Of a stretch of DNA of 64,000 nucleotides, positions 1-64,000 are shown in pieces. The DNA is from Rebecca billardiae RCC1528. Lineage: Eukaryota; Protista; Haptophyta. The position numbers and the translations under genes were made by a program. Below the pieces are notes generated by a model, which worked only from the letters and a program-made list of their open reading frames with translations, made no database searches and had not been told where the DNA came from. The DNA is taken from the NCBI GenBank assembly GCA_965240325.2, contig OZ251253.1:62001-126000 (forward strand), given 5' to 3'. Numbering within the stretch: the first letter of the stretch is position 1; every line of letters starts with the position of its first letter.

Positions 1-3000
1 CGTCGACCACCAGCACGCCCAGCGCGCGAGAGAGCGCCTCGAGGTCGGCGGGCGACGACGCGCTCGCGCCGGGCGTGAGCACAGCCACAGCGTCGACCGC
101 GCGCTCGCCCGCGCCGCTGTCCGTGCTGAGCGTGAACACCACGTCCAGCAGCCCGTCGTCCGTGGTCGTCACAGAGCCCACGGCCAGCCGCTCCACGCCC
201 ACGCCCAGCGCGTCGGCAAGCGAGGCGAGCACGAAGCTGCTCGCGCCGTCAAACTCGGCGGCCGTCACGTTCAGCGTGAGCGCCACGTACTGCGTGCCCG
301 CGGACGCGTCGGGCGGCGGGCTCGGCGGCGAGGGCGGGAGCGGAGGCGGCCACGGCGCCGCGGGTGGTGCGGGTGGCGGCGAAGACGGGCGTGGCGGCGA
401 GGGTGGCGGCGACGGCGGTGCGTGCGCCCGGGGCGCGCTGGCCGCGGGCAATCCCAGCAGCGCCGACAGCTCGGCCAGGCTCGCCGGAGACTCGGCCGTC
501 GCGCCAGGCGTGAGCAAGCCCACCGGGTCGGCGACGGGCACCTCGTCGAGCAGCGGCGCCGTCGTCACGCGGACCACCACGTCGAGCAGCCCGCCCTCGC
601 CGCTCGACACCGAGTCGATCACCACGCGGTCCGGGTCGACGCCCAGCTGCGCCGCGAGCGCCTCGCGCACCGCGTCGCTCGACGCTGCAAACGCGGCCGC
701 GCTCGCGTCCACGCTCAGCGCGATGTACTGGTTGGTGCCAAAGTCGGGCGGCGGCGAGGGCGGCGAGGGCGGCGCCGAGGGCGGCATGAAGCCGCGCGGC
801 ACCGAGAGCACGGGCGTGCCGAGGAGGCTCGACAGCTCCGCGAGGGTGCCCGGCGACTCGTCAGTCGCGCCCGGCGCGAGAACGGACAGCGCGTCCACTG
901 CGAGCTCGCCCGCCACAGCGTCGGTCGTCACCTTGATCACCACCTCGAGCCCGCCACCGTCCACGCCGCGGGTCGATTCGACACTCACGCGGTCAACGCT
1001 CACGCCAAGCTGCGCAGCGATCGCCACGAGCGTCGACGCCGCCGTTGCACCAAATGCGTCCGCGCTCGTGTCGAGCACGAGGGCCACGTACTGCGCGACC
1101 GAGAAGTCGGGCGGCGGATGTGGCGGCGGCGACGGCGGCGGCGGCGGCGTGGGCGGCGAGGGCGGCGGCGAAGGCGGCGACGAGGGCGGCACGTGGTTGA
1201 ACGGCTGCGCGCGCACGGGCACGCCCAGCGCGGCCGAGAGCTCAGCCAGGCTGGTTGGCGACGTCGGCGTCGCGCCCGGCGCGAGCGCGGCGGCAGGGTC
1301 TACCGGCGTCTCGCCCGCGGCCGCGTCCGTCGTCACCTTGAACACCACGCTCAGCAGCCCGCCCTCGCTCCGCACCTGCTCGACGCTCACGCGCGACGCG
1401 TCCACGCCGAGCTCGGCCGCCACGCGCGACACCGTCTGCGCCGTCACCGCCGCGAATGCGACGGGCGTCATGTCGAGCTGCAGCACGACGTACTCCTCGC
1501 GGTCGAAGCTCGGCGGGGGCGAGGGCGACGGCGGCAGCGGCGGCGGCGACGGCGGCACGTGCCGGTGCGGCGCGTCGACCACCAGCACGCCCAGTGCGCG
1601 AGAGAGCGCCTCGAGGTCTGAGGGCGACGACGCGCTCGCGCCGGGCGTGAGCACAGCCACTGCGTCGACCGCGCGCTCGCCCGCGCCGCTGTCCGTGCTG
1701 AGCGTGAACACCACGTCCAGCAGCCCGTCGTCAGTTGTCGTCACAGAGCCCACGGCCAGCCGCTCCATGCCCACGCCCAGCGCGTCAGCGAGCGAGGCGA
1801 GCAGGAAGCTGCTCGCGCCGTCAAACTCGGCGGCCGTCACGTTCAGCGTGAGCGCCACGTACTGCGTGCCCGCGGACGCGTCGGGCGGCGGGCTCGGCGG
1901 CGAGGGCGGGCGCGGAGGCGGCGACGGCGCCGATGGCGGTGCGGGTGGCGGCGAAGACGGGCGTGGCGGCGAAGGCGGCGGCGAAGGCGGCGCGTGCGCC
2001 CGGGGCGCGCTGCCCACGGGCACGCCCAGCAGCGCCGACAGCTCGGCCAGGCTCGCCGGAGACTCGGACGTCGCGCCCGGCGTGAGCGAGCCCACCGGGT
2101 CGGCGACGGGAACCTCGTCGAGCAGCGGCGCCGTCGTCACGCGGATCACCACGTCGAGCAGCCCGCCCTCGCCGCTCGACACCGAGTCGATCACCACGCG
2201 GTCCGGATCGACGCCCAGCTGCGCCGCGAGCGCCTCGCGCACAGCGTCGCTCGACGCTGCGAACGCGGCCGCGCTCGCCTCCACGCTCAGCGCGATGTAC
2301 TGGTTGGTGCCAAAGTCGGGCGGCGGCGAGGGCGGCGAGGGCGACGCCGAGGGCGGCATGAAGCCGCGCGGCACCGAGAGCACGGGCGTGCCGAGGAGGC
2401 TCGACAGCTCCGCGAGGGTGCTCGGCGACTCGTCGGTCGCGCCCGGCGCGAGAACGGACAGCGCGTCCACTGCGAGCTCGCCCGCCACGGCGTCGGTCGT
2501 CACCTTGATCACCACCTCGAGCCCGCCACCGTCCACGCCGCCGGTCGACTCCACACTCACGCGGTCGGCGCTCACGCCCAGCTGCGCAGCGATCGCCGCG
2601 AGCGTCGACGCCGCCGTCGCGTCGAACGCGTCCGCGCTCGTGTCGAGCACGAGGGCCACGTACTGCGCGCGCGTGTAGTCTGGCGGTGGCTGCGGCGGCG
2701 CAGAGGGCGACGCGGGCGGCGACGAGGGCGGCACGTGGTTCAACGGCTGAGCGCGCACGGGCACGCCCAGCGCCGCGGACAGCTCGGCAAGGCTTGTGAA
2801 CGAGCTCGCGGTCGCGCCAGGGGTGAGCATGGCGGCCACGTCAACACTCGGCTCACCCGCCGACTCAGCCGTCGTCACCTTCAGCACCACGCTGAGCAGA
2901 CCGGCCTCACTCCGCACCTGCTCGACGCTCACGCGCGACGCGTCCACGCCGAGCTCGGCCGCCACGCGCGACACCGTCTGCGCAGAGACGGACGCGAACG

Positions 3001-6000
3001 CGACAGAGCTCATGTCGAGCCGCAGCGCGACGTACTGCTCGCTGTCGAAGCTCGGCGGGGGCGAGGGCGACGGCGGCAGCGGCGGCGGCGATGGCGGCAC
3101 GTGCCGATGCGGCGCGTCGACCACCAGCACGCCCAGCGCGCGAGAGAGCGCCTCGAGGTCGGCGGGCGACGACGCGCTCGCGCCGGGCGTGAGCACAGCC
3201 ACAGCGTCGACCGCGCGCTCGCCCGCGCCGCTGTCCGTGCTGAGCGTGAACACCACGTCCAGCAGCCCGTCGTCCGTGGTCGTCACAGAGCCCACGGTCA
3301 GCCGCTCCACGCCCACGCCCAGCGCGTCGGCGAGCGAGGCGAGCAGGAAGCTGCTCGCGCCGTCAAACTCGGCGGCCGTCACGTTCAGCGTGAGCGCCAC
3401 GTACTGCGTGCCCGCGGACGCGTCGGGCGGCGGGCTCGGCGGCGAGGGCGGGAGCGGAGGCGGCCACGGCGCCGCGGGTGGTGCGGGTGGCGGCGAAGAC
3501 GGGCGTGGCGGCGAGGGTGGCGGCGACGGCGGTGCGTGCGCCCGGGGCGCGCTGGCCGCGGGCAATCCCAGCAGCGCCGACAGCTCGGCCAGGCTCGCCG
3601 GAGACTCGGCCGTCGCGCCAGGCGTGAGCAAGCCCACCGGGTCGGCGACGGGCACCTCGTCGAGCAGCGGCGCCGTCGTCACGCGGACCACCACGTCGAG
3701 CAGCCCGCCCTCGCCGCTCGACACCGAGTCGATCACCACGCGGTCCGGGTCGACGCCCAGCTGCGCCGCGAGCGCCTCGCGCACCGCGTCGCTCGACGCT
3801 GCAAACGCGGCCGCGCTCGCGTCCACGCTCAGCGCGATGTACTGGTTGGTGCCAAAGTCGGGCGGCGGCGAGGGCGGCGAGGGCGGCGCCGAGGGCGGCA
3901 TGAAGCCGCGCGGCACCGAGAGCACGGGCGTGCCGAGGAGGCTCGACAGCTCCGCGAGGGTGCCCGGCGACTCGTCAGTCGCGCCCGGCGCGAGAACGGA
4001 CAGCGCGTCCACTGCGAGCTCGCCCGCCACAGCGTCGGTCGTCACCTTGATCACCACCTCGAGCCCGCCACCGTCCACGCCGCGGGTCGATTCGACACTC
4101 ACGCGGTCGACGCTCACGCCAAGCTGCGCAGCGATCGCCACGAGCGTCGACGCCGCCGTTGCACCAAATGCGTCCGCGCTCGTGTCGAGCACGAGGGCCA
4201 CGTACTGCGCGACCGAGAAGTCGGGCGGCGGATGTGGCGGCGGCGACGGCGGCGGCGGCGGCGTGGGCGGCGAGGGCGGCGGCGAAGGCGGCGACGAGGG
4301 CGGCACGTGGTTGAACGGCTGCGCGCGCACGGGCACGCCCAGCGCGGCCGAGAGCTCAGCCAGGCTGGTTGGCGACGTCGGCGTCGCGCCCGGCGCGAGC
4401 GCTGCGGCAGGGTCCACCGGCGTCTCGCCCGCGGCCGCGTCCGTCGTCACCTTGAACACCACGCTCAGCAGCCCGCCCTCGCTCCGCACCTGCTCGACGC
4501 TCACGCGCGACGCGTCCACGCCGAGCTCGGCCGCCACGCGCGACACAGTCTGCGCCGTCACCGCGGCGAACGCGACGGGCGTCATGTCGAGCTGCAGCAC
4601 GACGTACTCCTCGCGGTCGAAGCTCGGCGGGGGCGAGGGCGACGGCGGCAGCGGCGGCGGCGACGGCGGCACGTGCCGGTGCGGCGCGTCGACCACCAGC
4701 ACGCCCAGTGCGCGAGAGAGCGCCTCGAGGTCTGAGGGCGACGACGTGCTCGCGCCGGGCGTGAGCACAGCCACTGCGTCGACCGCGCGCTCGCCCGCGC
4801 CGCTGTCCGTGCTGAGCGTGAACACCACGTCCAGCAGCCCGTCGTCCGTGGTCGTCACAGAGCCCACGGCCAGCCGCTCCACGCCCACACCGAGCGCATC
4901 AGCGAGCGACGCAAGCAGGAAGCTGCTCGCGCCGTCAAACTCGGCGGCCGTCACGTTCAGCGTGAGCGCCACGTACTGCGTGCCCGCGGACGCGTCGGGC
5001 GGCGGGCTCGGCGGCGAGGGCGGGCGCGGAGGCGGCGACGGCGCCGATGGCGGTGCGGGTGGCGGCGAAGACGGGCGTGGCGGCGAAGGCGGCGGCGATG
5101 GCGGCGCGTGCGCCCGGGGCGCGCTGCCCACGGGCACGCCCAGCAGCGCCGACAGTTCGGCCAGGCTCGCCGGAGACTCGGACGTCGCGCCCGGCGTGAG
5201 CGAGCCCACCGGGTCGGCGACGGGAACCTCGTCGAGCAGCGGCGCCGTCGTCACGCGGATCACCACGTCGAGCAGCCCGCCCTCGCCGCTCGACACCGAG
5301 TCGATCACCACGCGGTCCGGATCGACGCCCAGCTGCGCCGCGAGCGCCTCGCGCACAGCGTCGCTCGACGCTGCAAACGCGGCCGCGCTCGCCTCCACGC
5401 TCAGCGCGATGTACTGGTTGGTGCCAAAGTCGGGCGGCGGCGAGGGCGGCGAGGGCGGCGCCGAGGGCGGCATGAAGCCGCGCGGCACCGAGAGCACGGG
5501 CGTGCCGAGGAGGCTCGACAGCTCCGCGAGGGTGCCCGGCGACTCGTCAGTCGCGCCCGGCGCGAGAAAGGACAGCGCGTCCACTGCGAGCTCGCCCGCC
5601 ACAGCGTCGGTCGTCACCTTGATCACCACCTCGAGCCCGCCACCGTCCACGCCGCCGGTCGATTCGACACTCACGCGGTCGGCGCTCACGCCCAGCTGCG
5701 CAGCGATCGCCGCGAGCGTCGACGCCGCCGTCGCGTCGAACGCGTCCGCGCTCGTGTCGAGCACGAGGGCCACGTACTGCGCGCGCGTGTAGTCTGGCGG
5801 TGGCTGCGGCGGCGCAGAGGGCGACGCGGGCGGCGACGAGGGCGGCACGTGGTTCAACGGCTGAGCGCGCACGGGCACGCCCAGCGCCGCGGACAGCTCG
5901 GCAAGGCTTGTGGGCGAGCTCGCGGTCGCGCCAGGGGTGAGCATGGCGGCCACGTCAACACTCGGCTCACCCATCGTCCCATCCGTCGTCACCTTGAACA

Positions 6001-8910
6001 CCACGCTGAGCAGACCGTCCTCGCTCCGCACCTGCTCGACGCTCACGCGCGACGCGTCCACGCCGAGCTCGGCCGCCACGCGCGACACAGTCTCCGCGGA
6101 GACGGACGCGAACGCGACCGAGCTCATGTCGAGCCGCAGCGCGACGTACTGCTCGCTGTCGAAGCTCGGCGGGGGCGAGGGCGACGGCGGCAGCGGCGGC
6201 GGCGACGGAGGCACGTGCCGATGCGGCGCGTCGACCACCAGCACGCCCAGCGCGCGAGAGAGCGCCTCGAGGTCGGCGGGCGACGACGCGCTCGCGCCGG
6301 GCGTGAGCAAAGCCACAGCGTCGACCGCGCGCTCGCCCGCGCCGCCGTCCGTGCTGAGCGTGAACACCACGTCCAGCAGCCCGTCGTCCGTGATCGTCGC
6401 AGAGCCCACGGTCAGCCGCTCCACGCCCACGCCCAGCGCGTCGGCGAGCGAGGCGAGCAGCAAGCTGCTCGCGCCGTCAAACTCGGCGGCCGTCACGTTC
6501 AGCGTGAGCGCCACGTACTGCGTGCCCGCGGACGCGTCGGGCGGCGGGCTCGGCGGCGAGGGCGGGCGCGGAGGCGGCGACGGCGCAGCAGGCGGTGCGG
6601 GTGGCGGCCAGGACGGGCGCGGCGGCGAAGGCGGCGGCGACGGCGGTGCGTGCGCCCGGGGCACGCTGGCCACGGGCAATCCCAGCAGCGCCGACAGCTC
6701 TGCCAGGCTCGCCGGAGACTCGGCCGTCGCGCCCGGCGTGAGCGAGCCCACCGGGTCGGCGACGGGCACCTCGTCGAGCAGCGGCGCCGTCGTCACGCGG
6801 ATCACCACGTCGAGCAGCCCGCCCTCACCGCTCGACACCGAGTCGATCACCACGCGGTCCGGGTCGACGCCCAGCTGCGCCGCAAGCGCCTCGCGCGCCG
6901 CGTCGCTCGACGCTGCAAACACAGCCGCGCTCGATTCCACGCTCAGCGCGATGTACTGGTTGGTGCCAAAGTCGGGCGGCGGCGAGGGCGGCGAGGGCGG
7001 CGCCGAGGGCGGCATGAAGCCGCGCGGCACCGAGAGCACGGGCGTGCCGAGGAGGCTCGACAGCTCCGCGAGGGTGCCCGGCGACTCGTCAGTCGCGCCC
7101 GGCGCGAGAATGGACAGCGCGTCCACTGCGAGCTCGCCCGCCACGGCGTCGGTCGTCACCTTGATCACCACCTCGAGCCCGCCACCGTCCACGCCACTGG
7201 TGGACTCCACACTCACGCGGTCGGCGCTCACGCCCAGCTGCACAGCGATCGCCGCCAGCGTCGACGCCGCTGTCGCGTCGAACGCCTCCGCGCTCGTGTC
7301 CAGCACGAGGGCCACGTACTGCCCGACCGAGAAGTCGGGCGGCGGCAATGGCGGCGGCGACGGCGGCGCAGGCGGAGGGGCAGGCGGCACGTGATTCCGC
7401 GGCAGAGCTCGGACAGGGACCCCCAGCGCCTCGGACAGCTCTGCGAGGCTGGCCAGAGAGCTCGTCGGGGCGCCAGGAGTGAGTGCCGCCGCTGCATGCA
7501 CAGTCTGCTCACCAGCAGCTGTGTCGGTCGCAATCTTGATCACCACGCTCAGCAGACCATCTGCTGATTGCACCGCCTCCACTGTGACGCGCGAGGCGGC
7601 CACGCCCAGCGCGCTCGCCACGTTCGCCTCGACCGCTGGGGCGAGCGCTGCAAACTCAGAAGCCGCCATGTCCACTTGCAGGAGCACGTACTCGTTTGCG
7701 CTGCGGTCGGGTGGCGGAGCTGGTGCAGGCACTGGCGGGCTCGGAGGCATGCCGAGCTGCGCTGGCGGCAGCGGCGGCGGCGACGGCGGCACGTGCCGAT
7801 GCGGCGCGTCGACCACCAGCACGCCCAGCGCGCGAGAGAGCGCCTCGAGATCGGCGGGCGACGACGCGCTCGCGCCGGGCGTGAGCACAGCCACAGCGTC
7901 GACCGCGCGCTCGCCCGCGCCGCCGTCCGTGCTGAGCGTGAACACCACGTCCAGCAGCCCGTCGTCAGTGGTCGTCACAGATCCCACGGCCAGCCGCTCC
8001 ACGCCCACGCCCAGCGCGTCGGCGAGCGAGGCGAGCAGCAAGCTGCTCGCGCCGTCAAACTCGGCGGCCGTCACGTCCAGCGTGAGCGCCACGTACTGCG
8101 TGCCCGCGGACGCGTCGGGCGGCGGCCTCGGCGGCGAGGGCGGGAGCGGAGGCGGCGACGGCGCCGATGGCGGTGCGGGTGGCGGCGACGACGGGCGCGG
8201 CGGCGAGGGTGGCGGCGACGGCGGCGCGTGCGCCCGGGGCACGCTGCCCACGGGCAATCCCAGCAGCGCCGACAGCTCGGCCAGGCTCGCCGGAGACTCC
8301 ACCGTCGCGCCCGGCGTGAGCGAGCCCACCGGGTCGGCGACGGGCACCTCGTCGAGCAGCGGCGCCGTCGTCACGCGGACCACCACGTCGAGCAGCCCGC
8401 CCTCGCCGCTCGACACCGAGTCGATCACCACGCGGTCCGGGTCGACGCCCAGCTGCGCCGCGAGCGCCTCGCGCACCGCGTCGCTCGACGCCGCAAACGC
8501 GGCCGCGCTCGCCTCCACGCTCAGCGCGATGTACTGGTTGGTGCCAAAGTCGGGCGGCGGCGAGGGCGGCGAGGGCGGCGCCGAGGGCGGCATGAAGCCG
8601 CGCGGCACCGAGAGCACGGGCGTGCCGAGGAGGCTCGACAGCTCCGCGAGGGTGCTCGGCGACTCGTCAGTCGCGCCCGGCGTCAGCACAGCGAGCGCGT
8701 CCACCGCCTCCTCGCCCGCTGCAACGTCCGTCGTCACCCTGATCACCACCTCGAGCCCACCGCTCGATCCAGCGATCGTGTGCACGCTCACTCTGCTCGC
8801 GTCCACGCCCAGCTCGGCTGCGACAGCAGCGACAAGCTCGTCTGCACTCAGAGCGAAGTCAGCTGCGCTCGTCTCGAGCACGACAGAGACGTACTGCGCA
8901 CTGGCGAAGT
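1..8910 (-). repeat. Four-domain tandem array (1572/1542-bp units) forming a 3114-bp higher-order repeat
   Basis: Spacings 1994 to 5108, 2678 to 5792 and 2796 to 5910 are all 3114 bp; 422 to 1994 is 1572 bp. Confidence 0.9.
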
Positions 8911-11900
8911 CCGGCGGCGGGTGCGGCGGCGGCGATGGCGGCAGGTGGCCCCGAGGCAGGGCCACCACAGCAAGGCCCAACATCTCCGACAGCTCGTCCA
9001 GGCTCTCCACCAGTGCCCCGTCCTCACCGGGGGTGAGGCGCTGGGCGACCTCTTGGACTGGCTCGTCCGAGGAAGAGGGCGGGCGGATGACGAACACCAC
9101 GTCAACCTGGCCACCGCCAGCGTCGTCCACGAGCTCGATCTGCACCTGCTCTGCGTCGACCCCGAGCGTTGCCGACAGCGCTGCAAGCACTGATGAGCTT
9201 GCAGCTGCAAACTCTTCAGCGCTCGCCCTGAAAGTCAGCAGCACGTGCGATGAGGTGCCCGATGGCGGTGGGGACGGAGGGACTGGCGGCGGGTGTGGCG
9301 GTGACGGCGGCCTGGAAGGGGGCGGCAGGCTGGGCGGCGGTGGGGCAGACGGCGGCGCCAAAGGCGGCACGTGCGCGCGCGGCACCGAGACCACGTCCAC
9401 GCCGAGCGCAGCCGACAGCTCCTCCAGGCTCGCCGGCGCCGTCTCGGAGGCGCCCGGCGCGAGCTCCGCGATCGGGTCGACGGCGGTCTCGCCGAGTGAC
9501 GGCTCGGTCGTCACGCGGATCACCACGTCGAGCTCGCCGCCAGTCGTGCTCGCCGTGCTCTCCACGCTCAGCCGCGACGCGTCCACGCCCAGCTCATCCG
9601 CAAGCGCCTCGAGCAGGGCAGCGCTCTGCTCGCTGAACGCAGCCTCCGTCGTGCCCAGCGTCAGCCTCACGAACGTCTCAGCCACCAGCGGCGGCGGCGG
9701 CGGCGGCGAAGGTCGCGACGGGCTGCGCGGCACCTCCAGCACCGTCACGCCGAGCGACGCCGACAGCTCGGACAGGCTCCCGACAGACGCGGACGATACA
9801 CCCGGCGTCAGCTGCGCCGCAGCGTCGACAGGTGTCTCCCCTGCCTCCTCGTCAGTGCTCACCTTGATCACGACGCGGAGGCTGCCGTCGGCGTTCACGC
9901 CGAGCACGTCCAGGCTCACGCGGCTGGCAGACACGCCGAGCTCCGCGGCGAGCGCCACCAGCACGCTGCCGCCACTCACCGCAAACTCCTCAGGCGTCGT
10001 GTCGAGCGCCAGCTCCACGTACTCTGTCGACGCTGAGCCCGGCGGCGGCGACGGCGGTGAGGGCGGCGGGTCGGGCGGCGACGGCGGCGGTGAAGGCGGC
10101 GGCTGGCGCGGCGACGGCGGCGGTGGCGTCGGCGGCGACGGCGGCGCCGGCGGCGGAGACGGCGGCACGTGCGCGCGTGGCACCGAGACCACGTCCACGC
10201 CGAGCGCAGCCGACAGCTCCTCCAGGCTCGCCGGCGCCGTCTCGGAGGCGCCCGGCGCGAGCTCCGCGATCGGGTCGATGGCGGTCTCGCCGAGTGACGG
10301 CTCGGTCGTCACGCGGATCACCACGTCGAGCTCGCCGCCCGCCGTGCCCGCTGTGCTCGCCACGCTCAGCCGCGACGCGTCCACGCCCAGCTCGTCCGCT
10401 AGCGCCTCGAGCAGGGCAGCGCTCTGCTCGCTGAACGCAGCCTCCGTCGTGCCCAGCGTCAGCCGCACGAACGTCTCAGCCACCAGCGGCGGCGGCGGCG
10501 GCGGTGAGGGCGGCGCGAGGCTGCGCGGCTGCTCGAGCACGAGCACGCCCAGCGACGCCGACAGCTCCGCCAGGCTCGCCACCGACCCTGCCGACGCCCC
10601 TGGCGTGAGCTGCGCCGCCGCATTCACTGCAACCTCGCCCGCCTCCACGTCCGTCGTCACCTTGAGCAGCACGCGCAGGCTGCCGTCCTCGTTCGGCTCG
10701 AGCACGTCAATGCCGACGCGCGAAGGGTCCACGCCGAGCTCGGCAGCCAACGCCGCCAGCACGCCGCCGCTGAGCACGGCAAAATCCTCCGCGGACACGT
10801 CCAGGCGCAGCTCCACGTACTCCGTCGTCGCAGAGCCCGGCGGCGGAGATGGCGGCGAGGGCGGCGGGTCGGGAGGCGATGGAGGCGGAGATGGCGGTGG
10901 GGAGAGCGGCGACGGCGGGGCTGGCGGCGGGCGGAGTGGGGGCGCAGGTGGAGGAGACGGCGGCACGTGCGCGCGTGGCACCGAGACCACGTCCACGCCG
11001 AGCGCAGCCGACAGCTCCTCCAGGCTCGCCGGCGCCGTCTCGGAGGCGCCCGGCGCGAGCTCCGCGATCGGGTCGACGGCCGTCTCGCCGAGTGACGGCT
11101 CGGTCGTCAGGCGGATCACCACGTCGAGCGCGCCGCCCGTCGTGCTCGCCGTGCTCTCCACGCTCAGCCGCGACGCGTCCACGCCCAGCTCGTCCGCGAG
11201 CGCCTCGAGCAGGGCAGCGCTCTGCTCGCTGAACGCAGCCTCCGTCGTGCCCAGCGTCAGCCGCACGAACGTCTCAGCCACCAGCGGCGGCGGCGGCGGC
11301 GGCGAAGGTCGCGACGGGCTGCGCGGCACCTCCAGCACCGTCACGCCGAGCGACGCCGACAGCTCGGACAGGCTCCCGACAGACGCGGACGATACACCCG
11401 GCGTCAGCTGCGCCGCAGCGTCGACAGGTGTCTCCCCTGCCTCCTCGTCAGTGCTCACCTTGATCACGACGCGGAGGCTGCCGTCGGCGTTCACGCCGAG
11501 CACGTCCAGGCTCACGCGGCTGGCAGACACGCCGAGCTCCGCGGCGAGCGCCACCAGCACGCTGCCGCCACTCACCGCAAACTCCTCAGGCGTCGTGTCG
11601 AGCGCCAGCTCCACGTACTCTGTCGACGCTGAGCCCGGCGGCGGCGACGGCGGCGACGGCGGCGGATCGGGCGGCGACGGCGGCGGTGAAGGCGGCGGCT
11701 GGCGCGGCGACGGCGGCGGTGGCGTCGGCGGCGACGGCGGCGCCGGCGGCGGAGACGGCGGCACGTGCGCGCGTGGCACCGAGACCACGTCCACGCCGAG
11801 CGCAGCCGACAGCTCCTCCAGGCTCGCCGGCGCCGTCTCGGAGGCGCCCGGCGCGAGCTCCGCGATCGGGTCGATGGCGGTCTCGCCGAGTGACGGCTCG

Positions 11901-14900
11901 GTCGTCACGCGGATCACCACGTCGAGCTCACCGCCCGCCGTGCCCGCTGTGCTCGCCACGCTCAGCCGCGACGCGTCCACGCCCAGCTCGTCCGCAAGCG
12001 CCTCGAGCAGGGCAGCGCTCTGCTCGCTGAACGCAGCCTCCGTCGTGCCCAGCGTCAGCCGCACGAACGTCTCAGCCACCAGCGGCGGCGGCGGCGGCGG
12101 AGAATGCGGCGGCGGCGGCGGCGAGGGCGGCGCGAGGCTGCGCGGCTGCTCGAGCACGAGCACGCCCAACGACGCCGACAGCTCCGCCAGGCTCGCCACC
12201 GACCCGGCCGACGCCCCTGGCGTGAGCTGCGCCGCCGCATTCACTGCAACCTCGCCCGCCTCCACGTCCGTCGTCACCTTGAGCAGCACGCGCAGGCTGC
12301 CGTCCTCGTTCGGCTCGAGCACGTCAATGCCGACGCGCGAAGGGTCCACGCCGAGCTCGGCAGCCAACGCCGCCAGCACGCCGCCGCTGAGCACGGCAAA
12401 ATCCTCCGCGGACACGTCCAGGCGCAGCTCCACGTACTCCGTCGTCGCAGAGCCCGGCGGCGGAGATGGCGGCGAGGGCGGCGGGTCGGGAGGCGATGGA
12501 GGCGGAGATGGCGGTGGGGAGAGCGGCGACGGCGGGGCTGGCGGCGGGCGGAGTGGGGGCGCAGGTGGAGGAGATGGCGGCACGTGCGCGCGCGGCACCG
12601 AGACCACGTCCACGCCGAGCGCAGCCGACAGCTCCTCCAGGCTCGTCGGCGCCGTCTCGGAGGCGCCCGGCGCGAGCTCCGCGATCGGGTCGATGGCGGT
12701 CTCGCCGAGTGACGGCTCGGTCGTCAGGCGGATCACCACGTCGAGCGCGCCGCCCGTCGTGCTCGCCGTGCTCTCCACGCTCAGCCGCGACGCGTCCACG
12801 CCCAGCTCGTCCGCGAGCGCCTCGAGCAGGGCAGCGCTCTGCTCGCTGAACGCAGCCTCCGTCGTGCCCAGCGTCAGCCGCACGAACGCCTCAGCCACCA
12901 GCGGCGGCGGCGGCGGCGGCGAAGGTCGCGACGGGCTGCGCGGCACCTCCAGCACCGTCACGCCGAGCGACGCCGACAGCTCGGACAGGCTCCCGACAGA
13001 CGCGGACGATACACCCGGCGTCAGCTGCGCCGCAGCGTCGACAGGTGTCTCCCCTGCCTCCTCGTCAGTGCCCACCTTGATCACGACGCGGAGGCTGCCG
13101 TCGGCGTTCACGCCGAGCACGTCCAGGCTCACGCGGCTGGCAGACACGCCGAGCTCCGCGGCGAGCGCCAGCAGCACGCTGCCGCCACTCACCGCAAACT
13201 CCTCAGGCGTCGTGTCGAGCGCCAGCTCCACGTACTCTGTCGACGCTGAGCCCGGCGGCGGCGACGGCGGCGACGGCGGCGGATCGGGCGGCGACGGCGG
13301 CGGTGAAGGCGGCGGCTGGCGCGGCGACGGCGGCGGTGGCGTCGGCGGCGACGGCGGCGCCGGCGGCGGAGACGGCGGCACGTGCGCGCGTGGCACCGAG
13401 ACCACGTCCACGCCGAGCGCAGCTGACAGCTCCTCCAGGCTCGCCGGCGCCGTCTCGGAGGCGCCCGGCGCAAGCTCCGCGATCGGGTCGACGACCGTCT
13501 CGCCCAGTGACGGCTCGGTCGTCACGCGGATCACCACGTCGAGCGCACCGCCCGTCGTGCTCGCCGTGCTCTCCACGCTCAGCCGCGACGCGTCCACGCC
13601 CAGCTCGTCCGCGAGCGCCTCGAGCAGGGCAGCGCTCTGCTCGCTGAACGCAGCCTCCGTCGTGCCCAGCGTCAGCCGCACGAACGTCTCAGCCACCAGC
13701 GGCGGCGGCGGCGGCGGAGAATGCGGCGGCGGCGGCGGCGAGGGCGGCGCGAGGCTGCGGGGCTGCTCGAGCACGAGCACGCCCAACGACGCCGACAGCT
13801 CCGCCAGGCTCGCCACCGAGTCAGCCGACGCCCCTGGCGTGAGCTGCGCCGCTGCATTCACTGCAACCTCGCCCGCCTCCTCGTCTGTCGTCACCTTGAG
13901 CAGCACGCTCAGGCTGCCGTCCTCGTTCGGCTCGAGCACGTCGATGTCCACGCGCGATGGGTCCACGCCGAGCTCGGCAGCCAACGCCGAAAGCACGCCA
14001 CCGCTGAGCACTGCAAAATCCTCCGCGGACACGTCCAGGCGCAGCTCCACGTACTCCGTCGTCGCAGAGCCCGGCGGCGGCGACGGCGGTGAGGGCGGCG
14101 GGTCGGGCGGCGACGGCGGCGGTGATGGCGGTGGAGAGAGCGGCGACGGCGGAAACGGCGGCGCATTGGGCGGAGACGCCGGCGGAGGCGACGGCGGCAC
14201 GTGCGCGCGCGGCACCGAGACCACGTCCACGCCGAGCGCAGCCGACAGCTCCTCCAGGCTCGCCGGCGCCGTCTCGGAGGCGCCCGGCGCAAGCTCTGCG
14301 ATCGGGTCGACGGCCGTCTCGCCGAGTGACGGCTCGGTCGTCACGCGGATCACCACGTCGAGCGCGCCGCCCGTCGTGCTCGCCGTGCTCTCCACGCTCA
14401 GCCGCGAAGCGTCCACGCCCAGCTCGTCCGCGAGCGCCTCGAGCAGGGCAGCGCTCTGCTCGCTGAACGCAGCCTCCGTCGTGCCCAGCGTCAGCCGCAC
14501 GAACGTCTCAGCCACCAGCGGCGGCGGCGGCGGCGCACTGGGCATGGGCGGCGGCGAGGGCGATATCCGGCTCACGGGCGTGTCGAGCACGACCACGCCC
14601 AGCGACGCCGACAGCTCCGCCAGGCTCGCCACCGAATCAGCCGACGCCCCTGGCGTGAGCTGCACCGCTGCATTCACTGCCGTCTCGCCAGCCTCCTCGT
14701 CCGTCGTCACCTTGAGCAGCACGCCCAGGCTGCCGTCCTCGTTCGGCTCGAGCACGTCGATGTCCACGCGCGATGCGTCCACGCCGAGCTCGGCAGCCAT
14801 CGCCGACAGAAGGTCGCCGCTGAGCACGGCAAAATCCTCCGCGGACACGTCCAGGCGCAGCTCCACGTACTCCGTCGTCGCAGAGCCCGGCGGCGGCGAC

Positions 14901-17900
14901 GGCGGTGAGGGCGGCGGGTCGGGCGGCGACGGCGGCGGCGATGGCGGTGGAGAGAGCGGCGACGGCGGGAATGGCGGTGCATTGGGCGGGGACGCTGGCG
15001 GCGGCGACGGCGGCACGTGCGCGCGCGGCACCGAGACCACGTCCACGCCGAGCGCAGCCGACAGCTCCTCCAGGCTCGCCGGCGCCGTCTCGGAGGCGCC
15101 CGGCGCAAGCTCTGCGATCGGGTCGACGGCCGTCTCGCCGAGTGACGGCTCGGTCGTCACGCGGATCACCACGTCGAGCTCGCCGCCCGTCGTGCTCGCC
15201 GTGCTCTCCACGCTCAGCCGCGACGCGTCCACGCCCAGCTCGTCCGCGAGCGCCTCGAGCAGGGCAGCGCTCTGCTCGCTGAACACAGCCTCCGTCGTGC
15301 CCAGCGTCAGCCGCACGAACGTCTCAGCCACCAGCGGCGGCGGCGGCGGCGCACTGGGCATGGGCGGCGGCGAGGGCGATATCCGGCGCACGGGCGTGTC
15401 GAGCACGATCACGCCCAGCGACGTCGACAGCTCCGCCAGGCTCGCCACCGAGTCAGCCGACGCCCCTGGCGTGAGCTGCGCCGCTGCATTCACTGCCGTC
15501 TCGCCAGCCTCCTCGTCCGTCGTCACCTTGAGCAGCACGCTCAGGCTGCCGTCCTCGTTCGGCTCGAGCACGTCGATGTCCACGCGCGATGCGTCCACGC
15601 CGAGCTCGGCAGCCATCGCCGACAGAAGGTCGCCGCTGAGCACGGCAAAATCCTCCGCGGACACGTCCAGGCGCAGCTCCACGTACTCCGTCGTCGCAGA
15701 GCCCGGCGGCGGAGACGGCGGCGACGGCGGCGGGTCGGGCGGCGACGGCGGCGGCAATGGCGGTGGAGAGAGCGGCGACGGCGGGAATGGCGGCGCATTG
15801 GGCGGGGACGCTGGCGGCGGCGACGGCGGCACGTGCGCGCGTGGCACCGAGACCACGTCCACGCCGAGCGCAGCCGACAGCTCCTCCAGGCTCGCCGGCG
15901 CCGTCTCGGAGGCGCCCGGCGCAAGCTCTGCGATCGGGTCGACGGCGGTCTCGCCGAGTGACGGCTCGGTCGTCACGCGGATCACCACGTCGAGCTCGCC
16001 GCCCGTCGTGCTCGCCGTGCTCTCCACACTCAGCCGCGACGCGTCCACGCCCAGCTCGTCCGCGAGCGCCTCGAGCAGGGCAGCGCTCTGCTCGCTGAAC
16101 GCAGCCTCCGTCGTGCCCAGCGTCAGCCGCACGAACGTCTCAGCCACCAGCGGCGGCGGCGGCGGCGCGCTCGGCACGGGCGGGGGCGAGGGCGATATCC
16201 GGCTCACGGGCGTGTCGAGCACCACCACGCCCAGCGACGCCGACAGCTCCGCCAGGCTCGCCACCGAGTCAGCCGACGCCCCTGGCGTGAGCTGCGCTGC
16301 TGCATTCACTGCCGTCTCGCCAGCCTCCTCGTCCGTCGTCACCTTGAGCAGCACGCTCAGGCTGCCGTCCTCGTTCGGCTCGAGCACGTCGATGTCCACG
16401 CGCGATGGGTCCACGCCGAGCTCGGCAGCCATCGCCGACAGAAGGTCGCCGCTGAGCACGGCAAAATCCTCCGCGGACACTTCCAGGCGCAGCTCCACGT
16501 ACTCCGTCGTCGCAGAGCCCGGCGGCGGAGATGGCGGAGAGGGCGGCGGGTCGGGCGGCGACGGCGGCGGCGAGGGCGGTGGAGAGAGCGGCGACGGCGG
16601 GAATGGCGGCGCATTGGGCGGGGACGCCGGCGGCGGCGACGGCGGCACGTGCGCGCGCGGCGCCGAGACCACGTCCACGCCGAGCACAGCCGACAGCTCC
16701 TCCAGGCTCGCCGGCGCCGTCTCGGAGGCGCCCGGCGCGAGCTCTGCGATCGGGTCGACGGCGGTCTCGCCGAGTGACGGCTCGGTCGTCACGCGGATCA
16801 CCACGTCGAGCTCGCCGCCCGTCGTGCTCGCCGTGCTCTCCACGCTCAGCCGCGACGCATCCACGCCCAGCTCGTCCGCGAGCGCCTCGAGCAGGGCAGC
16901 GCTCTGCTCGCTGAACGCAGCCTCCGTCGTGCCCAGCGTCAGCCGCACGAACGTCTCAGCCACCAGCGGCGGCGGCGGCGGCGCGCTCGGCACGGGCGGG
17001 GGCGAGGGCGATATCCGGCTCACGGGCGTGTCGAGCACCACCACGCCCAGCGACGCCGACAGCTCCGCCAGGCTCGCCACCGAGTCAGCCGACGCCCCTG
17101 GCGTGAGCTGCGCTGCTGCATTCACTGCCGTCTCGCCAGCCTCCTCGTCCGTCGTCACCTTGAGCAGCACGCTCAGGCTGCCGTCCTCGTTCGGCTCGAG
17201 CACGTCGATGTCCACGCGCGATGGGTCCACGCCGAGCTCGGCAGCCATCGCCGACAGAAGGTCGCCGCTGAGCACGGCAAAATCCTCCGCGGACACGTCC
17301 AGGCGCAGCTCCACGTACTCCGTCGTCGCAGAGCCCGGCGGCGGCGACGGCGGTGAGGGCGGCGGGTCGGGCGGCGACGGCGGCGGCGATGGCGGTGGAG
17401 AGAGCGGCGACGGCGGGAATGGCGGTGCATTGGGCGGGGACGCTGGCGGCGGCGACGGCGGCACGTGCGCGCGCGGCACCGAGACCACGTCCACGCCGAG
17501 CGCAGCCGACAGCTCCTCCAGGCTCGCCGGCGCCGTCTCGGAGGCGCCCGGCGCCAACTCCACGATCGGGTCGACGGCGGTCTCGCCGAGTGACGGCTCG
17601 GTCGTCACGCGGATCACCACGTCGAGCTCGCCGCCCGTCGTGCTCGCCGTGCTCTCCACGCTCAGCCGCGACGCGTCCACGCCCAGCTCGTCCGCGAGCG
17701 CCTCGAGCAGGGCAGCGCTCTGCTCGCTGAACGCAGCCTCCGTCGTGCCCAGCGTCAGCCGCACGAACGTCTCAGCCACCAGCGGCGGCGGCGGCGGCGC
17801 GCTGGGCACGGGCGGGGGCGAGGGCGATATCCGGCTCACGGGCGTGTCGAGCACCACCACGCCCAGCGACGCCGACAGCTCCGCCAGGCTCGCCACCGAA

Positions 17901-20900
17901 TCAGCCGACGCCCCTGGCGTGAGCTGCGCCGCTGCATTCACTGCCGTCTCGCCAGCCTCCTCGTCCGTCGTCACCTTGAGCAGCACGCTCAGGCTGCCGT
18001 CCTCGTTCGGCTCGAGCACGTCGATGTCCACGCGCGATGGGTCCACGCCGAGCTCGGCAGCCATCGCCGACAGAAGGTCGCCGCTGAGCACGGCAAAATC
18101 CTCCGCGGACACGTCCAGGCGCAGCTCCACGTACTCCGTCGTCGCAGAGCCCGGCGGCGGCGACGGCGGTGAGGGCGGCGGGTCGGGCGGCGACGGCGGC
18201 GGCGATGGCGGTGGAGAGAGCGGCGACGGCGGGAATGGCGGTGCATTGGGCGGGGACGCTGGCGGCGGCGACGGCGGCACGTGCGCGCGCGGCACCGAGA
18301 CCACGTCCACGCCGAGCGCAGCCGACAGCTCCTCCAGGCTCGCCGGCGCCGTCTCGGAGGCGCCCGGCACCAACTCCGCGATCGGGTCGACGGCGGTCTC
18401 GCCGAGTGACGGCTCGGTCGTCACGCGGATCACCACGTCGAGCTCGCCGCCCGTCGTGCTCGCCGTGCTCTCCACGCTCAGCCGCGACGCGTCCACGCCC
18501 AGCTCGTCCGCGAGCGCCTCGAGCAGGGCAGCGCTCTGCTCGCTGAACGCAGCCTCCGTCGTGCCCAGCGTCAGCCGCACGAACGTCTCAGCCACCAGCG
18601 GCGGCGGCGGCGGCGCACTGGGCATGGGCGGCGGCGAGGGCGATATCCGGCGCACGGGCGTGTCGAGCACCACCACGCCCAGCGACGCCGACAGCTCCGC
18701 CAGGCTCGCCACCGAGACAGCCGACGCCCCTGGCGTGAGCAGCGCCGCTGCATTCACTGCCGTCTCGCCAGCCTCCTCGTCCGTCGTCACCTTGAGCAGC
18801 ACGCTCAGGCTGCCGTCCTCGTTCGGCTCGAGCACGTCGATGTCCACGCGCGATGGGTCCACGCCGAGCTCGGCAGCCATCACCGACAGAAGGTCGCCGC
18901 TGAGCACGGCAAAATCCTCCGCGGACACGTCCAGGCGCAGCTCCACGTACTCCGTCGTCGCAGAGCCCGGCGGCGGAGACGGCGGAGAGGGCGGCGGGTC
19001 GGGCGGCGACGGCGGCGGCGATGGCGGTGGGGAGAGCGGCGACGGCGGGGCTGGCGGCGCATTGGGCGGGGACGCTGGCGGCGGCGACGGCGGCACGTGC
19101 GCGCGCGGCACCGAGACCACGTCCACGCCGAGCGCAGCCGACAGCTCCTCCAGGCTCGCCGGCGCCGTCTCGGAGGCGCCCGGCGCAAGCTCTGCGATCG
19201 GGTCGACGGCCGTCTCGCCGAGTGACGGCTCGGTCGTCACGCGGATCACCACGTCGAGCTCGCCGCCCGTCGTGCTCGCCGTGCTCTCCACGCTCAGCCG
19301 CGACGCGTCCACGCCCAGCTCGTCCGCGAGCGCCTCGAGCAGGGCAGCGCTCTGCTCGCTGAACACAGCCTCCGTCGTGCCCAGCGTCAGCCGCACGAAC
19401 GTCTCAGCCACCAGCGGCGGCGGCGGCGGCGCACTGGGCATGGGCGGCGGCGAGGGCGATATCCGGCGCACGGGCGTGTCGAGCACGATCACGCCCAGCG
19501 ACGCCGACAGCTCCGCCAGGCTCGCCACCGAGTCAGCCGACGCCCCTGGCGTGAGCAGCGCCGCTGCATTCACTGCCGTCTCGCCAGCCTCCTCGTCCGT
19601 CGTCACCTTGAGCAGCACGCTCAGGCTGCCGTCCTCGTTCGGCTCGAGCACGTCGATGTCCACGCGCGATGGGTCCACGCCGAGCTCGGCAGCCATCGCC
19701 GACAGAAGGTCGCCGCTGAGCACGGCAAAATCCTCCGCGGACACGTCCAGGCGCAGCTCCACGTACTCCGTCGTCGCAGAGCCCGGCGGCGGAGACGGCG
19801 GAGACGGCGGCGGGTCGGGCGGCGACGGCGGCGGCGATGGCGGTGGAGAGAGCGGCGACGGCGGGAATGGCGGCGCATTGGGCGGGGACGCTGGCGGCGG
19901 CGACGGCGGCACGTGCGCGCGCGGCACCGAGACCACGTCCACGCCGAGCGCAGCCGACAGCTCCTCCAGGCTCGCCGGCGCCGTCTCGGAGGCGCCCGGC
20001 GCAAGCTCTGCGATCGGGTCGACGGCGGTCTCGCCGAGTGACGGCTCGGTCGTCACGCGGATCACCACGTCGAGCGCGCCGCCCGTCGTGCTCGCCGTGC
20101 TCTCCACGCTCAGCCGCGACGCGTCCACGCCCAGCTCGTCCGCGAGCGCCTCGAGCAGGGCAGCGCTCTGCTCGCTGAACGCAGCCTCCGTCGTGCCCAG
20201 CGTCAGCCGCACGAACGTCTCAGCCACCAGCGGCGGCGGCGGCGGCGCACTGGGCATGGGCGGCGGCGAGGGCGGTACCCGGCTCACGGGCGTGTCGAGC
20301 ACGATCACGCCCAGCGACGCCGACAGCTCCGCCAGGCTCGCCACCGAGTCAGCCGACGCCCCTGGCGTGAGCTGCGCTGCTGCATTCACTGCCGTCTCGC
20401 CAGCCTCCTCGTCCGTCGTCACCTTGAGCAGCACGCTCAGGCTGCCGTCCTCGTTCGGCTCGAGCACGTCGATGTCCACGCGCGATGGGTCCACGCCGAG
20501 CTCGGCAGCCATCGCCGACAGAAGGTCGCCGCTGAGCACGGCAAAATCCTCCGCGGACACGTCCAGGCGCAGCTCCACGTACTCCGTCGTCGCAGAGCCC
20601 GGCGGCGGCGACGGCGGTGAGGGCGGCGGGTCGGGCGGCGATGGAGGCGGCGATGGCGGTGGGGAGAGCGGCGCCGGGGGGGCTGGCGGTGCATTGGGCG
20701 GGGACGCTGGCGGCGGCGACGGCGGCACGTGCGCGCGCGGCACCGAGACCACGTCCACGCCGAGCGCAGCCGACAGCTCCTCCAGGCTCGCCGGCGCCGT
20801 CTCGGAGGCGCCCGGCGCAAGCTCCGCGATCGGGTCGACGACCGACTCGCCCAGTGGCGGCTGGGTCGTCACGCGGATCACCACGTCGAGCTCGCCGCCC

Positions 20901-23900
20901 GTCGTGCCCGCCGTGCTCTCCACGCTCAGCCGCGACGCGTCCACGCCCAGCTCGTCCGCGAGCGCCTCGAGCAGGGCAGCGCTCTGCTCGCTGAACGCAG
21001 CCTCCGTCGTGCCCAGCGTCAGCCGCACGAACGTCTCAGCCACCAGCGGCGGCGGCGGCGGCGCGCTCGGCACGGGCGGGGGCGAGGGCGATATCCGGCT
21101 CACGGGCGTGTCGAGCACCACCACGCCCAGCGACGTCGACAGCTCCGCCAGGCTCGCCACCGAGACAGCCGACGCCCCTGGCGTGAGCAGCGCTGCTGCA
21201 TTCACTGCCGTCTCGCCAGCCTCCTCGTCCGTCGTCACCTTGAGCAGCACGCTCAGGCTGCCGTCCTCGTTCGGCTCGAGCACGTCGATGTCCACGCGCG
21301 ATGGGTCCACGCCGAGCTCGGCAGCCATCGCCGACAGAAGGTCGCCGCTGAGCACGGCAAAATCCTCCGCGGACACGTCCAGGCGCAGCTCCACGTACTC
21401 CGTCGTCGCAGAGCCCGGCGGCGGCGACGGCGGTGAGGGCGGCGGGTCGGGCGGCGACGGCGGCGGCGATGGCGGTGGAGAGAGCGGCGACGGCGGGAAT
21501 GGCGGCGCATTGGGCGGGGACGCCGGCGGCGGCGACGGCGGCACGTGCGCGCGCGGCACCGAGACCACGTCCACGCCGAGCGCAGCCGACAGCTCCTCCA
21601 GGCTCGCCGGCGCCGTCTCGGAGGCGCCCGGCGCGAGCTCTGCGATCGGGTCGACAACCGTCTCGCCGAGTGACGGCTCGGTCGTCACGCGGATCACCAC
21701 GTCGAGCGCGCCGCCCGTCGTGCTCGCCGTGCTCTCCACGCTCAGCCGCGACGCGTCCACGCCCAGCTCGTCCGCGAGCGCCTCAAGCAGGGCAGCGCTC
21801 TGCTCGCTGAACGCAGCCTCCGTCGTGCCCAGCGTCAGCCGCACGAACGTCTCAGCCACCAGCGGCGGCGGCGGCGGCGCACTCGGCACGGGCGGAGGCG
21901 AGGGCGATATCCGGCTCACGGGCGTGTCGAGCACCACCACGCCCAGCGACGTCGACAGCTCCGCCAGGCTCGCCACCGAGTCAGCCGACGCCCCTGGCGT
22001 GAGCAGCGCTGCTGCATTCACTGCCGTCTCGCCAGCCTCCTCGTCCGTCGTCACCTTGAGCAGCACGCTCAGGCTGCCGTCCTCGTTCGGCTCGAGCACG
22101 TCGATGTCCACGCGCGATGCGTCCACGCCGAGCTCGGCAGCCATCGCCGACAGAAGGTCGCCGCTGAGCACGGCAAAATCCTCCGCGGACACGTCCAGGC
22201 GCAGCTCCACGTACTCCGTCGTCGCAGAGCCCGGCGGCGGAGACGGCGGAGAGGGCGGCGGGTCGGGCGGCGACGGCGGCGGCGAAGGTGGCGGCGGCCG
22301 GAGAGGCGGAGAGCTCGGCGGCATCAAGGGTGGAGGAGATGGCGGCACGTGCGCGCGCGGCACCGAGACCACGTCCACGCCGAGCGCAGCCGACAGCTCC
22401 TCCAGGCTCGCCGGCGCCGTCTCGGAGGCGCCCGGCGCGAGCTCCGCGATCGGGTCGACGGCGGTCTCGCCGAGTGACGGCTCGGTCGTCACGCGGATCA
22501 CCACGTCGAGCTCGCCGCCCGTTGTGCTCGCCGTGCTCTCCACGCTCAGCCGCGACGCGTCCACGCCCAGCTCGTCCGCGAGCGCCTCGAGCAGGGCAGC
22601 GCTCTGCTCGCTGAACGCAGCCTCCGTCGTGCCCAGCGTCAGCCGCACGAACGTCTCAGCCGCCAGCGGCGGCGGCGGCGGCGCGCTCGGCACGGGCGGC
22701 GGGGACGGTGGCGTGAAGGACCGCGGCAGCTCGACGACGGTGACCCCGAGGCTCTGCGAGAGCGCCTCGAGCGTAGCTGGCGAGCTCGGCGTGGCGCCCG
22801 GCGTGAGCTGTCCGACTGCGTCCACTGGCTGCTCGCCCGCCTCCGGGTCTGTGCTCACGCGCACGACCACGCTCAGCGTGCCGTCCTCGTTGGGAACGAG
22901 CTGGTTGACGCTCACGCGCGCCTCGTCCACGCCCAGCGTCTCCGCGATCGCGCCCAGCACGATGTGGCTGTCCACCGCGAAGTCCTCCGCGCTCACGTCG
23001 AGCGTGAGCTCCACGTACTCGTTGGCCGCGAGCGAGGGCGGCGGCGACGGCGGCGACGGCGGCGGGTCGGGCGGCGACGGCGGCGGCGCCGGCGGCGGCG
23101 GTGGCGGCGCTCGGGGCGGGACGGACGGCGGCGACGGCGGCGGCGACGGCGGCACGTGCGCGCGCGGCACCGAGACCACGTCCACGCCGAGCGCAGCCGA
23201 CAGCTCCTCCAGGCTCGCCGGCGCCGTCTCGGAGGCGCCCGGCGCAAGCACGGCGGCGAGGTCGACGAGCGGCTCCCCGGCGCCCCCGCCCGCGCCCGTC
23301 TCCGCGACGAGCTTGAGCACCACGCGCACCAGCCCCTCGTCCGTGATCGTCACGCCCTCGACGCTCAGCCGCCCGACGTCCACGCCCAGCTGCGCGCCGA
23401 TCGTGGCCAGCATCGCGACGCTCGCGTTGCCGAACGCGTCGAGGGTGGTGTTGAGCGTGAGCGCCGCGTACGACTCGGCCGAGAGGTCCGGCGGCGGCGA
23501 GGGCGGCGACGGGGGCGACGGGGGCGAGGGCGGCGGCGGCGGCGACGGCGGCGGCGGGGACGACGGCGGCGATGGCGGCGGGAACGGCAGCGTGCGCGGC
23601 GGCGGCGGCGGGCTCGGCGGCGGCGTCGGAGGCGGGGCCCCCGGTGGCGTCGACGGCGGCTGTGGTGGGGAGGCCGGCGGCGGCGGGGACGGTGGCGGCG
23701 TCGGTGGCGGCGGCGACGGCGGCGGCGACGGCGGTCGCGACGGCGGTGGGCTCGGCGGCGGCGACGGCGGCGGTGCAGGCGGCGACGGCGGCGGGAAGGG
23801 CTCGGTGCGCGGCGGCGGCGGCAGGCTCGGCGGGGGAGCCGGCGGCGGCGAGGGAGGCGGGCGCGGCGGGGGCGAGGGCGGCGACGACGGCGGTGCAGGC

Positions 23901-26900
23901 GGGGTGTGCGGCGGGGGCGACGGAATGAACGAGGGCGGCGGGGAAGGCGGTGGCGACGGAGGCGGGCCTGGCGGCGGCGACGGTGGTGGCGGTGACGGTG
24001 GCGGGCTCGGCGGCGGGGAAGGCGGCGGGGAAGGCGGCGGGGAAGGCGGCGGGGAAGGCGGAGGCGAAGGCGGCGGGGAAGGCGGCGGCGATGGCGGCGG
24101 CGGGCTGGGCGGCGGGCTGGGCGGCGGCGAGGGCGGCGGGCTCGGCGGCGGCGAGGGAGGCGGTGGGCTCGGTGGCGGGCTTGGCGGCGGAGATGGCGGC
24201 GGCGACGGTGGCGGGCTGGGCGGCGGGCTCGGCGGTGGCGAGGGCGGCGGGGAAGGCGGTGGCGAGGGCGGCGGGGAAGGCGGCGGGCTCGGTGGCGGCG
24301 AGGGCGGCGGGCTTGGCGGCGGAGATGGCGGCGGCGAAGGCGGCGGGCTGGGCGGCGGGCTGGGCGGCGGGCTCGGCGGCGGCGAAGGCGGCGGGCTCGG
24401 TGGCGGGCTCGGCGGCGGGCTTGGCGGCGGAGATGGAGGCGGCGACGGTGGAGGGCTGGGGGGCGGGCTCGGTGGAGGCGACGGCGGTGGAGACGGAGGC
24501 GGGCTTGGCGGCGGGGACGGGGGCGGGCTGGGCGGCGGGGAAGGCGGCGGCGACGGCGGCGGGATTGGCGGGGGCGATGGAGGCGGGGAAGGCGGCGGGC
24601 TCGGCGGCGGGCTAGGAGGCGGGGACGGCGGCGGGGAAGGCGGCGGACTCGGCGGCGGCGATGGCGGTGGTGATGGCGGCGGCGACGGCGGTGGGCTCGG
24701 CGGCGGGCTCGGCGGCGGGCTAGGAGGTGGGCTCGGCGGCGGGGAAGGCGGCGGACTCGGCGGCGGCGATGGCGGTGGTGATGGCGGCGGCGACGGCGGT
24801 GGGCTCGGCGGTGGGCTCGGCGGCGGGCTCGGCGGCGGGCTAGGAGGCGGGGACGGCGGCGGGGAAGGCGGCGGACTCGGCGGCGGCGATGGCGGTGGTG
24901 ATGGCGGCGGCGACGGCGGTGGGCTCGGCGGCGGGCTCGGCGGCGGGCTAGGAGGTGGGCTCGGCGGCGGGGAAGGCGGCGGACTCGGCGGCGGCGATGG
25001 CGGTGGTGATGGCGGCGGCGACGGCGGTGGGCTCGGCGGTGGGCTCGGCGGCGGGCTCGGCGGCGGGCTAGGAGGCGGGGACGGCGGCGGGGAAGGCGGC
25101 GGACTCGGCGGCGGCGATGGCGGTGGTGATGGCGGCGGCGACGGCGGTGGGCTCGGCGGCGGGCTCGGCGGCGGGCTAGGAGGTGGGCTCGGCGGCGGGG
25201 AAGGCGGCGGACTCGGCGGCGGCGATGGCGGTGGTGATGGCGGCGGCGACGGCGGTGGGCTCGGCGGTGGGCTCGGCGGCGGGCTCGGCGGCGGGCTAGG
25301 AGGCGGGGACGGCGGCGGGGAAGGCGGCGGACTCGGCGGCGGCGATGGCGGTGGTGATGGCGGCGGCGACGGCGGTGGGCTCGGCGGCGGGCTCGGCGGC
25401 GGGCTAGGAGGTGGGCTCGGCGGCGGGGAAGGCGGCGGACTCGGCGGCGGCGATGGCGGTGGTGATGGCGGCGGCGACGGCGGTGGGCTCGGCGGTGGGC
25501 TTGGCGGCGGCGAAGGCGGCGGGCTCGGCGGCGGGCTCGGTGGCGGCGACGGCGGCGGGCTCGGCGGCGGGCTCGGCGGCGGGCTCGGCGGTGGCGACGG
25601 GGGCGGTGACGGTGGCGGGCTCGGCGGAGGCGACGGCGGTGGGCTCGGTGGTGGCGAGGGCGGCGGGCTCGGCGGCGGCGACGGTGGCGGGCTCGGCGGC
25701 GGGCTCGGCGGTGGCGATGGCGGCGGCGACGGCGGTGGGCTCGGCGGTGGCGATGGCGGCGGGCTCGGCGGTGGCGAGGGCGGCGGCGAAGGCGGCGGGC
25801 TCGGCGGCGGCGACGGCGGTGGGCTCGGCGGCGGCGACGGTGGTGGCGAAGGCGGCGGGCTTGGCGGTGGCGAGGGCGGCGGACTCGGCGGCGGGCTCGG
25901 CGGCGGGCTCGGCGGCGGCGAGGGCGGCGGGCTCGGCGGCGGCGACGGAGGCGGCGACGGGGGTGGGCTCGGTGGCGGCGACGGCGGCGGCGACGGAGGC
26001 GGCGACGGCGGCGGACTCGGCGGCGGCGAGGGCGGCGGGCTCGGCGGCGGGCTTGGCGGTGGCGATGGCGGCGGGCTCGGCGGCGGGCTCGGCGGCGGCG
26101 AGGGCGGCGGGCTCGGCGGCGGGCTCGGCGGCGGGCTCGGCGGCGGGCTCGGCGGAGGTGACGGCGGTGGGCTCGGTGGCGGGGATGGCGGTGGGCTCGG
26201 CGGCGGCGATGGCGGCGGGCTCGGCGGCGGCGACGGGGGTGGCGATGGCGGAGGCGACGGGGGCGGGCTCGGCGGTGGCGATGGGGGTGGCGACGGCGGG
26301 GGACTCGGCGGCGGAGACGGCGGCGGGCTCGGCGGTGGCGAGGGAGGCGGCGAAGGCGGCGGGCTCGGCGGTGGCGACGGCGGCGGCGCCGGAGGCGGGC
26401 TCGGTGGGGGCGAAGGTGGCGGGGATGGTGGTGGGCTTGGCGGTGGGCTCGGCGGCGGTGAGGGCGGCGGGCTCGGCGGCGGGCTTGGCGGCGGCGAGGG
26501 CGGCGGGCTCGGTGGTGGGCTGGGCGGGGGCGATGGCGGCGGGCTCGGCGGGGGGCTCGGCGGGGGCGATGGCGGCGGGCTTGGCGGCGGTGACGGTGGC
26601 GGTGACGGTGGCGGGCTCGGAGGTGGGCTCGGTGGCGGGGATGGCGGCGGCGATGGCGGCGGGCTCGGCGGCGGGCTTGGCGGCGGCGACGGTGGTGGCG
26701 ACGGTGGCGGGGAAGGCGGCGGTGACGGTGGCGGTGACGGCGGCGGGCTCGGAGGTGGACTCGGTGGCGGCGAGGGCGGCGGGCTCGGTGGTGGGCTGGG
26801 CGGGGGCGAGGGAGGCGGGCTGGGCGGTGGGCTCGGTGGTGGCGACGGCGGCGGGCTTGGCGGCGGCGAAGGTGGCGGCGACGGCGGCGGGCTGGGCGGT

Positions 26901-29900
26901 GGTGACGGCGGCGGTGACGGCGGCGGGCTCGGAGGTGGGCTCGGCGGCGGCGACGGCGGCGGCGACGGCGGCGGAGACGGCGGCGGAGACGGCGGCGGGG
27001 ACGGCGGCGGAGACGGCGGCGGGGACGGCGGCGGGCTCGGAGGCGGGCTCGGAGGCGGGCTCGGCGGAGGGCTCGGCGGCGGCGAAGGCGGTGGGCTCGG
27101 CGGCGGGCTAGGCGGAGGGCTCGGCGGCGGACTTGGCGGTGGGCTCGGCGGTGGTGACGGCGGTGGGCTCGGTGGCGGGCTCGGCGGCGGGGATGGCGGC
27201 GGGCTCGGCGGCGGGCTCGGTGGCGGCGAGGGCGGCGGGCTCGGTGGTGGGCTGGGCGGGGGCGACGGCGGCGGGCTCGGCGGGGGGCTCGGCGGGGGCG
27301 ACGGCGGCGGGCTTGGCGGCGGTGACGGCGGCGGTGACGGTGGCGGGCTCGGAGGTGGGCTCGGCGGCGGCGACGGCGGCGGCGACGGCGGCGGAGACGG
27401 CGGCGGAGACGGCGGCGGGGACGGCGGCGGAGACGGCGGCGGGGACGGCGGCGGGCTCGGAGGCGGGCTCGGAGGCGGGCTCGGCGGCGGGCTCGGCGGC
27501 GGCGAAGGCGGTGGGCTCGGCGGCGGGCTAGGCGGAGGGCTCGGCGGCGGACTAGGCGGTGGGCTCGGTGGTGGTGACGGCGGTGGGCTCGGTGGCGGGG
27601 ATGGCGGCGGGGATGGCGGCGGGCTCGGCGGCGGGCTTGGCGGCGGCGAAGGTGGCGGAGACGGCGGTGGGCTGGGGGGCGGTGACGGCGGCGGTGAGGG
27701 CGGCGGGCTCGGTGGCGGGCTTGGCGGCGGCGAGGGCGGCGGGCTCGGTGGTGGGCTGGGCGGGGGCGAGGGAGGCGGGCTGGGCGGTGGGCTCGGTGGT
27801 GGCGACGGCGGCGGGCTTGGCGGCGGCGAAGGTGGCGGCGACGGCGGCGGGCTGGGCGGTGGTGACGGCGGCGGTGACGGCGGCGGGCTCGGAGGTGGGC
27901 TCGGCGGCGGCGACGGCGGCGGCGACGGCGGCGGAGACGGCGGCGGAGACGGCGGCGGGGACGGCGGCGGAGACGGCGGCGGGGACGGCGGCGGGCTCGG
28001 AGGCGGGCTCGGAGGCGGGCTCGGCGGAGGGCTCGGCGGCGGCGAAGGCGGTGGGCTCGGCGGCGGGCTAGGCGGAGGGCTCGGCGGCGGACTTGGCGGT
28101 GGGCTCGGCGGTGGTGACGGCGGTGGGCTCGGTGGCGGGCTCGGCGGCGGGGATGGCGGCGGGCTCGGCGGCGGGCTCGGTGGCGGCGAGGGCGGCGGGC
28201 TCGGTGGTGGGCTGGGCGGGGGCGACGGCGGCGGGCTCGGCGGGGGGCTCGGCGGGGGCGATGGCGGCGGGCTTGGCGGCGGTGACGGCGGCGGTGACGG
28301 TGGCGGGCTCGGAGGTGGGCTCGGCGGCGGCGACGGCGGCGGCGACGGCGGCGGAGACGGCGGCGGAGACGGCGGCGGGGACGGCGGCGGAGACGGCGGC
28401 GGGGACGGCGGCGGGCTCGGAGGCGGGCTCGGAGGCGGGCTCGGCGGAGGGCTCGGCGGCGGCGAAGGCGGTGGGCTCGGCGGCGGGCTAGGCGGAGGGC
28501 TCGGCGGCGGACTAGGCGGTGGGCTCGGTGGTGGTGACGGCGGTGGGCTCGGTGGCGGGGATGGCGGCGGGGATGGCGGCGGGCTCGGCGGCGGGCTTGG
28601 CGGCGGCGAAGGTGGCGGAGACGGCGGTGGGCTGGGCGGCGGTGACGGCGGCGGTGAGGGCGGCGGGCTCGGTGGCGGGCTTGGCGGCGGCGAGGGCGGC
28701 GGGCTCGGTGGTGGGCTGGGCGGGGGCGAGGGAGGCGGGCTGGGCGGTGGGCTCGGTGGTGGCGACGGCGGCGGGCTTGGCGGCGGCGAAGGTGGCGGCG
28801 ATGGCGGCGGGCTGGGCGGCGGTGATGGCGGCGGTGATGGCGGCGGGCTCGGAGGTGGGCTTGGCGGCGGCGACGGCGGCGGCGACGGCGGCGGAGACGG
28901 CGGCGGAGACGGCGGCGGGGACGGCGGCGGAGACGGCGGCGGGGACGGCGGCGGGCTCGGAGGCGGGCTCGGAGGCGGACTCGGCGGCGGGCTCGGCGGC
29001 GGCGAAGGCGGTGGGCTCGGCGGCGGACTCGGCGGAGGGCTCGGCGGCGGACTAGGCGGTGGGCTCGGCGGTGGTGACGGCGGTGGGCTCGGCGGCGGGC
29101 TCGGCGGCGGTGAGGGTGGCGGGCTCGGGGGCGGGCTTGGCGGCGGCGAGGGCGGCGGGCTCGGTGGTGGGCTGGGCGGGGGCGAAGGCGGCGGGCTCGG
29201 CGGGGGGCTCGGCGGGGGCGACGGCGGCGGGCTTGGCGGCGGTGACGGCGGCGGTGACGGTGGTGGGCTCGGAGGTGGGCTCGGCGGCGGTGACGGCGGC
29301 GGGGATGGCGGCGGGCTCGGCGGCGGGCTCGGAGGCGGCGAAGGTGGTGGGCTAGGCGGCGGGCTAGGGGGAGGGCTCGGTGGCGGGGATGGCGGCGGCG
29401 ATGGTGGCGGGCTCGGCGGCGGCGAGGGAGGGGGGCTCGGCGGCGGCGAAGGCGGCGGACTTGGCGGTGGCGAAGGCGGCGGGCTGGGCGGCGGGCTGGG
29501 CGGCGGGCTCGGCGGCGGGCTGGGCGGCGGGCTGGGCGGCGGCGACGGCGGCGGGCTCGGCGGTGGGCTCGGCGGAGGGCTCGGCGGCGGTGAAGGCGGC
29601 GGGCTCGGCGGTGGTGATGGCGGAGGGCTCGGTGGCGGTGATGGCGGCGGGCTCGGCGGAGGGCTCGGTGGCGGTGAAGGCGGCGGACTGGGCGGCGGCG
29701 AAGGCGGGGGGCTTGGGGGCGGGCTTGGTGGCGGCGAAGGCGGCGGGCGCGGAGGAGGGCTGGGCGGCGGAGACGGCGGCGGAGACGGCGGCGGCGACGG
29801 CGGCGGAGACGGAGGCGGAGACGGCGGAGGGCTTGGCGGAGGGCTCGGCGGCGGCGACGGCGGCGGGCTTGGCGGAGGGCTCGGCGGCGGCCTTGGTGGT

Positions 29901-32900
29901 GGGCTCGGCGGCGGGCTTGGAGGTGGCGATGGCGGAGGGCTCGGCGGCGGCGAGGGCGGAGGGCTCGGCGGCGGGCGCGGTGGCGGGGAGGGCGGCGGGG
30001 ACGGCGGCGGGCTTGGCGGCGGTGAGGGCGGTGGGCTAGGCGGCGGCGACGGCGGCGGGGACGGAGGCGGGCTCGGCGGAGGGCTCGGTGGCGGGGATGG
30101 CGGTGGGCTCGGCGGCGGACTCGGCGGTGGAGACGGAGGCGGGCTTGGCGGTGGCGGGCTGGGCGGAGGGCTCGGCGGCGGGCTCGGAGGGGGCGACGGC
30201 GGTGGGCTCGGCGGCGGCGAGGGCGGCGGGCTCGGCGGCGGGCTCGGCGGCGGGCTCGGCGGCGGGCTCGGCGGCGGGCTCGGCGGTGGGCTCGGCGGCG
30301 GGCTCGGCGGCGGGCTCGGCGGCGGCGATGGCGGCGGGCTCGGAGGTGGCGGGCTCGGCGGCGGGCTCGGCGGCGGAGACGGCGGCGGTGACGGCGGCGG
30401 AGACGGCGGCGGGCTCGGCGGCGGGCTCGGCGGCGGAGACGGCGGCGGAGAAGGCGGCGGGCTCGGCGGCGGCGAGGGCGGCGGGCTCGGCGGAGGGCTC
30501 GGCGGCGGCCTTGGTGGTGGGCTCGGCGGCGGGCTTGGAGGTGGCGATGGCGGAGGGCTCGGCGGCGGCGAGGGCGGAGGGCTCGGCGGCGGGCGCGGTG
30601 GCGGGGAGGGCGGCGGGGACGGCGGCGGGCTTGGCGGCGGTGAGGGCGGTGGGCTAGGCGGCGGCGACGGCGGCGGGGATGGAGGCGGGCTCGGCGGAGG
30701 GCTCGGTGGCGGGGATGGCGGCGGGCTCGGCGGCGGACTCGGCGGTGGAGACGGGGGCGGGCTCGGCGGTGGCGGGCTGGGCGGAGGGCTCGGCGGCGGG
30801 CTCGGAGGCGGCGACGGCGGTGGGCTCGGCGGCGGCGAGGGCGGCGGGCTCGGCGGCGGGCTCGGCGGCGGGCTCGGTGGCGGGCTCGGCGGCGGGCTCG
30901 GCGGTGGGCTCGGCGGCGGGCTGGGCGGCGGGCTCGGCGGTGGCGATGGCGGCGGGCTCGGAGGTGGCGGGCTCGGCGGCGGGCTCGGCGGCGGGCTCGG
31001 CGGCGGTGAGGGCGGCGGGCTCGGCGGCGGGCTCGGTGGCGGGCTCGGCGGCGGAGACGGCGGCGGGCTCGGTGGCGGGCTCGGCGGAGGGCTCGGTGGC
31101 GGGGATGGCGGCGGGCTCGGCGGCGGACTCGGCGGTGGAGACGGAGGCGGGCTCGGCGGTGGCGGGCTTGGCGGAGGGCTCGGCGGCGGGGACGGTGGCG
31201 GCGACGGCGGGGGGCTCGGCGGAGGCGAGGGCGGCGGGCTCGGCGGCGGGCTCGGCGGCGGGCTCGGGGGCGGGCTCGGCGGCGGGCTCGGCGGTGGGCT
31301 CGGCGGCGGGCTGGGCGGCGGGCTCGGCGGTGGCGATGGCGGCGGGCTCGGAGGTGGCGGGCTCGGCGGCGGGCTCGGCGGCGGGCTCGGCGGCGGTGAG
31401 GGCGGCGGGCTCGGGGGCGGCGACGGCGGCGGTGACGGTGGCGGACTCGGTGGCGGGCTCGGTGGCGGCGAGGGCGGCGGGCTCGGCGGCGGGCTCGGCG
31501 GCGGGCTCGGAGGAGGGCTCGGAGGAGGGCTCGGCGGCGGGCTCGGCGGCGGCGGGCTCGGCGGCGGCGACGGTGGCGGGCTCGGCGGCGGGCTGGGAGG
31601 AGGCGACGGGGGCGGGCTCGGCGGCGGGCTGGGCGGCGGGCTGGGCGGTGGGCTCGGCGGCGGGCTCGGCGGTGGACTGGGTGGCGGGGAGGGCGGCGGG
31701 CTGGGCGGCGGGCTCGGTGGTGGCGACGGCGGCGGGCTCGGGGGCGGTGGGCTCGGCGGCGGGCTGGGCGGCGGGCTGGGCGGTGGCGATGGCGGCGGTG
31801 AAGGCGGCGGCGACGGCGGCGGGCTCGGCGGCGGGCTCGGTGGCGGACTCGGTGGCGGTGAGGGCGGGGGGCTCGGCGGCGGGCTCGGCGGCGGGCTTGG
31901 CGGCGGGCTTGGCGGAGGCGACGGCGGCGGGCTCGGCGGCGGCGGGCTCGGCGGAGGCGAAGGTGGCGGGCTGGGCGGCGGGCTCGGCGGCGGGCTCGGC
32001 GGCGGGCTCGGCGGCGGGCTGGGCGGCGGGCTCGGCGGCGGGCTCGGCGGCGGGCTCGGCGGCGGCGACGGCGGCGGGCTCGGCGGCGGTGGGCTCGGCG
32101 GCGGGCTCGGCGGCGGGCTCGGCGGCGGGCTCGGCGGCGGGCTCGGCGGCGGACTCGGCGGTGGGCTCGGCGGTGGACTGGGCGGCGGGCTCGGCGGCGG
32201 GCTCGGCGGTGGGCTCGGCGGCGGACTCGGCGGAGGAGAGGGTGGCGGGCTCGGCGGCGGGGAGGGCGGCGGGCTCGGCGGCGGCGGGCTCGGCGGCGGG
32301 CTGGGCGGAGGGCTCGGCGGCGGCGACGGCGGCGGGGACGGGGGAGGGCTCGGCGGCGGCGATGGCGGCGGGCTGGGCGGCGGACTCGGCGGCGGGCTCG
32401 GCGGCGGGCTCGGCGGCGGGCTCGGCGGCGGGCTCGGCGGCGGCGGGCTCGGCGGCGGGCTCGGCGGCGGGCTCGGCGGCGGGCTCGGCGGCGGCGATGG
32501 CGGCGGGCTCGGCGGCGGGCTCGGTGGCGGCGACGGCGGTGGGCTCGGCGGCGGCGGGCTCGGCGGAGGGCTCGGCGGCGGCGAAGGCGGTGGGCTGGGA
32601 GGCGGCGAGGGCGGCGGGCTCGGCGGCGGGATCGGTGGCGGCGACGGCGGCGGGCTTGGAGGCGGCGACGGCGGTGGCGATGGTGGTGGTGACGGCGGCG
32701 GGCTGGGCGGCGGCGGGCTGGGCGGCGGCGAGGGCGGCGGGCTCGGCGGCGGCGATGGCGGCGGCGACGGCGGCGGGCTCGGCGGGGGCGACGGCGGCGG
32801 GCTCGGCGGCGGCGGGCTCGGCGGCGGGCTCGGCGGCGGGCTCGGCGGCGGGCTCGGCGGCGGACTCGGCGGCGGACTCGGCGGTGGGCTCGGCGGCGGA

Positions 32901-34954
32901 CTGGGCGGCGGGCTCGGCGGCGGGCTCGGCGGTGGGCTCGGCGGCGGACTCGGCGGAGGAGAGGGTGGCGGGCTGGGCGGCGGCGAGGGCGGCGGGCTCG
33001 GCGGCGGCGGGCTCGGCGGCGGGCTGGGCGGAGGGCTCGGCGGCGGCGACGGCGGCGGGCTCGGCGGCGGACTGGGCGGCGGACTGGGCGGAGGGCTCGG
33101 CGGCGGGCTCGGCGGCGGCGAAGGCGGAGGGCTCGGCGGCGGTGACGGCGGTGGGCTCGGCGGGGGCGGGCTCGGGGGCGGGCTCGGGGGCGGGCTGGGC
33201 GGTGGGCTCGGCGGCGGACTGGGCGGTGGGCTGGGCGGCGGGCTGGGCGGTGGACTGGGCGGCGGGCTCGGCGGCGGGCTCGGCGGCGGGCTCGGCGGCG
33301 GGCTGGGCGGCGGGCTTGGCGGCGGGCTCGGCGGCGGGCTCGGTGGCGGTGATGGCGGCGGGCTCGGTGGCGGCGGGCTTGGCGGTGGGCTCGGCGGCGG
33401 AGAGGGCGGCGGGCTCGGCGGTGGGCTCGGCGGCGGCGAGGGCGGCGGGCTCGGCGGCGGGCTGGGCGGCGGCGACGGGGGCGGTGGGCTGGGCGGAGGG
33501 CTGGGCGGCGGGCTGGGCGGCGGGCTGGGCGGTGGACTGGGCGGCGGGCTGGGCGGCGGGCTGGGCGGTGGGCTCGGCGGCGGGCTCGGAGGCGGGCTGG
33601 GCGGCGGGCTTGGCGGTGGACTGGGCGGCGGGCTTGGCGGCGGGCTCGGCGGAGGGCTCGGCGGCGGTGATGGCGGCGGGCTCGGCGGCGGCGGGCTGGG
33701 CGGCGGGCTCGGCGGCGGCGAGGGCGGCGGGCTCGGCGGCGGGCTCGGCGGCGGCGACGGCGGCGGGCTCGGCGGCGGGCTCGGTGGCGGGCTCGGCGGC
33801 GGCGACGGCGGCGGGCTCGGCGGCGGCGACGGCGGCGGGCTCGGCGGCGGCGACGGCGGCGGCGACGGCGGCGGCGACGGCGGTGGGCTCGGCGGAGGGG
33901 AAGGTGGCGGTGGGCTCGGCGGCGGGCTTGGAGGCGGCGACGGCGGCGGCGACGGTGGCGGGCTCGGTGGCGGGCTCGGCGGAGGGCTTGGCGGTGGCGG
34001 GCTCGGCGGCGGAGACGGCGGCGGTGACGGAGGCGGCTCCGGCGGTGGGATCGGCGGCGGGCTGGGCGGCGGGCTGGGCGGCGGCGGGCTCGGCGGCGGG
34101 GACGGCGGTGGCGGGCTCGGCGGCGGGGACGGCGGCGGGCTCGGCGGCGGGCTTGGCGGCGGCGATGGCGGCGGCGACGGCGGCGGCGTTGGCGGCGGCG
34201 CCGGCGGCGGCGGACTTGGTGGTGGGCTGGGCGGCGGGCTCGGCGGCGGGCTCGGCGGCGGGCTCGGCGGTGGCGGCGAGGGCGGCGGCGACGGCGGTGG
34301 CGACGGCGGCGGCGACGGCGGCGGCGACGGCGGTGGCGACGGCGGCGGCGACGGCGGCGGCGGCGACGGCGGCGGGCTCGGCGGAGGGCTCGGCGGCGGC
34401 GCCGGCGGAGGGCTCGGCGGCGGGCTCGGCGGCGGGCTCGGCGGCGGCGGCGATGGCGGCGGGCTCGGTGGCGGCGATGGTGGCGGCGATGGTGGCGGGC
34501 TCGGCGGCGGGCTCGGCGGCGGCGGGCTCGGCGGCGGGCTCGGCGGCGGCGACGGTGGCGGTGGCGATGGCGGCGGCGATGGCGGCGGGCTCGGCGGCGG
34601 CGGGCTCGGCGGCGGCGCCGGCGGCGGGCTGGGCGGCGAGGGCGGCGAGGGCGGGGATGGCGGTGGCGGTGGGCTCGGCGGCGGCGACGGCGGCGGCGGG
34701 CTCGGCGGCGGCGACGGCGGGTTCGCCGTGAGCCGCCGTCGTGCGGCCGGCTCGGCCGATCGCCCATCGGCAGCTGGCGGCGGAGCGAAGGCTGCCTCGG
34801 CCCCGGGCGGCGCGCGCGCGCGCGCGCGCGCGGCGCCCGGCCGTGGGTCTTCGCGGATGCCGACGGCGCCGACTGCGATCATGAGCACGGCGATCCATGC
34901 CGCGCGCGAGGGCCGCGATGCGGCCCTCCTCCACACGCTGCGCAGTGGCGCCAT
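1..34954 (-). CDS. Giant secreted/surface extensin-mucin-like protein: signal/anchor + ~3,600 aa (Ser-Pro3)n + ~59 SEA-like domains; 3' partial, at least 11,651 aa, intronless in the window
   Basis: ATG at 34954-34952 with in-frame stops just upstream (34963-34961, 34978-34976). Hand translation gives MAPLRSVWRRAASRPSRAAWIAVLMIAVGAVGIR...RRRLTANPPSPPPS. The same frame still reads VLTPGASASSPADLEALSRALGVLVVD at bases 82-2. The ORF track lists no terminated minus ORF in this frame, and all long + shadow ORFs (75, 2796, 5910, 7479) share one register. Confidence 0.9.
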   Translation of the reverse strand, partial: MAPLRSVWRRAASRPSRAAWIAVLMIAVGAVGIREDPRPGAARARARAPPGAEAAFAPPPAADGRSAEPAARRRLTANPPSPPPSPPPPSPPPSPPPPPSPPSPPSPPSPPPAPPPSPPPPSPPPSPPPSPPPPSPPPSPPPSPPPPSPPPSPPPSPPPSPPPSPPPSPPPPSPPPSPPPSPPPAPPPSPPPSPPPSPPPPSPPPSPPPSPPPSPPPSPPPSPPPSPPPPSPPPSPPPSPPPSPPPSPPPPAPPPTPPPSPPPSPPPSPPPSPPPSPPPSPPPPSPPPSPPPPSPPPSPPPIPPPEPPPSPPPSPPPSPPPPSPPPSPPPSPPPSPPPSPPPSPPPSPPPPSPPPSPPPSPPPSPPPSPPPSPPPSPPPSPPPSPPPSPPPSPPPSPPPSPPPSPPPSPPPSPPPSPPPSPPPPSPPPSPPPSPPPSPPPSPPPSPPPSPPPSPPPSPPPSPPPSPPPSPPPSPPPSPPPSPPPSPPPSPPPPSPPPSPPPSPPPSPPPSPPPSPPPSPPPSPPPSPPPPSPPPSPPPSPPPSPPPSPPPSPPPSPPPSPPPSPPPSPPPSPPPSPPPSPPPSPPPSPPPSPPPSPPPPSPPPSPPPSPPPSPPPSPPPSPPPSPPPSPPPSPPPSPPPSPPPSPPPSPPPPSPPPSPPPSPPPSPPPSPPPSPPPSPPPSPPPSPPPSPPPSPPPSPPPSPPPSPPPSPPPSPPPPSPPPSPPPSPPPSPPPSPPPSPPPSPPPSPPPPSPPPSPPPSPPPSPPPSPPPSPPPIPPPSPPPSPPPSPPPSPPPSPPPSPPPPSPPPSPPPSPPPSPPPSPPPSPPPSPPPSPPPSPPPPSPPPSPPPSPPPSPPPSPPPSPPPSPPPSPPPSPPPSPPPSPPPSPPPSPPPPSPPPSPPPSPPPSPPPSPPPSPPPSPPPSPPPSPPPSPPPSPPPSPPPSPPPSPPPSPPPSPPPPSPPPSPPPSPPPSPPPSPPPSPPPSPPPSPPPSPPPSPPPSPPPSPPPPSPPPSPPPSPPPSPPPSPPPSPPPSPPPSPPPSPPPSPPPSPPPSPPPSPPPSPPPSPPPSPPPPSPPPSPPPSPPPSPPPSPPPSPPPSPPPSPPPSPPPSPPPSPPPSPPPSPPPSPPPSPPPSPPPPSPPPSPPPSPPPSPPPSPPPSPPPSPPPSPPPSPPPSPPPSPPPSPPPSPPPSPPPSPPPSPPPPSPPPSPPPSPPPSPPPSPPPSPPPSPPPSPPPSPPPSPPPSPPPSPPPSPPPSPPPSPPPSPPPPSPPPSPPPSPPPSPPPSPPPSPPPSPPPSPPPSPPPSPPPSPPPSPPPSPPPSPPPSPPPSPPPPSPPPSPPPSPPPSPPPSPPPSPPPSPPPSPPPSPPPSPPPSPPPSPPPSPPPSPPPSPPPSPPPPSPPPSPPPSPPPSPPPSPPPSPPPSPPPSPPPSPPPSPPPSPPPSPPPSPPPSPPPRPPPSPPPSPPPSPPPSPPPSPPPSPPPRPPPSPPPSPPPSPPPSPPPSPPPSPPPSPPPSPPPSPPPSPPPSPPPSPPPSPPPPSPPPSPPPSPPPSPPPSPPPSPPPSPPPSPPPSPPPSPPPSPPPSPPPSPPPSPPPSPPPSPPPPSPPPSPPPSPPPSPPPSPPPSPPPSPPPSPPPSPPPSPPPSPPPSPPPSPPPSPPPRPPPSPPPSPPPSPPPSPPPSPPPSPPPRPPPSPPPSPPPSPPPSPPPSPPPSPPPSPPPSPPPSPPPSPPPSPPPRPPPSPPPSPPPSPPPSPPPSPPPSPPPSPPPSPPPSPPPSPPPSPPPSPPPSPPPSPPPSPPPSPPPSPPPSPPPSPPPSPPPSPPPSPPPSPPPSPPPSPPPSPPPSPPPSPPPSPPPSPPPSPPPSPPPSPPPSPPPSPPPSPPPSPPPSPPPSPPPSPPPSPPPSPPPSPPPSPPPSPPPSPPPSPPPSPPPSPPPSPPPSPPPSPPPSPPPSPPPSPPPSPPPSPPPSPPPSPPPSPPPSPPPSPPPSPPPSPPPSPPPSPPPSPPPSPPPSPPPSPPPSPPPSPPPSPPPSPPPSPPPSPPPSPPPSPPPSPPPSPPPSPPPSPPPSPPPSPPPSPPPSPPPSPPPSPPPSPPPSPPPSPPPSPPPSPPPSPPPSPPPSPPPSPPPSPPPSPPPSPPPSPPPSPPPSPPPSPPPSPPPSPPPSPPPSPPPSPPPSPPPSPPPSPPPSPPPSPPPSPPPSPPPSPPPSPPPSPPPSPPPSPPPSPPPSPPPSPPPSPPPSPPPSPPPSPPPSPPPSPPPSPPPSPPPSPPPSPPPSPPPSPPPSPPPSPPPSPPPSPPPSPPPSPPPSPPPSPPPSPPPSPPPSPPPSPPPSPPPSPPPSPPPSPPPSPPPSPPPSPPPSPPPSPPPSPPPSPPPSPPPSPPPSPPPSPPPSPPPSPPPSPPPSPPPSPPPSPPPSPPPSPPPSPPPSPPPSPPPSPPPSPPPSPPPSPPPSPPPSPPPSPPPSPPPSPPPSPPPSPPPSPPPSPPPSPPPSPPPSPPPSPPPSPPPSPPPSPPPSPPPSPPPSPPPSPPPSPPPSPPPSPPPSPPPSPPPSPPPSPPPSPPPSPPPSPPPSPPPSPPPSPPPSPPPSPPPSPPPSPPPSPPPSPPPSPPPSPPPSPPPSPPPSPPPSPPPSPPPSPPPSPPPSPPPSPPPSPPPSPPPSPPPSPPPSPPPSPPPSPPPSPPPSPPPSPPPSPPPSPPPSPPPSPPPSPPPSPPPSPPPSPPPSPPPSPPPSPPPSPPPSPPPSPPPSPPPSPPPSPPPSPPPSPPPSPPPSPPPSPPPSPPPSPPPSPPPSPPPSPPPSPPPSPPPSPPPSPPPSPPPSPPPSPPPSPPPSPPPSPPPSPPPSPPPSPPPSPPPAPPPSPPPSPPPSPPPSPPPSPPPSPPPSPPPSPPPSPPPSPPPSPPPSPPPSPPPSPPPSPPPSPPPSPPPSPPPSPPPSPPPSPPPSPPPSPPPSPPPSPPPSPPPSPPPSPPPSPPPSPPPSPPPSPPPSPPPSPPPSPPPSPPPSPPPSPPPSPPPSPPPSPPPSPPPSPPPSPPPSPPPSPPPSPPPSPPPSPPPSPPPSPPPSPPPSPPPSPPPSPPPSPPPSPPPSPPPSPPPSPPPSPPPSPPPSPPPSPPPSPPPSPPPSPPPSPPPSPPPSPPPSPPPSPPPSPPPSPPPSPPPSPPPSPPPSPPPSPPPSPPPSPPPSPPPSPPPSPPPSPPPSPPPSPPPSPPPSPPPSPPPSPPPSPPPSPPPSPPPSPPPSPPPSPPPSPPPSPPPSPPPSPPPSPPPSPPPSPPPSPPPSPPPSPPPSPPPSPPPSPPPSPPPSPPPSPPPSPPPSPPPSPPPSPPPSPPPSPPPSPPPSPPPSPPPSPPPSPPPSPPPSPPPSPPPSPPPSPPPSPPPSPPPSPPPSPPPSPPPSPPPSPPPSPPPSPPPSPPPSPPPSPPPSPPPSPPPSPPPSPPPSPPPSPPPSPPPSPPPSPPPSPPPIPPPSPPPSPPPSPPPSPPPSPPPSPPPSPPPSPPPSPPPSPPPSPPPSPPPSPPPSPPPSPPPSPPPSPPPSPPPSPPPSPPPSPPPSPPPSPPPSPPPSPPPSPPPSPPPSPPPSPPPSPPPSPPPSPPPSPPPPSPPPSPPPSPPPSPPPSPPPPSPPPSPPPSPPPSPPPSPPPSPPPSPPPSPPPSPPPPSPPPGPPPSPPPSPPPSFIPSPPPHTPPAPPSSPPSPPPRPPPSPPPAPPPSLPPPPRTEPFPPPSPPAPPPSPPPSPPPSRPPSPPPSPPPPTPPPSPPPPASPPQPPSTPPGAPPPTPPPSPPPPPRTLPFPPPSPPSSPPPPSPPPPPSPPSPPSPPSPPPDLSAESYAALTLNTTLDAFGNASVAMLATIGAQLGVDVGRLSVEGVTITDEGLVRVVLKLVAETGAGGGAGEPLVDLAAVLAPGASETAPASLEELSAALGVDVVSVPRAHVPPSPPPSPPSVPPRAPPPPPPAPPPSPPDPPPSPPSPPPSLAANEYVELTLDVSAEDFAVDSHIVLGAIAETLGVDEARVSVNQLVPNEDGTLSVVVRVSTDPEAGEQPVDAVGQLTPGATPSSPATLEALSQSLGVTVVELPRSFTPPSPPPVPSAPPPPPLAAETFVRLTLGTTEAAFSEQSAALLEALADELGVDASRLSVESTASTTGGELDVVIRVTTEPSLGETAVDPIAELAPGASETAPASLEELSAALGVDVVSVPRAHVPPSPPPLMPPSSPPLRPPPPSPPPSPPDPPPSPPSPPPGSATTEYVELRLDVSAEDFAVLSGDLLSAMAAELGVDASRVDIDVLEPNEDGSLSVLLKVTTDEEAGETAVNAAALLTPGASADSVASLAELSTSLGVVVLDTPVSRISPSPPPVPSAPPPPPLVAETFVRLTLGTTEAAFSEQSAALLEALADELGVDASRLSVESTASTTGGALDVVIRVTTEPSLGETVVDPIAELAPGASETAPASLEELSAALGVDVVSVPRAHVPPSPPPASPPNAPPFPPSPLSPPPSPPPSPPDPPPSPPSPPPGSATTEYVELRLDVSAEDFAVLSGDLLSAMAAELGVDPSRVDIDVLEPNEDGSLSVLLKVTTDEEAGETAVNAAALLTPGASAVSVASLAELSTSLGVVVLDTPVSRISPSPPPVPSAPPPPPLVAETFVRLTLGTTEAAFSEQSAALLEALADELGVDASRLSVESTAGTTGGELDVVIRVTTQPPLGESVVDPIAELAPGASETAPASLEELSAALGVDVVSVPRAHVPPSPPPASPPNAPPAPPAPLSPPPSPPPSPPDPPPSPPSPPPGSATTEYVELRLDVSAEDFAVLSGDLLSAMAAELGVDPSRVDIDVLEPNEDGSLSVLLKVTTDEEAGETAVNAAAQLTPGASADSVASLAELSASLGVIVLDTPVSRVPPSPPPMPSAPPPPPLVAETFVRLTLGTTEAAFSEQSAALLEALADELGVDASRLSVESTASTTGGALDVVIRVTTEPSLGETAVDPIAELAPGASETAPASLEELSAALGVDVVSVPRAHVPPSPPPASPPNAPPFPPSPLSPPPSPPPSPPDPPPSPPSPPPGSATTEYVELRLDVSAEDFAVLSGDLLSAMAAELGVDPSRVDIDVLEPNEDGSLSVLLKVTTDEEAGETAVNAAALLTPGASADSVASLAELSASLGVIVLDTPVRRISPSPPPMPSAPPPPPLVAETFVRLTLGTTEAVFSEQSAALLEALADELGVDASRLSVESTASTTGGELDVVIRVTTEPSLGETAVDPIAELAPGASETAPASLEELSAALGVDVVSVPRAHVPPSPPPASPPNAPPAPPSPLSPPPSPPPSPPDPPPSPPSPPPGSATTEYVELRLDVSAEDFAVLSGDLLSVMAAELGVDPSRVDIDVLEPNEDGSLSVLLKVTTDEEAGETAVNAAALLTPGASAVSVASLAELSASLGVVVLDTPVRRISPSPPPMPSAPPPPPLVAETFVRLTLGTTEAAFSEQSAALLEALADELGVDASRLSVESTASTTGGELDVVIRVTTEPSLGETAVDPIAELVPGASETAPASLEELSAALGVDVVSVPRAHVPPSPPPASPPNAPPFPPSPLSPPPSPPPSPPDPPPSPPSPPPGSATTEYVELRLDVSAEDFAVLSGDLLSAMAAELGVDPSRVDIDVLEPNEDGSLSVLLKVTTDEEAGETAVNAAAQLTPGASADSVASLAELSASLGVVVLDTPVSRISPSPPPVPSAPPPPPLVAETFVRLTLGTTEAAFSEQSAALLEALADELGVDASRLSVESTASTTGGELDVVIRVTTEPSLGETAVDPIVELAPGASETAPASLEELSAALGVDVVSVPRAHVPPSPPPASPPNAPPFPPSPLSPPPSPPPSPPDPPPSPPSPPPGSATTEYVELRLDVSAEDFAVLSGDLLSAMAAELGVDPSRVDIDVLEPNEDGSLSVLLKVTTDEEAGETAVNAAAQLTPGASADSVASLAELSASLGVVVLDTPVSRISPSPPPVPSAPPPPPLVAETFVRLTLGTTEAAFSEQSAALLEALADELGVDASRLSVESTASTTGGELDVVIRVTTEPSLGETAVDPIAELAPGASETAPASLEELSAVLGVDVVSAPRAHVPPSPPPASPPNAPPFPPSPLSPPPSPPPSPPDPPPSPPSPPPGSATTEYVELRLEVSAEDFAVLSGDLLSAMAAELGVDPSRVDIDVLEPNEDGSLSVLLKVTTDEEAGETAVNAAAQLTPGASADSVASLAELSASLGVVVLDTPVSRISPSPPPVPSAPPPPPLVAETFVRLTLGTTEAAFSEQSAALLEALADELGVDASRLSVESTASTTGGELDVVIRVTTEPSLGETAVDPIAELAPGASETAPASLEELSAALGVDVVSVPRAHVPPSPPPASPPNAPPFPPSPLSPPPLPPPSPPDPPPSPPSPPPGSATTEYVELRLDVSAEDFAVLSGDLLSAMAAELGVDASRVDIDVLEPNEDGSLSVLLKVTTDEEAGETAVNAAAQLTPGASADSVASLAELSTSLGVIVLDTPVRRISPSPPPMPSAPPPPPLVAETFVRLTLGTTEAVFSEQSAALLEALADELGVDASRLSVESTASTTGGELDVVIRVTTEPSLGETAVDPIAELAPGASETAPASLEELSAALGVDVVSVPRAHVPPSPPPASPPNAPPFPPSPLSPPPSPPPSPPDPPPSPPSPPPGSATTEYVELRLDVSAEDFAVLSGDLLSAMAAELGVDASRVDIDVLEPNEDGSLGVLLKVTTDEEAGETAVNAAVQLTPGASADSVASLAELSASLGVVVLDTPVSRISPSPPPMPSAPPPPPLVAETFVRLTLGTTEAAFSEQSAALLEALADELGVDASRLSVESTASTTGGALDVVIRVTTEPSLGETAVDPIAELAPGASETAPASLEELSAALGVDVVSVPRAHVPPSPPPASPPNAPPFPPSPLSPPPSPPPSPPDPPPSPPSPPPGSATTEYVELRLDVSAEDFAVLSGGVLSALAAELGVDPSRVDIDVLEPNEDGSLSVLLKVTTDEEAGEVAVNAAAQLTPGASADSVASLAELSASLGVLVLEQPRSLAPPSPPPPPHSPPPPPPLVAETFVRLTLGTTEAAFSEQSAALLEALADELGVDASRLSVESTASTTGGALDVVIRVTTEPSLGETVVDPIAELAPGASETAPASLEELSAALGVDVVSVPRAHVPPSPPPAPPSPPTPPPPSPRQPPPSPPPSPPDPPPSPPSPPPGSASTEYVELALDTTPEEFAVSGGSVLLALAAELGVSASRVSLDVLGVNADGSLRVVIKVGTDEEAGETPVDAAAQLTPGVSSASVGSLSELSASLGVTVLEVPRSPSRPSPPPPPPLVAEAFVRLTLGTTEAAFSEQSAALLEALADELGVDASRLSVESTASTTGGALDVVIRLTTEPSLGETAIDPIAELAPGASETAPTSLEELSAALGVDVVSVPRAHVPPSPPPAPPLRPPPAPPSPLSPPPSPPPSPPDPPPSPPSPPPGSATTEYVELRLDVSAEDFAVLSGGVLAALAAELGVDPSRVGIDVLEPNEDGSLRVLLKVTTDVEAGEVAVNAAAQLTPGASAGSVASLAELSASLGVLVLEQPRSLAPPSPPPPPHSPPPPPPLVAETFVRLTLGTTEAAFSEQSAALLEALADELGVDASRLSVASTAGTAGGELDVVIRVTTEPSLGETAIDPIAELAPGASETAPASLEELSAALGVDVVSVPRAHVPPSPPPAPPSPPTPPPPSPRQPPPSPPPSPPDPPPSPPSPPPGSASTEYVELALDTTPEEFAVSGGSVLVALAAELGVSASRVSLDVLGVNADGSLRVVIKVSTDEEAGETPVDAAAQLTPGVSSASVGSLSELSASLGVTVLEVPRSPSRPSPPPPPPLVAETFVRLTLGTTEAAFSEQSAALLEALADELGVDASRLSVESTASTTGGALDVVIRLTTEPSLGETAVDPIAELAPGASETAPASLEELSAALGVDVVSVPRAHVPPSPPPAPPLRPPPAPPSPLSPPPSPPPSPPDPPPSPPSPPPGSATTEYVELRLDVSAEDFAVLSGGVLAALAAELGVDPSRVGIDVLEPNEDGSLRVLLKVTTDVEAGEVAVNAAAQLTPGASAGSVASLAELSASLGVLVLEQPRSLAPPSPPPPPPLVAETFVRLTLGTTEAAFSEQSAALLEALADELGVDASRLSVASTAGTAGGELDVVIRVTTEPSLGETAIDPIAELAPGASETAPASLEELSAALGVDVVSVPRAHVPPSPPPAPPSPPTPPPPSPRQPPPSPPPSPPDPPPSPPSPPPGSASTEYVELALDTTPEEFAVSGGSVLVALAAELGVSASRVSLDVLGVNADGSLRVVIKVSTDEEAGETPVDAAAQLTPGVSSASVGSLSELSASLGVTVLEVPRSPSRPSPPPPPPLVAETFVRLTLGTTEAAFSEQSAALLEALADELGVDASRLSVESTASTTGGELDVVIRVTTEPSLGETAVDPIAELAPGASETAPASLEELSAALGVDVVSVPRAHVPPLAPPSAPPPPSLPPPSRPPSPPHPPPVPPSPPPSGTSSHVLLTFRASAEEFAAASSSVLAALSATLGVDAEQVQIELVDDAGGGQVDVVFVIRPPSSSDEPVQEVAQRLTPGEDGALVESLDELSEMLGLAVVALPRGHLPPSPPPHPPPDFASAQYVSVVLETSAADFALSADELVAAVAAELGVDASRVSVHTIAGSSGGLEVVIRVTTDVAAGEEAVDALAVLTPGATDESPSTLAELSSLLGTPVLSVPRGFMPPSAPPSPPSPPPDFGTNQYIALSVEASAAAFAASSDAVREALAAQLGVDPDRVVIDSVSSGEGGLLDVVVRVTTAPLLDEVPVADPVGSLTPGATVESPASLAELSALLGLPVGSVPRAHAPPSPPPSPPRPSSPPPAPPSAPSPPPLPPSPPRPPPDASAGTQYVALTLDVTAAEFDGASSLLLASLADALGVGVERLAVGSVTTTDDGLLDVVFTLSTDGGAGERAVDAVAVLTPGASASSPADLEALSRALGVLVVDAPHRHVPPSPPPLPPAQLGMPPSPPVPAPAPPPDRSANEYVLLQVDMAASEFAALAPAVEANVASALGVAASRVTVEAVQSADGLLSVVIKIATDTAAGEQTVHAAAALTPGAPTSSLASLAELSEALGVPVRALPRNHVPPAPPPAPPSPPPLPPPDFSVGQYVALVLDTSAEAFDATAASTLAAIAVQLGVSADRVSVESTSGVDGGGLEVVIKVTTDAVAGELAVDALSILAPGATDESPGTLAELSSLLGTPVLSVPRGFMPPSAPPSPPSPPPDFGTNQYIALSVESSAAVFAASSDAAREALAAQLGVDPDRVVIDSVSSGEGGLLDVVIRVTTAPLLDEVPVADPVGSLTPGATAESPASLAELSALLGLPVASVPRAHAPPSPPPSPPRPSWPPPAPPAAPSPPPRPPSPPSPPPDASAGTQYVALTLNVTAAEFDGASSLLLASLADALGVGVERLTVGSATITDDGLLDVVFTLSTDGGAGERAVDAVALLTPGASASSPADLEALSRALGVLVVDAPHRHVPPSPPPLPPSPSPPPSFDSEQYVALRLDMSSVAFASVSAETVSRVAAELGVDASRVSVEQVRSEDGLLSVVFKVTTDGTMGEPSVDVAAMLTPGATASSPTSLAELSAALGVPVRAQPLNHVPPSSPPASPSAPPQPPPDYTRAQYVALVLDTSADAFDATAASTLAAIAAQLGVSADRVSVESTGGVDGGGLEVVIKVTTDAVAGELAVDALSFLAPGATDESPGTLAELSSLLGTPVLSVPRGFMPPSAPPSPPSPPPDFGTNQYIALSVEASAAAFAASSDAVREALAAQLGVDPDRVVIDSVSSGEGGLLDVVIRVTTAPLLDEVPVADPVGSLTPGATSESPASLAELSALLGVPVGSAPRAHAPPSPPPSPPRPSSPPPAPPSAPSPPPRPPSPPSPPPDASAGTQYVALTLNVTAAEFDGASSFLLASLADALGVGVERLAVGSVTTTDDGLLDVVFTLSTDSGAGERAVDAVAVLTPGASTSSPSDLEALSRALGVLVVDAPHRHVPPSPPPLPPSPSPPPSFDREEYVVLQLDMTPVAFAAVTAQTVSRVAAELGVDASRVSVEQVRSEGGLLSVVFKVTTDAAAGETPVDPAAALAPGATPTSPTSLAELSAALGVPVRAQPFNHVPPSSPPSPPPSPPTPPPPPSPPPHPPPDFSVAQYVALVLDTSADAFGATAASTLVAIAAQLGVSVDRVSVESTRGVDGGGLEVVIKVTTDAVAGELAVDALSVLAPGATDESPGTLAELSSLLGTPVLSVPRGFMPPSAPPSPPSPPPDFGTNQYIALSVDASAAAFAASSDAVREALAAQLGVDPDRVVIDSVSSGEGGLLDVVVRVTTAPLLDEVPVADPVGLLTPGATAESPASLAELSALLGLPAASAPRAHAPPSPPPSPPRPSSPPPAPPAAPWPPPLPPSPPSPPPDASAGTQYVALTLNVTAAEFDGASSFLLASLADALGVGVERLTVGSVTTTDDGLLDVVFTLSTDSGAGERAVDAVAVLTPGASASSPADLEALSRALGVLVVDAPHRHVPPSPPPLPPSPSPPPSFDSEQYVALRLDMSSVAFASVSAQTVSRVAAELGVDASRVSVEQVRSEAGLLSVVLKVTTAESAGEPSVDVAAMLTPGATASSFTSLAELSAALGVPVRAQPLNHVPPSSPPASPSAPPQPPPDYTRAQYVALVLDTSADAFDATAASTLAAIAAQLGVSADRVSVESTGGVDGGGLEVVIKVTTDAVAGELAVDALSVLAPGATDESPSTLAELSSLLGTPVLSVPRGFMPPSASPSPPSPPPDFGTNQYIALSVEASAAAFAASSDAVREALAAQLGVDPDRVVIDSVSSGEGGLLDVVIRVTTAPLLDEVPVADPVGSLTPGATSESPASLAELSALLGVPVGSAPRAHAPPSPPPSPPRPSSPPPAPPSAPSPPPRPPSPPSPPPDASAGTQYVALTLNVTAAEFDGASSFLLASLADALGVGMERLAVGSVTTTDDGLLDVVFTLSTDSGAGERAVDAVAVLTPGASASSPSDLEALSRALGVLVVDAPHRHVPPSPPPLPPSPSPPPSFDREEYVVLQLDMTPVAFAAVTAQTVSRVAAELGVDASRVSVEQVRSEGGLLSVVFKVTTDAAAGETPVDPAAALAPGATPTSPTSLAELSAALGVPVRAQPFNHVPPSSPPSPPPSPPTPPPPPSPPPHPPPDFSVAQYVALVLDTSADAFGATAASTLVAIAAQLGVSVDRVSVESTRGVDGGGLEVVIKVTTDAVAGELAVDALSVLAPGATDESPGTLAELSSLLGTPVLSVPRGFMPPSAPPSPPSPPPDFGTNQYIALSVDASAAAFAASSDAVREALAAQLGVDPDRVVIDSVSSGEGGLLDVVVRVTTAPLLDEVPVADPVGLLTPGATAESPASLAELSALLGLPAASAPRAHAPPSPPPSPPRPSSPPPAPPAAPWPPPLPPSPPSPPPDASAGTQYVALTLNVTAAEFDGASSFVLASLADALGVGVERLAVGSVTTTDDGLLDVVFTLSTDSGAGERAVDAVAVLTPGASASSPADLEALSRALGVLVVD
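9360..14070 (-). repeat. Four-domain (A-B'-A-C) tandem array, period 1596-1617 bp
   Basis: Landmark spacings: 10434 to 12030 (1596), 11232 to 12849 (1617), 12030 to 13647 (1617). Confidence 0.85.
14070..22665 (-). repeat. 816-bp (272 aa, two-domain A/B) tandem array, ~10.5 near-identical copies
   Basis: Landmarks recur every 816 bp; shadow ORF ends fall at 14466, 15282, 16098, 16914, 17730, 18546, 19362, 20178, 20994 and 21810. Confidence 0.95.
23930..34720 (-). repeat. Coding tandem repeat with a mainly 12-bp unit encoding Ser-Pro-Pro-Pro (extensin/HRGP-type rod)
   Basis: Plus strand (GGC GGC GGG CTC / GGC GGC GGC GAC)n, which reads AGC/TCG CCG CCG CCG on the minus strand, over ~10.8 kb. 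Confidence 0.95.
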
Positions 34955-36131
34955 GATCTGTCACTGGCTCAACTCCTACAGCCAGCCCCCTCCTCGACCA
35001 GTGCAAGTTGACCAGTGCTCCGGCACCGGTCGGCACCCGCCCGCCTGCTGGCTCGCCGAGTGGCTTGTGAACCATTCGCCCGAAGGGGCGATGGCGAGCA
35101 CTGGGCGACGCGAGGGCCCGCGTGCGCAGCGCTCCCAAGGCCGCATGCGGGCTTGACAGCCGTGCGCGGGCGCTTTGCGGGGGCGAGAACACCCGTAGAC
35201 AGCAATCGCGCCGCCTCGTCCACGCCCTGGCCGCCCTCTCCGCGCGCAGAGACCTGCCGGATGGCAAGCGCAGTTCTGGAGAAGGCCTGTCCGACGAGCG
35301 TGATGGACACGCGTGCGCCCCTGGGACATTCAAAGGTCGGCTTTTTCGCTTCTGCGAGATGGGTATGGGTGTCTCAACATCACTGCTTCGCCGGCAGCCA
35401 TGCCGACATCGATCGGCAGGCCAGCAACGCGCAAGACGTGCATCTCGGTCGTGTGGCGTGCATGAGCCGCGAGCACTGGCACGACGTGCACGGCAAAGCC
35501 CGTCATGCGCCTCGACGCGCACGCGCCGCGGCGGACGACCGAGGAGGCGCGCGCAGGCTGGCCTTCTTGGCGGCGGCTGTCCGGGAGTGCCCGCGCACGC
35601 GCAACGCGTATTCAAAGAGCTCCCGGAAGGCAACGACTCCTATGGGACGCCTTGGGGACGCGCACGTTGCCTTTCGCCGCGCGAGGGCTCTTCGGGCGTA
35701 TGGTTTGCAAGCCAGTGGCAACCAGCGCGCGCGGTCCGGAGACGCAGGGCTGTTTTGTCACTTGCGAGTTCGGTCAATAGCTAGTTTCAGGGAAGTCCGC
35801 GGAAGATCGAATCTCATCCTGATACGCACTATCAGATGATCAGCTGTCCATCTGTGGAGCGGCATGAGCGATGAAAATATAGGGCTAAAGGCGCGATGCT
35901 CTTGATCATGCGGGAATGCACTCGATATCATAAATCCATACCGGCGTGGGTAATCCAAACTCTTTTTAACCAATCGTCGCGATATTACGACCCCACTTGT
36001 AAGTATGATCGTATTGGCGCGCGCTGAGGAATCTATCATGAATGCTATTTTAAACTATACGTGCCGGACCGCCCTGCACCGGACGGGCCCGGGGCTGACG
36101 AAACGGGCCAGACCGCCCGGGAGGCGCAGCC

Positions 36132-38843
36132 TCAGCGCGCGCCGTGGCGCGCGCCGTCCGCCTCGAGCAGCTGCGCGCACTTGGCGTTCGGGTCGCCGCT
36201 CGGATCGTCGATGACGACGGCACGCAGCTGGCCGTCCGACTTGGCGCCGTCGCGCTTCCGCCTCGCCTCGAACTGGTTGCACTCGCCGAACGCGAGCGTG
36301 TGCTGCTCGCCCACAAAGTTGGCGTACACGCGGCCGCCCTCGGCCGCGTCGAAGCCCCACTCGCCCAGGCCCCACGGCGTGGAGAGCAGCCCGCCGCTGA
36401 GGAAGAGCATCGGCTCCGCGCCGTCCCACGACCACGGCCCGCTGCCCTCCACCTGCGCGCCGCGCCGCGCGCCGCGCGCGTGGCGCGAGCGGCGTGAGCC
36501 GCGGGCGCGGCGGCGCGCGGACGCGGCCAGACGCGGCCGCGCGCGGCGCGCGGCCGCGCACCTTGGCTCGCAGCTCGGGCGGCGCGGCGTCGCGCGCGCT
36601 CGCCCACGCGGCGGCGCCGGCGGGCCGCTCGCCCACGAGGACGCCGGTGGTCGTGGTGCCCGTGCCGCGCCGCTTGCGCGTGCACTCGGCGCTGAAGCGC
36701 GCGGGCAGCGGCTCGGCCGAGCCGTCGGGCGGGTGCGCGCCCGGCGTGAGCACGCACGCCTCGTCGCACAGCGAGACGTCCACGCCCGAGACGTCCACGC
36801 CCGAGACGTCCACGCCCGAGACGTCCACGCCCGAGACGTCCACGCCCGAGACGTCCACGCCGCCGGCGGCGGCGTCGGCCGCGGCGGGCTGCCACGTGCC
36901 GGCGAGCGCGGCGGCGCCGGCGGCGCCGCCGCCCGCCTCGCCCGCGGGCGAGAGCAGCAAGCCGTCCGCGAGGAAGAACCAGCGCCGGCCGCGCCACGCG
37001 TACGGCCCGGCGCCGAGCAGCCGCTTGGCGGCCGGGTGCGCCGGCTCGAACCGGCCGGCGCCGCCCGCGCCCGCGCCCGCGCTCGCCCAGCCGGTGGTGC
37101 CGCGGCCCTCGGTGGGCCAGCCGGGCAGGTTGGCGGTGGCCTCGGCCCAGAGCGCGTGCAGCGTGTGCGCGCACGCGCCCGCGCACTTGGGCGGCGGCGC
37201 GAGCTCCTTGGGCGGGAAGGCGTTCATGTAGTTGCGCTTGTCGAGCGACCACTCGCCCTTGCGGGGGTAGGGCAGCCCCCGCGCCGTGTACTCGAGCCCG
37301 TACGTGTAGTGGAAGGTGTAGTAGCCCGCGGACTCGAAGGAGGCGTCGCAGTGCCACAGCGCGGAGGGCTCGACCTGGATCGTCGGCCACAGCTTGTGCC
37401 GGATCTTCATCCGCGCCGCCGCCAGCGTGTACCCCCACATCTCGAGCACCCAGCCGTACGCCGCGTTGGCCGCCGGGTCCCGCTTGAGCGCCATCGAGAG
37501 CGCAAACCAGTGCGGCGTCAGCTTGCGCAGCAGGTCGACGTGGATGATGACGGGCGAGGGGCCGATCGGGTCGACCGTGTCGCACGCGGTGTGGTACGGC
37601 CGCGCCGCCGCGCACAGCTTGCTGTCCTTCGCGTTCATGTACCCGAACGGGTAGCCGACCGGCAGCGTGGGCTGCGCCTTGTTTGGCAGCGGCCGCATGT
37701 ACAGGTGGTCCGTCTCCGCGATCAGCACGTACTCCTCCTTCACGTACTGGCGGAAGCGCGCCGACTGCATGAACTGGAGCACGCCGTACGGCCGGTTGAG
37801 CACGACGAAGCCGAGGTCGCCTGCCGGTCCGCGCCGAGGCGGCGGGGGGGGGGGGGGGTGGAGGGGAGGGCGCGCGGCTCGGCGCGCGGCGCGGCGCGCG
37901 GCGCGGCGCGGCGCGGCGCGGCGCGGCGCGGCCGCCGGCGCGGCCGCGCGGCGCGGCGCGCACCGCAGCGCTCAAAGCTGCACTGCAGCGTGTCGAGCGG
38001 GCAGTCGCACTCGGGCAGCGACGCGTCGCAGTAGCAACGCGGCGAGCGCAGCACCGCCTGCCAGTCGCAGTCGCACTCGGGCTTGTCCTTGCCCGCGACC
38101 ATCCGCTTGACGGTGAAGGTGGGCATCTCGTCGCACAGCTCGTCGCACCCGCCGTCGAACGTGTTGAGCAGCCGGGTGAAGCCGCCCATGTCGGAGCACG
38201 GGTGCTCCTTCTTGAGCTTGTTGAAGTGGTACCACATCATGCGCGACTGCCACTGCTGGTACGTCGACGAGTCCGCCGTCTGCACGACGTGGAACGGGCG
38301 GCGGCCGGCGGGGCACTCGCCCGTCGACGGGTCGGGCTCGGCCGGGCCGCTGTCGGCCTCGGGGCACGCGTCGCACGAGAAGGGGCACTTCTCGCGCATG
38401 TACGCCGGGTTCTTCGTGCACTCGCCCCCGCCCGCCCACGCCGAGCACAGCGGCTCCACGTCCGCGCAGCCCGGCCGGCCGCCCGGCTTGGCCTTGGCGC
38501 CGGCCGCGGGCCCGCGCGCCGCCGCGGACAGCGCGGACTGGCGCTTGGCCACGGGGTTGGGCGCGGGCTTGGCGCCGCCCGCGGCGGGGACGGGCGCCGA
38601 GCCGCCCGCGCGCGCGCTCGCGCTCGCCTCGGCGAGCGCCTCCAGCCGCTTGATGCGCGAGAGGATCGCGCGCTGCGACGCGGGCGACTCGCCGTCGTCG
38701 AGCGAGCCCCACGTGCACGCCATGCGGCCGGCCTGGAAGCCGGTGGCGAGGAGGAGCAGGTAGCCGACGAGGTGGAGCGTCGACGCGCCGCCGCCGCCGC
38801 GGTTGGCGCCCGCCGCGCCGCCGCCGCGCTGCACGGTCCCCAT
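36132..38843 (-). CDS. HPAT: Hydroxyproline O-arabinosyltransferase-like (GT95) type II membrane protein with ShKT domain; exons 38843-37964, 37820-36562, 36452-36132 (819 aa)
   Basis: N-terminal TM (LHLVGYLLLLATG) and ShKT (CADVEPLCSAWAGGGECTKNPAYMREKCPFSCDAC). HPAT motifs: FHVVQTA..YQQWQSRMMWY, MGGFTRLL, FVVLNRPY, EEYVLIAETDH, PIGPSP, GWVLEMWGY, HYTYG, GEWSLDKR. Two GT..CAG introns (37963-37821, 36561-36453) restore the frame. Confidence 0.9.
36772..36861. repeat. Perfect 15-bp coding minisatellite x6 (GVDVS repeats) within HPAT exon 2
   Basis: cgagacgtccacgcc repeated six times. Confidence 0.95.
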
Positions 38844-39000
38844 CGTGCGAGCCCTCGAGCGCCCGCACGCGCCCGTCGCAAAGCGCGCGGCTTGGGGATG
38901 CGCCCGCGCAGTGGCGGCAGGCGGCGAGAGAGCGCGCGCGGGTGGCAGTTGAGTGCGTCGCTCGAAGAGCGAGCTCCTGACCAAGCTCATCGGCGGCAGG
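38844..39000. promoter_or_regulatory. Putative bidirectional promoter between HPAT and PIP5K
   Basis: Only 157 bp separate the two divergent ATGs. Confidence 0.55.
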
Positions 39001-41041
39001 ATGGCGCCGCCGCGCGAGCCGAGCCGAGGCGCGCCCGCGCGGATCGGGCGGCCGATCCGCGAGGGGCACGCGTCGTACGCGATGACGCGCGCGATCAAGC
39101 TCGGCGTCGCGCACACCGTCGCGCAGGCCGCGTGCGACGCGCCGCGCCCGCTCGCGCTCTCCGACTTTGCCGCCGAGCTGCGCGTGCGCTTCCCGGCCGA
39201 GGGCTCGCGCCGCACGCCGCCGCACGGCGGCGAGGAGTTCGTGCTGCGCGACTACGCGCCGCTGGCGTTCCGGCAGATCCGGGAGCACTTTGGCGTCACC
39301 GCCGCCGAGTACGTCCTCTCCGTCGCCGGCGAGCACCCGCTGCGCGAGCTGGGCGCGCCCGGCAAGTCGGGCTCAGTCTTCTACCTCACACACGACGCGC
39401 GGTACATGGTGAAGACGGTGTCGCGGAAGGAGTGCCGCTTCCTCCGCGCGGCGCTGGGGCGGTACTACTGCTACCTCCTCGCCCACCCCTCCTCCCTCCT
39501 CCCGCGCTTCTTCGGCCTCGTCTCCCTCCGGCTGCGCGCGGGCGGCCGCGGCGCGCGGCCCGGCTCGTCGGCCGGCCGCGAGCGCGACAAGGTGCGGCTG
39601 CTGCTGATGAACAACCTGCTGCCGGACTGCTACGCGTTCGAGCGGTACGACCTGAAGGGCTCGTCGCTCGGCCGCCAGGCCTCCGCCGCCGAGCGCGCCG
39701 ACCCCTTCGGCGTGCGCAAGGACCGCGACTTTGCCGAGCGGCTGCGCGTGCCGGAGGACCTGCGCGCGCTGCTGTCCTCGCAGCTGCAGGCGGACTGCGC
39801 GTGGCTCGAGTCGCTGCACGTGATGGACTACTCGCTGCTGGTGGGGCTGCACTGGCCGGCGAGGGACGGGCGGGAGCGGCGGGACAGCGCCGCGCGCGCG
39901 CGCCGCCCGCCGCGCTCGCCGCGCTCGGGCGGCGCGTCGCCGCTCGACGGCGCGTCCGCCGCGCACGCGCCGCGCTGCCCGCTCTCGCCGCCCTCGTCCG
40001 ACGACGACGGCGCCGACGAGGCGCGCGCGCCGGGCGGGCGCGGGCTGTACGGCATCGACGGCGTGGCGGCGCCGCGGCCCGACGCCGACCTCGCGCGCCG
40101 CCTCCGCCCGTGGCCGCGCGTGCACGCCGCCGAGGCCGCGTTCCGCCAGCCGCGCCGCGCGAGGCACGCCGCCGCGGCCGCGCGCGCCGAGCCGGCCGCG
40201 GCCGCGCGGCTCGGCGACGGCGGCGCCGGCCTCGCCGCGGGCGGCGTGGACGACGGCTCGGACGCGCACTCCGCCGCGCACTCCGCCGAGGGCACGTGCG
40301 CCTCCGCCGCCAGCGGCGCCACGCCCTCGGGCGGCGCCACGCCGCCCGGCGGCGGCGCCACGCCCTCGCGGCGCGCGGCGCGCGCGTCCGCGGGCTCGTC
40401 GGCCGCCGCGCAGCCGCGCACCGAGCCGCCGAGCGGCGGCTCGGAGAGCGACGACGAGGCGGAGGCGGCGGCGGCGGCGCGGCGGGCGCGCGGCGCCGCC
40501 GCCGTGTTCGACGACTCGGACGACGCGTGGGACGGCGCCGCCTCCGACGGCGAGCTCGACCACCTCGAGCGCGCGCTCGCGGCCGCGCACCTGCCGAGCG
40601 CGGCCGCGCCGCGCCGCGCGTCCGCGCTGCCGACCGCCGCAGCGGCGGCGCTCAACCTCTCGCCGCGCCGCGCCAAGGACGGCGCGGTCGCGGCGGCGGC
40701 GGCGGCGGCGGCGGCGACGCGCGGCGGCGCGGCCGCGGGCTGCGCGGGGTGCGGCTGCTCCCGGCTGCTCAGCGTGCCGCTGCCGGGCGGGCCGCTGGGC
40801 GCGGCGCCGCGCGCGCCCTCGCCCTCCGAGCCCTCCGCCGACTCGGACGACAGCGAGGGCGGCGTGGGCGGCGGCGCGCTGCTCTTCGGGCGCGGGCTGC
40901 GCTCGATGCCCACGATGCCCGCCATCTTCCGGCCCGCGTCGAGCGAGAGCGCCGCGGCCGACTGCGCGGGCGGCGGCTCGGGCGGCGGCGCGGGCGCGGG
41001 CGGCGCGGGCGCGGACGCGCGCGGCCACCGCCGCTGCCAGA

Positions 41042-41072
<31 letters not shown>

Positions 41073-42160
41073 GTGCGCGGCCGAGGCGTCGCGCAAGCAG
41101 ACGCCGCCGTTCGCGCGCGCCATGTCGGTCACGTCGACGCGCGCGAACAAGAGCGCCTTCGCGCTCCCCGCCTCCAGCGGCGCGCCCGTCGAGGTCACGC
41201 CGCCCACGCGCGAGCAGCTCGACGCCGCGTTTGCCGCGTCCGCGCGCGCGGCGCGCCGGCGCGCGAGCGGCGCGGGCTCGGAGGGCGGCGCCGCGCCCGG
41301 GCTCGGCGGCGGCGGCGCGGACGTCTCCACCTTCAAGGCGGACGACGGCGGCTTCCGCTGCGTCTCCGTCCGCGGCGGCGAGGTGGAGGGCGTGCGCGTG
41401 TACATCGGCATCATCGACATCCTGCAGCAGTACACGCGCCTCAAGCAGATGGAGCACGCGTACAAGGCGGCGCGCTGGGCGTCCGAGAAGGAGGTGCGCG
41501 CGTGCGCACAGGGGCGCGTGCGTGCGCACAGGGGCGCGCGAGGGGCGCGGGCGCGCGGGGGCTCACGCCGCTGCCCCTCCGCCCGCCCCTCCGTGCGTGC
41601 GCGCGCGCGCGCGCGTCCACGCCCCCCAGGGCATCTCTGTCGTCTCGCCCGACAAGTACGCGGCGCGCTTCCGCTCCTTCATCCTCAACAAGTTCCAGCC
41701 GCTCTCCTCCTCCACCTCCGCGCGCGCGCCCGCGCTCGGCGCCGCGGCGGCGGGCGCGACGACGGCGGGCGCGGAGCACACGATCGCGCGTGCGCGCAGC
41801 TTCGCCGTCGAGCCGCTGCACGTCTCGCAGCGCGCCGTCTCGGAGCTCTCGGGGCGCGCGCCCACCGCGCTCGGCGCGGACGACGGCGCGCGCGCAGCGG
41901 CAGCCGGCTCGTCGAGCGACGAGGAGCCGCAGGGGGGCGGCGGCGCGGGCGGCGCGCGCGCGCGGCTGCCGCGCAGCCCGCGCGGCCCGCCGTCGCCGCG
42001 CACGAGCTCGCCCGCGGGGCGCGTGGCGAGCGCGCACGGCGACGCCGCGGCCGCGCGGCCGCCGACACGGCCGGGCGCGGGCGCGCCCTTGCCCGTCCGC
42101 AGGCGGAGCTCCGGCGCCGACTCGGCCAACTCGCGCGAGGCGGCCACGGGCGAGCAGTGA
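39001..42160 (+). CDS. PIP5K: Phosphatidylinositol-4-phosphate 5-kinase; exons 39001-41493 and 41630-42160 (~1007 aa)
   Basis: Motifs DYAPLAFRQIREHFG, PGKSGSVFY, YMVKT, LLPRFFG, YDLKGS, MDYSLLVG, GIIDILQQY. Intron 41494-41629 (GTGCGC..CCCAG) joins the conserved ISVVSPDKYAARFRSFI. Confidence 0.92.
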
Positions 42161-42202
42161 CGCGCGCGCCCGCCAATGATCAAATCGCTCGATCGCGCGC
42201 CG

Positions 42203-42750
42203 ATATATATATATATATATATATCGCGCATGCATCATAGCAGCGCGCAGAGTCGCTACTCACTCTCTACTAGTACTTGCTTCGGACCGTGGACGGATCG
42301 CGTCCGGTTCGGCTCATGGGCGAGTCGTCCTGCGACGATGACGAGCTAGTCGTCAGCGCTAAGCGCCGATTTAATAATATACGATATACCGCCGTTCGTC
42401 GATCGTCAGTCGGGCTATATGGCGGCCGGCTATAGCTACCGCGCCATCAGCGGCGACGCGGACATACTGCTACTGCTATATATATATATACTACAGGGCG
42501 CGGTCAGGGGCCATATAAGCATCTGCCGTATCCGCCGTACGGGCGCGCGCGCCGCGCGCGCGCGCCCTCTAAGACCGTATATATATATAATATATATATA
42601 TATATATTGTCGTGCGCACTCAGACGGACATCACAATGTGACAGACGACAATCTGTCGGCATCACTAGGGACCTTCCGTATCAGGATTACCTGCGCAGGT
42701 CCGACGTCCCTCAGGGGCCTGCGTATATATAATAATTAAATAAATACACG
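42203..42750. repeat. (TA)n microsatellite cluster / AT-rich island between convergent PIP5K and RhoGEF 3' ends
   Basis: TA runs at 42203-42224, ~42477-42490 and ~42578-42607. Confidence 0.85.
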
Positions 42751-43331
42751 TCAGCGACGTTACGCCTTATTTTCCAATAGAGCCGGATTCCTACTCCCCC
42801 AGCGCGTCGCGCGCGAGCTCTGAGCCGGTTGGCGTCTCAACGCGGTCTCCTCGTCTGCGCAGTTCGGTTGCCTGCTGCATCATCTCAGCAGACTATCAAT
42901 TAATATAAGAGTGACGAATAATAATCCGCGATGATCGACTACTACTGCGCGCGCGCGATTCACTCGATCGACGACCCGTGCCGCGGCCCGCCCCGCGGCG
43001 GCCAGTAGAGTAGTTGGCGGCCAGATCGTCAAGCTCGAGCGGGCCCGAAGTTCGTCCTCAGATGGCAGCAGCTAGCCCATCTATCGGATCAATCGTCTAT
43101 ACCTCGTCGTCACCCATACCGACCGTACCGACCCTTCCGCTCGCCACTCTGAGCCTTGCGCCGTCGTCAGACGAGCTCGCGCGCACGGGCGCCATCGCGA
43201 AGGGTGGGACCGCCCACCCCGCCACGGTCCGAATTCCGGCCCGCCGGTAAAGAGATATCATCGGCCCCGGACATCGTCCACGTGCGGCGGCCCAGCGGCG
43301 CGCAGCTCCGAGTGGACGGTCACTGGCCCAG

Positions 43332-45525
43332 TCACTGGCTGCTCGAGAAGAGCATGAACTGCAGCAGCGAGTCGCCGTCGTGCTTGGCGCTGGTGTGCTC
43401 GAGCATCTCCGAGATCTGAGAGAGCCGCGCGACGTGCACGCCGAGCTGGGACTGGAGCAGCACCTTCTGCTGCTCCGCGCGCGAGATGCGCAGGTCCGCC
43501 TCGAACACCGCCTGCAGCAGCGCGGCGAGCCGCTCGGACGACGCCTCGGCCGTGCCGCCCACCTCCGCCTCGGCCGCGTCGCGCGCGGCCCTCTCGTCCG
43601 CCACCTGCTGCTCGAGCTCGCGCAGCTGCTCCGAGATGGCGCACACCGCGCCCTCGACGTCGGAGCGCTCGGCCTCCGCCGCGTGCAGCTGCGAGCGCAG
43701 CATCGCGACGTTCTGCGGCAGGAAGGCGAGCGAGCGGCCCCGCTTCTTGAACGCCTCGAGCAGCGCCGCCACCTGCTTGCGCAGCGCCTTGACCCAGCCG
43801 TGCTTCTCGTCGAGCGAGCCGCACGCAAACGCCGCGCACCGCCGCCCGACCACCACCTCGAACGCGTGCAGCGGCGCGGCCGGCGCGGCGGCGGCGGCGC
43901 CGCCGCGCGCGCCGCCCGCGGGCGCCTCGGGCTCGGGCAGCGCGCGCACGCGCGCCTTGGCGAGCGAGAGCGCCTCGCGCACCGCGTGCCCGCCGAGCAG
44001 CGAGGGCGTGGCGAGCAGCAGCACGTCGTTGAACATGAGCAGCCGCAGCAGCCGCACGGGGCGGGCACCGCGGCCGCGCTCGACGCCGCCGCCGCCGCAC
44101 GCGCCGCCGCCGAGGGCGGAGGCGGCGGGCGAGCCGCCGCCCGGCGGCGGGATCTCGCGCACGAGGCCCTCGCGCACGAAGCGGCGGTGCGCGAGCGCCA
44201 GCCCGCCGGGCAGCGCCGCGCACCGCTCGTCCGCGCCCAGCTCGGCCGCGAGCGCCGCCACGCGCGCCGCCGCCTCCGCGTCGGCGATGGCGGCGTTGAC
44301 GGCGGTGCAGAGCTCCTTCAGGCGCAGCGCCGCCTCCTGCAGCGGCGCCGCCTCGGGCGCGCCCGGCGGCGTGAGCCCGAGCAGCCGCTCGACGAGCAGC
44401 AGGTACCTGCGCGGCGCGCGCGCGCGCGCGCGCTCGCTCGCGTGAGCGGCGCGGCGCGCGGCGCGCGGCAGCGGGCGGGCGCGGCGCACGGCGCGCGGCG
44501 CGCGCGCACCTGGGCACGCGCTGCACGGGCTGGATGAGCACGGTCTCGAGCGGGCAGCCCAGCGCCGCCTCCGCCTCGCGCACCACGCGCTCGACCGCGC
44601 CGCTCTCGCGCGCCTTGGCCAGCGCCGCGCGCGTGCGCGCGTACGAGGAGACGTGCGGCGCGTACACCTTGAGCAGCGGCAGCGCGCCCACCAGCGAGCA
44701 CCCCAGCGCGCGCGCGGGGCAGAGCGCGCGCAGCGCGGGGCCGACGGCGGCGAGGACGAGCGCGGAGACGTTGTGGATCACGCGCACGTTGCCCACGAGC
44801 GCGCGCGCGCCGCGCTCGCCCAGCGCGGGCAGCGCCTCGAGCGGGCGCACGAGCGCGCGCACGCACTGGCCGAGCGCGTCGCAGTAGCGCCGCTCGCTCG
44901 ACACGAGCTCGGCCGCCACACACCGCCGCGTGAGCCCGCGCTTGATCGGGCCGCGCCACGCGCGGCGCGCGGCGACGCCGCGCGCGCGCGCCTGCACGAA
45001 CGTCGCGGCGGCGTGCGCCTTGCCCCACGGCGCCGCCTCGCCGCCGCCAGCCGCCGCGGGCGTCGACGCGCGCGCCGCGCGCAGCGACGCGCCGCGCGCG
45101 GACGCGGGCAGCGGCCGGCCGGCGAACGCGAGCCGCGCGGCGCTGATCGACGTGGCCGAGATGGTCGCCGGGCGCACGAAGGGCGAGGGCGCGCCGACGA
45201 CCACGCCCGCGCTCGAGCGCGCCGAGAGCGGCAGCGTCACCGAGCCGCCGGGCAGCGAGCCGCCGCAGCGCGCGCCGCAGCCGGCCGCGGCCGCGCGCGC
45301 GGCCGCCTCTGCCGCGCACGCCGCGCCGCCCGCCGGCGCCGAGCGCACGGCGGGCGACGGGCCGTGCGGCGGGAGCAGCGCGCGCGCCGGCGAGGGGAGC
45401 GACACCGGCGGCGGGCGCGCGAAGCCGCCCGGCTCCTCCTCCGCCGCCGCCGCCGGTGCCGCCGCCGCCGGTGGCGGCGGCGGGCGTGGCGGCGGCGGCG
45501 GCGGCTCGCGCGCTGGCTGCGGCGC

Positions 45526-45557
<32 letters not shown>

Positions 45558-46105
45558 CGCCCAGCTCGGCGACGGCGTCGAGCGGCGAGGCGGAGGCGGC
45601 GGGCGAGGCGGCGAAGAGGCCGGCGCCCGGCTTGGGCGAGTCGGGCCCCACGCCGCACAGCACGGCGATGCGCCACTCCGCGTGCAGCTCCTCGTGGTGC
45701 TGCGCGGCGCGCGCGCACAGCGCCTCGAGCCGCGCGCGCACGACCTCCGCGTCGAGCGAGCCCGCGCACGCGGCGCGGTGCAGCTCGGCGCACGAAGTGC
45801 GGAGCGCGTCGGCGCGATCGACGTGCGCGTGCAGCTGCGCGGCCAGGCGGGACCACTCGGGCGCCTCGCCCCGCGGCGACGCGGCGGAGCGCGCGCGGTG
45901 CGAGCGCCGGCTCCGCGACCTGCGCGCGCGCGCGCAGGTCGCGGCCGACGCGCTCAGCGCGAGGCGGCGGGCGCGAGGCGGCGGGCGCGTCGGCGCGCGC
46001 GCACCTGCGCGTCACTTTGAGCGAGCCGGGCGGCGAGCTGAGCACGTTTGAGCTCTCCTGCAGCACTGGCGGCTGCTCGGCGCCGCTCGGCCCGGGCGTC
46101 GCCAT
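43332..46105 (-). CDS. Dbl-family RhoGEF (IQ + DH + PH + C-terminal coiled coil); exons 46105-46005, 45919-44510, 44406-43332 (861 aa)
   Basis: IQ motif AATFVQARARGVAARR. DH domain ELVSSERRY...LIQPVQRVPR|YLLLVERLL..TP...VNAAI. PH domain RRFVREG..MFNDVLL..EKHGWVKAL. Canonical introns at 46004-45920 and 44509-44407. Confidence 0.85.
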
Positions 46106-46421
46106 GGCTGCTGTCGTCTTCAGTGTGGTTTGAACGCGGGCGCGCGCGCCAAAAAGCGCGCGCTTCCATCGTCAGTTTCGCAGAGGACCGACCTCCCGGA
46201 CTTTCTATGTTTCGGCCCCGTCGACCGTCGCGTGCATCGCGCGAAACACGGTCGAGACTCGAGACGTCGTCCACGCCCGTCGCGGCGGCAGGAGCAACGG
46301 GCAGCGCCGCCACGCGGCACCGGCACCGGCACGCGCGCTCCGCTTGCGCGCACCCGACTGCGCAGCGGCGCGGCGCGTGCGCGCGTGCGGACGGCGTGGG
46401 CCAGGCCCAGGCGCGGCGCGC

Positions 46422-47555
46422 ATGAGCTCGACGACGGCGGGCCAGCCCGCGCCAGACGCGGCGGCGCCACCGCCGGCGTCGCCGTGGCGCACGCCGCGCC
46501 GCCAGCTGCTCGTCGTCTCGGGCGTCACGCTCGTGTTCGAGGCGTTGTGCGGGCACCAGCTCGAGTTCGTCAAGATCATCAAGCAGACGACGCGCCGGCC
46601 GTACCCGCAGATCGTGCGCGAGATTGTGCGCGAGAAGGGGCTGGCGGGCTTCTGGGACGGCTTCCTGCCGTGGGGCGCTGTGCAGGCGGTCTCCAAGGGC
46701 GCCGTCTTCGGGTACGCGTACGCCACGTCGCGCTCGGTGCTGCGCCCGCTGGTGCAGGACGGGCGGATGCGGCAGCACACGGCGGACACGCTCTCCGGCG
46801 GCCTCGCGGGCGGCGTGCAGGGCTTCGTCCTCTCGCCCACGCTGCTGCTCAAGACGCGCGTGATGACCGACCCCGTCTTCCGCACGCAGATGAGCCTGGT
46901 GCAGACGAGCGTGCGCTCGTGCCAGGTGGGCGCGCGCGTGATCGTGACCGAGGGGCCGCTCTCGCTCATGAAGGGCGCGCCCACCTTCGCGTGCAAGCGC
47001 GTCGCCGACTGGGGCAGCCGCTACCTCTTCACAAACGCGGTGGAGGACGCGCTCTTCAGGAGGGGCGGCGCGGCACACGCGCCGGCCAAGCTGCCCTACT
47101 CGCAGCAGATGACCGCCTCATTACTCGGTGCGCCCGCGCGCAAGGCCCGCGCCCCCGCGCCCGCGGGTCGCGCTCGTGGACCTCGCCGCCGCTCGACGCG
47201 ACCTTCCGCCGGCGCGCGCGCGCGCGCGGGCTGACGGCACGGCGCGCGCGCGCGTGCCCACTCGCCGCCGCGCGCTCGCCGCCGCACGTCGGCCGCAGGC
47301 GGCGTGCTCAGCTCGATCGCGACCGTGCCACTCGACGTCATGGTCGCGCAGATCCAGCAGGCGAGTCGCGCCGGCCAGCACGTCTCCGTGTTCGGCACAT
47401 TCGCCGCGAAGTACCGCGAGGGCGGCTTCGACGCGGTGGGCGGCTTTGCGACGCGCGGCTTCGTGGCGCGCTGCCTGCACGTCTCGCTCACAACAGTGGT
47501 CGTCAAGACGTACACGGCCATGGTCACCGATCTTCTCGAGGCCAGGTCCAAGTGA
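46422..47555 (+). CDS. Mitochondrial carrier (SLC25) protein, Yhm2-like citrate/oxoglutarate carrier; exons 46422-47127 and 47299-47555 (320 aa)
   Basis: Three carrier repeats (QLEFVK..GLAGFWDGFLPW..SKGAVF; PTLLLKTR..SLMKG..DWGSR; PLDVM..RGFVAR). The PW..KGAV and WGSR segments recall Yhm2. Intron 47128-47298. Confidence 0.85.
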
Positions 47556-48527
47556 TCGGCAGCGCAGGCGTCCGTGCGCACGCCGCACAGGCGGCAGTGT
47601 CATCCGCCACATCACATAGTGATAGTGGAGGCCTAAAGCTGCGGCACCGTTCGGAACCGGACCGCCGCTGCATGCGGGACGCCGGACGGCTTCCCGAATA
47701 GCCGCTACTGGCACTAGTTATATTATTATATATTATTCATCATGTCACACATCATGAGACAATAAGCGATCACGGACGGCGCGTCGCCAATGTTACAGCG
47801 GCGGGCAACGTGCCGGCCTTATGAGTGACGGTGATGATGATACGGATAATGAGTCCCGGATGATGGCACATATTAATGACGCGAGCAGTATAATTGACTG
47901 TCATCCGGCGGCCTGGGCGGAGGCGGCGGTCAGGAGGCAGAGGCTGACGACCACCCCCGGTCGAGCACCGCAGGCTATATGCCCAGCACACAGGCTATAT
48001 GCCCACACTCGGCACTAGCTATATAGATTATTAGGGAAGGATCGCTGCCAGCGCCTGCTGCCGCTAGCTGTCAAAGGCCCTGCTGATCCGTTCCCGTGGC
48101 GCTGATCGATGCTGGATCGTACACACGGATGGCAAGTCGGTGTGCTCGCCGCACATTAATCGCGGCGGCTTAAATTCTCAGCCGATCCCAAGTCCTCAAT
48201 CCTCATTGCACCCATCCTAGGCCTGCTGGTCGATGATTGGTACCAACCCCCACCAAACACGCCCTACTCTCGGAAGTCGCCAATCGCTTACATGGCTCCC
48301 CGAGAGCCCGGGGCTGGCTGTCGTGCGTTCTCACGAGCAGCTTGCGCGCAGCCCAAATGTCGTCACCTTCACGGTGCGTAGAGCTGCTCAAGATGGCGGG
48401 AGCGTCAAGAGCATGCCCGTGCACGATACTGACCCATGCCTCCCGTCGCCTGACCCGCATGGGGCAAAAATTGACCCTGCTCGAAGGCACGGGTCGAACA
48501 CCCGCCGATCGATTCATGTTGTCTGTA

Positions 48528-49032
48528 CAGGCAATCGCGGGCAATAAGAAGCTGTCACGTTAAGAAACTGGGGCTTGCTATCTGCGGATCTGGCCTAGAA
48601 ACCGAGGCTAGCGATTGGCTGGTTCGCTATACGCATAGTCACACTAAGAAACCGGGACTACGTCGTCCCGGCTGCCGAGTGGTCCGCCGAGGGGCGAGGC
48701 GCAGTCGGCCCGTCGGGGACGCAGCGCGCGGCCCGACTACGAGTACAGGCCAAGTCCCGACTTCTCCTGATGACTGACTCCTGGCCAGTGCACCGCAGCA
48801 TCCATGCAACATCATGCCAGATTTGCTCCAAAAAGGCCCAAAATTTTCGTCGGCCTCGCCGGCCGGGCCTAAAGACTCAGCGGGGGGCTCTGCCCCCCTG
48901 CGCCCCCCGCGCCTGCGCGGCGGGCGGACCTAGCTAAGAAACTGAGACTCCGTAGGCGCTCGGGCTACCGAACGGCTAAGAAACCGAGGCTAGCCGTGAG
49001 ATCTCTGACTTCTTATTGCCCGCGATTGCCTG
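48528..49032. mobile_element. Non-autonomous Tc1/mariner-type MITE (505 bp), perfect 24-bp TIRs, TA target-site duplication
   Basis: TA|CAGGCAATCGCGGGCAATAAGAAG (48528-48551) and CTTCTTATTGCCCGCGATTGCCTG|TA (49009-49032). Internal repeated (C)TAAGAAAC(C/T)G motifs; no ORF. Confidence 0.8.
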
Positions 49033-52000
49033 TACGCGTCTAGCCGGGCGAGAGTCAAACATGCGGGCACGTGCCAGGCGGGGGATGTGTGACCACGGAT
49101 CCCATCCGTGAGCACGCGCAAAGCGCTGGAGCGCGCGATAGGTGTTGGCTGTGGTCTACCCGACACACGGCGCGCGGCTCGGTCGCGCTGGAGAGGCGCT
49201 CCGACATCGTCGGGAGCGTTCAGATCGGACCTCGGCCGGCGGCCCGGCGATTTTCCCGGAGCCGCGCCCCGCGCGAAAAGAAATCCGGCGAGAACACCCT
49301 GTAAATGTTTAAAAGAACGCTGGAAAATCGCAAGGGACCCACCTACTATATACGACGCTGGATGAAGGCAGATATAACTGAAGAGCTGCGTCGTATATAG
49401 TAGTGGCGACCTCGTTCGTCTCAGGAGCGTCGAACTGTAGTCCCGCGCGGTGCCTCGGCTAGCACTACTCGGCAGGCCAGCAGCCACGACGACTGACGGG
49501 GTGTCCAGTGTGTCGAAGAGACAACGTCCGTCCATGCCAAACTCGCACCGGCCTCTGACCTAGTATGCATGCCCAATGCGCCATGCCAAGGGACCCTTTA
49601 GTCGTCGTCTGATGAGCGCCGGCACGCCATTAGTTGCAGGCGGCGCACTGACGGAACGGCGCAGCATGCGTGCGAGCCGCCATCGAGCAACGTGCACACC
49701 GCTGAGGGCGCCGAGGCTATTTGGGCGACATGCGGGCGGCACAGCGGCCGGCGCTTGCAGGAGGAACGCCCGCGTGGCTGATTGGCCGACGGCCTTGCGC
49801 ACTTCGCAATAGCCCTGGCAGTGCAGTCCGCGCGCGGGCTGTCCCGCAATCTTCTTGCGATTGATTGCACACGGACGTGCCATGCGCGCACAGCTCTCGA
49901 CAGCATGTCGCCAATAGCCACACAGCACGAACGCTTAGGGGGCGGTCCGGATTCCAAGACGGATGACGTAGCCGACGTGCGACTCGCCTCGAGCGCTTTG
50001 GCAATATGCTGGTTTGGCGACAAGACAGAGCGCGTATTTCGCGATTGCTTGTCGGCGACGTCCACCCGGTGCTAACCTTTCGCTGCGCGTGAATGCTCTC
50101 GCCGCCTCGCGGCCCCAACCGTTGAAGGTGCAAGGCGGGCCGCTCTGCTCGCACTGGTATGATGACGAAGCGTTTTACCGCTGCGCCACCAGAGTCGACT
50201 CTGGTGGCGCAGCGGTGAACCGCTTCGGAATCATACTACGCACGCAAAGGGGCGGGATGGTGCCCCATGCACGCTTCGAGTGACGCTCCACGCGGCCATG
50301 CAACCCCCGCGATGTACCCTGGGGCCACACTGGCATCCCTTAGACGGAAGGGCACCTCCGAACGAGCACGGGCGTACGAGTTCACGACTGCCGCGGCATG
50401 GCGGCGGTTTGCGACGCGACACACGCGCGGCGCCCGCAGGACGCGAAAGCCTTTCGCGGCGAGCTTGCACGCGTGTATCGACGCGGGTCTCACATGTTAG
50501 GACAGCCTGCCGTCCGAAGCCGTCCGAAGGCGGGCACCAACGTGCTGCAGGAGCGATCGTGGTCAGACAGGCCGCATCAGTATACGGCGTACAGTGTCTC
50601 GGCCATCATTCAACGAAAGAGCCGCAGCCTGACAGGGAGTGCAGCGCATGCATCGTAGCAATCCCTTCTCGATGGGCCCAGATTGAGCCACGCGGGGTTG
50701 CCTCCAGGCGCGGCGTCAACACCCCGGTCGAACAGGAGATTCGCGCGGTAGAACGAGTGGGCGCGCACGCGCGTGCAGTGCAGGCGGCTTTCGGCGACGC
50801 AGGGTCCGTGGGTCAAAGGCAGCCCTGAGTCCACTACGCCTTGCGCCGCCAGTGGTACTCGCCCCCATGCCGGCCTGGTTTGGCCGCGGTGCCACGGCGC
50901 CAAAACGTCGGCGTCGGCCCCATGTCCGATGTAGCTTCAAGCTTCAACGAGAGGCATGTCCGCGCTGCGCCGACTGCGCAAGCCGTCTACGAGGATGGCT
51001 CACACCTAACAGAAACAGCCAACGATTTGAGATTGAGTGAGCCCAGCGGGAAACGTTTGTACGCCGTAGCACGCATGGCGTGTCTCCGACGGGCGTTCGC
51101 GTTTCAGTGCTACCGCACTATTGAGCTTCCTGACGCGGCGGTTCGCACGTTGAACATTGGCTTTGTGCGTGACGGGCTTCAACTCCTCCCGCCTGCCGCA
51201 GCACCGCGTGGCGACGGCACGTGTCTGGCACCGCTTGCGCACGCGGGCGCTAGGCGCTTGGGTTTGCAGGCATATGGCGGGGCACACACACCTGGTGTGC
51301 ATGGCATGCGCCCGTGCCTCCACCTGGGCGATGACACTGGCGCGGTTCAAGCGTCAGGGCCTGGCCTGGCCCGCCAGTATCACGTTTCTACCAGCCGCCG
51401 GCCGGTACAGTCGATTGCGACGTGCGGTATTCACCGAGTCCTCCCAGGCCACGCTCCGAAGCCGGTGTTGAGCACATGGGGTGGTGCGCTCCGGACCCCC
51501 TGACCATACCAAAAGGCGCTGAGCAATTTGCTGCAGGCCGCCAACCCGAACTGCGGACAGTGCGCGCGTATACACGAACTTAGCACGGGCGATGCCCATG
51601 CCGTGCGAAGGCGACGGACGCGCTGCTCGCGTAGCATCGAGACATCGCCATCCGGCCTCCGCAGTGCGCCCCCGGAGCTTGCTCCTCGACCACTTGCCAA
51701 TGCGAGCGTGCATCAGAATGAGCAGCTCGCGCCAGTCTCAGCCTTGAGCGTGGGCGCCCGCCTGGCGCGCGCCATGCGATGAACTCAAACGCATCCGCGC
51801 ATCGTGATGCTATGATCGGCCACAAGCTGCGGCTGCGCAAGGAAGCATTGCGCTTGCGCGCAAACCGCGCGGCCTTGAGCCACCGACGGTCGTGCTTATG
51901 AGGCAGCTTAGACAGCCGTTGACAAGTCCCGATCAGCCTGCACTGCACGAGCCTTGCGGCCCCGGGCGGCTTGTTCACCGGAAGCCCTCGTGCGCACACA

Positions 52001-52143
52001 GCAGAGGGCGCGGCATGGGCCTGCTCCCATCTGCATGGGCCGGTCCGTTTCTGGCGATCGCTGTGTAGTATTGGTTGGCGCCGATCACAACTTAGAGCCA
52101 TAGATTATGGGTGCGACGTGCAAGGCGATGGTGGTGGCAAGTA

Positions 52144-53195
52144 GAGGCCACTCGAGCGACTTCGTGTCTGGCGAGGCAGGTCGTGCGAGTGCGTGGCGAG
52201 GCAGACGCTCGCCTGCCTCGCCGCTCGGCGAGGCAGCTGACCTAGTAAAGCCTGGGACAAACTTCATGAACGCCAGCAAATGTCTGCCGGGGCGCCGCCC
52301 GTCTTTGCGCACGGTGACGAGGGCGCGCGAGGGCGCTTCCTGACGATCCCGATGAGCGCTGCGCGCGGCGTCGCGTTGGCGGCGGCAGCGGCGCTGGGGT
52401 GTATCTTGCCCATTCTGCGTGGCGGCGCGCGCTCATGACGCCTCAGCAGCCGCCAAGCCATGCGCGCCATGCGCGACCGGGCATGGCGCCTTCTTGACGG
52501 GCAGTGCACTCGCCCTTGCAAGCGCACAGCCGTGAAGAGCCGAGAGCGTCCGTCGCGAGCACGCCGCCCACGCGGGATGCGTTGTCGGGACTGTTCGTGT
52601 GACACTGGGCATTTGCGAGCCATGATGACCATGGGTAGCAGCTACGATGAGCACTTCTCACCTGCATTTCAGCCGATGGCATCCTCTCGTTCAGCGATCT
52701 TGACTGCTCTGAACGCATGGCGAACTCGGCGGAGCGCATGCGCAAGGTGGCTTCGTTGACAATACATAACGCATTCCGCGTGGGCGGCGTGCTCGCGACG
52801 GACGCTCTCGGCTCTTGACGGCTGTGCGCTTGCAAGGGCGAGTGCACTGCCCGTCAAGAAGGCGACACGCCCGGTCGCTCATGGCTTGGCGGCGGCCGAG
52901 GCGTCATGAGCGCGCGCCGCCACGCAGAATGGGTAAGATACACCCCAGCGCCGCTGCCGCCGCCAACACGACGCCGCGCGCAGCGCTCATCGGGATCGTC
53001 AGGAAGCGCCCTCGCGCGCCCTCGTCACCGTGCGCAAAGACGGGCGGCGCCCCGGCAGACATTTGGCGTTCGTAAAGTTTGTCCCAGTCTTCACTAGGTT
53101 AGCTGCCTCGCCGAGCGGCGAGGCAGGCGAGCGTCTGCCTCGCTACGCACTGGCGCGATCTGCCTCGCCGGACACGAAGTCGCTCGAGTGGCCTC
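52144..53195. repeat. Long inverted repeat (foldback): arms 52144-52583 and 52768-53195, 184-bp spacer
   Basis: Arms are reverse complements with scattered substitutions and small indels. Mirrored ORFs appear on opposite strands, e.g. 52242..52436(-) and 52906..53097(+). Confidence 0.92.
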
Positions 53196-54083
53196 AAGTA
53201 GTTGTAGCTGTGGCGATCAATCACACCGGCGAGTTTCCAGGGAGCCAGCCGGCTTGCATGGAGCAGCGCTGCAGCCAGCAGTGGCAGCATGCGTCTACTT
53301 ATGCGGCAATGCGGCGGAATACCTGCGTTCGCACCGCCATGGTGGCTGCCGTCGTCAACATGTGCCGGCGGGGGGCTGCCTGGCGTTAGTTCTTCGTTTA
53401 CTCGCGGTTGAAGCGCCCTGCCTCTCACGGCGTGTCGACGATGCTGATTCACGCCAGCGGTCAGTTGTCGACACGGTTTGGGTCCCGTTCGACGACTGGC
53501 CGCCTTTGCAGCCACGATGGCGATGAATGTGGAGTCTCCCAGCCCGGCACGAAGGAACAACCGCGCGGCTTGTTCGGAAGCGTGGGGAAGAACCTGGCGT
53601 AGAGGCTCGTCGCGGAGACGAGTGCATTCTCTTCCCGCGGCCCTTCCGCCCGCGACGACACCCACCGTGCTGTCCTCTCATCAGAAACTACACTGTACAA
53701 TCACGACGAGCCCAAGTTCAGTCATGATGACGCGCGCCACGATTGGAGCTAGGTCGTCATGGTGCGACAACTTGAACTGGCCAACGAATAGCGGTAAGGT
53801 GTAACACAAACCGCAGCGCATCTTCAATCTGCTGCCAGTGGCGTGCGTGCAGCCGTGCTCGCGATTTGCGAATGTCCCAGGAAGCGCGAGGGGAGGCGTC
53901 AGCGCTCCCGCCACCGGCCCGGCGACGCAGGCTCGCTCTGTGCTGCAGGCCCGGCCCGACTGGCCGCAATCTTTCGGCAGCAGGATGACTACAGCGCGGC
54001 CTGCTGCTTTCTGTCGCAAACCCGGCGCGACCGCTCTGCTGATCGCCGCTGGTGCAGGAGCGGCCGGCGCCCTGCTCCCAACC

Positions 54084-55757
54084 TCATCCCTCCTGCGGCA
54101 GAGCCATCGGCCGCGCTCGTGGCGCGGGCGACGCGGGGTAACCGCCGGTCGACGCTGCAAACTCGTCCCCGGCGGCGTCTCGCGGCGAGTGGGGCTCGTC
54201 GAGCACGCGCCGGTGCGACGGCGCGCGCCCTGCCGCCGCTGGGCAGCACGCGGCGCCGATCGCGCGCGCGCGCGCGCCCAGCCACGAGCCGCGCGCCGCG
54301 TCTCCGTCGATGTCGGCACGGGAGTGCCGAGCGGCGGGCGAGTCCAGCCCGGCGTCGGCCTGCGAGGACACGTTGATGAGCACGAACCCGCCGCAGACGC
54401 ACAGCGCCGCGCCCGCGGAGATCACGGTCGGCGCGATGCCGTGCAGCGCCCAGTCGCTCGCCATCGCGATGGGGATGGTGAGCGAGAGCCCGACGGTGGC
54501 GACGGTGGGCGAGGTGAGCACGACCGCCTTGGCCCAGAGGAAGTCGGAAAGCACGTTGTCCAGCAGGCCCTTCACGCAGAGCATCGCGAGCACATCTCGG
54601 CCCATCGAGTCGAGCGGCTCGATGCGCGTCGCGTGCAGCAGCGCGACGACTGGCCCGAGCGCGAGCGCGTTCGCGGTGCCGAGGCAGCCGAAGAAGAGCG
54701 CGAAGGAGACGGCCTCGTCGTCGGGTATCAGTCTGCGCAGCAGCACCGTGTACGCGCCGTACAGGAACGCGCCGAGCAGGCAGATCGCGTCGCCGAGCGC
54801 CGAGGCGGGCACGCCGTCGGCGGAGGCGCCGCCGCTCACGTGGTCGGCGTACGCGGTGAGCGCGTTGCCCGCCATGCACAGCGCGACGCCGCCGAGCTTG
54901 GCGACGGAGTAGCGCTCGCCGATGAACAGGAGCGAGAGCACGAACGTAAACAGCGTCGACGTCGTCGAGATCAGCGTGGACGACGTGACGGACGTCATCC
55001 CCAGCGACGCGTTGTAACACGCGTTGGCGGCAAACCACACGGGGCACACGCGCAGCGCGAGACCGAGCACGCCCACGTACGTGACGCGCGCGCGCGGCGC
55101 GTCCTCCGGCGCGCGCGGCTCCTCGCTCTCGCGCTCGATCGTCGCGCCGTTCGCCGCCTCGCCCGCCGCCGCGCCGCCGCCCGCGCCCGCGCCGCACTCG
55201 GCCGCGCCGCCGCCACCGGCGCCGCCGCTCTGCGTCCCGTGCTGCCCTAGCAGCTGGTGGGCGCACGTGCAACGGCTGGCGCAGCACGCGGCGTGCGCGG
55301 CGGCGGCGTGGCCGTTGGCGGCGGAGGGCCGGCGGAAGGGCACCTCGCGCCACGCCCACCGCTTCTGCTCCGCCGCGCGCGGGCTGCGCGCGCGCGGCGG
55401 CGCGTGCGGGTCGCGCGCCAGCCGCAGCGCCACCGCCGCGCGCCACAGCGGCAGGTTGACGATGAAGAGCGAGTTGGAGATGTAGGTGAGGAAGAAGGGG
55501 CGGAAGAAGGAGCGCGTGAGGAAGATGTGCTGCACGAGCACCGACGCGAACGACCAGATCAGCGCGACGACCACGATGCACGTGACGCCCGCCGTCCAGC
55601 GCGCCGCGGCCACGCGCTGCATCGCCTGCCGCTCCGACCCCTCGCCCGCGGGAGAGCGCGGGCCGGGCAGCAGCGCGGCGACCGAGTCGTGCGCCTCGGG
55701 CAGGGAGATCGACGGGCGCTGCCCACGTGGCAGCTCCGCGTCGTCGGCCCCGCGCAT
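54084..55757 (-). CDS. SLC35F5/Thi74-like EamA (DMT) multi-pass transporter; start uncertain (ATG 55757 or 55622)
   Basis: Motifs GVTCIVVVALIWSFASVLVQ, RPFFLTYISNSLF, CPVWFAANACYNASL.MTSVTSSTLISTTS.LFT, LGDAICLLGAFLYGAYTVLL, NVLSDFLWAKAVVLTSPTVATVGLSLTIPIAM. Confidence 0.88.
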   Translation of the reverse strand: MRGADDAELPRGQRPSISLPEAHDSVAALLPGPRSPAGEGSERQAMQRVAAARWTAGVTCIVVVALIWSFASVLVQHIFLTRSFFRPFFLTYISNSLFIVNLPLWRAAVALRLARDPHAPPRARSPRAAEQKRWAWREVPFRRPSAANGHAAAAHAACCASRCTCAHQLLGQHGTQSGGAGGGGAAECGAGAGGGAAAGEAANGATIERESEEPRAPEDAPRARVTYVGVLGLALRVCPVWFAANACYNASLGMTSVTSSTLISTTSTLFTFVLSLLFIGERYSVAKLGGVALCMAGNALTAYADHVSGGASADGVPASALGDAICLLGAFLYGAYTVLLRRLIPDDEAVSFALFFGCLGTANALALGPVVALLHATRIEPLDSMGRDVLAMLCVKGLLDNVLSDFLWAKAVVLTSPTVATVGLSLTIPIAMASDWALHGIAPTVISAGAALCVCGGFVLINVSSQADAGLDSPAARHSRADIDGDAARGSWLGARARAIGAACCPAAAGRAPSHRRVLDEPHSPRDAAGDEFAASTGGYPASPAPRARPMALPQEG

Positions 55758-56806
55758 CCACTCGTGCGCAGCGCCGGTGCTGCGCACGACGGGCTCCGCG
55801 CGCTTGGGCTCGCCCGCCGGATGCACGATGGGCGGAGCTCTCGTCAGCTCGACTTCGGCTCGATCGTCTCTCGTCCGCCCTGGCCAGTCACTCTCGAAAA
55901 AAATCCCCGCACGATGGCTGCTGGCGGCCAGCCGGGTGCACCCCGCACCCTGGTTGCGGGGGGTGCACCCAGTGGTGCGGGCGCTGCGGACGCACCACTG
56001 GGTGCGGGCGCTGCGGACGGTGTGTGCACTGCATGGTCGCTACCGCAGCACGCCGTGCGCCGGAGCGGCCGTGGACGGCACACGGCTACGCCAGCTGCTC
56101 ACGCCGCCTGCAGCCTGCTCCTGGCGCCGCTCGCGCCGCACCGATGGCAACGCTCCGCGTTGCGCCCGCCGCTGCCATCCACGCCACCTTGGCCAGCCAG
56201 CGGCTCCTCAGACACGCCGTGTACGCACGCGTCGACGTGGGCGTGGCTCTCCCCTCCGCTGCGCCCATCAATCCGGAGCGACGCCCGCGCGCGGGCGAAG
56301 GCATCGTGCCGGCGTGCAGCTGGGGCTGAGCTGTTGACAGCGGGCCCTCATGCTGGCAGTCGTCTCGGAGTGGGCGCGCGGTCTGTCGCATGCGTAGGAT
56401 GCGGCCGGAATCACTTGGGTCAACGCGTTCGAACGCGGCCAGCGTCTGCCTGCGCGTGAGTGCGGACCCGCGCCGTAGTGCGACCCGATCACGTGCGCAC
56501 GCGCCCTGGCGGCGGGCCTGGGAAGTGCGAGGGGCGCCGACCTCCGACGCTGCGGGCTACGGGCGCTTGGCGAGGACGGCAACAACGCTGACGGAACGGC
56601 ACGACGGACGTCGTCACCTCGCGCATCCCGCGGCACCTCACCCACGGTCGGCCATGCTCAACCCACGCGCGCCATCGCGCCCCCCATGAGTCCGGATAGC
56701 CCACACGTGAACACCCGGACCGAGCGAGCGCCATCGCTGTGCCGATTTCTAAGCAGCACGAGGGCGCGTGGCCAAGCCAGCGCTGGTAGCTGACTCGCCT
56801 CGCAAG

Positions 56807-56991
56807 GTGCGGCGCGTGGATAAGCCGGCTCGCGCAGCTCGCGCGCACGAGCGCGCATGGGGTATCGCCGGGCCTGAGCAGCATGGACGGCCTCGTGCGG
56901 CTTCCGCTTTCCTCGCCGCACGCGGCGAGTGCCTGCCTTCGCGTCTGCTCACACGCGAAGCGCGCGCGCGCGCATCGCGTTCCGTGCGCAG
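56807..56991 (+). other. Probable 5'-UTR intron of RPS29
   Basis: AAG|GTGCGG donor, GCTCAC branch-like motif and TGCGCAG acceptor ending one base before the ATG; same grammar as the other introns. Confidence 0.65.
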
Positions 56992-56992
56992 C

Positions 56993-57172
56993 ATGCCGGG
57001 CAGCAAGGAGCAGCTCAACTCGCACCCGAAGGGCTACGGCAAGGGCTCCCGCCAGTGCCGGATGACGGGCCGCAAGGGCGGCATGGGTCTCATCCGCAAG
57101 TACGGCATCAACATGAAGCGCCAGGCCTTCCGCGAACATGCGAAGGAGATGGGCTGGGAGAAGTACTCGTAA
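56993..57172 (+). CDS. RPS29: 40S ribosomal protein S29 (uS14), 59 aa, atypical Cys-depleted form
   Basis: [59 protein letters not shown]. The SHP..YG.GSR and GLIRKYG.N..RQ.FRE.A segments are diagnostic of cytosolic S29. Confidence 0.93.
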
Positions 57173-59663
57173 GCGGCACGGCGCGCGCACAGCTGCGCGG
57201 GCATGGCGGCGGACGGACGGGCCGTTGGGAGGCGTGGCAAGCGCGCGTGGGCTCGTGCGCTGGCCGTCGTGCTGGCTGTGCCGCGTGTCGAGCTCGCTGC
57301 CGCGCAGCCGCCAGCGCTGGGCTGCTCGCTCAGCACGTGCTGACCTGCTCGCCCGAGCGATGATGCGAGCCGCGCTGCCGCTCGGGCGGAGCGCGAGCAG
57401 ACTTGACAGCTGCGCGCTCATCCCCGCCGCTCCCGCCGTGAGCGGGGTGGATGGATTGCGCCGTCCGCCCACACGCACGGTGCACGATCCGCTGTATCCG
57501 GCCGCGGGGGACTGTTTTGACGAGTGTGGGAGTCGGATAACAGATCGGCCGGGGTCGTTGCCATTGCCGTTTCCACGCCACCCGGGGCCGGTTGCAGCAG
57601 CTGGCGACGTTCTGATGATGTGATGACGACCGTGACCGAGGCGCGATGACGATTTATTCGTCTCGGGCCTTCGTCGTATACGACGACACTCGCACAGCGC
57701 CGCACGTACTTACTGTCGTCTGAGTCAGCCGAGCCGCGCCCGCCCGAGTCCGGGTCGAGTGTCAGTGGCCCTGTTTTATTTCGTCTTTCTCTCGTCCATA
57801 CAGTTTACTAATAAGATAATACGAGACGCACACAGCGCAGGCAGGCGAGATACAGTTTACTATGATTTAACGTGCACACTTGGTTAAGGCGTGAAACGCC
57901 ATCCAACACTGCACAAAGACACCGCCACAAAACAGACCGGCGCAGGCAGGTGAGGGGCGCGTTGCCGCACCTCATCGAGGCGGCCATTGCAGCAAGCGGC
58001 CGCCCCACGCTCGGAGGCACGCGCTCGAGAGCGCGCTCTGACACCACACGGGGAGGGTGCTGCACCTGGATGTTGTATCCCAGCCACCTCGAGAGTGCAG
58101 CCACGCCAAACACCTGCCTGCGCTGTGAGCGACGCCGCGTCGACTGATCGAGCCCCAGCCGAAGGGAAGAACTGGAAGATGAAGGGTGGGCAGGTCCACA
58201 TGCCCGGCGTAAACTGCGCGCTGCTCGCCCGCGGAGGCAAGCAGCGCACCCCCGCCGCCTTCGCAGGCAGCGGGGGCGGGGGAAAGCGGCCCCTCTCGGT
58301 TGCCGCCAGCCCCTGGCTGCCCACCTACCCCGGTTGTGGCACAGAGCCTTTGCCTGCCTCGAACACATACACCTTGTGAGCAGGGCCAGGCGCGGCCCCA
58401 CGCCCCATCGGGGCGAGTGGGCCCGCGAAGAGCGCGCCCACGACCTCGTCGGTCGTCGCCGACGCCGCGCCCGCATGCCCTGACGCCGCAGCCGGGGCGC
58501 CATCACCCTGAGGGCGATGGCCGCCCTCAGCTAGTTTCCCGCGAGAACCCAACGGCGACGCAAAACGCGCGGCGGTAAAATGATGGCGGCTTGCCCGCTG
58601 GTGCGGGCGCCGAGTCCGGAGCAGCATGATGGCACGTCATTCATTCGCGCATTCTCGTGTTGAGGCGCTGCGCTTTGGCGAAGGATGTTGCCAGACATGC
58701 TGCCTCGCCTCGCCGTGGTGCTTCGCCTTGACACATGGGTCACTCGCGGTGCACGGCAGTGTGCACGCCGCAGCTACAGGGCCTCTGTAAGCTGCCACGC
58801 ACTCTGCCTTGGCTGCTGCGTCGCACCCGTGTCAGTTAGCGACCAGTTCACAGCCGGATGAACTGCAATCGCCACCAGCTTTAAACGCTCCGCCGCCACT
58901 GCCTTGTCGAGCTTGAGATGCTTCCGTTGCGTGCGCTTGCATGCAGCCTGCCGCATGCAATTGAACGTGATCGCGGCAGGTCGGCTGGCCGGATTGTCGA
59001 GCCTCCTCGGCGTAGACTACGACACGATGCGTGCCACGCGCACCCATGACGCGCGGAAAGGCGTGCACACGTGCCCTGGCGCATCTGGTAGGCTGCAGTC
59101 TTGGCCAAGATGATGAGAACAAGCCTGCAATGCGAGCGCTCGCTATGCGGGCGCAGAGAGCGCGGAGAGTTCTGGGATCCGACCCATGGTGTTGGATGTA
59201 CCTCGTGTGCGACAACGATGAGACGGACGAGCGCCGCAACTAGATTCCTGCACTCACTGGTCACCGAGGAGTGCGCACGTGGGGGCCGCCATCGGCCGTA
59301 AGAGGTATTGTAGGGGCGTGAGTCGTCGGGTTCGCCGCCTGTGCCATTGTTCCCGGACGGGCGCCGGACCTCCATTCAGCATCGATACGGACGTCGAGCG
59401 TGGCCGATGGGCTTGGAGAGGGCCAGACGCGCATGTCCACAGCGCGGATCTGCCGCCGCCTGCTTTGCCTCCGCCCGTGCAGCCCACCCGACGGCTTGCC
59501 GCACGAGCGAGAGGTGCTGATGAGCAGCGAGGAAGGCGAAACGCACTGCGCCCTGTGGGCGAGCGCGCGGTAGAGCACCAGCGCGCTCCGTGCGCCGCGT
59601 TCCTTCGCGCCACAGCCTGCTGTCGACGGGTTTTCGCGCTGAACGTATGACCCACATCAAAGA

Positions 59664-60054
59664 TGCTGCCACATGCCGAGCCCGTACGCGCGGTGCGTAC
59701 GTGACACGCTGAGTGCAGAGCCGTACGCCTTTGTTGCAGGTGCATGCTGTTCCATGTGTAGCTGTAGCGTGCGCGTTCCACAGCGTAGCCGAAAACATGC
59801 GCTGCGGATTTGGCCGTGAAGGAGCTGGCTGCCAATGCAGACCAGCTGTCCGGTGTGTGGAAGGCTCTTCGCCTGCAGCCAGTGAGCACATCTGCCCAGC
59901 TTTAGACAATTAGACGCAGTCTGTATGGGAGGCTGAGGAACCGGCAGCCAACGCGTAGTCCCAACCAGGCAGTAAGACCCGGTCACAGCATGAATCGTCA
60001 CTCAGCGTGCCACGTGCGCACGGCGCGCGTACGGGCTCGGCATGTGCGGCAGCA
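59664..60054. mobile_element. Degenerate MITE-like element with ~52-56-bp imperfect terminal inverted repeats
   Basis: tgctgccacatgccgagcccgtacgcgc...cacgctgagtg (59664-59715) matches the reverse complement of 59999-60054. No clear TSD. Confidence 0.5.
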
Positions 60055-60508
60055 GTAGCATCCTAATGCATGGGTACGTAGTACGTCCTACGTTCAGCGA
60101 AGAAACCCGTCGATCGACAGGCAGGCGGCTGTGCCGCGAATAAGGCCAACGCGGCGCACGGAGCGCGCGCGCTGCGCTGGTCGCGTGCTGTCGTAGCTAC
60201 GACCGCGCGCTCGCCCGCACTCAGGGCGCGCGCGTCCGTCATCTGCTTATTTATATTGCGCGCGCGCGCAGTAAAGCAGCAGTGCGTCGTCGTCGTCATA
60301 TGGACGACCGACGATGATCGTCTGCGCTGCTTCCGGGACCGGGAACTATTGGCGCGCGTAGTGCGCCGGCCTGCGCGCGATGAACTGGCGCCGCGCGAGT
60401 ATATGCTGGGCACGCGGCACGACTGCCACGACTTTGATCGTCATCGCCCGGCGGATGATGCTGCTGACTACGTACGGCGGACGACAGTTATTCGTCATCA
60501 TATATCGT

Positions 60509-60510
<2 letters not shown>

Positions 60511-60557
<47 letters not shown>
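60511..60557. repeat. (TA)n microsatellite downstream of the oxidoreductase 3' end
   Basis: Near-perfect AT run of 47 bp. Confidence 0.95.
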
Positions 60558-60839
60558 CAGTCGTAGTATATAGTAGTAGTTCCGACGACTCAGCGCAGAC
60601 TCCGCGGACGCAGTCAGCGCTATAGCGCTATATAGCTGCTAGATTATCATCTAGCTACCGGACAGTTTCTGAACTGGTCCGGGCACGGCTGCGCCCGACG
60701 GCTGTCAGCAAGGCCGCGGGCGGTGGCGGCAGCCGTCATCCCCGCGTACGGGGAAGCTGAGCGGCGCGGCCGCCTGCTCGTCATCCCCGGACGCGGCCCG
60801 CGGGCCCGCGCCCCGCGCGTGCACGCCCGCCGCGCCGCA

Positions 60840-61883
60840 TCAGCCCGCTCCTGCGAGCGCGAGCGCGTCGTCGGCCTGCACGCGCAGCACGAGCTTGCCC
60901 GCGCTGCCGCCCGGCTGCGCGAGCACGTCCGCGTGCGCGCGCGGCGCGTCGTCGAGCGCGTACTCGCGCGCGACGCGCGGCGCGAGCGTGCCCGCGCGCA
61001 GCGCCGCGCCCACGTGCGCCGCCGCCTCGCGCCGCTCCGCCGCCGTCGCGCGGCCGAGCATCACGCCGCTGAGCGTGAGCTCCTTGGCCATCAGCACGCG
61101 CGGCGCGAACGAGGGCAGCGCGCCGCGCGAGCCGACGACGACGACGCGGCCCTCGGGCTCGAGCACGTCGGCGGCGCGCTGGAGGTGCGACGAGGCGAGC
61201 ATCTCGACGACCAGCTGCACGCGCACGCCGGCCGGCAGCGCGATCGGCGGCTCCGCCGGCTGCGCGCTCCCCTTCCACGCGCTGTGGTCGATCGCGTGCG
61301 CGGCGCCCGCCTCGCGCACCGCGGCCGCGCCCTCGGCCGAGCCGGCGGAGCCGACGACGACGCAGCCGTGCGCGGCGGCGAGCGCGACGGCGGCGAGGCC
61401 GACGCCGCCGCTCGCGCCGTGCACGAGCACGCCCTCGCCCGGCCGCGCGCGCCCGCGCGTGAAGAGCGCGCGGTACGCGGTGAGCGCGGCCGTGCCGATC
61501 GCCGCGCCCTGCGCAAAGCTCAGCCGCTCGGGCAGCGGGAAGACGGCGTCGGCGTCGCAGAGCGCGAGCTCGGCGTACGCGCCGGTGAGCGTGCCGCACA
61601 CCCACACGCGCTCGCCCACGCGCACGTGCGCCACGCCCGCGCCGTGCGCCACGACGACCCCCGCGCAGTCCTTGCCCGGCGTGTACGGCGGCGGCGGCGC
61701 GCCCGCGTACGTGCCCGCGCGGATGTACGTGTCGACCGGGTTGAGGCCGGCGCACGCGACGCGCACGAGGACGTGCGTGCGCTCGTCCACGCGCGGGGCC
61801 TCGATCGCCGCCACGCGCAGAACCTCGGGCCCGCCGAACGCGTCGACGCGCACCGCGCGCATCGTCGTCGTCGGCCCTGCCAT
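60840..61883 (-). CDS. NADPH:quinone oxidoreductase, zeta-crystallin-like (MDR family), 347 aa, intronless
   Basis: Motifs MRAVRV..FGGPEVL, AGLNPVDTYIRAG, PYTPGKDCAG, GAYAE, LTAYRAL, VLVHGASGGVG, GKLVL. Confidence 0.92.
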   Translation of the reverse strand: MAGPTTTMRAVRVDAFGGPEVLRVAAIEAPRVDERTHVLVRVACAGLNPVDTYIRAGTYAGAPPPPYTPGKDCAGVVVAHGAGVAHVRVGERVWVCGTLTGAYAELALCDADAVFPLPERLSFAQGAAIGTAALTAYRALFTRGRARPGEGVLVHGASGGVGLAAVALAAAHGCVVVGSAGSAEGAAAVREAGAAHAIDHSAWKGSAQPAEPPIALPAGVRVQLVVEMLASSHLQRAADVLEPEGRVVVVGSRGALPSFAPRVLMAKELTLSGVMLGRATAAERREAAAHVGAALRAGTLAPRVAREYALDDAPRAHADVLAQPGGSAGKLVLRVQADDALALAGAG

Positions 61884-62317
61884 CGTGCGCGAGCGGCTCG
61901 GGCGCAAGCCAGCCGTGCGGCCGGCAATTACTCCGGTTGGTCGACCAGAAAAGAACGAAAGCAGGGCCAAACGCAGCTTTCGCCTCATGACCATCAGATG
62001 TTGAGCGCGCTTGCCGCCTACAGATTCGTCCGCGCGAAAGCCCAAGCGCTCGCGGCGAATTCGCTGCATCGCTGGCAGTTGGCACGTCATGCGCGCTTGC
62101 GCGTGCGCCTTTTATGAACTCGCGCGCGATGAACGAGGATTACGCCGCGCCACTGGCCAGTGCAGCCACTGGGCAAGTGGGTGCAGATTCAGTCGCGGCG
62201 TCGCATCTGCCCGACACACGCCCCGCGCGCGTGCCGCGCGCTCCCGGCCCGTGAGCGCGTGAGCGCGGCGCGCGCAGCCGCGTGCGCGCGCGAAGCCGAG
62301 GGCGGCGCCGCCGGACG

Positions 62318-63704
62318 ATGCGCCCGGCGATGCTCGCGCACGCGCTCCTCCGCCTGCTCCCCCGCCGCGCCCCGCCGCCGCCGCCGCCGTCCGGCAGCGC
62401 CGAGCCGCTGGAGCCTTTGGTGCTGGTGCTGCCGCTCTCGCACGCGCTGCTCGCGCTGTGCGCGCTGCTCGTGCTGCGCGCGGCGCGGCTGCTCTGGCGG
62501 ATGCGAGCGGTGCAGGTGGCGTACGCCGCCCGCCTCGCCCCGCTCCCGCCCGCGCCGCCGCCCCTCCTCCTCGCCGCCGACAAGCGCGGCGCCGGGCCGC
62601 CGTCGTGCGCCGGCTCCGACTCCTCGCCCTCGCCCGCCTCCGGCGACGCGGACGGGTGCGACGAGCCGAGGCGCGGGCTGGGCGCGGAGGGGGTCGCTGA
62701 GGCGGGGCGGCAGCTCACCTCCGCGCTCGCGCCCGCCGACCTCTCGCTCGGCGCCTCGCTCCAGCGGCTGCGCCACAAGCCGCCGCCGATGTGAGCGCGC
62801 GCGCGCCGCGCGCCCGGCGCGCGGGCGTTCGGCGCGGGCCGCGGCTGAGCGCGTGCTCCCGCCCCGCGCTCTGCGCTCGCGCCCGCGCGCCCGCGCGCGC
62901 AGGCACGACGCGCCCGACGTGGACGAGCTCCTCGCCGAGCACGGCGCGCGCGTGCGCGCGATGCTGGCGCGCGCGTGCGCGGAGGGCTGGGCGGGCTTCA
63001 AGCCGGGCCAGCACGACGCCTTGTACGCGCTGCGCTTCCTGCTGTCGCACAAGCTGTGCGCGGAGAAGGCGGCGTGCGCGATGAAGGAGACGCTCGCGTG
63101 GCGCGAGCGCAACCGCGTCGACGAGATCAACGCCTTCGTGCGCACGCACCCGCAGTCGGCGTTCCCGGGGCACGCGCGCATCGCGCCGCACTTCTACACG
63201 CCCGTGTACACGCCGGCGGGCGACTGGCCGCCGTTCATGGTGATCGACGCGGCGATCCTCGACCCGGCGGCGCTGATGGGCGAGATCTCGGTGGACGACT
63301 ACGTCGTGTACTCCATGTACCTCTCCGAGCTCATGCACGCGCGCTGCGACGAGATCACGCGGCGCACGCGCAAGCTGATGAAGGCGACGCGTCTGGTGGG
63401 CATGGCGGGGCTGCGCGTGCGGCACGCGTCCATGGGCTTTGCGCGCGCGGCGGCGGCGGCGGCGAAGGACCACGTGGACTGCTACCCGCAGAACCTGGGG
63501 CACCTGTTCCTGTGCAACGTGCCGTACGCCATGCGCGTGCTCTGGGACGGCGCCGTGCGCCCCCTCCTCCCCGAGCGCGTGATCGAGAAGACGTCGGTGC
63601 TCAACCCGCTGTGCGAGCCAGCCGACCTCGACCGCGTGACAGACTACGTGCGCTTCGACGAGCTGCCCGCGTGCATACACCCGGGCGCGGGCGGGGCGCG
63701 CTGA
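62318..63704 (+). CDS. CRAL-TRIO/Sec14 lipid-binding protein with N-terminal TM segment; exons 62318-62790 and 62903-63704 (~424 aa)
   Basis: Hydrophobic LVLVLPLSHALLALCALLVL; CRAL-TRIO-N ALRFLLSHK...A..MKETLAWR; YPQNLGHLFLCNVPY..RVLW...RPLLPERVIEK. Intron 62791-62902 (GTGAGC..GCAG). Confidence 0.85.
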
Positions 63705-64000
63705 GGGGGCGGGGGGCGGGGCGTGGCTGGCGCGCCGCGCGCCGGCCGCTGGGCCCGCGTCCTCGCCGCCAGCCGCGCCGCCGCCTGCGTCCGATCGTCG
63801 CCGTCGCTGCAGCTGCCTGCAGCGCGGCCGGTCTGCGGCGGCGGCGCGCCCCGCGCCTGACGCAGTGCCGCCGCCGCCTCTGCCGCCTCGGCTCAGACTC
63901 GTCTGTCGTCGCCTGCTGCGCTGCGCCACAGCGGCCGGCTGGGGCCCCGCCGCACCTCGGCCGCGGCGGGGACGCCTCCCCGGCTGAGCCGGCTTGCCGC

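What the first reader, a model, noticed from the sequence alone, without database searches (positions are those of the whole stretch)
1..34954. Hidden giant gene: at least 11,651-aa intronless extensin plus SEA-like domain-array protein
Seen: one minus-strand frame is open from ATG 34954 past base 1. It reads hydrophobic leader, ~3,600 aa SPPP, then ~59 related acidic domains (e.g. ETFVRLTLGTTEAAFSEQSAALLEALADELGVDASRLSVESTASTTGGELDVVIRVTT...LEELSAALGVDVVSVP) with Pro linkers. Known: SPn repeats mark hydroxyproline-rich glycoproteins, and animal mucins pair a glycosylated rod with SEA domains. Inference: the beta-alpha-beta-beta-alpha-beta pattern suggests a SEA/ferredoxin-like fold, making this a >1 MDa chimera of a plant/green-algal-type HRGP rod and a mucin-like bead array. 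It could be a cell-coat, hair or scale filament. ORF callers report the wrong strand.
Basis: partly seen in the sequence, partly recalled or inferred. Interest (0 to 1): 0.92.

Follow-up and report, generated by a model that had tools for sequence, protein, structure and literature searches.

The report
Giant algal SPPP-rod, SEA-like-bead surface protein
A very GC-rich, probably haptophyte, alga carries an uninterrupted gene of at least 35 kb for a protein over 1.1 MDa: a micrometre-long Ser-Pro-Pro-Pro rod followed by at least 59 copies of an uncatalogued SEA-like domain, resembling animal mucin MUC16 built with plant-type chemistry.

Summary
The minus frame is open from base 34960 to base 2, with the ATG at 34954, giving 11,651 codons that run off the window.

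The frame encodes, in order:
- a hydrophobic leader;
- 873 Ser-Pro(n) units (3,589 aa);
- a degenerate Pro-rich zone;
- 59 copies of a ~99-aa acidic domain, joined by Pro-rich linkers of 17-51 aa.

The minus strand is the coding one:
- Rod serines use both AGY and TCN codons. The mirror + frame would read them as a Leu/Asp/Glu mix.
- AlphaFold2 folds the sense domain at pLDDT 89.7. The antisense reading gives 46.
- The same domain occurs in a Pavlova gyrans transcript and in tandem on a 63%-GC metagenome contig.

The domain matches no Pfam family, SEA (PF01390) included. Its beta-alpha-beta-beta-alpha-beta model best matches the divergent SEA/MAD group: Nup54, CELSR1, CDH23 and PCDH15 MADs, MUC16 SEA, KIAA0319.

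A hydroxyproline O-arabinosyltransferase gene lies 1.1 kb upstream on the same strand.

Still unknown are the C-terminus, transcription, glycosylation and true repeat number. No RNA run was listed.

The scan had already noted this stretch (s1-346304, s1-346472) and a similar giant gene on another piece of the same genome (s1-348465).

Verdict: a real gene, and a new variant of known kinds.

The parts
34952..34954 (-). Start codon of the giant ORF. An in-frame stop lies two codons upstream, at 34961-34963.
34856..34903 (-). N-terminal hydrophobic stretch of 16 residues (residues 18-33 from Met, mean Kyte-Doolittle 2.4), after an Arg-rich n-region. It is either a signal peptide or a type II signal anchor. 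It is the only clearly TM-like segment in the 11,651 residues; one marginal 19-residue window inside a domain also passes the cut-off.
34688..34855 (-). Short Arg/Ala/Pro-rich spacer between the leader and the rod. It includes an (Ala-Arg)n run encoded by a GC dinucleotide repeat.
23921..34687 (-). Ser-Pro3 rod of 3,589 aa and 873 units (835 SPPP, 34 SPPPP). Ser is encoded by AGY (522) and TCN (352), Pro by all four codons. The DNA repeat is only about 75% regular. Extended as a polyproline II helix it would be about 1.1 micrometre long.
23483..23920 (-). Degenerate Pro-rich transition of 146 aa, with mixed SPn, TPn, APn and RPn units.
22721..23470 (-). Domains d01-d02, unique copies that are 38-59% identical to the other domains. 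A short-read contig of run X1 matches the second exactly (22739-22889).
14207..22651 (-). Domains d03-d23: a two-domain cassette (types A and B, 272 aa, 816 bp) repeated about 10.5 times. The ten cassettes that line up in register are 92-99% identical in DNA, and no two copies are identical. Linkers alternate between 51 and 23 aa.
9377..14053 (-). Domains d24-d35: a four-domain cassette of about 539 aa repeated about three times.
7397..9247 (-). Domains d36-d40, the most diverse copies. d36 is only 31-41% identical to the others.
2..7318 (-). Domains d41-d59: four domain types in an eight-domain super-cassette of 1,038 aa, 93-100% identical between copies. The array is cut by the window end inside d59, so the stop codon and C-terminus are not in the window.
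36055..37803 (-). Neighbouring gene on the same strand, 1.1 kb upstream of the giant ATG: hydroxyproline O-arabinosyltransferase (Pfam HPAT PF23452, E 8.5e-76). It is a candidate modifying enzyme for the rod and linkers.
7395..35153 (+). Mirror open frame (9,253 codons) that shares the third codon position with the true frame. It reads Gly3-(Leu/Asp/Glu) in the rod and Ser/Thr/Ala-rich text in the domains. It is judged non-coding.

Best explanation
This is a real, unspliced (as far as the window shows) protein-coding gene on the minus strand of a very GC-rich eukaryotic alga, probably a haptophyte near the Pavlovales. It encodes a giant secretory-pathway glycoprotein of at least 11,651 aa.

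Shown here:
- a leader with one hydrophobic segment;
- a 3,589-aa Ser-Pro3 rod;
- at least 59 copies of a ~99-aa, strongly acidic domain (net charge -3 to -16 each, about -700 for the array);
- stiff Pro-rich linkers between the domains;
- a confident ferredoxin-like beta-alpha-beta-beta-alpha-beta model for the domain, closest to SEA/MAD juxtamembrane domains.

Inferred:
- In the ER and Golgi the prolines of the rod and linkers are hydroxylated. The adjacent HPAT enzyme and later arabinosyltransferases then arabinosylate them. This locks the rod into a rigid glycan-sheathed polyproline II rod of about 1.1 micrometre, as in extensins, Chlamydomonas Mst1/Mstax and TLP-4 glycofibrils.
- The domain array adds a bead-on-stiff-spacer segment of about 0.8 micrometre (about 0.6 from the linkers alone).
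- By analogy with MUC16, Mstax and the protist receptor P0004, the N-terminus is the distal tip. In those proteins this kind of domain sits just above a C-terminal membrane anchor. The SEA-like array would therefore be membrane-proximal, with an anchor lying beyond base 1.
- The product would be an anionic surface fibre: a cell-coat or flagellar-hair type filament. Its SEA-like beads would act as a spacer and mechanical buffer. In the 17 domains that carry Asp-Gly-Ser/Thr at the beta2-beta3 hairpin, they might also be self-cleavage sites.
For: ORF and anatomy.

Coding strand:
- Exons of neighbouring genes in this window have GC3 of 0.94-1.0. The domain region has GC1 .76, GC2 .59 and GC3 .90 in the minus frame.
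- Rod Ser uses two unrelated codon families, which the + frame would read as Leu, Asp and Glu.
- The sense frame has the highest amino-acid identity and BLOSUM score of the six frames, and no stops.
- AlphaFold2 on 15 sense copies gives pLDDT 89.7 and pTM 0.79. On 13 antisense copies it gives pLDDT 46 and pTM 0.12 with no secondary structure.

Independent homologues in the same frame:
- a Pavlova gyrans MMETSP transcript fragment, 50% identical and ending in a Pro-rich linker;
- a 63%-GC metagenome contig encoding at least 10 tandem copies.

Fold:
- VIA-align gives Z 10.1 Nup54, 9.9 CELSR1 MAD, 9.0 CDH23 MAD28, 8.6-8.9 PCDH15 MAD12, 7.8 MUC16 SEA, 7.6 dystrophin-glycoprotein complex, 7.4 IA-2 and 7.1 Notch2 HD.
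- AlphaFold DB hits include SEA-domain proteins of protists, KIAA0319, CELSR2, cadherins and ALE2.
- ESM Atlas gives TM about 0.7 to KIAA0319, ALE2_N and haptophyte clusters.
- Language-model features point to a haptophyte cluster and to SEA.

Glycosylation context: HPAT lies 1.1 kb upstream on the same strand. HPAT starts Hyp arabinosylation of extensin Ser-Hyp4 (PMC5371791).

Architecture precedents:
- Mstax, about 8,000 aa, has its N-terminus distal and a Ser-Hyp segment (bioRxiv 10.1101/2024.12.24.630281).
- TLP-4 is a tetrapeptide glycofibril with a rise of 12.4 A per repeat (PMC11725842).
- MUC16 has SEA repeats with Pro/Ser/Thr linkers (PMC10829539).
- P0004 has four such domains between a Thr-rich stalk and a TM helix.
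Against: - No RNA run was listed for this organism. The only runs that hold the sequence give 93-384-nt contigs at depth 2-5, so transcription, strand of transcription and array length are unverified.
- The stop codon and any anchor lie outside the window.
- The N-terminal hydrophobic stretch could itself be a type II anchor, which would invert the proposed orientation.
- No sequence model links the domain to SEA. The structural scores (Z 8-10) are only modestly above generic ferredoxin-like folds (Z about 7).
- Hydroxylation and arabinosylation are inferred from motif and neighbourhood only.
- Repeat counts in such arrays have been wrong before: MUC16 was revised from 63 to 19 repeats (PMC10829539).
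Confidence: 0.7

Rival explanations
1. The real gene is the + strand ORF 7395-35153, a Gly-rich protein followed by a Ser/Thr-rich protein. The minus frame is then only its open mirror image.
For: The + frame shares the third codon position and is open for 9,253 codons. It is the ORF that a mechanical list reports. Its aligned copies are nearly as similar as the sense copies: identity .452 against .468.
Against: - It has stops below 7395 and inside two of the 15 representative domain copies tried (d40 and d44).
- It would turn the uniform Ser position of the rod into a Leu/Asp/Glu mixture.
- GC1 would be lower than GC2.
- AlphaFold2 gives pLDDT 46 and pTM 0.12 with no secondary structure.
- All database homologues match the minus-frame protein.
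Confidence: 0.02
2. The sequence is a true coding relic or gene, but its size is not biological. Either the arrays were inflated or mis-joined by assembly, or the locus is an unexpressed, runaway tandem expansion, so no 1-MDa protein is made.
For: - There is no transcript or long-read support.
- Some cassette copies are 99-100% identical over hundreds of bases.
- MUC16 was over-counted at 63 repeats against 19 (PMC10829539).
- Extreme GC (84-87% in the rod) is hard to sequence.
Against: - No frame break occurs in 34,959 bases, although thousands of positions differ among copies.
- The 816-bp cassettes differ by 1-8% and none are identical. The rod DNA is only about 75% periodic, with synonymous variety. 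Assembler duplication would not produce this pattern.
- Two unique stretches are matched exactly by short-read contigs.
- The hierarchical cassette structure looks like natural unequal crossing-over.
Confidence: 0.13
3. The domain is just a generic ferredoxin-like (ACT, RRM or S6-like) module, unrelated to SEA by descent. It would have another role, for example cation or polysaccharide binding in a secreted, unanchored mucilage or matrix protein.
For: - No SEA, MAD or KIAA0319 sequence match exists.
- Foldseek against PDB gives E above 1e-3, and BMC shell, S6 and ACT folds appear in the lists.
- The domains are extremely acidic, unlike typical SEA domains.
- No anchor is seen in the window.
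Against: - In four independent libraries the top ranks go to extracellular juxtamembrane SEA/MAD-type domains rather than to intracellular ferredoxin folds.
- The protein context is that of SEA domains: a secretory leader, heavily O-glycosylatable flanks and tandem arrays.
- Distant sequence relatives sit between a mucin-like stalk and a TM helix (P0004).
Confidence: 0.15

Closest known systems
MUC16 / CA125 (animal membrane mucin)
   Same: Giant size, an N-terminal heavily O-glycosylatable rod, then a long tandem array of ~100-150-aa SEA-fold domains separated by Pro/Ser-rich linkers (PMC10829539). The MUC16 SEA structures match the model at Z 7.8 and 6.3.
   Different: There is no sequence similarity. 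The rod is Ser-Pro3, a target of Hyp-arabinosylation, not a Ser/Thr/Pro O-GalNAc mucin domain. There are 59 or more domains against 19. The domain has no Cys loop (0 Cys in the whole protein) and is very acidic. A C-terminal TM was not seen because it would lie outside the window.
Mstax and Mst1 of the Chlamydomonas mastigoneme
   Same: Mstax is a single ~8,000-aa polypeptide forming the axis of a sub-micrometre surface hair. It has a Ser-Hyp-rich N-terminal distal segment and arabinosylated polyproline II helices typically of Ser-Hyp3 (bioRxiv 10.1101/2024.12.24.630281).
   Different: No lectin domains and no Hyp11(X2Hyp)n repeats are present. No PKD2-like membrane region is seen in the window. 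The globular modules here are SEA-like and absent from Mstax. The organism is not a green alga.
Plant extensins and green-algal HRGP rods
   Same: Ser-Pro3-4 repeats and a secretory leader, with the dedicated HPAT (GT95) enzyme encoded next door (PMC5371791).
   Different: There are no Tyr cross-linking motifs: no YXY anywhere and no Tyr in the rod. The rod is tens of times longer than the ORFs usual for plant extensins (my own knowledge). It is fused to a folded-domain array.
TLP-4 glycofibrils (CryoSeek II)
   Same: A linear chain of Ser/Thr-Pro-x-x tetrapeptide repeats that would be held as a fibril by its glycan shell. The authors found long tetrapeptide arrays in many algae (PMC11725842).
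   Different: The TLP-4 sequence and source are unknown, and it uses 3,4-dihydroxyproline with very large glycans. Here only the peptide motif is known.
Divergent SEA / MAD domains (PCDH15 MAD12, CDH23 MAD28, CELSR MAD, KIAA0319 C-terminal domain, dystroglycan, IA-2, Nup54; Pei and Grishin 2017, cited in PMC11527881)
   Same: These are the best structural matches (Z 7.4-10.1; E 9e-5 to 1e-3 for KIAA0319). They share the same beta-alpha-beta-beta-alpha-beta topology and an extracellular setting.
   Different: They usually occur once, next to the membrane, whereas here there are at least 59 in tandem. No sequence model matches; PF23620 reaches only E 0.15 for one copy.

Membership tests
SEA domain (Pfam PF01390) | Significant match to the family's sequence profile | tested here: not met
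   hmmscan of 15 diverse copies at E up to 10 never lists PF01390. A profile search against PDB sequences finds no SEA chain.
SEA domain (Pfam PF01390) | Alpha/beta sandwich with beta-alpha-beta-beta-alpha-beta order, about 100-120 aa | tested here: met
   The AlphaFold2 model has pLDDT 89.7, with E2-10, H14-32, E39-46, E52-60, H71-75, H87-94 and a short final strand. MUC16 SEA matches at Z 7.8 and 6.3, and the TMPRSS6 and Gpr126 chains (Z 6.3 and 6.1) also appear.
SEA domain (Pfam PF01390) | Gly-Ser (GSVVV-type) autoproteolysis site in the beta2-beta3 hairpin; recalled from the literature, and present only in a subset of SEA domains | tested here: inconclusive
   A Gly is invariant in all 59 copies just before beta3. 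It is followed by Ser in 16 copies and Thr in 1 (motif D-G-S/T-L-x-V-hydrophobic-hydrophobic, domains d02-d34 even numbers). Structural equivalence to the SEA site, and cleavage itself, were not tested.
SEA domain (Pfam PF01390) | Extracellular, next to heavily O-glycosylated sequence | tested here: met
   There is a secretory-type leader, and every copy is flanked by Ser/Pro-rich linkers. The glycosylation itself is inferred.
Extensin (plant, sensu stricto) | Repeated Ser-Pro3-5 motifs behind a signal peptide | tested here: met
   873 S-P(n) units and an N-terminal hydrophobic leader. No signal-peptide predictor was available.
Extensin (plant, sensu stricto) | Tyr cross-linking motifs (YXY, VYK) between the SPn blocks | tested here: not met
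   There is no YXY in 11,651 aa. The rod has no Tyr, and the 43 Tyr in the protein sit elsewhere, most at the first strand of the domains.
Extensin (plant, sensu stricto) | Hyp formation and Hyp-arabinosylation, Ser-galactosylation | not testable with these tools
   Support is contextual only: the HPAT gene (E 8.5e-76) lies 1.1 kb upstream on the same strand.
Membrane mucin of MUC16 type | C-terminal transmembrane helix and cytoplasmic tail after the SEA array | not testable with these tools
   The ORF leaves the window at base 2 inside domain 59. No clear TM-like segment other than the leader exists in the window.
Mstax-like mastigoneme axis protein | Hyp11-(X2Hyp)n-Hyp12 repeats, lectin domains, PKD2-like membrane region | tested here: not met
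   The repeats are SPPP, not the Mstax type. No lectin or PKD Pfam hits were found on the tested parts. The membrane region, if any, lies outside the window.
Pherophorin / volvocine HRGP | Pherophorin domain flanking an (SP)n rod | tested here: not met
   No Pfam family, pherophorin included, matches the globular domains.

The most novel reading that the evidence does not exclude
A single polypeptide about 2 micrometres long forms a whole surface or flagellar hair of a Pavlova-like haptophyte. It would be an independent, convergent version of the animal MUC16 design: a Hyp-arabinosylated Ser-Pro3 glycorod as the shaft, plus a previously undescribed, lineage-restricted SEA-like domain family repeated at least 59 times as a membrane-proximal mechanical or self-cleaving module. 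The gene would be co-located with its own glycosyltransferase. This would give a molecular identity to haptophyte non-tubular hairs or coat fibrils. It would also show that extensin-type glycorods are used as cell-surface engineering material well outside green plants.
Probability: 0.25. Interest if true: 0.85.

Novelty: new variant of a known kind. Interest (0 to 1): 0.62.

Why it matters
If expressed as read, this would rank with the largest single-exon genes and largest proteins I know of in a protist (my own knowledge). It combines two building principles usually kept apart: the plant and green-algal Ser-Hyp glycorod and the animal mucin SEA-repeat array.

The domain family is almost invisible in public data. 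Only 28 weak-to-moderate hits were found in 1.84 billion representative proteins, with no Pfam model, so it is a candidate new family.

The adjacent HPAT gene offers a direct handle for testing extensin-type glycosylation outside Viridiplantae.

Genes like this are likely to be missed or called on the wrong strand in very GC-rich genomes, because the mirror frame stays open. The simple tests used here can rescue them: Ser codon-family switching, and AlphaFold on sense against antisense repeat alignments.

Tried and rejected
- Pfam on single copies, a two-domain unit, the leader and all 15 aligned copies gave nothing above noise.
- A profile search against PDB sequences gave only chance hits.
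- A word-indexed protein search with a five-domain stretch found nothing. Pro-rich words probably swamped the candidate list.
- The first RNA-run search was answered busy and the repeat listed none.
- Laying the three listed runs gave only 93-384-nt contigs at depth 2-5 from one run, with no direction. That says nothing on transcription or array length.
- I tried to see notes on the sequence beyond base 1 or on look-alike stretches. This was not possible or came back blank.
- Diacronema lutheri (73% GC, PMC8379373) was considered as the source. Its annotated HPAT is only 42% identical and no self-hit appeared. The window's own quinone reductase is held only on contigs of up to 3.9 kb.
- GC3 and codon-position substitution counts cannot separate the two mirror frames, because they share position 3. 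I used Ser codon families, stops, GC1 against GC2, folding and homologues instead.
- One translation of the HPAT region was in the wrong frame and was discarded.
Full report
**1. The observation**

The window is 75% G+C. The minus frame from 34960 to 2 has no stop in 11,653 codons and is the longest open stretch in any frame. The first Met is at 34954, two codons after an in-frame stop. At least 11,651 codons therefore belong to the ORF, which leaves the window at base 2.

The translation reads, in order:
- an Arg-rich N-terminus;
- a 16-residue hydrophobic stretch (window 34856-34903, mean hydropathy 2.4, the only clearly TM-like segment in the whole protein);
- a short Ala/Arg/Pro spacer;
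- 3,589 residues made of 873 Ser-Pro(n) units, of which 835 are SPPP and 34 are SPPPP, with only 17 residues that are neither Ser nor Pro;
- 146 residues of degenerate Pro-rich sequence;
- a domain array.

Linkers of 17-51 aa separate them and are about 51% Pro. The polypeptide in the window weighs 1.14 MDa, has a calculated pI near 4, and contains no cysteine.

**2. Is it more than a GC artefact, and which strand codes?**

In this genome coding exons have GC3 of about 0.94-1.0 and non-coding DNA is about 0.6-0.65. In such DNA the antisense frame that shares the third codon position tends to stay open. Here that frame is open from 7395 to 35153, and it is the ORF a mechanical list reports. Third-position statistics cannot separate the two mirror frames, so I used other tests.

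- **(a) Stops.** The + frame has stops below 7395 and inside two of the 15 representative domain copies tried. The minus frame has none. Four of the other five frames have 23-207 stops within the domain copies.
- **(b) Ser codon families.** In the rod, Ser is written with both AGC/AGT (522 times) and TCN (352 times), and Pro with all four codons. The DNA is only about 75% periodic, while the protein is 99.5% Ser/Pro. The mirror frame would read the same positions as Leu (524), Asp (245) and Glu (106). Only the minus frame shows the signature of selection on the amino acid.
- **(c) Codon-position GC.** GC1 (.76) exceeds GC2 (.59) in the minus frame for the domains.
- **(d) Cross-copy conservation.** Across 11 divergent copies, the sense frame has the best amino-acid identity (.468) and mean BLOSUM62 (2.05) of the six frames.
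- **(e) Folding control.** AlphaFold2 on an alignment of 15 sense copies gives pLDDT 89.7 and pTM 0.79. The same segments read in the mirror frame (13 copies, alignment A2) give pLDDT 46 and pTM 0.12 with no secondary structure.
- **(f) Homologues.** A profile search of 1.84 billion representative proteins finds only 28 hits, and all match the minus-frame protein. The second best is an 85-aa fragment from the Pavlova gyrans MMETSP1466 transcriptome. It is 50% identical to domain 37 and continues into a Pro-rich linker. The best hit lies on a 3.2-kb JGI metagenome contig of only 63% G+C, which encodes at least ten tandem copies with short linkers.

The minus strand codes, and the + ORF is a mirror artefact.

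**3. Anatomy of the array**

The copies fall into about ten sequence types that are 31-71% identical to each other. They are arranged hierarchically:
- two unique copies (d01-d02);
- a two-domain, 816-bp cassette repeated about 10.5 times, with in-register copies 92-99% identical in DNA and none identical (d03-d23);
- a four-domain cassette repeated about three times (d24-d35);
- five diverse copies (d36-d40);
- an eight-domain, 1,038-aa super-cassette repeated about 2.4 times before the window ends, with copies 93-100% identical (d41-d59).

Seventeen columns are invariant in the 15-copy alignment. They include F17, L32-G33-V34, G50, V54, E66, L75, P77-G78, L90-S91, L94-G95 and P102. The same hallmarks recur in the metagenome and Pavlova relatives.

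Each copy carries a net charge of -3 to -16, and the array as a whole about -700. This pattern of divergent copies, with frame-preserving and largely conservative changes, argues against assembler-made duplicates. It does not prove the copy number.

**4. The fold**

The model is beta1-alpha1-beta2-beta3-(short helix)-alpha2-beta4.

- **Foldseek against the PDB.** Only weak matches (E above 1e-3), but they include the Nup54 ferredoxin-like domain, the dystrophin-glycoprotein complex, IA-2, and the CELSR1 and cadherin-23 membrane-adjacent domains.
- **VIA-align against 48,161 chains, without Foldseek.** All seven matches at Z of 8 or more are of one kind: Nup54 (10.1), CELSR1 MAD (9.9), CDH23 MAD28 (9.0) and four PCDH15 MAD12 entries (8.0-8.9). 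They are followed by MUC16 SEA (7.8), the dystrophin-glycoprotein complex (7.6), IA-2 (7.4), Notch2 HD (7.1), then Trop2, TMPRSS6, MUC16 SEA5 and Gpr126 (6.1-6.3). Generic ferredoxin-like folds (mitoribosomal proteins, PheRS, ACT, RRM) start at Z about 7.4 and below.
- **AlphaFold DB clusters.** Protist SEA domain-containing proteins, a dystroglycan-type Peptidase S72 protein, KIAA0319-like and unnamed proteins whose accessions I take to be haptophyte and cryptophyte entries (organism names were not shown), at E 1e-5 to 1e-3.
- **Swiss-Prot models.** KIAA0319 and KIAA0319L (E 9e-5 to 1e-3, TM 0.6-0.67), CELSR2, ALE2, Nup54, fly cadherins and KIAA1549.
- **ESM Atlas.** TM about 0.7 to KIAA0319, ALE2_N and haptophyte clusters, one of which carries Ephrin_rec_like repeats.
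- **Language-model features.** Nearest is a haptophyte cluster (0.93), with SEA (PF01390) clusters among the named sets.

These are the families grouped as divergent SEA domains by Pei and Grishin (Protein Sci 2017). That paper is cited in PMC11527881, which also states that the MAD12-type domain is the same thing as SEA. I could not open the Pei and Grishin paper itself.

At the sequence level nothing matches: no Pfam family, SEA included, and no PDB sequence. I therefore file the domain as SEA/MAD-like by fold, not as a member of PF01390.

One detail is suggestive. A Gly is invariant in the beta2-beta3 hairpin, where SEA domains have their G/S self-cleavage site as I recall it. In the even-numbered domains d02-d34 this Gly is followed by Ser (16 copies) or Thr (1 copy), then a hydrophobic strand. 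Whether this is a cleavage site is untested.

**5. Surroundings**

A minus-strand ORF at 36055-37803 lies 1.1 kb upstream on the same strand, across an AT-richer spacer. It matches the hydroxyproline O-arabinosyltransferase family at E 8.5e-76. Its relatives are haptophyte and metagenomic HPATs: 59% identity at best, Prymnesium 47%, and the annotated Diacronema lutheri protein 42%. HPAT (GT95) adds the first arabinose to Hyp in extensin Ser-Hyp4 blocks (PMC5371791).

Further genes in the window are a PIP5K, a RhoGEF protein and a quinone oxidoreductase.

The evidence is:
- extreme GC, like Diacronema at 73% (PMC8379373);
- the Pavlova gyrans domain homologue;
- haptophyte-dominated Atlas clusters;
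- the window's own quinone reductase held only on short contigs of up to 3.9 kb.

Together these point to a Pavlova-like haptophyte that has no annotated proteome in the collections. This is an inference.

**6. How it most likely works**

Shown: a secretory-type leader, a near-perfect Ser-Pro3 rod, Pro-rich linkers, folded acidic SEA-like beads, and a neighbouring HPAT.

Inferred:
- Prolyl hydroxylation and arabinosylation turn the rod into a rigid glycan-coated polyproline II helix. At 0.31 nm per residue it would be about 1.1 micrometre long.
- That figure agrees with the 12.4 A rise per tetrapeptide of TLP-4 glycofibrils (PMC11725842) and the 3.2 A per Hyp of the mastigoneme helices (bioRxiv 10.1101/2024.12.24.630281).
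- The linkers alone add about 0.6 micrometre, and the beads about 0.2 more.

In three precedents the N-terminus is distal and the SEA-like or equivalent modules sit above a C-terminal anchor. These are Mstax, MUC16 (PMC10829539) and the protist receptor P0004. In P0004, four related domains lie between a Thr-rich stalk and a TM helix.

I therefore favour a cleaved signal peptide, an anchor beyond base 1, and a function as an anionic surface or flagellar fibre. The beads would act as a spacer, a mechanical buffer and possibly self-cleaving modules. The alternative is that the leader is a type II anchor and the array is the distal end. That cannot be excluded from the window.

**7. What is missing**

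- No RNA run was listed.
- The three runs found (2024, one sample, kind unknown) give only short low-depth contigs from one run. Exact matches at 22739-22889 and 23799-23949 confirm the sequence locally and nothing more.
- The MUC16 story, revised from 63 repeats to 19 by long reads (PMC10829539), warns against trusting repeat counts.
- The stop codon, the anchor, expression, glycosylation and location all remain to be shown.

**8. Comparison and novelty**

The parts are known kinds: extensin-type Ser-Pro3 rods, giant algal HRGP filaments such as Mstax, and SEA-repeat mucins such as MUC16.

Four things are new:
- the combination of these parts in one polypeptide;
- the scale, with 873 rod units and at least 59 domains in one exon;
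- the domain family itself, which is absent from Pfam and nearly absent from 1.84 billion proteins;
- its occurrence in what is probably a haptophyte, next to its putative glycosyltransferase.

Earlier notes of this scan flagged the HPAT pairing (s1-346304) and the rod (s1-346472) on this same stretch. They also flagged a similar giant gene with at least 40 SEA-like modules on another piece of the genome (s1-348465), and other SPPP-stalk proteins with polycystin-like bases (s1-341030, s1-332145). I verified the first two here. The others I could not check.

I rate this as a new variant of a known kind, with interest 0.62.

Noticed in passing
window 36055-37803 (-): A hydroxyproline O-arabinosyltransferase gene (PF23452, E 8.5e-76) lies 1.1 kb upstream of the giant gene on the same strand. 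Only profile positions 77-307 are matched, within the first 230 residues of this ORF, which then runs on for about 350 further residues. The N-terminal part of the enzyme may lie in an upstream exon.
   Followed up: partly
window 35000-64000: Coding exons show GC3 of 0.94-1.0 against about 0.6-0.65 G+C in non-coding DNA. Exon phase can therefore be read directly from position-specific GC, and nearly every gene has an open mirror ORF on the other strand.
   Followed up: partly
window 38953-42240 (+), 43258-45741 (-), 60840-62090 (-): Neighbouring genes are a PIP5K (E 1.3e-61), a RhoGEF-domain protein (E 1.5e-11) and a zinc-type quinone oxidoreductase. The oxidoreductase's exact product (P0054, 340 aa) is held in the public collection only on contigs of up to 3.9 kb.
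   Followed up: partly
L001:1-3183 (JGI metagenome 3300038657): A 63%-GC contig, open at both ends, encodes at least 10 tandem copies of the same domain with short, non-Pro linkers. Two overlapping gene calls (114-1310 and 1243-3183) suggest a frameshift or sequencing error inside one long gene.
   Followed up: partly
proteins P0004, P0005, P0007: These are protist surface receptors with Cys-rich Ephrin_rec_like-type repeats. In P0004 a Thr-rich mucin-like stalk is followed by four tandem copies of a distantly related domain (with an RRRLL insert), directly above a TM helix.
   Followed up: no
window 34815-34840 (-): A GC dinucleotide microsatellite inside the leader region encodes an (Ala-Arg)n run just after the hydrophobic segment. 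It is a possible source of length variation or frame slippage near the 5' end.
   Followed up: no
window 20200-23990: Run X1 holds only 93-384-nt contigs at depth 2-5 here. Its two sister runs of the same sample hold nothing, although all three have about 1.4-1.5 billion letters. This extreme-GC locus seems badly under-represented in short-read data.
   Followed up: no

Follow-up and report, generated by a model that had tools for sequence, protein, structure and literature searches.

An HPAT-family glycosyltransferase gene with a ShK domain lies beside a giant SPPP-rod gene in a haptophyte, probably as an incidental neighbour

Two neighbouring genes on the minus strand of the stretch of haptophyte DNA analysed here (64,000 nucleotides, hereafter the window) encode an apparently intact HPAT-family glycosyltransferase that carries a ShK domain, and a giant predicted secretory protein in which a rod of Ser-Pro3 (SPPP) repeats is followed by 59 lineage-specific globular domains, or ‘beads’. 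Judged from their sequences, both are real genes. The organism is pavlovophyte-like, and the reading we consider probable is that the two genes are separate predicted transcription units, that the HPAT is one of several serving SPPP rods, and that their closeness is most likely a matter of chance, or reflects a weak neighbourhood effect at most.

In plants and green algae, HPAT-type enzymes act on SPPP-type motifs once the prolines have been hydroxylated; to our knowledge, no HPAT has been characterised in haptophytes. The presumed acceptor is contiguous hydroxyproline (Hyp) in the Ser-Pro(n) motifs of secretory proteins, and in the papers found, Hyp-O-arabinosylation is described only for plants and green algae (PMC8012813, PMC7773692).

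The HPAT-like gene extends from an ATG at 38843 to a stop codon ending at 36132 and lies upstream of the giant gene, whose ATG is at 34954 (Table 1). The initial annotation had placed the HPAT stop about 1.2 kb from the giant gene's ATG on the same strand, which is borne out by a measured gap of 1,177 bp; its extent for the giant gene (23930-34900) marked a real gene but far too little of it, as the frame that begins at 34954 is still open at window position 1 and continues past it. No conserved ORF was found in the spacer between the two genes. On the side away from the rod gene, a PIP5K gene stands head-to-head with the HPAT gene, the two starts being ~160 bp apart, and no P4H (prolyl 4-hydroxylase) gene occurs within the 64-kb window. 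The DNA is very GC-rich (75-87% GC), with long open frames arising in several frames, and the choice of frame was based on codon statistics (GC1/2/3 of 0.76/0.59/0.90 for the beads and 0.69/0.58/0.99 for the HPAT gene). A 9,225-residue plus-strand ORF (7479-35156) is an antisense shadow of the giant minus-strand gene; R-rich and AAEP-type minus-strand frames and a G-rich plus-strand ORF were likewise rejected, being other frames of the same repeat. Searches of sequencing runs listed no RNA run and a single weak DNA run, and a Logan contig of run ERR14847148 matches the window at 100%.

Table 1. Features of the HPAT gene, the spacer and the giant gene, in window coordinates.
Feature	Position	Strand	Description
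HPAT exon 1	37964..38843	-	ATG 38843; both the start and the end of the exon align with orthologue P0001 and with its contig L013; also encodes a coiled segment
Type II anchor (predicted)	38727-38777	-	exon 1
ShK domain	38364-38468	-	exon 1; Pfam
HPAT domain, first part	from 38294	-	exon 1
Cys-rich insert	from 38075	-	exon 1; final codon straddles first splice junction
HPAT intron 1	37821..37963	-	143 bp, GT..AG, pyrimidine tract
HPAT exon 2	36562..37820	-	remaining GT-A catalytic domain to 37111; ETDH, GWVLEMWGY and HYTYG motifs
First C-terminal beta module	from 37008	-	exon 2
(GVDVS)6 repeat	36772-36861	-	exon 2
HPAT intron 2	36453..36561	-	109 bp, GT..AG
HPAT exon 3	36132..36452	-	second C-terminal beta module and stop codon
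Spacer between genes	34955..36131	-	~300 bp AT-rich (~35760-36060), then moderately GC-rich to giant ATG
Giant gene start	34856..34954	-	ATG 34954; hydrophobic signal peptide or anchor (predicted), residues 18-33; in-frame stops just upstream
(SPPP)n rod	23489..34723	-	3,745 residues; 12-nt period, ~876 copies
Bead array	2..23488	-	59 domains of 103-111 residues, SPn linkers between

The HPAT gene has three exons and two introns and encodes 819 residues; its spliced coding sequence (2,460 nt) has no internal stops and a GC3 of 0.99. The first exon junction and the three-exon order are confirmed by L013, a 2.8-kb contig without introns that carries the orthologue P0001 and is present in two JGI samples, against which the blastn alignment of the window breaks precisely at the edges of intron 1 (37963/37821). 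Pfam recognizes both the ShK domain (31 bits) and the HPAT domain (PF23452, gathering score 23.9), the latter with 79 bits over positions 1-67 and 256 bits over positions 77-307 of the 307-position profile, and the full profile is matched at 1e-76; the match is split in two because of intron 1 and the Cys-rich insert. Hydrophobic residues 23-39, following a Gly/Arg-rich N-terminus, suggest on inspection only a type II topology. NCBIfam and PDB sequence searches with the same protein returned only weak ShK matches.

A structure model was made for P0001, whose identity to the window protein is 70%. The model (pLDDT 81 overall, 89-98 in the catalytic domain) has a GT-A fold, comparable to LgtC (Z 16.4, rmsd 3.3, 237 aligned), UGGT (Z 15.2) and glycogenin (Z 14.8), and Foldseek on it gave GT6/GT8 matches. 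All invariant and near-invariant alignment columns are kept in the window protein (ETDH at the DxD-like position, GWVLEMWGY, HYTYG.EY); ETDH, GWVLEMWGY and HYTYG are common to every retrieved relative, and in those relatives where a hydrophobic segment was detected, it is N-terminal. All matches from the protein searches were HPAT-like proteins of algae or environmental samples, with no named HPAT or SGT1 of plants among them; in the ESM Atlas, the closest clusters with a name are Streptophyta HPAT-like (313-385 residues, score 0.95), a lead only.

The window protein thus resembles Arabidopsis HPAT1-3 and green-algal HPAT (GT95, PF23452) in its full-length profile match, its predicted N-terminal type II anchor and its modelled GT-A fold. 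Plant HPAT enzymes are ~360-380 residues long, whereas the window protein, at 819 residues, also has the ShK domain, two beta modules at its C-terminus and, within the catalytic domain, a Cys-rich insert of 38 residues. Plant and algal prolyl 4-hydroxylases carry a ShK domain, a luminal Cys-knot module of the same type, at their C-terminus, but the ShK domain in the window sits on a glycosyltransferase. ShK-HPAT fusions already form automatic ESM Atlas clusters for Haptophyta and Chlorophyta.

Downstream of the HPAT gene, the giant frame is unbroken from its ATG for more than 11,651 residues and runs past the window edge; the C-terminus of the giant protein, and hence any membrane anchor, lies beyond the window. 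The rod comprises 2,804 Pro and 900 Ser, with 843 SPPP and 38 SPPPP motifs (881 SPPP(P) in total), and as a polyproline-II helix (0.31 nm per residue) would be ~1.16 micrometres long. A bead was modelled with a ferredoxin/SEA-like alpha/beta fold (pLDDT 92). Pfam hits on the beads were noise, low scores added together without any stretch that passed, the Foldseek matches to a bead were all ferredoxin-like with E above 1e-3, and an exhaustive profile search retrieved only 26 proteins; the results of a word-based search with three beads were dominated by SPn words.

The nearest parallels for such a protein are known HRGPs. Chlamydomonas MST1 has SPPP(P) motifs; every proline of its polyproline-II segments is a glycosylated Hyp and the serines carry galactose, the sugars forming a carbohydrate casing (PMC11015965). 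With MST1/MST3 and GP1-type HRGPs, the giant protein shares predicted secretion and a long, predicted polyproline-II rod combined with globular domains; its rod, however, is 3,745 residues long compared with 78 in MST1, is almost purely SPPP, and is followed by the 59 lineage-specific beads. Land-plant extensins also have Ser-Pro3-4 repeats after a signal sequence, but the giant protein is ~30 or more times larger, and its organization is that of a rod plus beads rather than of a wall network monomer. Moreover, Tyr is absent from the rod (0/3,745), so that it has no YXY/isodityrosine (or VYK) extensin cross-link motif. The ‘extensin-type’ coat proposed in the initial annotation is therefore right as to the SPPP motifs, but too narrow a description.

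Haptophyte HPAT sequences form several well-supported clades in a tree, indicating a multigene family, with two or more paralogues in D. lutheri and three or more in P. parvum; the two annotated D. lutheri HPATs are 40-42% identical to the window protein and are paralogues of it. The clade to which the window protein belongs carries a ShK domain and a Cys-rich insert of its own. An SPPP rod gene was found beside none of ~95 other HPAT loci (0/~95) within the available sequence around each; 80 of these loci are metagenomic, and the sequence of ~28 of the 80 extends 1.5 kb or more downstream. Contigs of true orthologues are cDNA-like or end 131-800 bp past the stop codon (P0001 is on 2.8-kb intron-free contigs and P0002 on a 3.2-kb contig, while P0116 is a transcript). 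The P0001 contig is HPAT-only and flanked by UTRs and, if it represents an mRNA, is monocistronic; a metagenome scan with P0001 alone gave no matches.

A new link came from a related marine contig (locus L006), on which a co-orthologous HPAT gene (P0019) is paired head-to-head, at a distance of 582 bp, with a gene encoding 2OG-FeII_Oxy_3 and ShK domains (a P4H-ShK gene). The pair is present on two independent assemblies, and the ShK domain of the P4H-ShK gene is 40% identical to that in the window (E 2e-4). As a predicted gene pair, it fits a Hyp-based pathway in haptophytes. In the scheme that we infer, from the hydroxylation and the identity of the sugar to the range of substrates and the localisation, ShK-bearing P4H-type enzymes would hydroxylate SPPP prolines in the ER/Golgi. 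HPAT-type enzymes would then add the first sugar to these hydroxyprolines, by analogy beta-L-arabinofuranose; the window HPAT would be one such enzyme, a GT95-like GT-A glycosyltransferase of the Golgi type with a type II anchor, a ShK domain on the luminal side and a pair of C-terminal beta modules. Further transferases would lengthen the sugar chain, producing a carbohydrate-cased rigid rod as in Chlamydomonas HRGPs. The window enzyme probably sugar-coats SPPP rods in general, as one of several paralogues that may serve SPPP-rod proteins, its neighbour included.

The initial annotation had paired the giant HRGP with a dedicated glycosyltransferase as a linked, possibly co-regulated module. 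As types of enzyme and substrate, the two remain a plausible pair, given the HPAT domain and the 881 SPPP(P) motifs, but dedication and co-regulation are not supported. A selected enzyme-substrate module, in which a rod-specialised HPAT is kept beside the rod gene for co-regulation (in one chromatin domain, for instance), would account for two neighbouring genes that share a strand and are separated by 1,177 bp; at a rough guess, uncomputed, the chance that any one of a few HPAT genes abuts one of ~50 giant SPPP genes among ~15,000 genes is only a few percent. The distinct ShK domain and Cys-rich insert of this HPAT clade would suit such specialisation, and the HPAT-P4H pair in a relative indicates that pathway genes can cluster in haptophytes. 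We nonetheless consider a dedicated module unlikely. The SPPP rod gene is absent from the available flanks of every other HPAT locus examined, so that conservation of the adjacency did not emerge among the ~95 loci, including the 28 of 80 metagenomic loci with at least 1.5 kb downstream; the HPAT gene shares its 5' end with PIP5K, ~160 bp away, and not with the rod gene, from which the AT-rich spacer divides it; the orthologue contig is consistent with a monocistronic HPAT transcript; only a handful of HPAT clades exist, several of the haptophyte ones well supported; and the finding itself was picked after the fact. No likelier is the broader proposal that in this genome the genes of HRGP-modifying enzymes (here HPAT) lie clustered with those of their giant SPPP-rod substrates, as eukaryotic ‘glyco-gene clusters’ that build micrometre-long sugar-cased surface or flagellar hairs and constitute a complete non-green Hyp-arabinosylation system. 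Adjacency alone adds little unless it is enriched genome-wide.

Two other explanations concern the genes individually. The window enzyme could be a member of the HPAT/SGT1 superfamily with another specificity (a Ser acceptor, another donor, or small peptides or scale proteins as targets), the rod not being its substrate. GT95 is related to GT96 (PMC8012813), the protein searches gave no named plant HPAT or SGT1 among their matches, the several well-supported haptophyte clades could have diverged functionally, and this one has extra domains absent from the plant enzymes. The match to the whole PF23452 profile, the three motifs present in all retrieved relatives, the N-terminal position of the hydrophobic segment where detected and, as a lead only, the Streptophyta HPAT-like ESM Atlas clusters argue against a different specificity, which we regard as improbable; since both known superfamily activities target Ser-Hyp(n), the rod remains a likely substrate either way. 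Far less credible is a non-functional giant ORF, that is, an assembly-expanded or decaying repeat array left open by chance in very GC-rich DNA. Long open frames do occur in several frames at this GC content, and the length of the array rests on the assembly, but the 35 kb are open in precisely the one frame that encodes a signal anchor, SPPP units and 59 domains that fold well. The bead copies, moreover, differ mostly at third codon positions (30/48/91, 34/8/74 and 61/47/126 in three copy groups), and bead-plus-SPPP proteins are found on an independent JGI contig too.

With the two genes read as real but separately transcribed neighbours, the broader interest lies in the components themselves. 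The intact, diversified HPAT family of haptophytes, the P4H-ShK/HPAT pair and the giant SPPP rods together predict Hyp-arabinosides on haptophyte surface or flagellar glycoproteins; if this prediction is true, the machinery that glycosylates HRGPs would have originated or spread more widely than Viridiplantae, similar to the point made by Moller et al. for ExAD-like GT47 genes (PMC5371791).

Minus-strand open reading frames at 38843-36132, in a window of 74-87% GC, match the Pfam ShK domain (31 bits) and positions 1-67 and 77-307 of the 307-position HPAT profile PF23452 (79 and 256 bits; cut-off, 23.9). P0001, a 767-residue JGI protein and the closest full-length relative, aligns with the window by tblastn in three collinear blocks, and the spliced coding sequence comprises 2,460 nt (819 residues; no internal stops; GC3 0.99). 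The P0001 gene is intron-free on 2.8-kb contigs, which occur in two JGI samples and have UTR-like flanks; its contig aligns with the window by blastn in three collinear blocks that correspond to the three exons, with an exact break at the first junction (37963/37821) and resumption at most 4 nt from the start of exon 3, which supports the window gene model. If these contigs are transcripts, the orthologue would be expressed as an HPAT-only mRNA.

Features of the HPAT gene, the giant gene and neighboring genes (residue numbers refer to the encoded proteins)
Feature	Position	Strand	Basis or remark
HPAT exon 1	38843-37964	-	tblastn with P0001, canonical junction
HPAT intron 1	37963-37821	-	GT..AG
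HPAT exon 2	37820-36562	-	tblastn with P0001, canonical junctions
HPAT intron 2	36561-36453	-	GT..AG
HPAT exon 3	36452-36132	-	tblastn with P0001, canonical junction
HPAT N-terminal hydrophobic anchor	residues 23-39		
HPAT helical segment	between anchor and ShK		
HPAT ShK domain	residues 126-160		six-Cys
HPAT domain	residues 184-530		
HPAT Cys-rich insert	residues 257-294; 37819-38075	-	38 residues with 8 Cys
HPAT C-terminal modules	from residues 565 and 718		two, related
(GVDVS)6 repeat	36772-36861	-	first C-terminal module; in-frame 15-nt microsatellite
Giant protein signal peptide or anchor	residues 18-33		
Giant protein rod	34723-23489	-	3,745 residues, after signal peptide or anchor
Giant protein beads	after rod		59 on SPn linkers, 103-111 residues each
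PIP5K gene	38953-42240	+	Pfam 209 bits; divergent from HPAT gene
EamA/SLC35F-like transporter gene	54087-56039	-	59 bits; drug/metabolite transporter superfamily
RPS29 gene	56993-57172		within stretch 55164-57878

The Cys-rich insert, which splits the catalytic domain between profile positions 67 and 77, is common to the window protein, P0001 and P0002 (another close relative) and specific to their clade, while the (GVDVS)6 repeat is missing from P0001. An AlphaFold model of P0001 (input alignment, 44 sequences; mean pLDDT 81, 89-98 in the catalytic domain) lies closest to LgtC (Z 16.4), the UGGT catalytic domain (15.2) and glycogenin (14.8), and is also matched by Foldseek to GT6 and GT8 enzymes; the predicted fold is GT-A. 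A sequence search for solved structures found none closer to the HPAT protein. The family-invariant motifs ETDH, GWVLEMWGY and HYTYG.EY are all kept in the window protein.

GT96, the Ser galactosyltransferase SGT1, is a relative of GT95 (PMC8012813). Since named plant HPAT or SGT1 sequences were not among the relatives retrieved in protein searches with HPAT, the putative placement of the window protein inside GT95 rests on the Pfam match and on a lead from the ESM Atlas, Streptophyta HPAT-like clusters of 313-385 residues (score 0.95). ShK-HPAT fusions from Haptophyta and Chlorophyta already form automatic ESM Atlas clusters, and databases already label haptophyte proteins ‘HPAT-like domain-containing’. 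The window enzyme shows the HPAT features of profile match, motifs, N-terminal anchor and, as modeled for P0001, GT-A fold, and differs from plant HPAT enzymes by its added domains and its lineage; we speculate that tethering, either to partner enzymes or to a glycosylated rod as it grows, may be the role of its ShK domain and its pair of C-terminal beta modules.

The giant gene, also on the minus strand, has its first ATG downstream of in-frame stops at 34954; its frame encodes more than 11,651 residues and leaves the window before the C-terminus is reached. The initial annotation had placed the HPAT stop about 1.2 kb from this ATG on the same strand, and that adjacency is confirmed (36132 to 34954; 1,177 bp); the gene extents needed revision, as the HPAT gene has two introns and the giant frame is open from its ATG to window position 1. 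The rod contains 2,804 Pro, 900 Ser and 41 other residues, includes 843 SPPP and 38 SPPPP units, and would be ∼1.16 micrometres long as a polyproline-II helix. Its repeat has a period of 12 nt, with the TRF consensus AGC-CCA-CCG-CCG on the coding strand; CCA is thus one of three Pro codons, and this one codon per repeat may limit perfect repeat identity. The GC3 of the rod (0.81) is below that of neighboring genes (HPAT, 0.99).

One bead was modeled as a beta-alpha-beta-beta-alpha-alpha-beta unit (pLDDT 92), whose structural matches, all weak, are of the ferredoxin-like or SEA-like type (the Nup54 ferredoxin-like domain, a dystrophin-glycoprotein complex chain, a receptor-PTP ectodomain). The domain is rare, with 26 hits in 1.8 billion representative proteins, one of them on a JGI contig (L015:1-3183; sample 3300038657) that starts with SPPP repeats and encodes at least four beads; bead-plus-rod proteins therefore occur in at least one other sample. 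Two signs mark the giant gene as coding: a bead GC content of 0.76/0.59/0.90 at codon positions 1/2/3, and a predominance of third-position differences between bead copies. A 9,225-residue plus-strand ORF and other minus-strand frames were rejected as genes, being by-products of the giant gene repeat.

Whether this adjacency reflects a dedicated, possibly co-regulated enzyme-substrate module, as had been proposed, was assessed from the gene family, its loci elsewhere and the local layout. A tree of 45 sequences joins the window protein to P0001, P0002 and the transcript P0116 (support 100), and this group is sister (support 94) to a clade containing one P. parvum protein, P0019 and P0023; several further well-supported clades hold the D. 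lutheri paralogue pair, another two paralogues from P. parvum and the E. huxleyi protein, clades which indicate that HPAT is a multigene family in haptophytes. A giant SPPP gene was absent within 10 kb at two D. lutheri loci, the E. huxleyi locus and four ENA loci, where Pro-rich segments of ∼100 residues occur in two loci only. A Pro-rich segment of the SPn type (∼118 residues) belongs to the convergent neighbor of the E. huxleyi HPAT gene (L012:13732-15471, minus strand; 382 bp off), and may be there by chance in a Pro-rich proteome. Another 80 metagenomic HPAT loci, 436 kb in all, likewise gave no giant SPPP gene; 28 of them extend at least 1.5 kb downstream and 27 at least that far upstream. 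No HPAT contig has an SPPP array at its end, although assemblies from short reads are broken by arrays of this kind, and contigs of the window orthogroup stop 131-800 bp past the stop codon. Conserved linkage of HPAT and rod genes is thus not borne out in the flanks examined.

Locally, the HPAT ATG (38843) faces the PIP5K gene at a distance of ∼160 bp from that gene's first in-frame ATG (39001), suggesting that the two genes possibly share a bidirectional promoter; the rod gene is thus not on the side of the HPAT promoter region. The spacer between the HPAT and giant genes includes a ∼300-bp AT-rich stretch, typical of a gene boundary. Taken with the multigene family and the lack of SPPP giants in the flanks examined at the other HPAT loci, this layout leaves the proposed module unsupported. 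Assuming a few HPAT paralogues and ∼50 giants in a set of ∼15,000 genes, we roughly estimate the chance of one adjacency of this kind at a few percent, without correction for after-the-fact selection across all HRGP-modifying enzymes. Real clustering of such genes is a possible but less probable reading.

A different pairing was found for P0019, a co-orthologue whose gene, on a Tara contig (L006:7054-11947) and in an independent assembly (L007:990-5883), lies head-to-head with and 582 bp from a 470-residue gene. The latter combines 2OG-FeII_Oxy_3 (60 bits) and ShK (26 bits) domains, the architecture of plant and algal prolyl 4-hydroxylases (P4H); its sole match in the window is between its ShK and that of HPAT (40% identity, E 2e-4). 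The arrangement resembles a pathway pair of two enzymes sharing a bidirectional promoter, and we estimate that chance is an unlikely source of a P4H-HPAT pair among ∼7 well-flanked loci, given the few P4H genes per genome. The pairing fits HPAT acting on hydroxyproline.

In the mechanism we propose, the rod protein would enter the secretory pathway via its signal anchor, its SPPP prolines would be hydroxylated by ShK-bearing P4H-type enzymes, and the first sugar would be added to Hyp by type II anchored HPAT enzymes; other transferases would extend the chain, with haptophyte ExAD-like GT47 genes as candidates (PMC5371791). The model case is Chlamydomonas MST1, a protein with SPPP(P) motifs in which every PPII proline is a glycosylated Hyp and the serines each carry one galactose, the sugars encasing and stiffening the helix (PMC11015965). 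Of the ‘extensin-type’ coat initially suggested, Ser-Pro repeats behind a signal anchor are present, but the rod is no extensin in the strict sense because the Tyr motif is missing (0 Tyr in 3,745 residues); algal HRGP rods are nearest in kind. A comparison with extensins has been drawn for an E. huxleyi protein containing Ser-Pro3-4 repeats (PMC10290126), and the papers found discuss HPAT for plants and green algae only (PMC7773692). The presence of Hyp-arabinosides in haptophytes is a concrete, testable prediction.

Elsewhere in the window, the EamA/SLC35F-like gene, 18 kb from the HPAT gene, has a weak UAA nucleotide-sugar transporter match. The region 48000-53500, in which no convincing ORF was found, has 62-65% GC, against 74-87% in the rest of the window, and may be non-coding or foreign. 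The stretch 55164-57878 has a 100% identical counterpart, probably from the source organism, in a Logan contig of run ERR14847148.

Follow-up and report, generated by a model that had tools for sequence, protein, structure and literature searches.

The open reading frame at positions 56993..57172 (+ strand) of the window, the 64-kb stretch of DNA analysed here, is confirmed as an intact gene for the cytosolic ribosomal protein uS14/eS29 (RPS29) in which three ligand cysteines have been replaced. We consider it probable that this is a nuclear gene for a zinc-free uS14 of the 40S subunit, of a form that we term class A, in which a turn, a loop and Lys42 replace the metal, and that it serves as the sole constitutive S29 and not as a zinc-regulated spare. 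The coding sequence is a single exon of 59 codons plus TAA, and its translation runs from the ATG at 56993 to the stop codon at 57170-57172. The protein matches Pfam PF00253 (S14p/S29e) with 43.7 bits (cut-off 27), residues 7-59 aligning to profile positions 1-54, and NCBIfam NF004424 (short-type S14) with 59.6 bits (cut-off 54). A search of all PDB chains returned 59 distinct sequences that match at E ≤ 1e-3. The top ∼ 40 are cytosolic 40S S29 (E 1.4e-16 to 1e-7) and the remainder are archaeal type-Z uS14; no bacterial, mitochondrial or plastid S14 was found among the PDB matches at this threshold. Identity to the solved S29 chains is 46-61%. An AlphaFold2 model, for which a 108-sequence alignment was the input and zinc was not part of the prediction, has a mean pLDDT of 78.6. 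Foldseek gave 123 matches with E ≤ 10, and the 50 listed are without exception uS14 chains from 80S or archaeal ribosomes, with a probability of 0.99-1.00; their query-normalised TM-scores are mostly 0.6-0.7 (range 0.46-0.67) and TMt is 0.53-0.84. The model predicts that the uS14 fold is kept. The initial annotation had named grouping with organellar S14 as an outcome that would speak against its reading; the strong sequence and fold matches are all to 80S or archaeal uS14.

The window RPS29 is under strong purifying selection. Comparison with orthologues on metagenome contigs of 70-73% GC gave dN/dS values of 0.07-0.13 (dS ∼ 0.37-0.44, dN 0.03-0.05). At the DNA level the gene is ∼ 90% identical to three related loci over 186-199 nt; the identity stops at the ends of the CDS and the flanks have diverged. 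The orthologues P0069, P0071 and P0072 share the length and the start of the window protein. Proteins 88-97% identical to it (P0001-P0003, P0069-P0076) were found only on metagenome or Logan contigs, and the exact protein occurs elsewhere on one Logan contig only, which represents the genomic DNA of the window itself (100% over positions 55164-57878). An Atlas search with the S29 protein returned only Ascomycota S29 clusters, and one with the neighbouring dehydrogenase returned bacterial clusters. An organellar S14, a pseudogene and a chance ORF were each considered for 56993-57172 and are ruled out by the matches, the intact frame and the constraint. We attach a negligible probability to the gene encoding an S14 for an organelle or being a copy that has fallen out of use and is decaying. 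The former is at odds with a protein of 59 aa that has no presequence and whose matches are all cytosolic or archaeal short uS14; the latter is at odds with an intact frame under strong purifying selection and with conservation against relatives that is limited to the coding sequence. From this constraint, and from the transcriptome-derived orthologues of other algae, we infer that the window gene is expressed.

A pyrimidine-rich stretch at 56980..56992 (+ strand) ends in GCGCAG one base 5' of the ATG and is a candidate acceptor of a 5'-UTR intron. The arrangement (Y-tract)GCGCAG(CCAG)C-ATG recurs at three orthologous loci (L018, L025 and L026), where the other upstream DNA is not alignable, and 56980-56992 may be the 3' splice site of such an intron. 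A further pyrimidine-rich tract, cttccgctttcctcgccgc, lies ∼ 75 nt upstream at 56901-56919. The upstream tracts could possibly combine a transcription-start/TOP-like element with the 5'-UTR intron acceptor. An EamA/SLC35-type transporter ORF (54087-55826, − strand) is divergent from S29. The window also holds ORFs for a medium-chain (zinc-type) dehydrogenase/quinone reductase (60843-62090, − strand) and a CRAL/TRIO-domain protein (62160-63701, + strand). The neighbours of S29 relatives differ (a SET-domain gene in L018-L023), and conserved synteny is absent. GC content is ∼ 74-76% outside repeats, and the GC3 of RPS29 is 0.95; the intact ORF with host-like codon usage described in the initial annotation is borne out by these values. 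Between 24 and 34 kb the GC content of the window rises to 83-88% with a strong GC skew (0.38-0.44), and further blocks of 83% GC lie at 40-42 and 44-46 kb. The GC content of Diacronema lutheri is 73.25% (PMC8379373), a value with which that of the window is in keeping.

The zinc of S29 has a structural role and holds together both halves of a small knuckle. A MAFFT alignment with four-cysteine (4-Cys) S29 places C22, T25, K42 and A45 of the window protein in the ligand columns. Codons 22-25 (C-R-M-T; 57056..57067, + strand) encode Cys22, the sole ligand that is kept, and Thr25 in place of ligand 2, and codons 42-45 (K-R-Q-A; 57116..57127, + strand) encode Lys42 in place of ligand 3 and Ala45 in place of ligand 4. 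Between them, codons 26-32 (G-R-K-G-G-M-G; 57068..57088, + strand) form a lengthened knuckle loop with two residues more than in 56-aa S29. Translation and alignment thus uphold the C/T/K/A pattern that had been read from the sequence, and the short insert that had been noted amounts to two residues, the spacing from ligand 2 to ligand 3 being 16 residues in the window protein vs 14 in 4-Cys S29. The CxxC...CxxC pattern of four cysteines that marks the zinc-binding C+ subgroup of S29 is absent from the window protein; since one cysteine is left, no Cys4 site can be formed. In other respects the protein resembles canonical eS29 (56 aa). Both belong to the same family, share the blocks SHPK, GKGSR, LIRKYG and RQxFR, have the same predicted fold and, by homology, would occupy the same place in the 40S head. 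The differences are T/K/A at three ligand positions, the two additional loop residues and a C-terminal MGW where canonical eS29 has IGF.

Class A was defined in this analysis by Thr or Ser at ligand 2, Lys at ligand 3, a small or aliphatic residue at ligand 4, and a loop that is longer by two residues and contains Gly-Gly. Its motifs, the C-R-x-[TS]-G-R-x-G-G-x-G loop, M-K-R-Q and the M-G-W tail, are all present in the window protein. A word-index search returned 68 proteins, every one of which reads CR[VM][TS]...[ND]MKRQxFR...MGW as the window protein does, and an exhaustive HMMER search returned 620 matches at E ≤ 1e-3. Among all sequences collected there are 133 distinct class-A cores, a sample that stems from two seeded searches, such that counts within it are not frequencies. 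G26, G29, G30, Y37, M41, K42, R43, Q44, F46 and R47 are invariant in these sequences and R27 is found in 132 of them. Position 22 is Cys in 119/133 and Ser in 14/133, position 25 is Thr in 116 and Ser in 12, and position 45 is variable (V in 58, A in 26, T in 15, and others). A marine metagenome sub-branch of class A (P0263, P0401, P0410 and clusters) is common; it has Ser22, reads ...MKRQEF and contains no cysteine.

Could the window protein still bind a metal through Cys22, together with other side-chains or groups of the rRNA? The retention of Cys22, both in the 119 class-A sequences and in fungal Cys-poor forms, agrees with such an arrangement, and position 22 therefore still matters. However, the sub-branch just described has Ser22 and zero cysteines, and ligands 2-4 have become Thr, Lys and Ala/Val, of which Lys and Ala are not ligands of structural zinc sites. 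A histidine of the window protein, His49, is not conserved either, being Arg in 90 of the 133 class-A sequences. Taken with these points, continued metal binding is very unlikely.

The named class-A sequences include the diatoms Thalassiosira oceanica, T. exigua, Seminavis robusta, Chaetoceros (two species), Detonula, Nitzschia, Leptocylindrus danicus, Ditylum and Stephanopyxis turris. Outside the diatoms, class A was found in a parmalean alga, in the dictyochophytes Rhizochromulina marina and Florenciella (two strains), in the dinoflagellate Yihiella yeosuensis and in the window alga's own clade. The orthologues in other algae are transcriptome-derived (MMETSP and EukProt entries). A region search with a longer query, aimed at transcriptome ORFs of ≥ 100 aa, added no haptophyte names. 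Judged by these sequences, diatoms, Parmales and dictyochophytes have class A as their standard S29. In P0148 (EukProt, Yihiella yeosuensis) and P0190 a ubiquitin-family domain (PF00240; 45.5 and 32.3 bits) precedes the class-A S29 at the N-terminus. This fusion is dinoflagellate-type and recalls the ubiquitin-eS31, ubiquitin-eL40 and FAU-eS30 fusions.

The distribution of the 4-Cys form was examined in a search seeded with pelagophyte 4-Cys S29. It recovered 4-Cys S29 from the brown algae Laminaria, Ectocarpus and Discosporangium, the raphidophytes Fibrocapsa and Heterosigma, the pinguiophyte Phaeomonas, Aureococcus and an unclassified pelagophyte, and also from green algae, plants and animals; the best 120 of the 217 4-Cys matches include no sequence named as diatom or haptophyte. 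No organism with both forms was found among the named class-A and 4-Cys sequences. This pattern weakly suggests one S29 form per organism, as it draws on few named sequences and on the best 120 of 217 4-Cys matches, for proteins of ∼ 59 residues that are rarely annotated. In Aureococcus (GCA_021029115.1) and on pelagophyte-type metagenome contigs (L008-L017) the 4-Cys S29 gene adjoins RPS27e, which encodes another zinc-ribbon protein. The S29 of Aureococcus has a one-residue loop insert (GNQGGGM) and keeps all four cysteines.

The initial annotation had proposed either a constitutive replacement or a paralogue induced at low zinc. The first of these fits the lineage-wide conservation, the strong purifying selection and the failure to find a named organism with both forms; for the second, the 64 kb of genome read hold no evidence in its favour. 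Stated in full, the second proposal is that the window RPS29 is a zinc-independent paralogue, that a 4-Cys RPS29 lies elsewhere in the genome, and that the zinc-free copy is induced or preferred at low zinc to give alternative ribosomes. Within one algal group, pelagophytes have the 4-Cys form (P0275, P0276, P0292) and dictyochophytes, which are their sister group, have class A (P0030, P0040, P0103), and the S29 proteins of both begin with MG[AGS]K.L.N.HPK. This contrast suggests, as its easiest explanation, that both forms coexisted in the past, which lends the paralogue proposal some credit. So does the occurrence of P0054 (class A) and P0276 (a pelagophyte-type 4-Cys gene that lies beside RPS27e, as in Aureococcus) on metagenome contigs whose GC contents are close (0.63 and 0.65). 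However, P0054 and P0276 have no sample or assembly in common among those shown, and named organisms with both forms were not found. In ten diatom genera, annotated genomes included, the searches yielded no S29 other than class A. Within the 64-kb window, tblastn with class-A and 4-Cys queries detected no second S29 copy, and the gene described here is the only RPS29 found. Both its dN/dS and its GC3 are typical of a housekeeping ribosomal gene. P0161, an odd 4-Cys sequence, was considered as the partner paralogue of the window gene and was rejected because it comes from another sample. On balance a zinc-switched paralogue is unlikely, and a constitutive class-A gene remains the reading that we prefer. 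Both forms may nevertheless coexist in some living organism.

We calculated a maximum-likelihood tree from 61 chosen sequences. With all columns included, class A and a type with a three-residue insert (class D) form a well-supported clade (98/95) that contains none of the 4-Cys sequences. A second tree was calculated after the ligand and loop columns had been removed to avoid circularity, which left 48 columns. In this tree the window clade (100/98), diatoms with Parmales (98/92) and dictyochophytes (98/92) hold, with no resolved order among the three, and the dictyochophyte class A is placed weakly (69/75) beside 4-Cys ochrophytes. The 48-column alignment would be compatible with class A having arisen once and then having been distributed through the sorting of paralogues or through gene transfer, and also with convergence. 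A rather improbable but broader scenario is that class A is an ancient gene that once stood beside the 4-Cys gene, was sorted or passed on with red-type plastid endosymbioses, cut the demand for zinc and, in some algae, still takes part in a switch. Under this scenario the recipients would be haptophyte-like algae, diatoms and Parmales, dictyochophytes and dinoflagellates, and the zinc form would have been kept by pelagophytes, brown algae, raphidophytes and pinguiophytes. If it were true, the fixation of class A in open-ocean lineages would be a heritable reduction of the zinc that their ribosomes require, and there may be algae alive today that retain both genes and alternate between them.

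Zinc-free uS14 is already present in solved eukaryotic ribosome structures, and we found no paper that states so. Among PDB chains, the window protein is matched best by uS14 of 9AXT/9AXV (...SRQCAHTGRRLGLIRKYGLNISRQSFRE...), which has C/T/S/S in the ligand columns; these entries are the inactive and the translating 80S ribosome of S. pombe. The second match (...CRISGSHSGLIRKYGLNIDRQSFRE..., columns C/S/D/S) is a chain common to 3J80, 3J81, 6FYX, 6UZ7 and others, the four named entries being Kluyveromyces lactis 40S complexes. In S. pombe, a one-cysteine uS14 works within real 80S ribosomes; by analogy only, the window protein would be incorporated into the 40S subunit in a similar manner. Like the window protein, the fungal one-cysteine proteins are cytosolic and eukaryotic and keep the first cysteine alone, and that of S. 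pombe shares its C-x-x-T-G-R turn. The S. pombe and 3J80-type proteins differ from class A in that they lack the loop insert, have Ser or Asp instead of Lys as ligand 3 and keep IGF. Their fungal N-terminus (MAHENVW) argues that they arose separately from class A. The Sordariomycete form (Diaporthe, P0249) has a two-residue insert of its own and reads CRVTGDKKKTG...MSRQAF. We also collected a further Cys-poor type without an insert (CRVTGxxQG...MSRRTF) and a marine one with an insert of three residues (CRVQGSKPGRGG...MNRQVF). These sequences thus show that eukaryotes have repeatedly lost the zinc site of S29, in at least three fungal lines and in further lines.

Zinc-independent rpsN paralogues are well known in bacteria, for example the Zur-regulated YhzA of B. 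subtilis, as is the long S14 of the E. coli type. The bacterial C-minus S14 keeps the first Cys and the C-x-x-T-G-R turn; it is typically ∼ 90-100 aa long and accompanied by a C+ copy with zinc-responsive regulation, neither of which is seen in the window. Like it, the window protein lacks the Cys4 site but has the first Cys and this turn; the two represent different branches of the family. The initial annotation had presented the gene as a zinc-free RPS29 and a convergent, zinc-sparing ribosomal protein. This holds in so far as it is a cytosolic S29 that lacks the Cys4 site and has a bacterial-like turn, whereas the rarity implied by its title is not supported, because one-cysteine uS14 is present in solved fungal 80S ribosomes and class A is standard in diatoms, Parmales and dictyochophytes.

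How the knuckle would hold together in the absence of the metal is suggested by the comparison. A C-x-x-T/S-G turn is common to three independent zinc-free versions of the protein, those of S. pombe, the Sordariomycetes and class A, and this sharing suggests that the hydroxyl of the Thr or Ser and the Gly that follows re-form the turn by hydrogen bonding. In class A, the side-chain of Lys42 might pack in the former metal site or reach the 18S rRNA, and the longer loop could supply additional contacts in place of the metal cross-link. In this model, the structural part that the metal plays would fall jointly to the T-G-R turn, the Gly-Gly loop and Lys42. If class A is the sole constitutive S29, the ribosomal demand for zinc would be lowered by one atom per 40S subunit. 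Such a saving may or may not be the reason for which class A became fixed.

Our full-text literature searches returned only bacterial zinc-free paralogues and no description of a zinc-free eukaryotic S29; within the literature searched, the loss of the zinc site in eukaryotic S29 seems not to have been described. A survey published in 2026 states that the CxxC motifs of Rps29/uS14 are maintained across diverse eukaryotes (PMC13090322), a statement that class A and the fungal forms contradict. A study published in 2022 on diatoms under zinc scarcity takes it that cells give priority to supplying ribosomal proteins with the metal, and it makes no mention of S29 (PMC9010474). The form of S29 offers a simple and testable trait for ribosomal zinc demand across phytoplankton groups. 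Ribosomes are a large store of zinc, a metal in short supply in surface ocean waters. However, such losses can be explained without invoking a shortage of marine zinc, because soil and food fungi have also lost the cysteines, and the distribution of zinc-free S29 is by itself no demonstration of adaptation. The bacterial 'two C or not two C' pattern is extended by these forms to the cytosolic ribosomes of eukaryotes. The window gene itself is an ordinary member of a widespread algal lineage of zinc-free S29, and the broader pattern to which it belongs bears on the trace-metal biology of the ocean and on the evolution of the ribosome.
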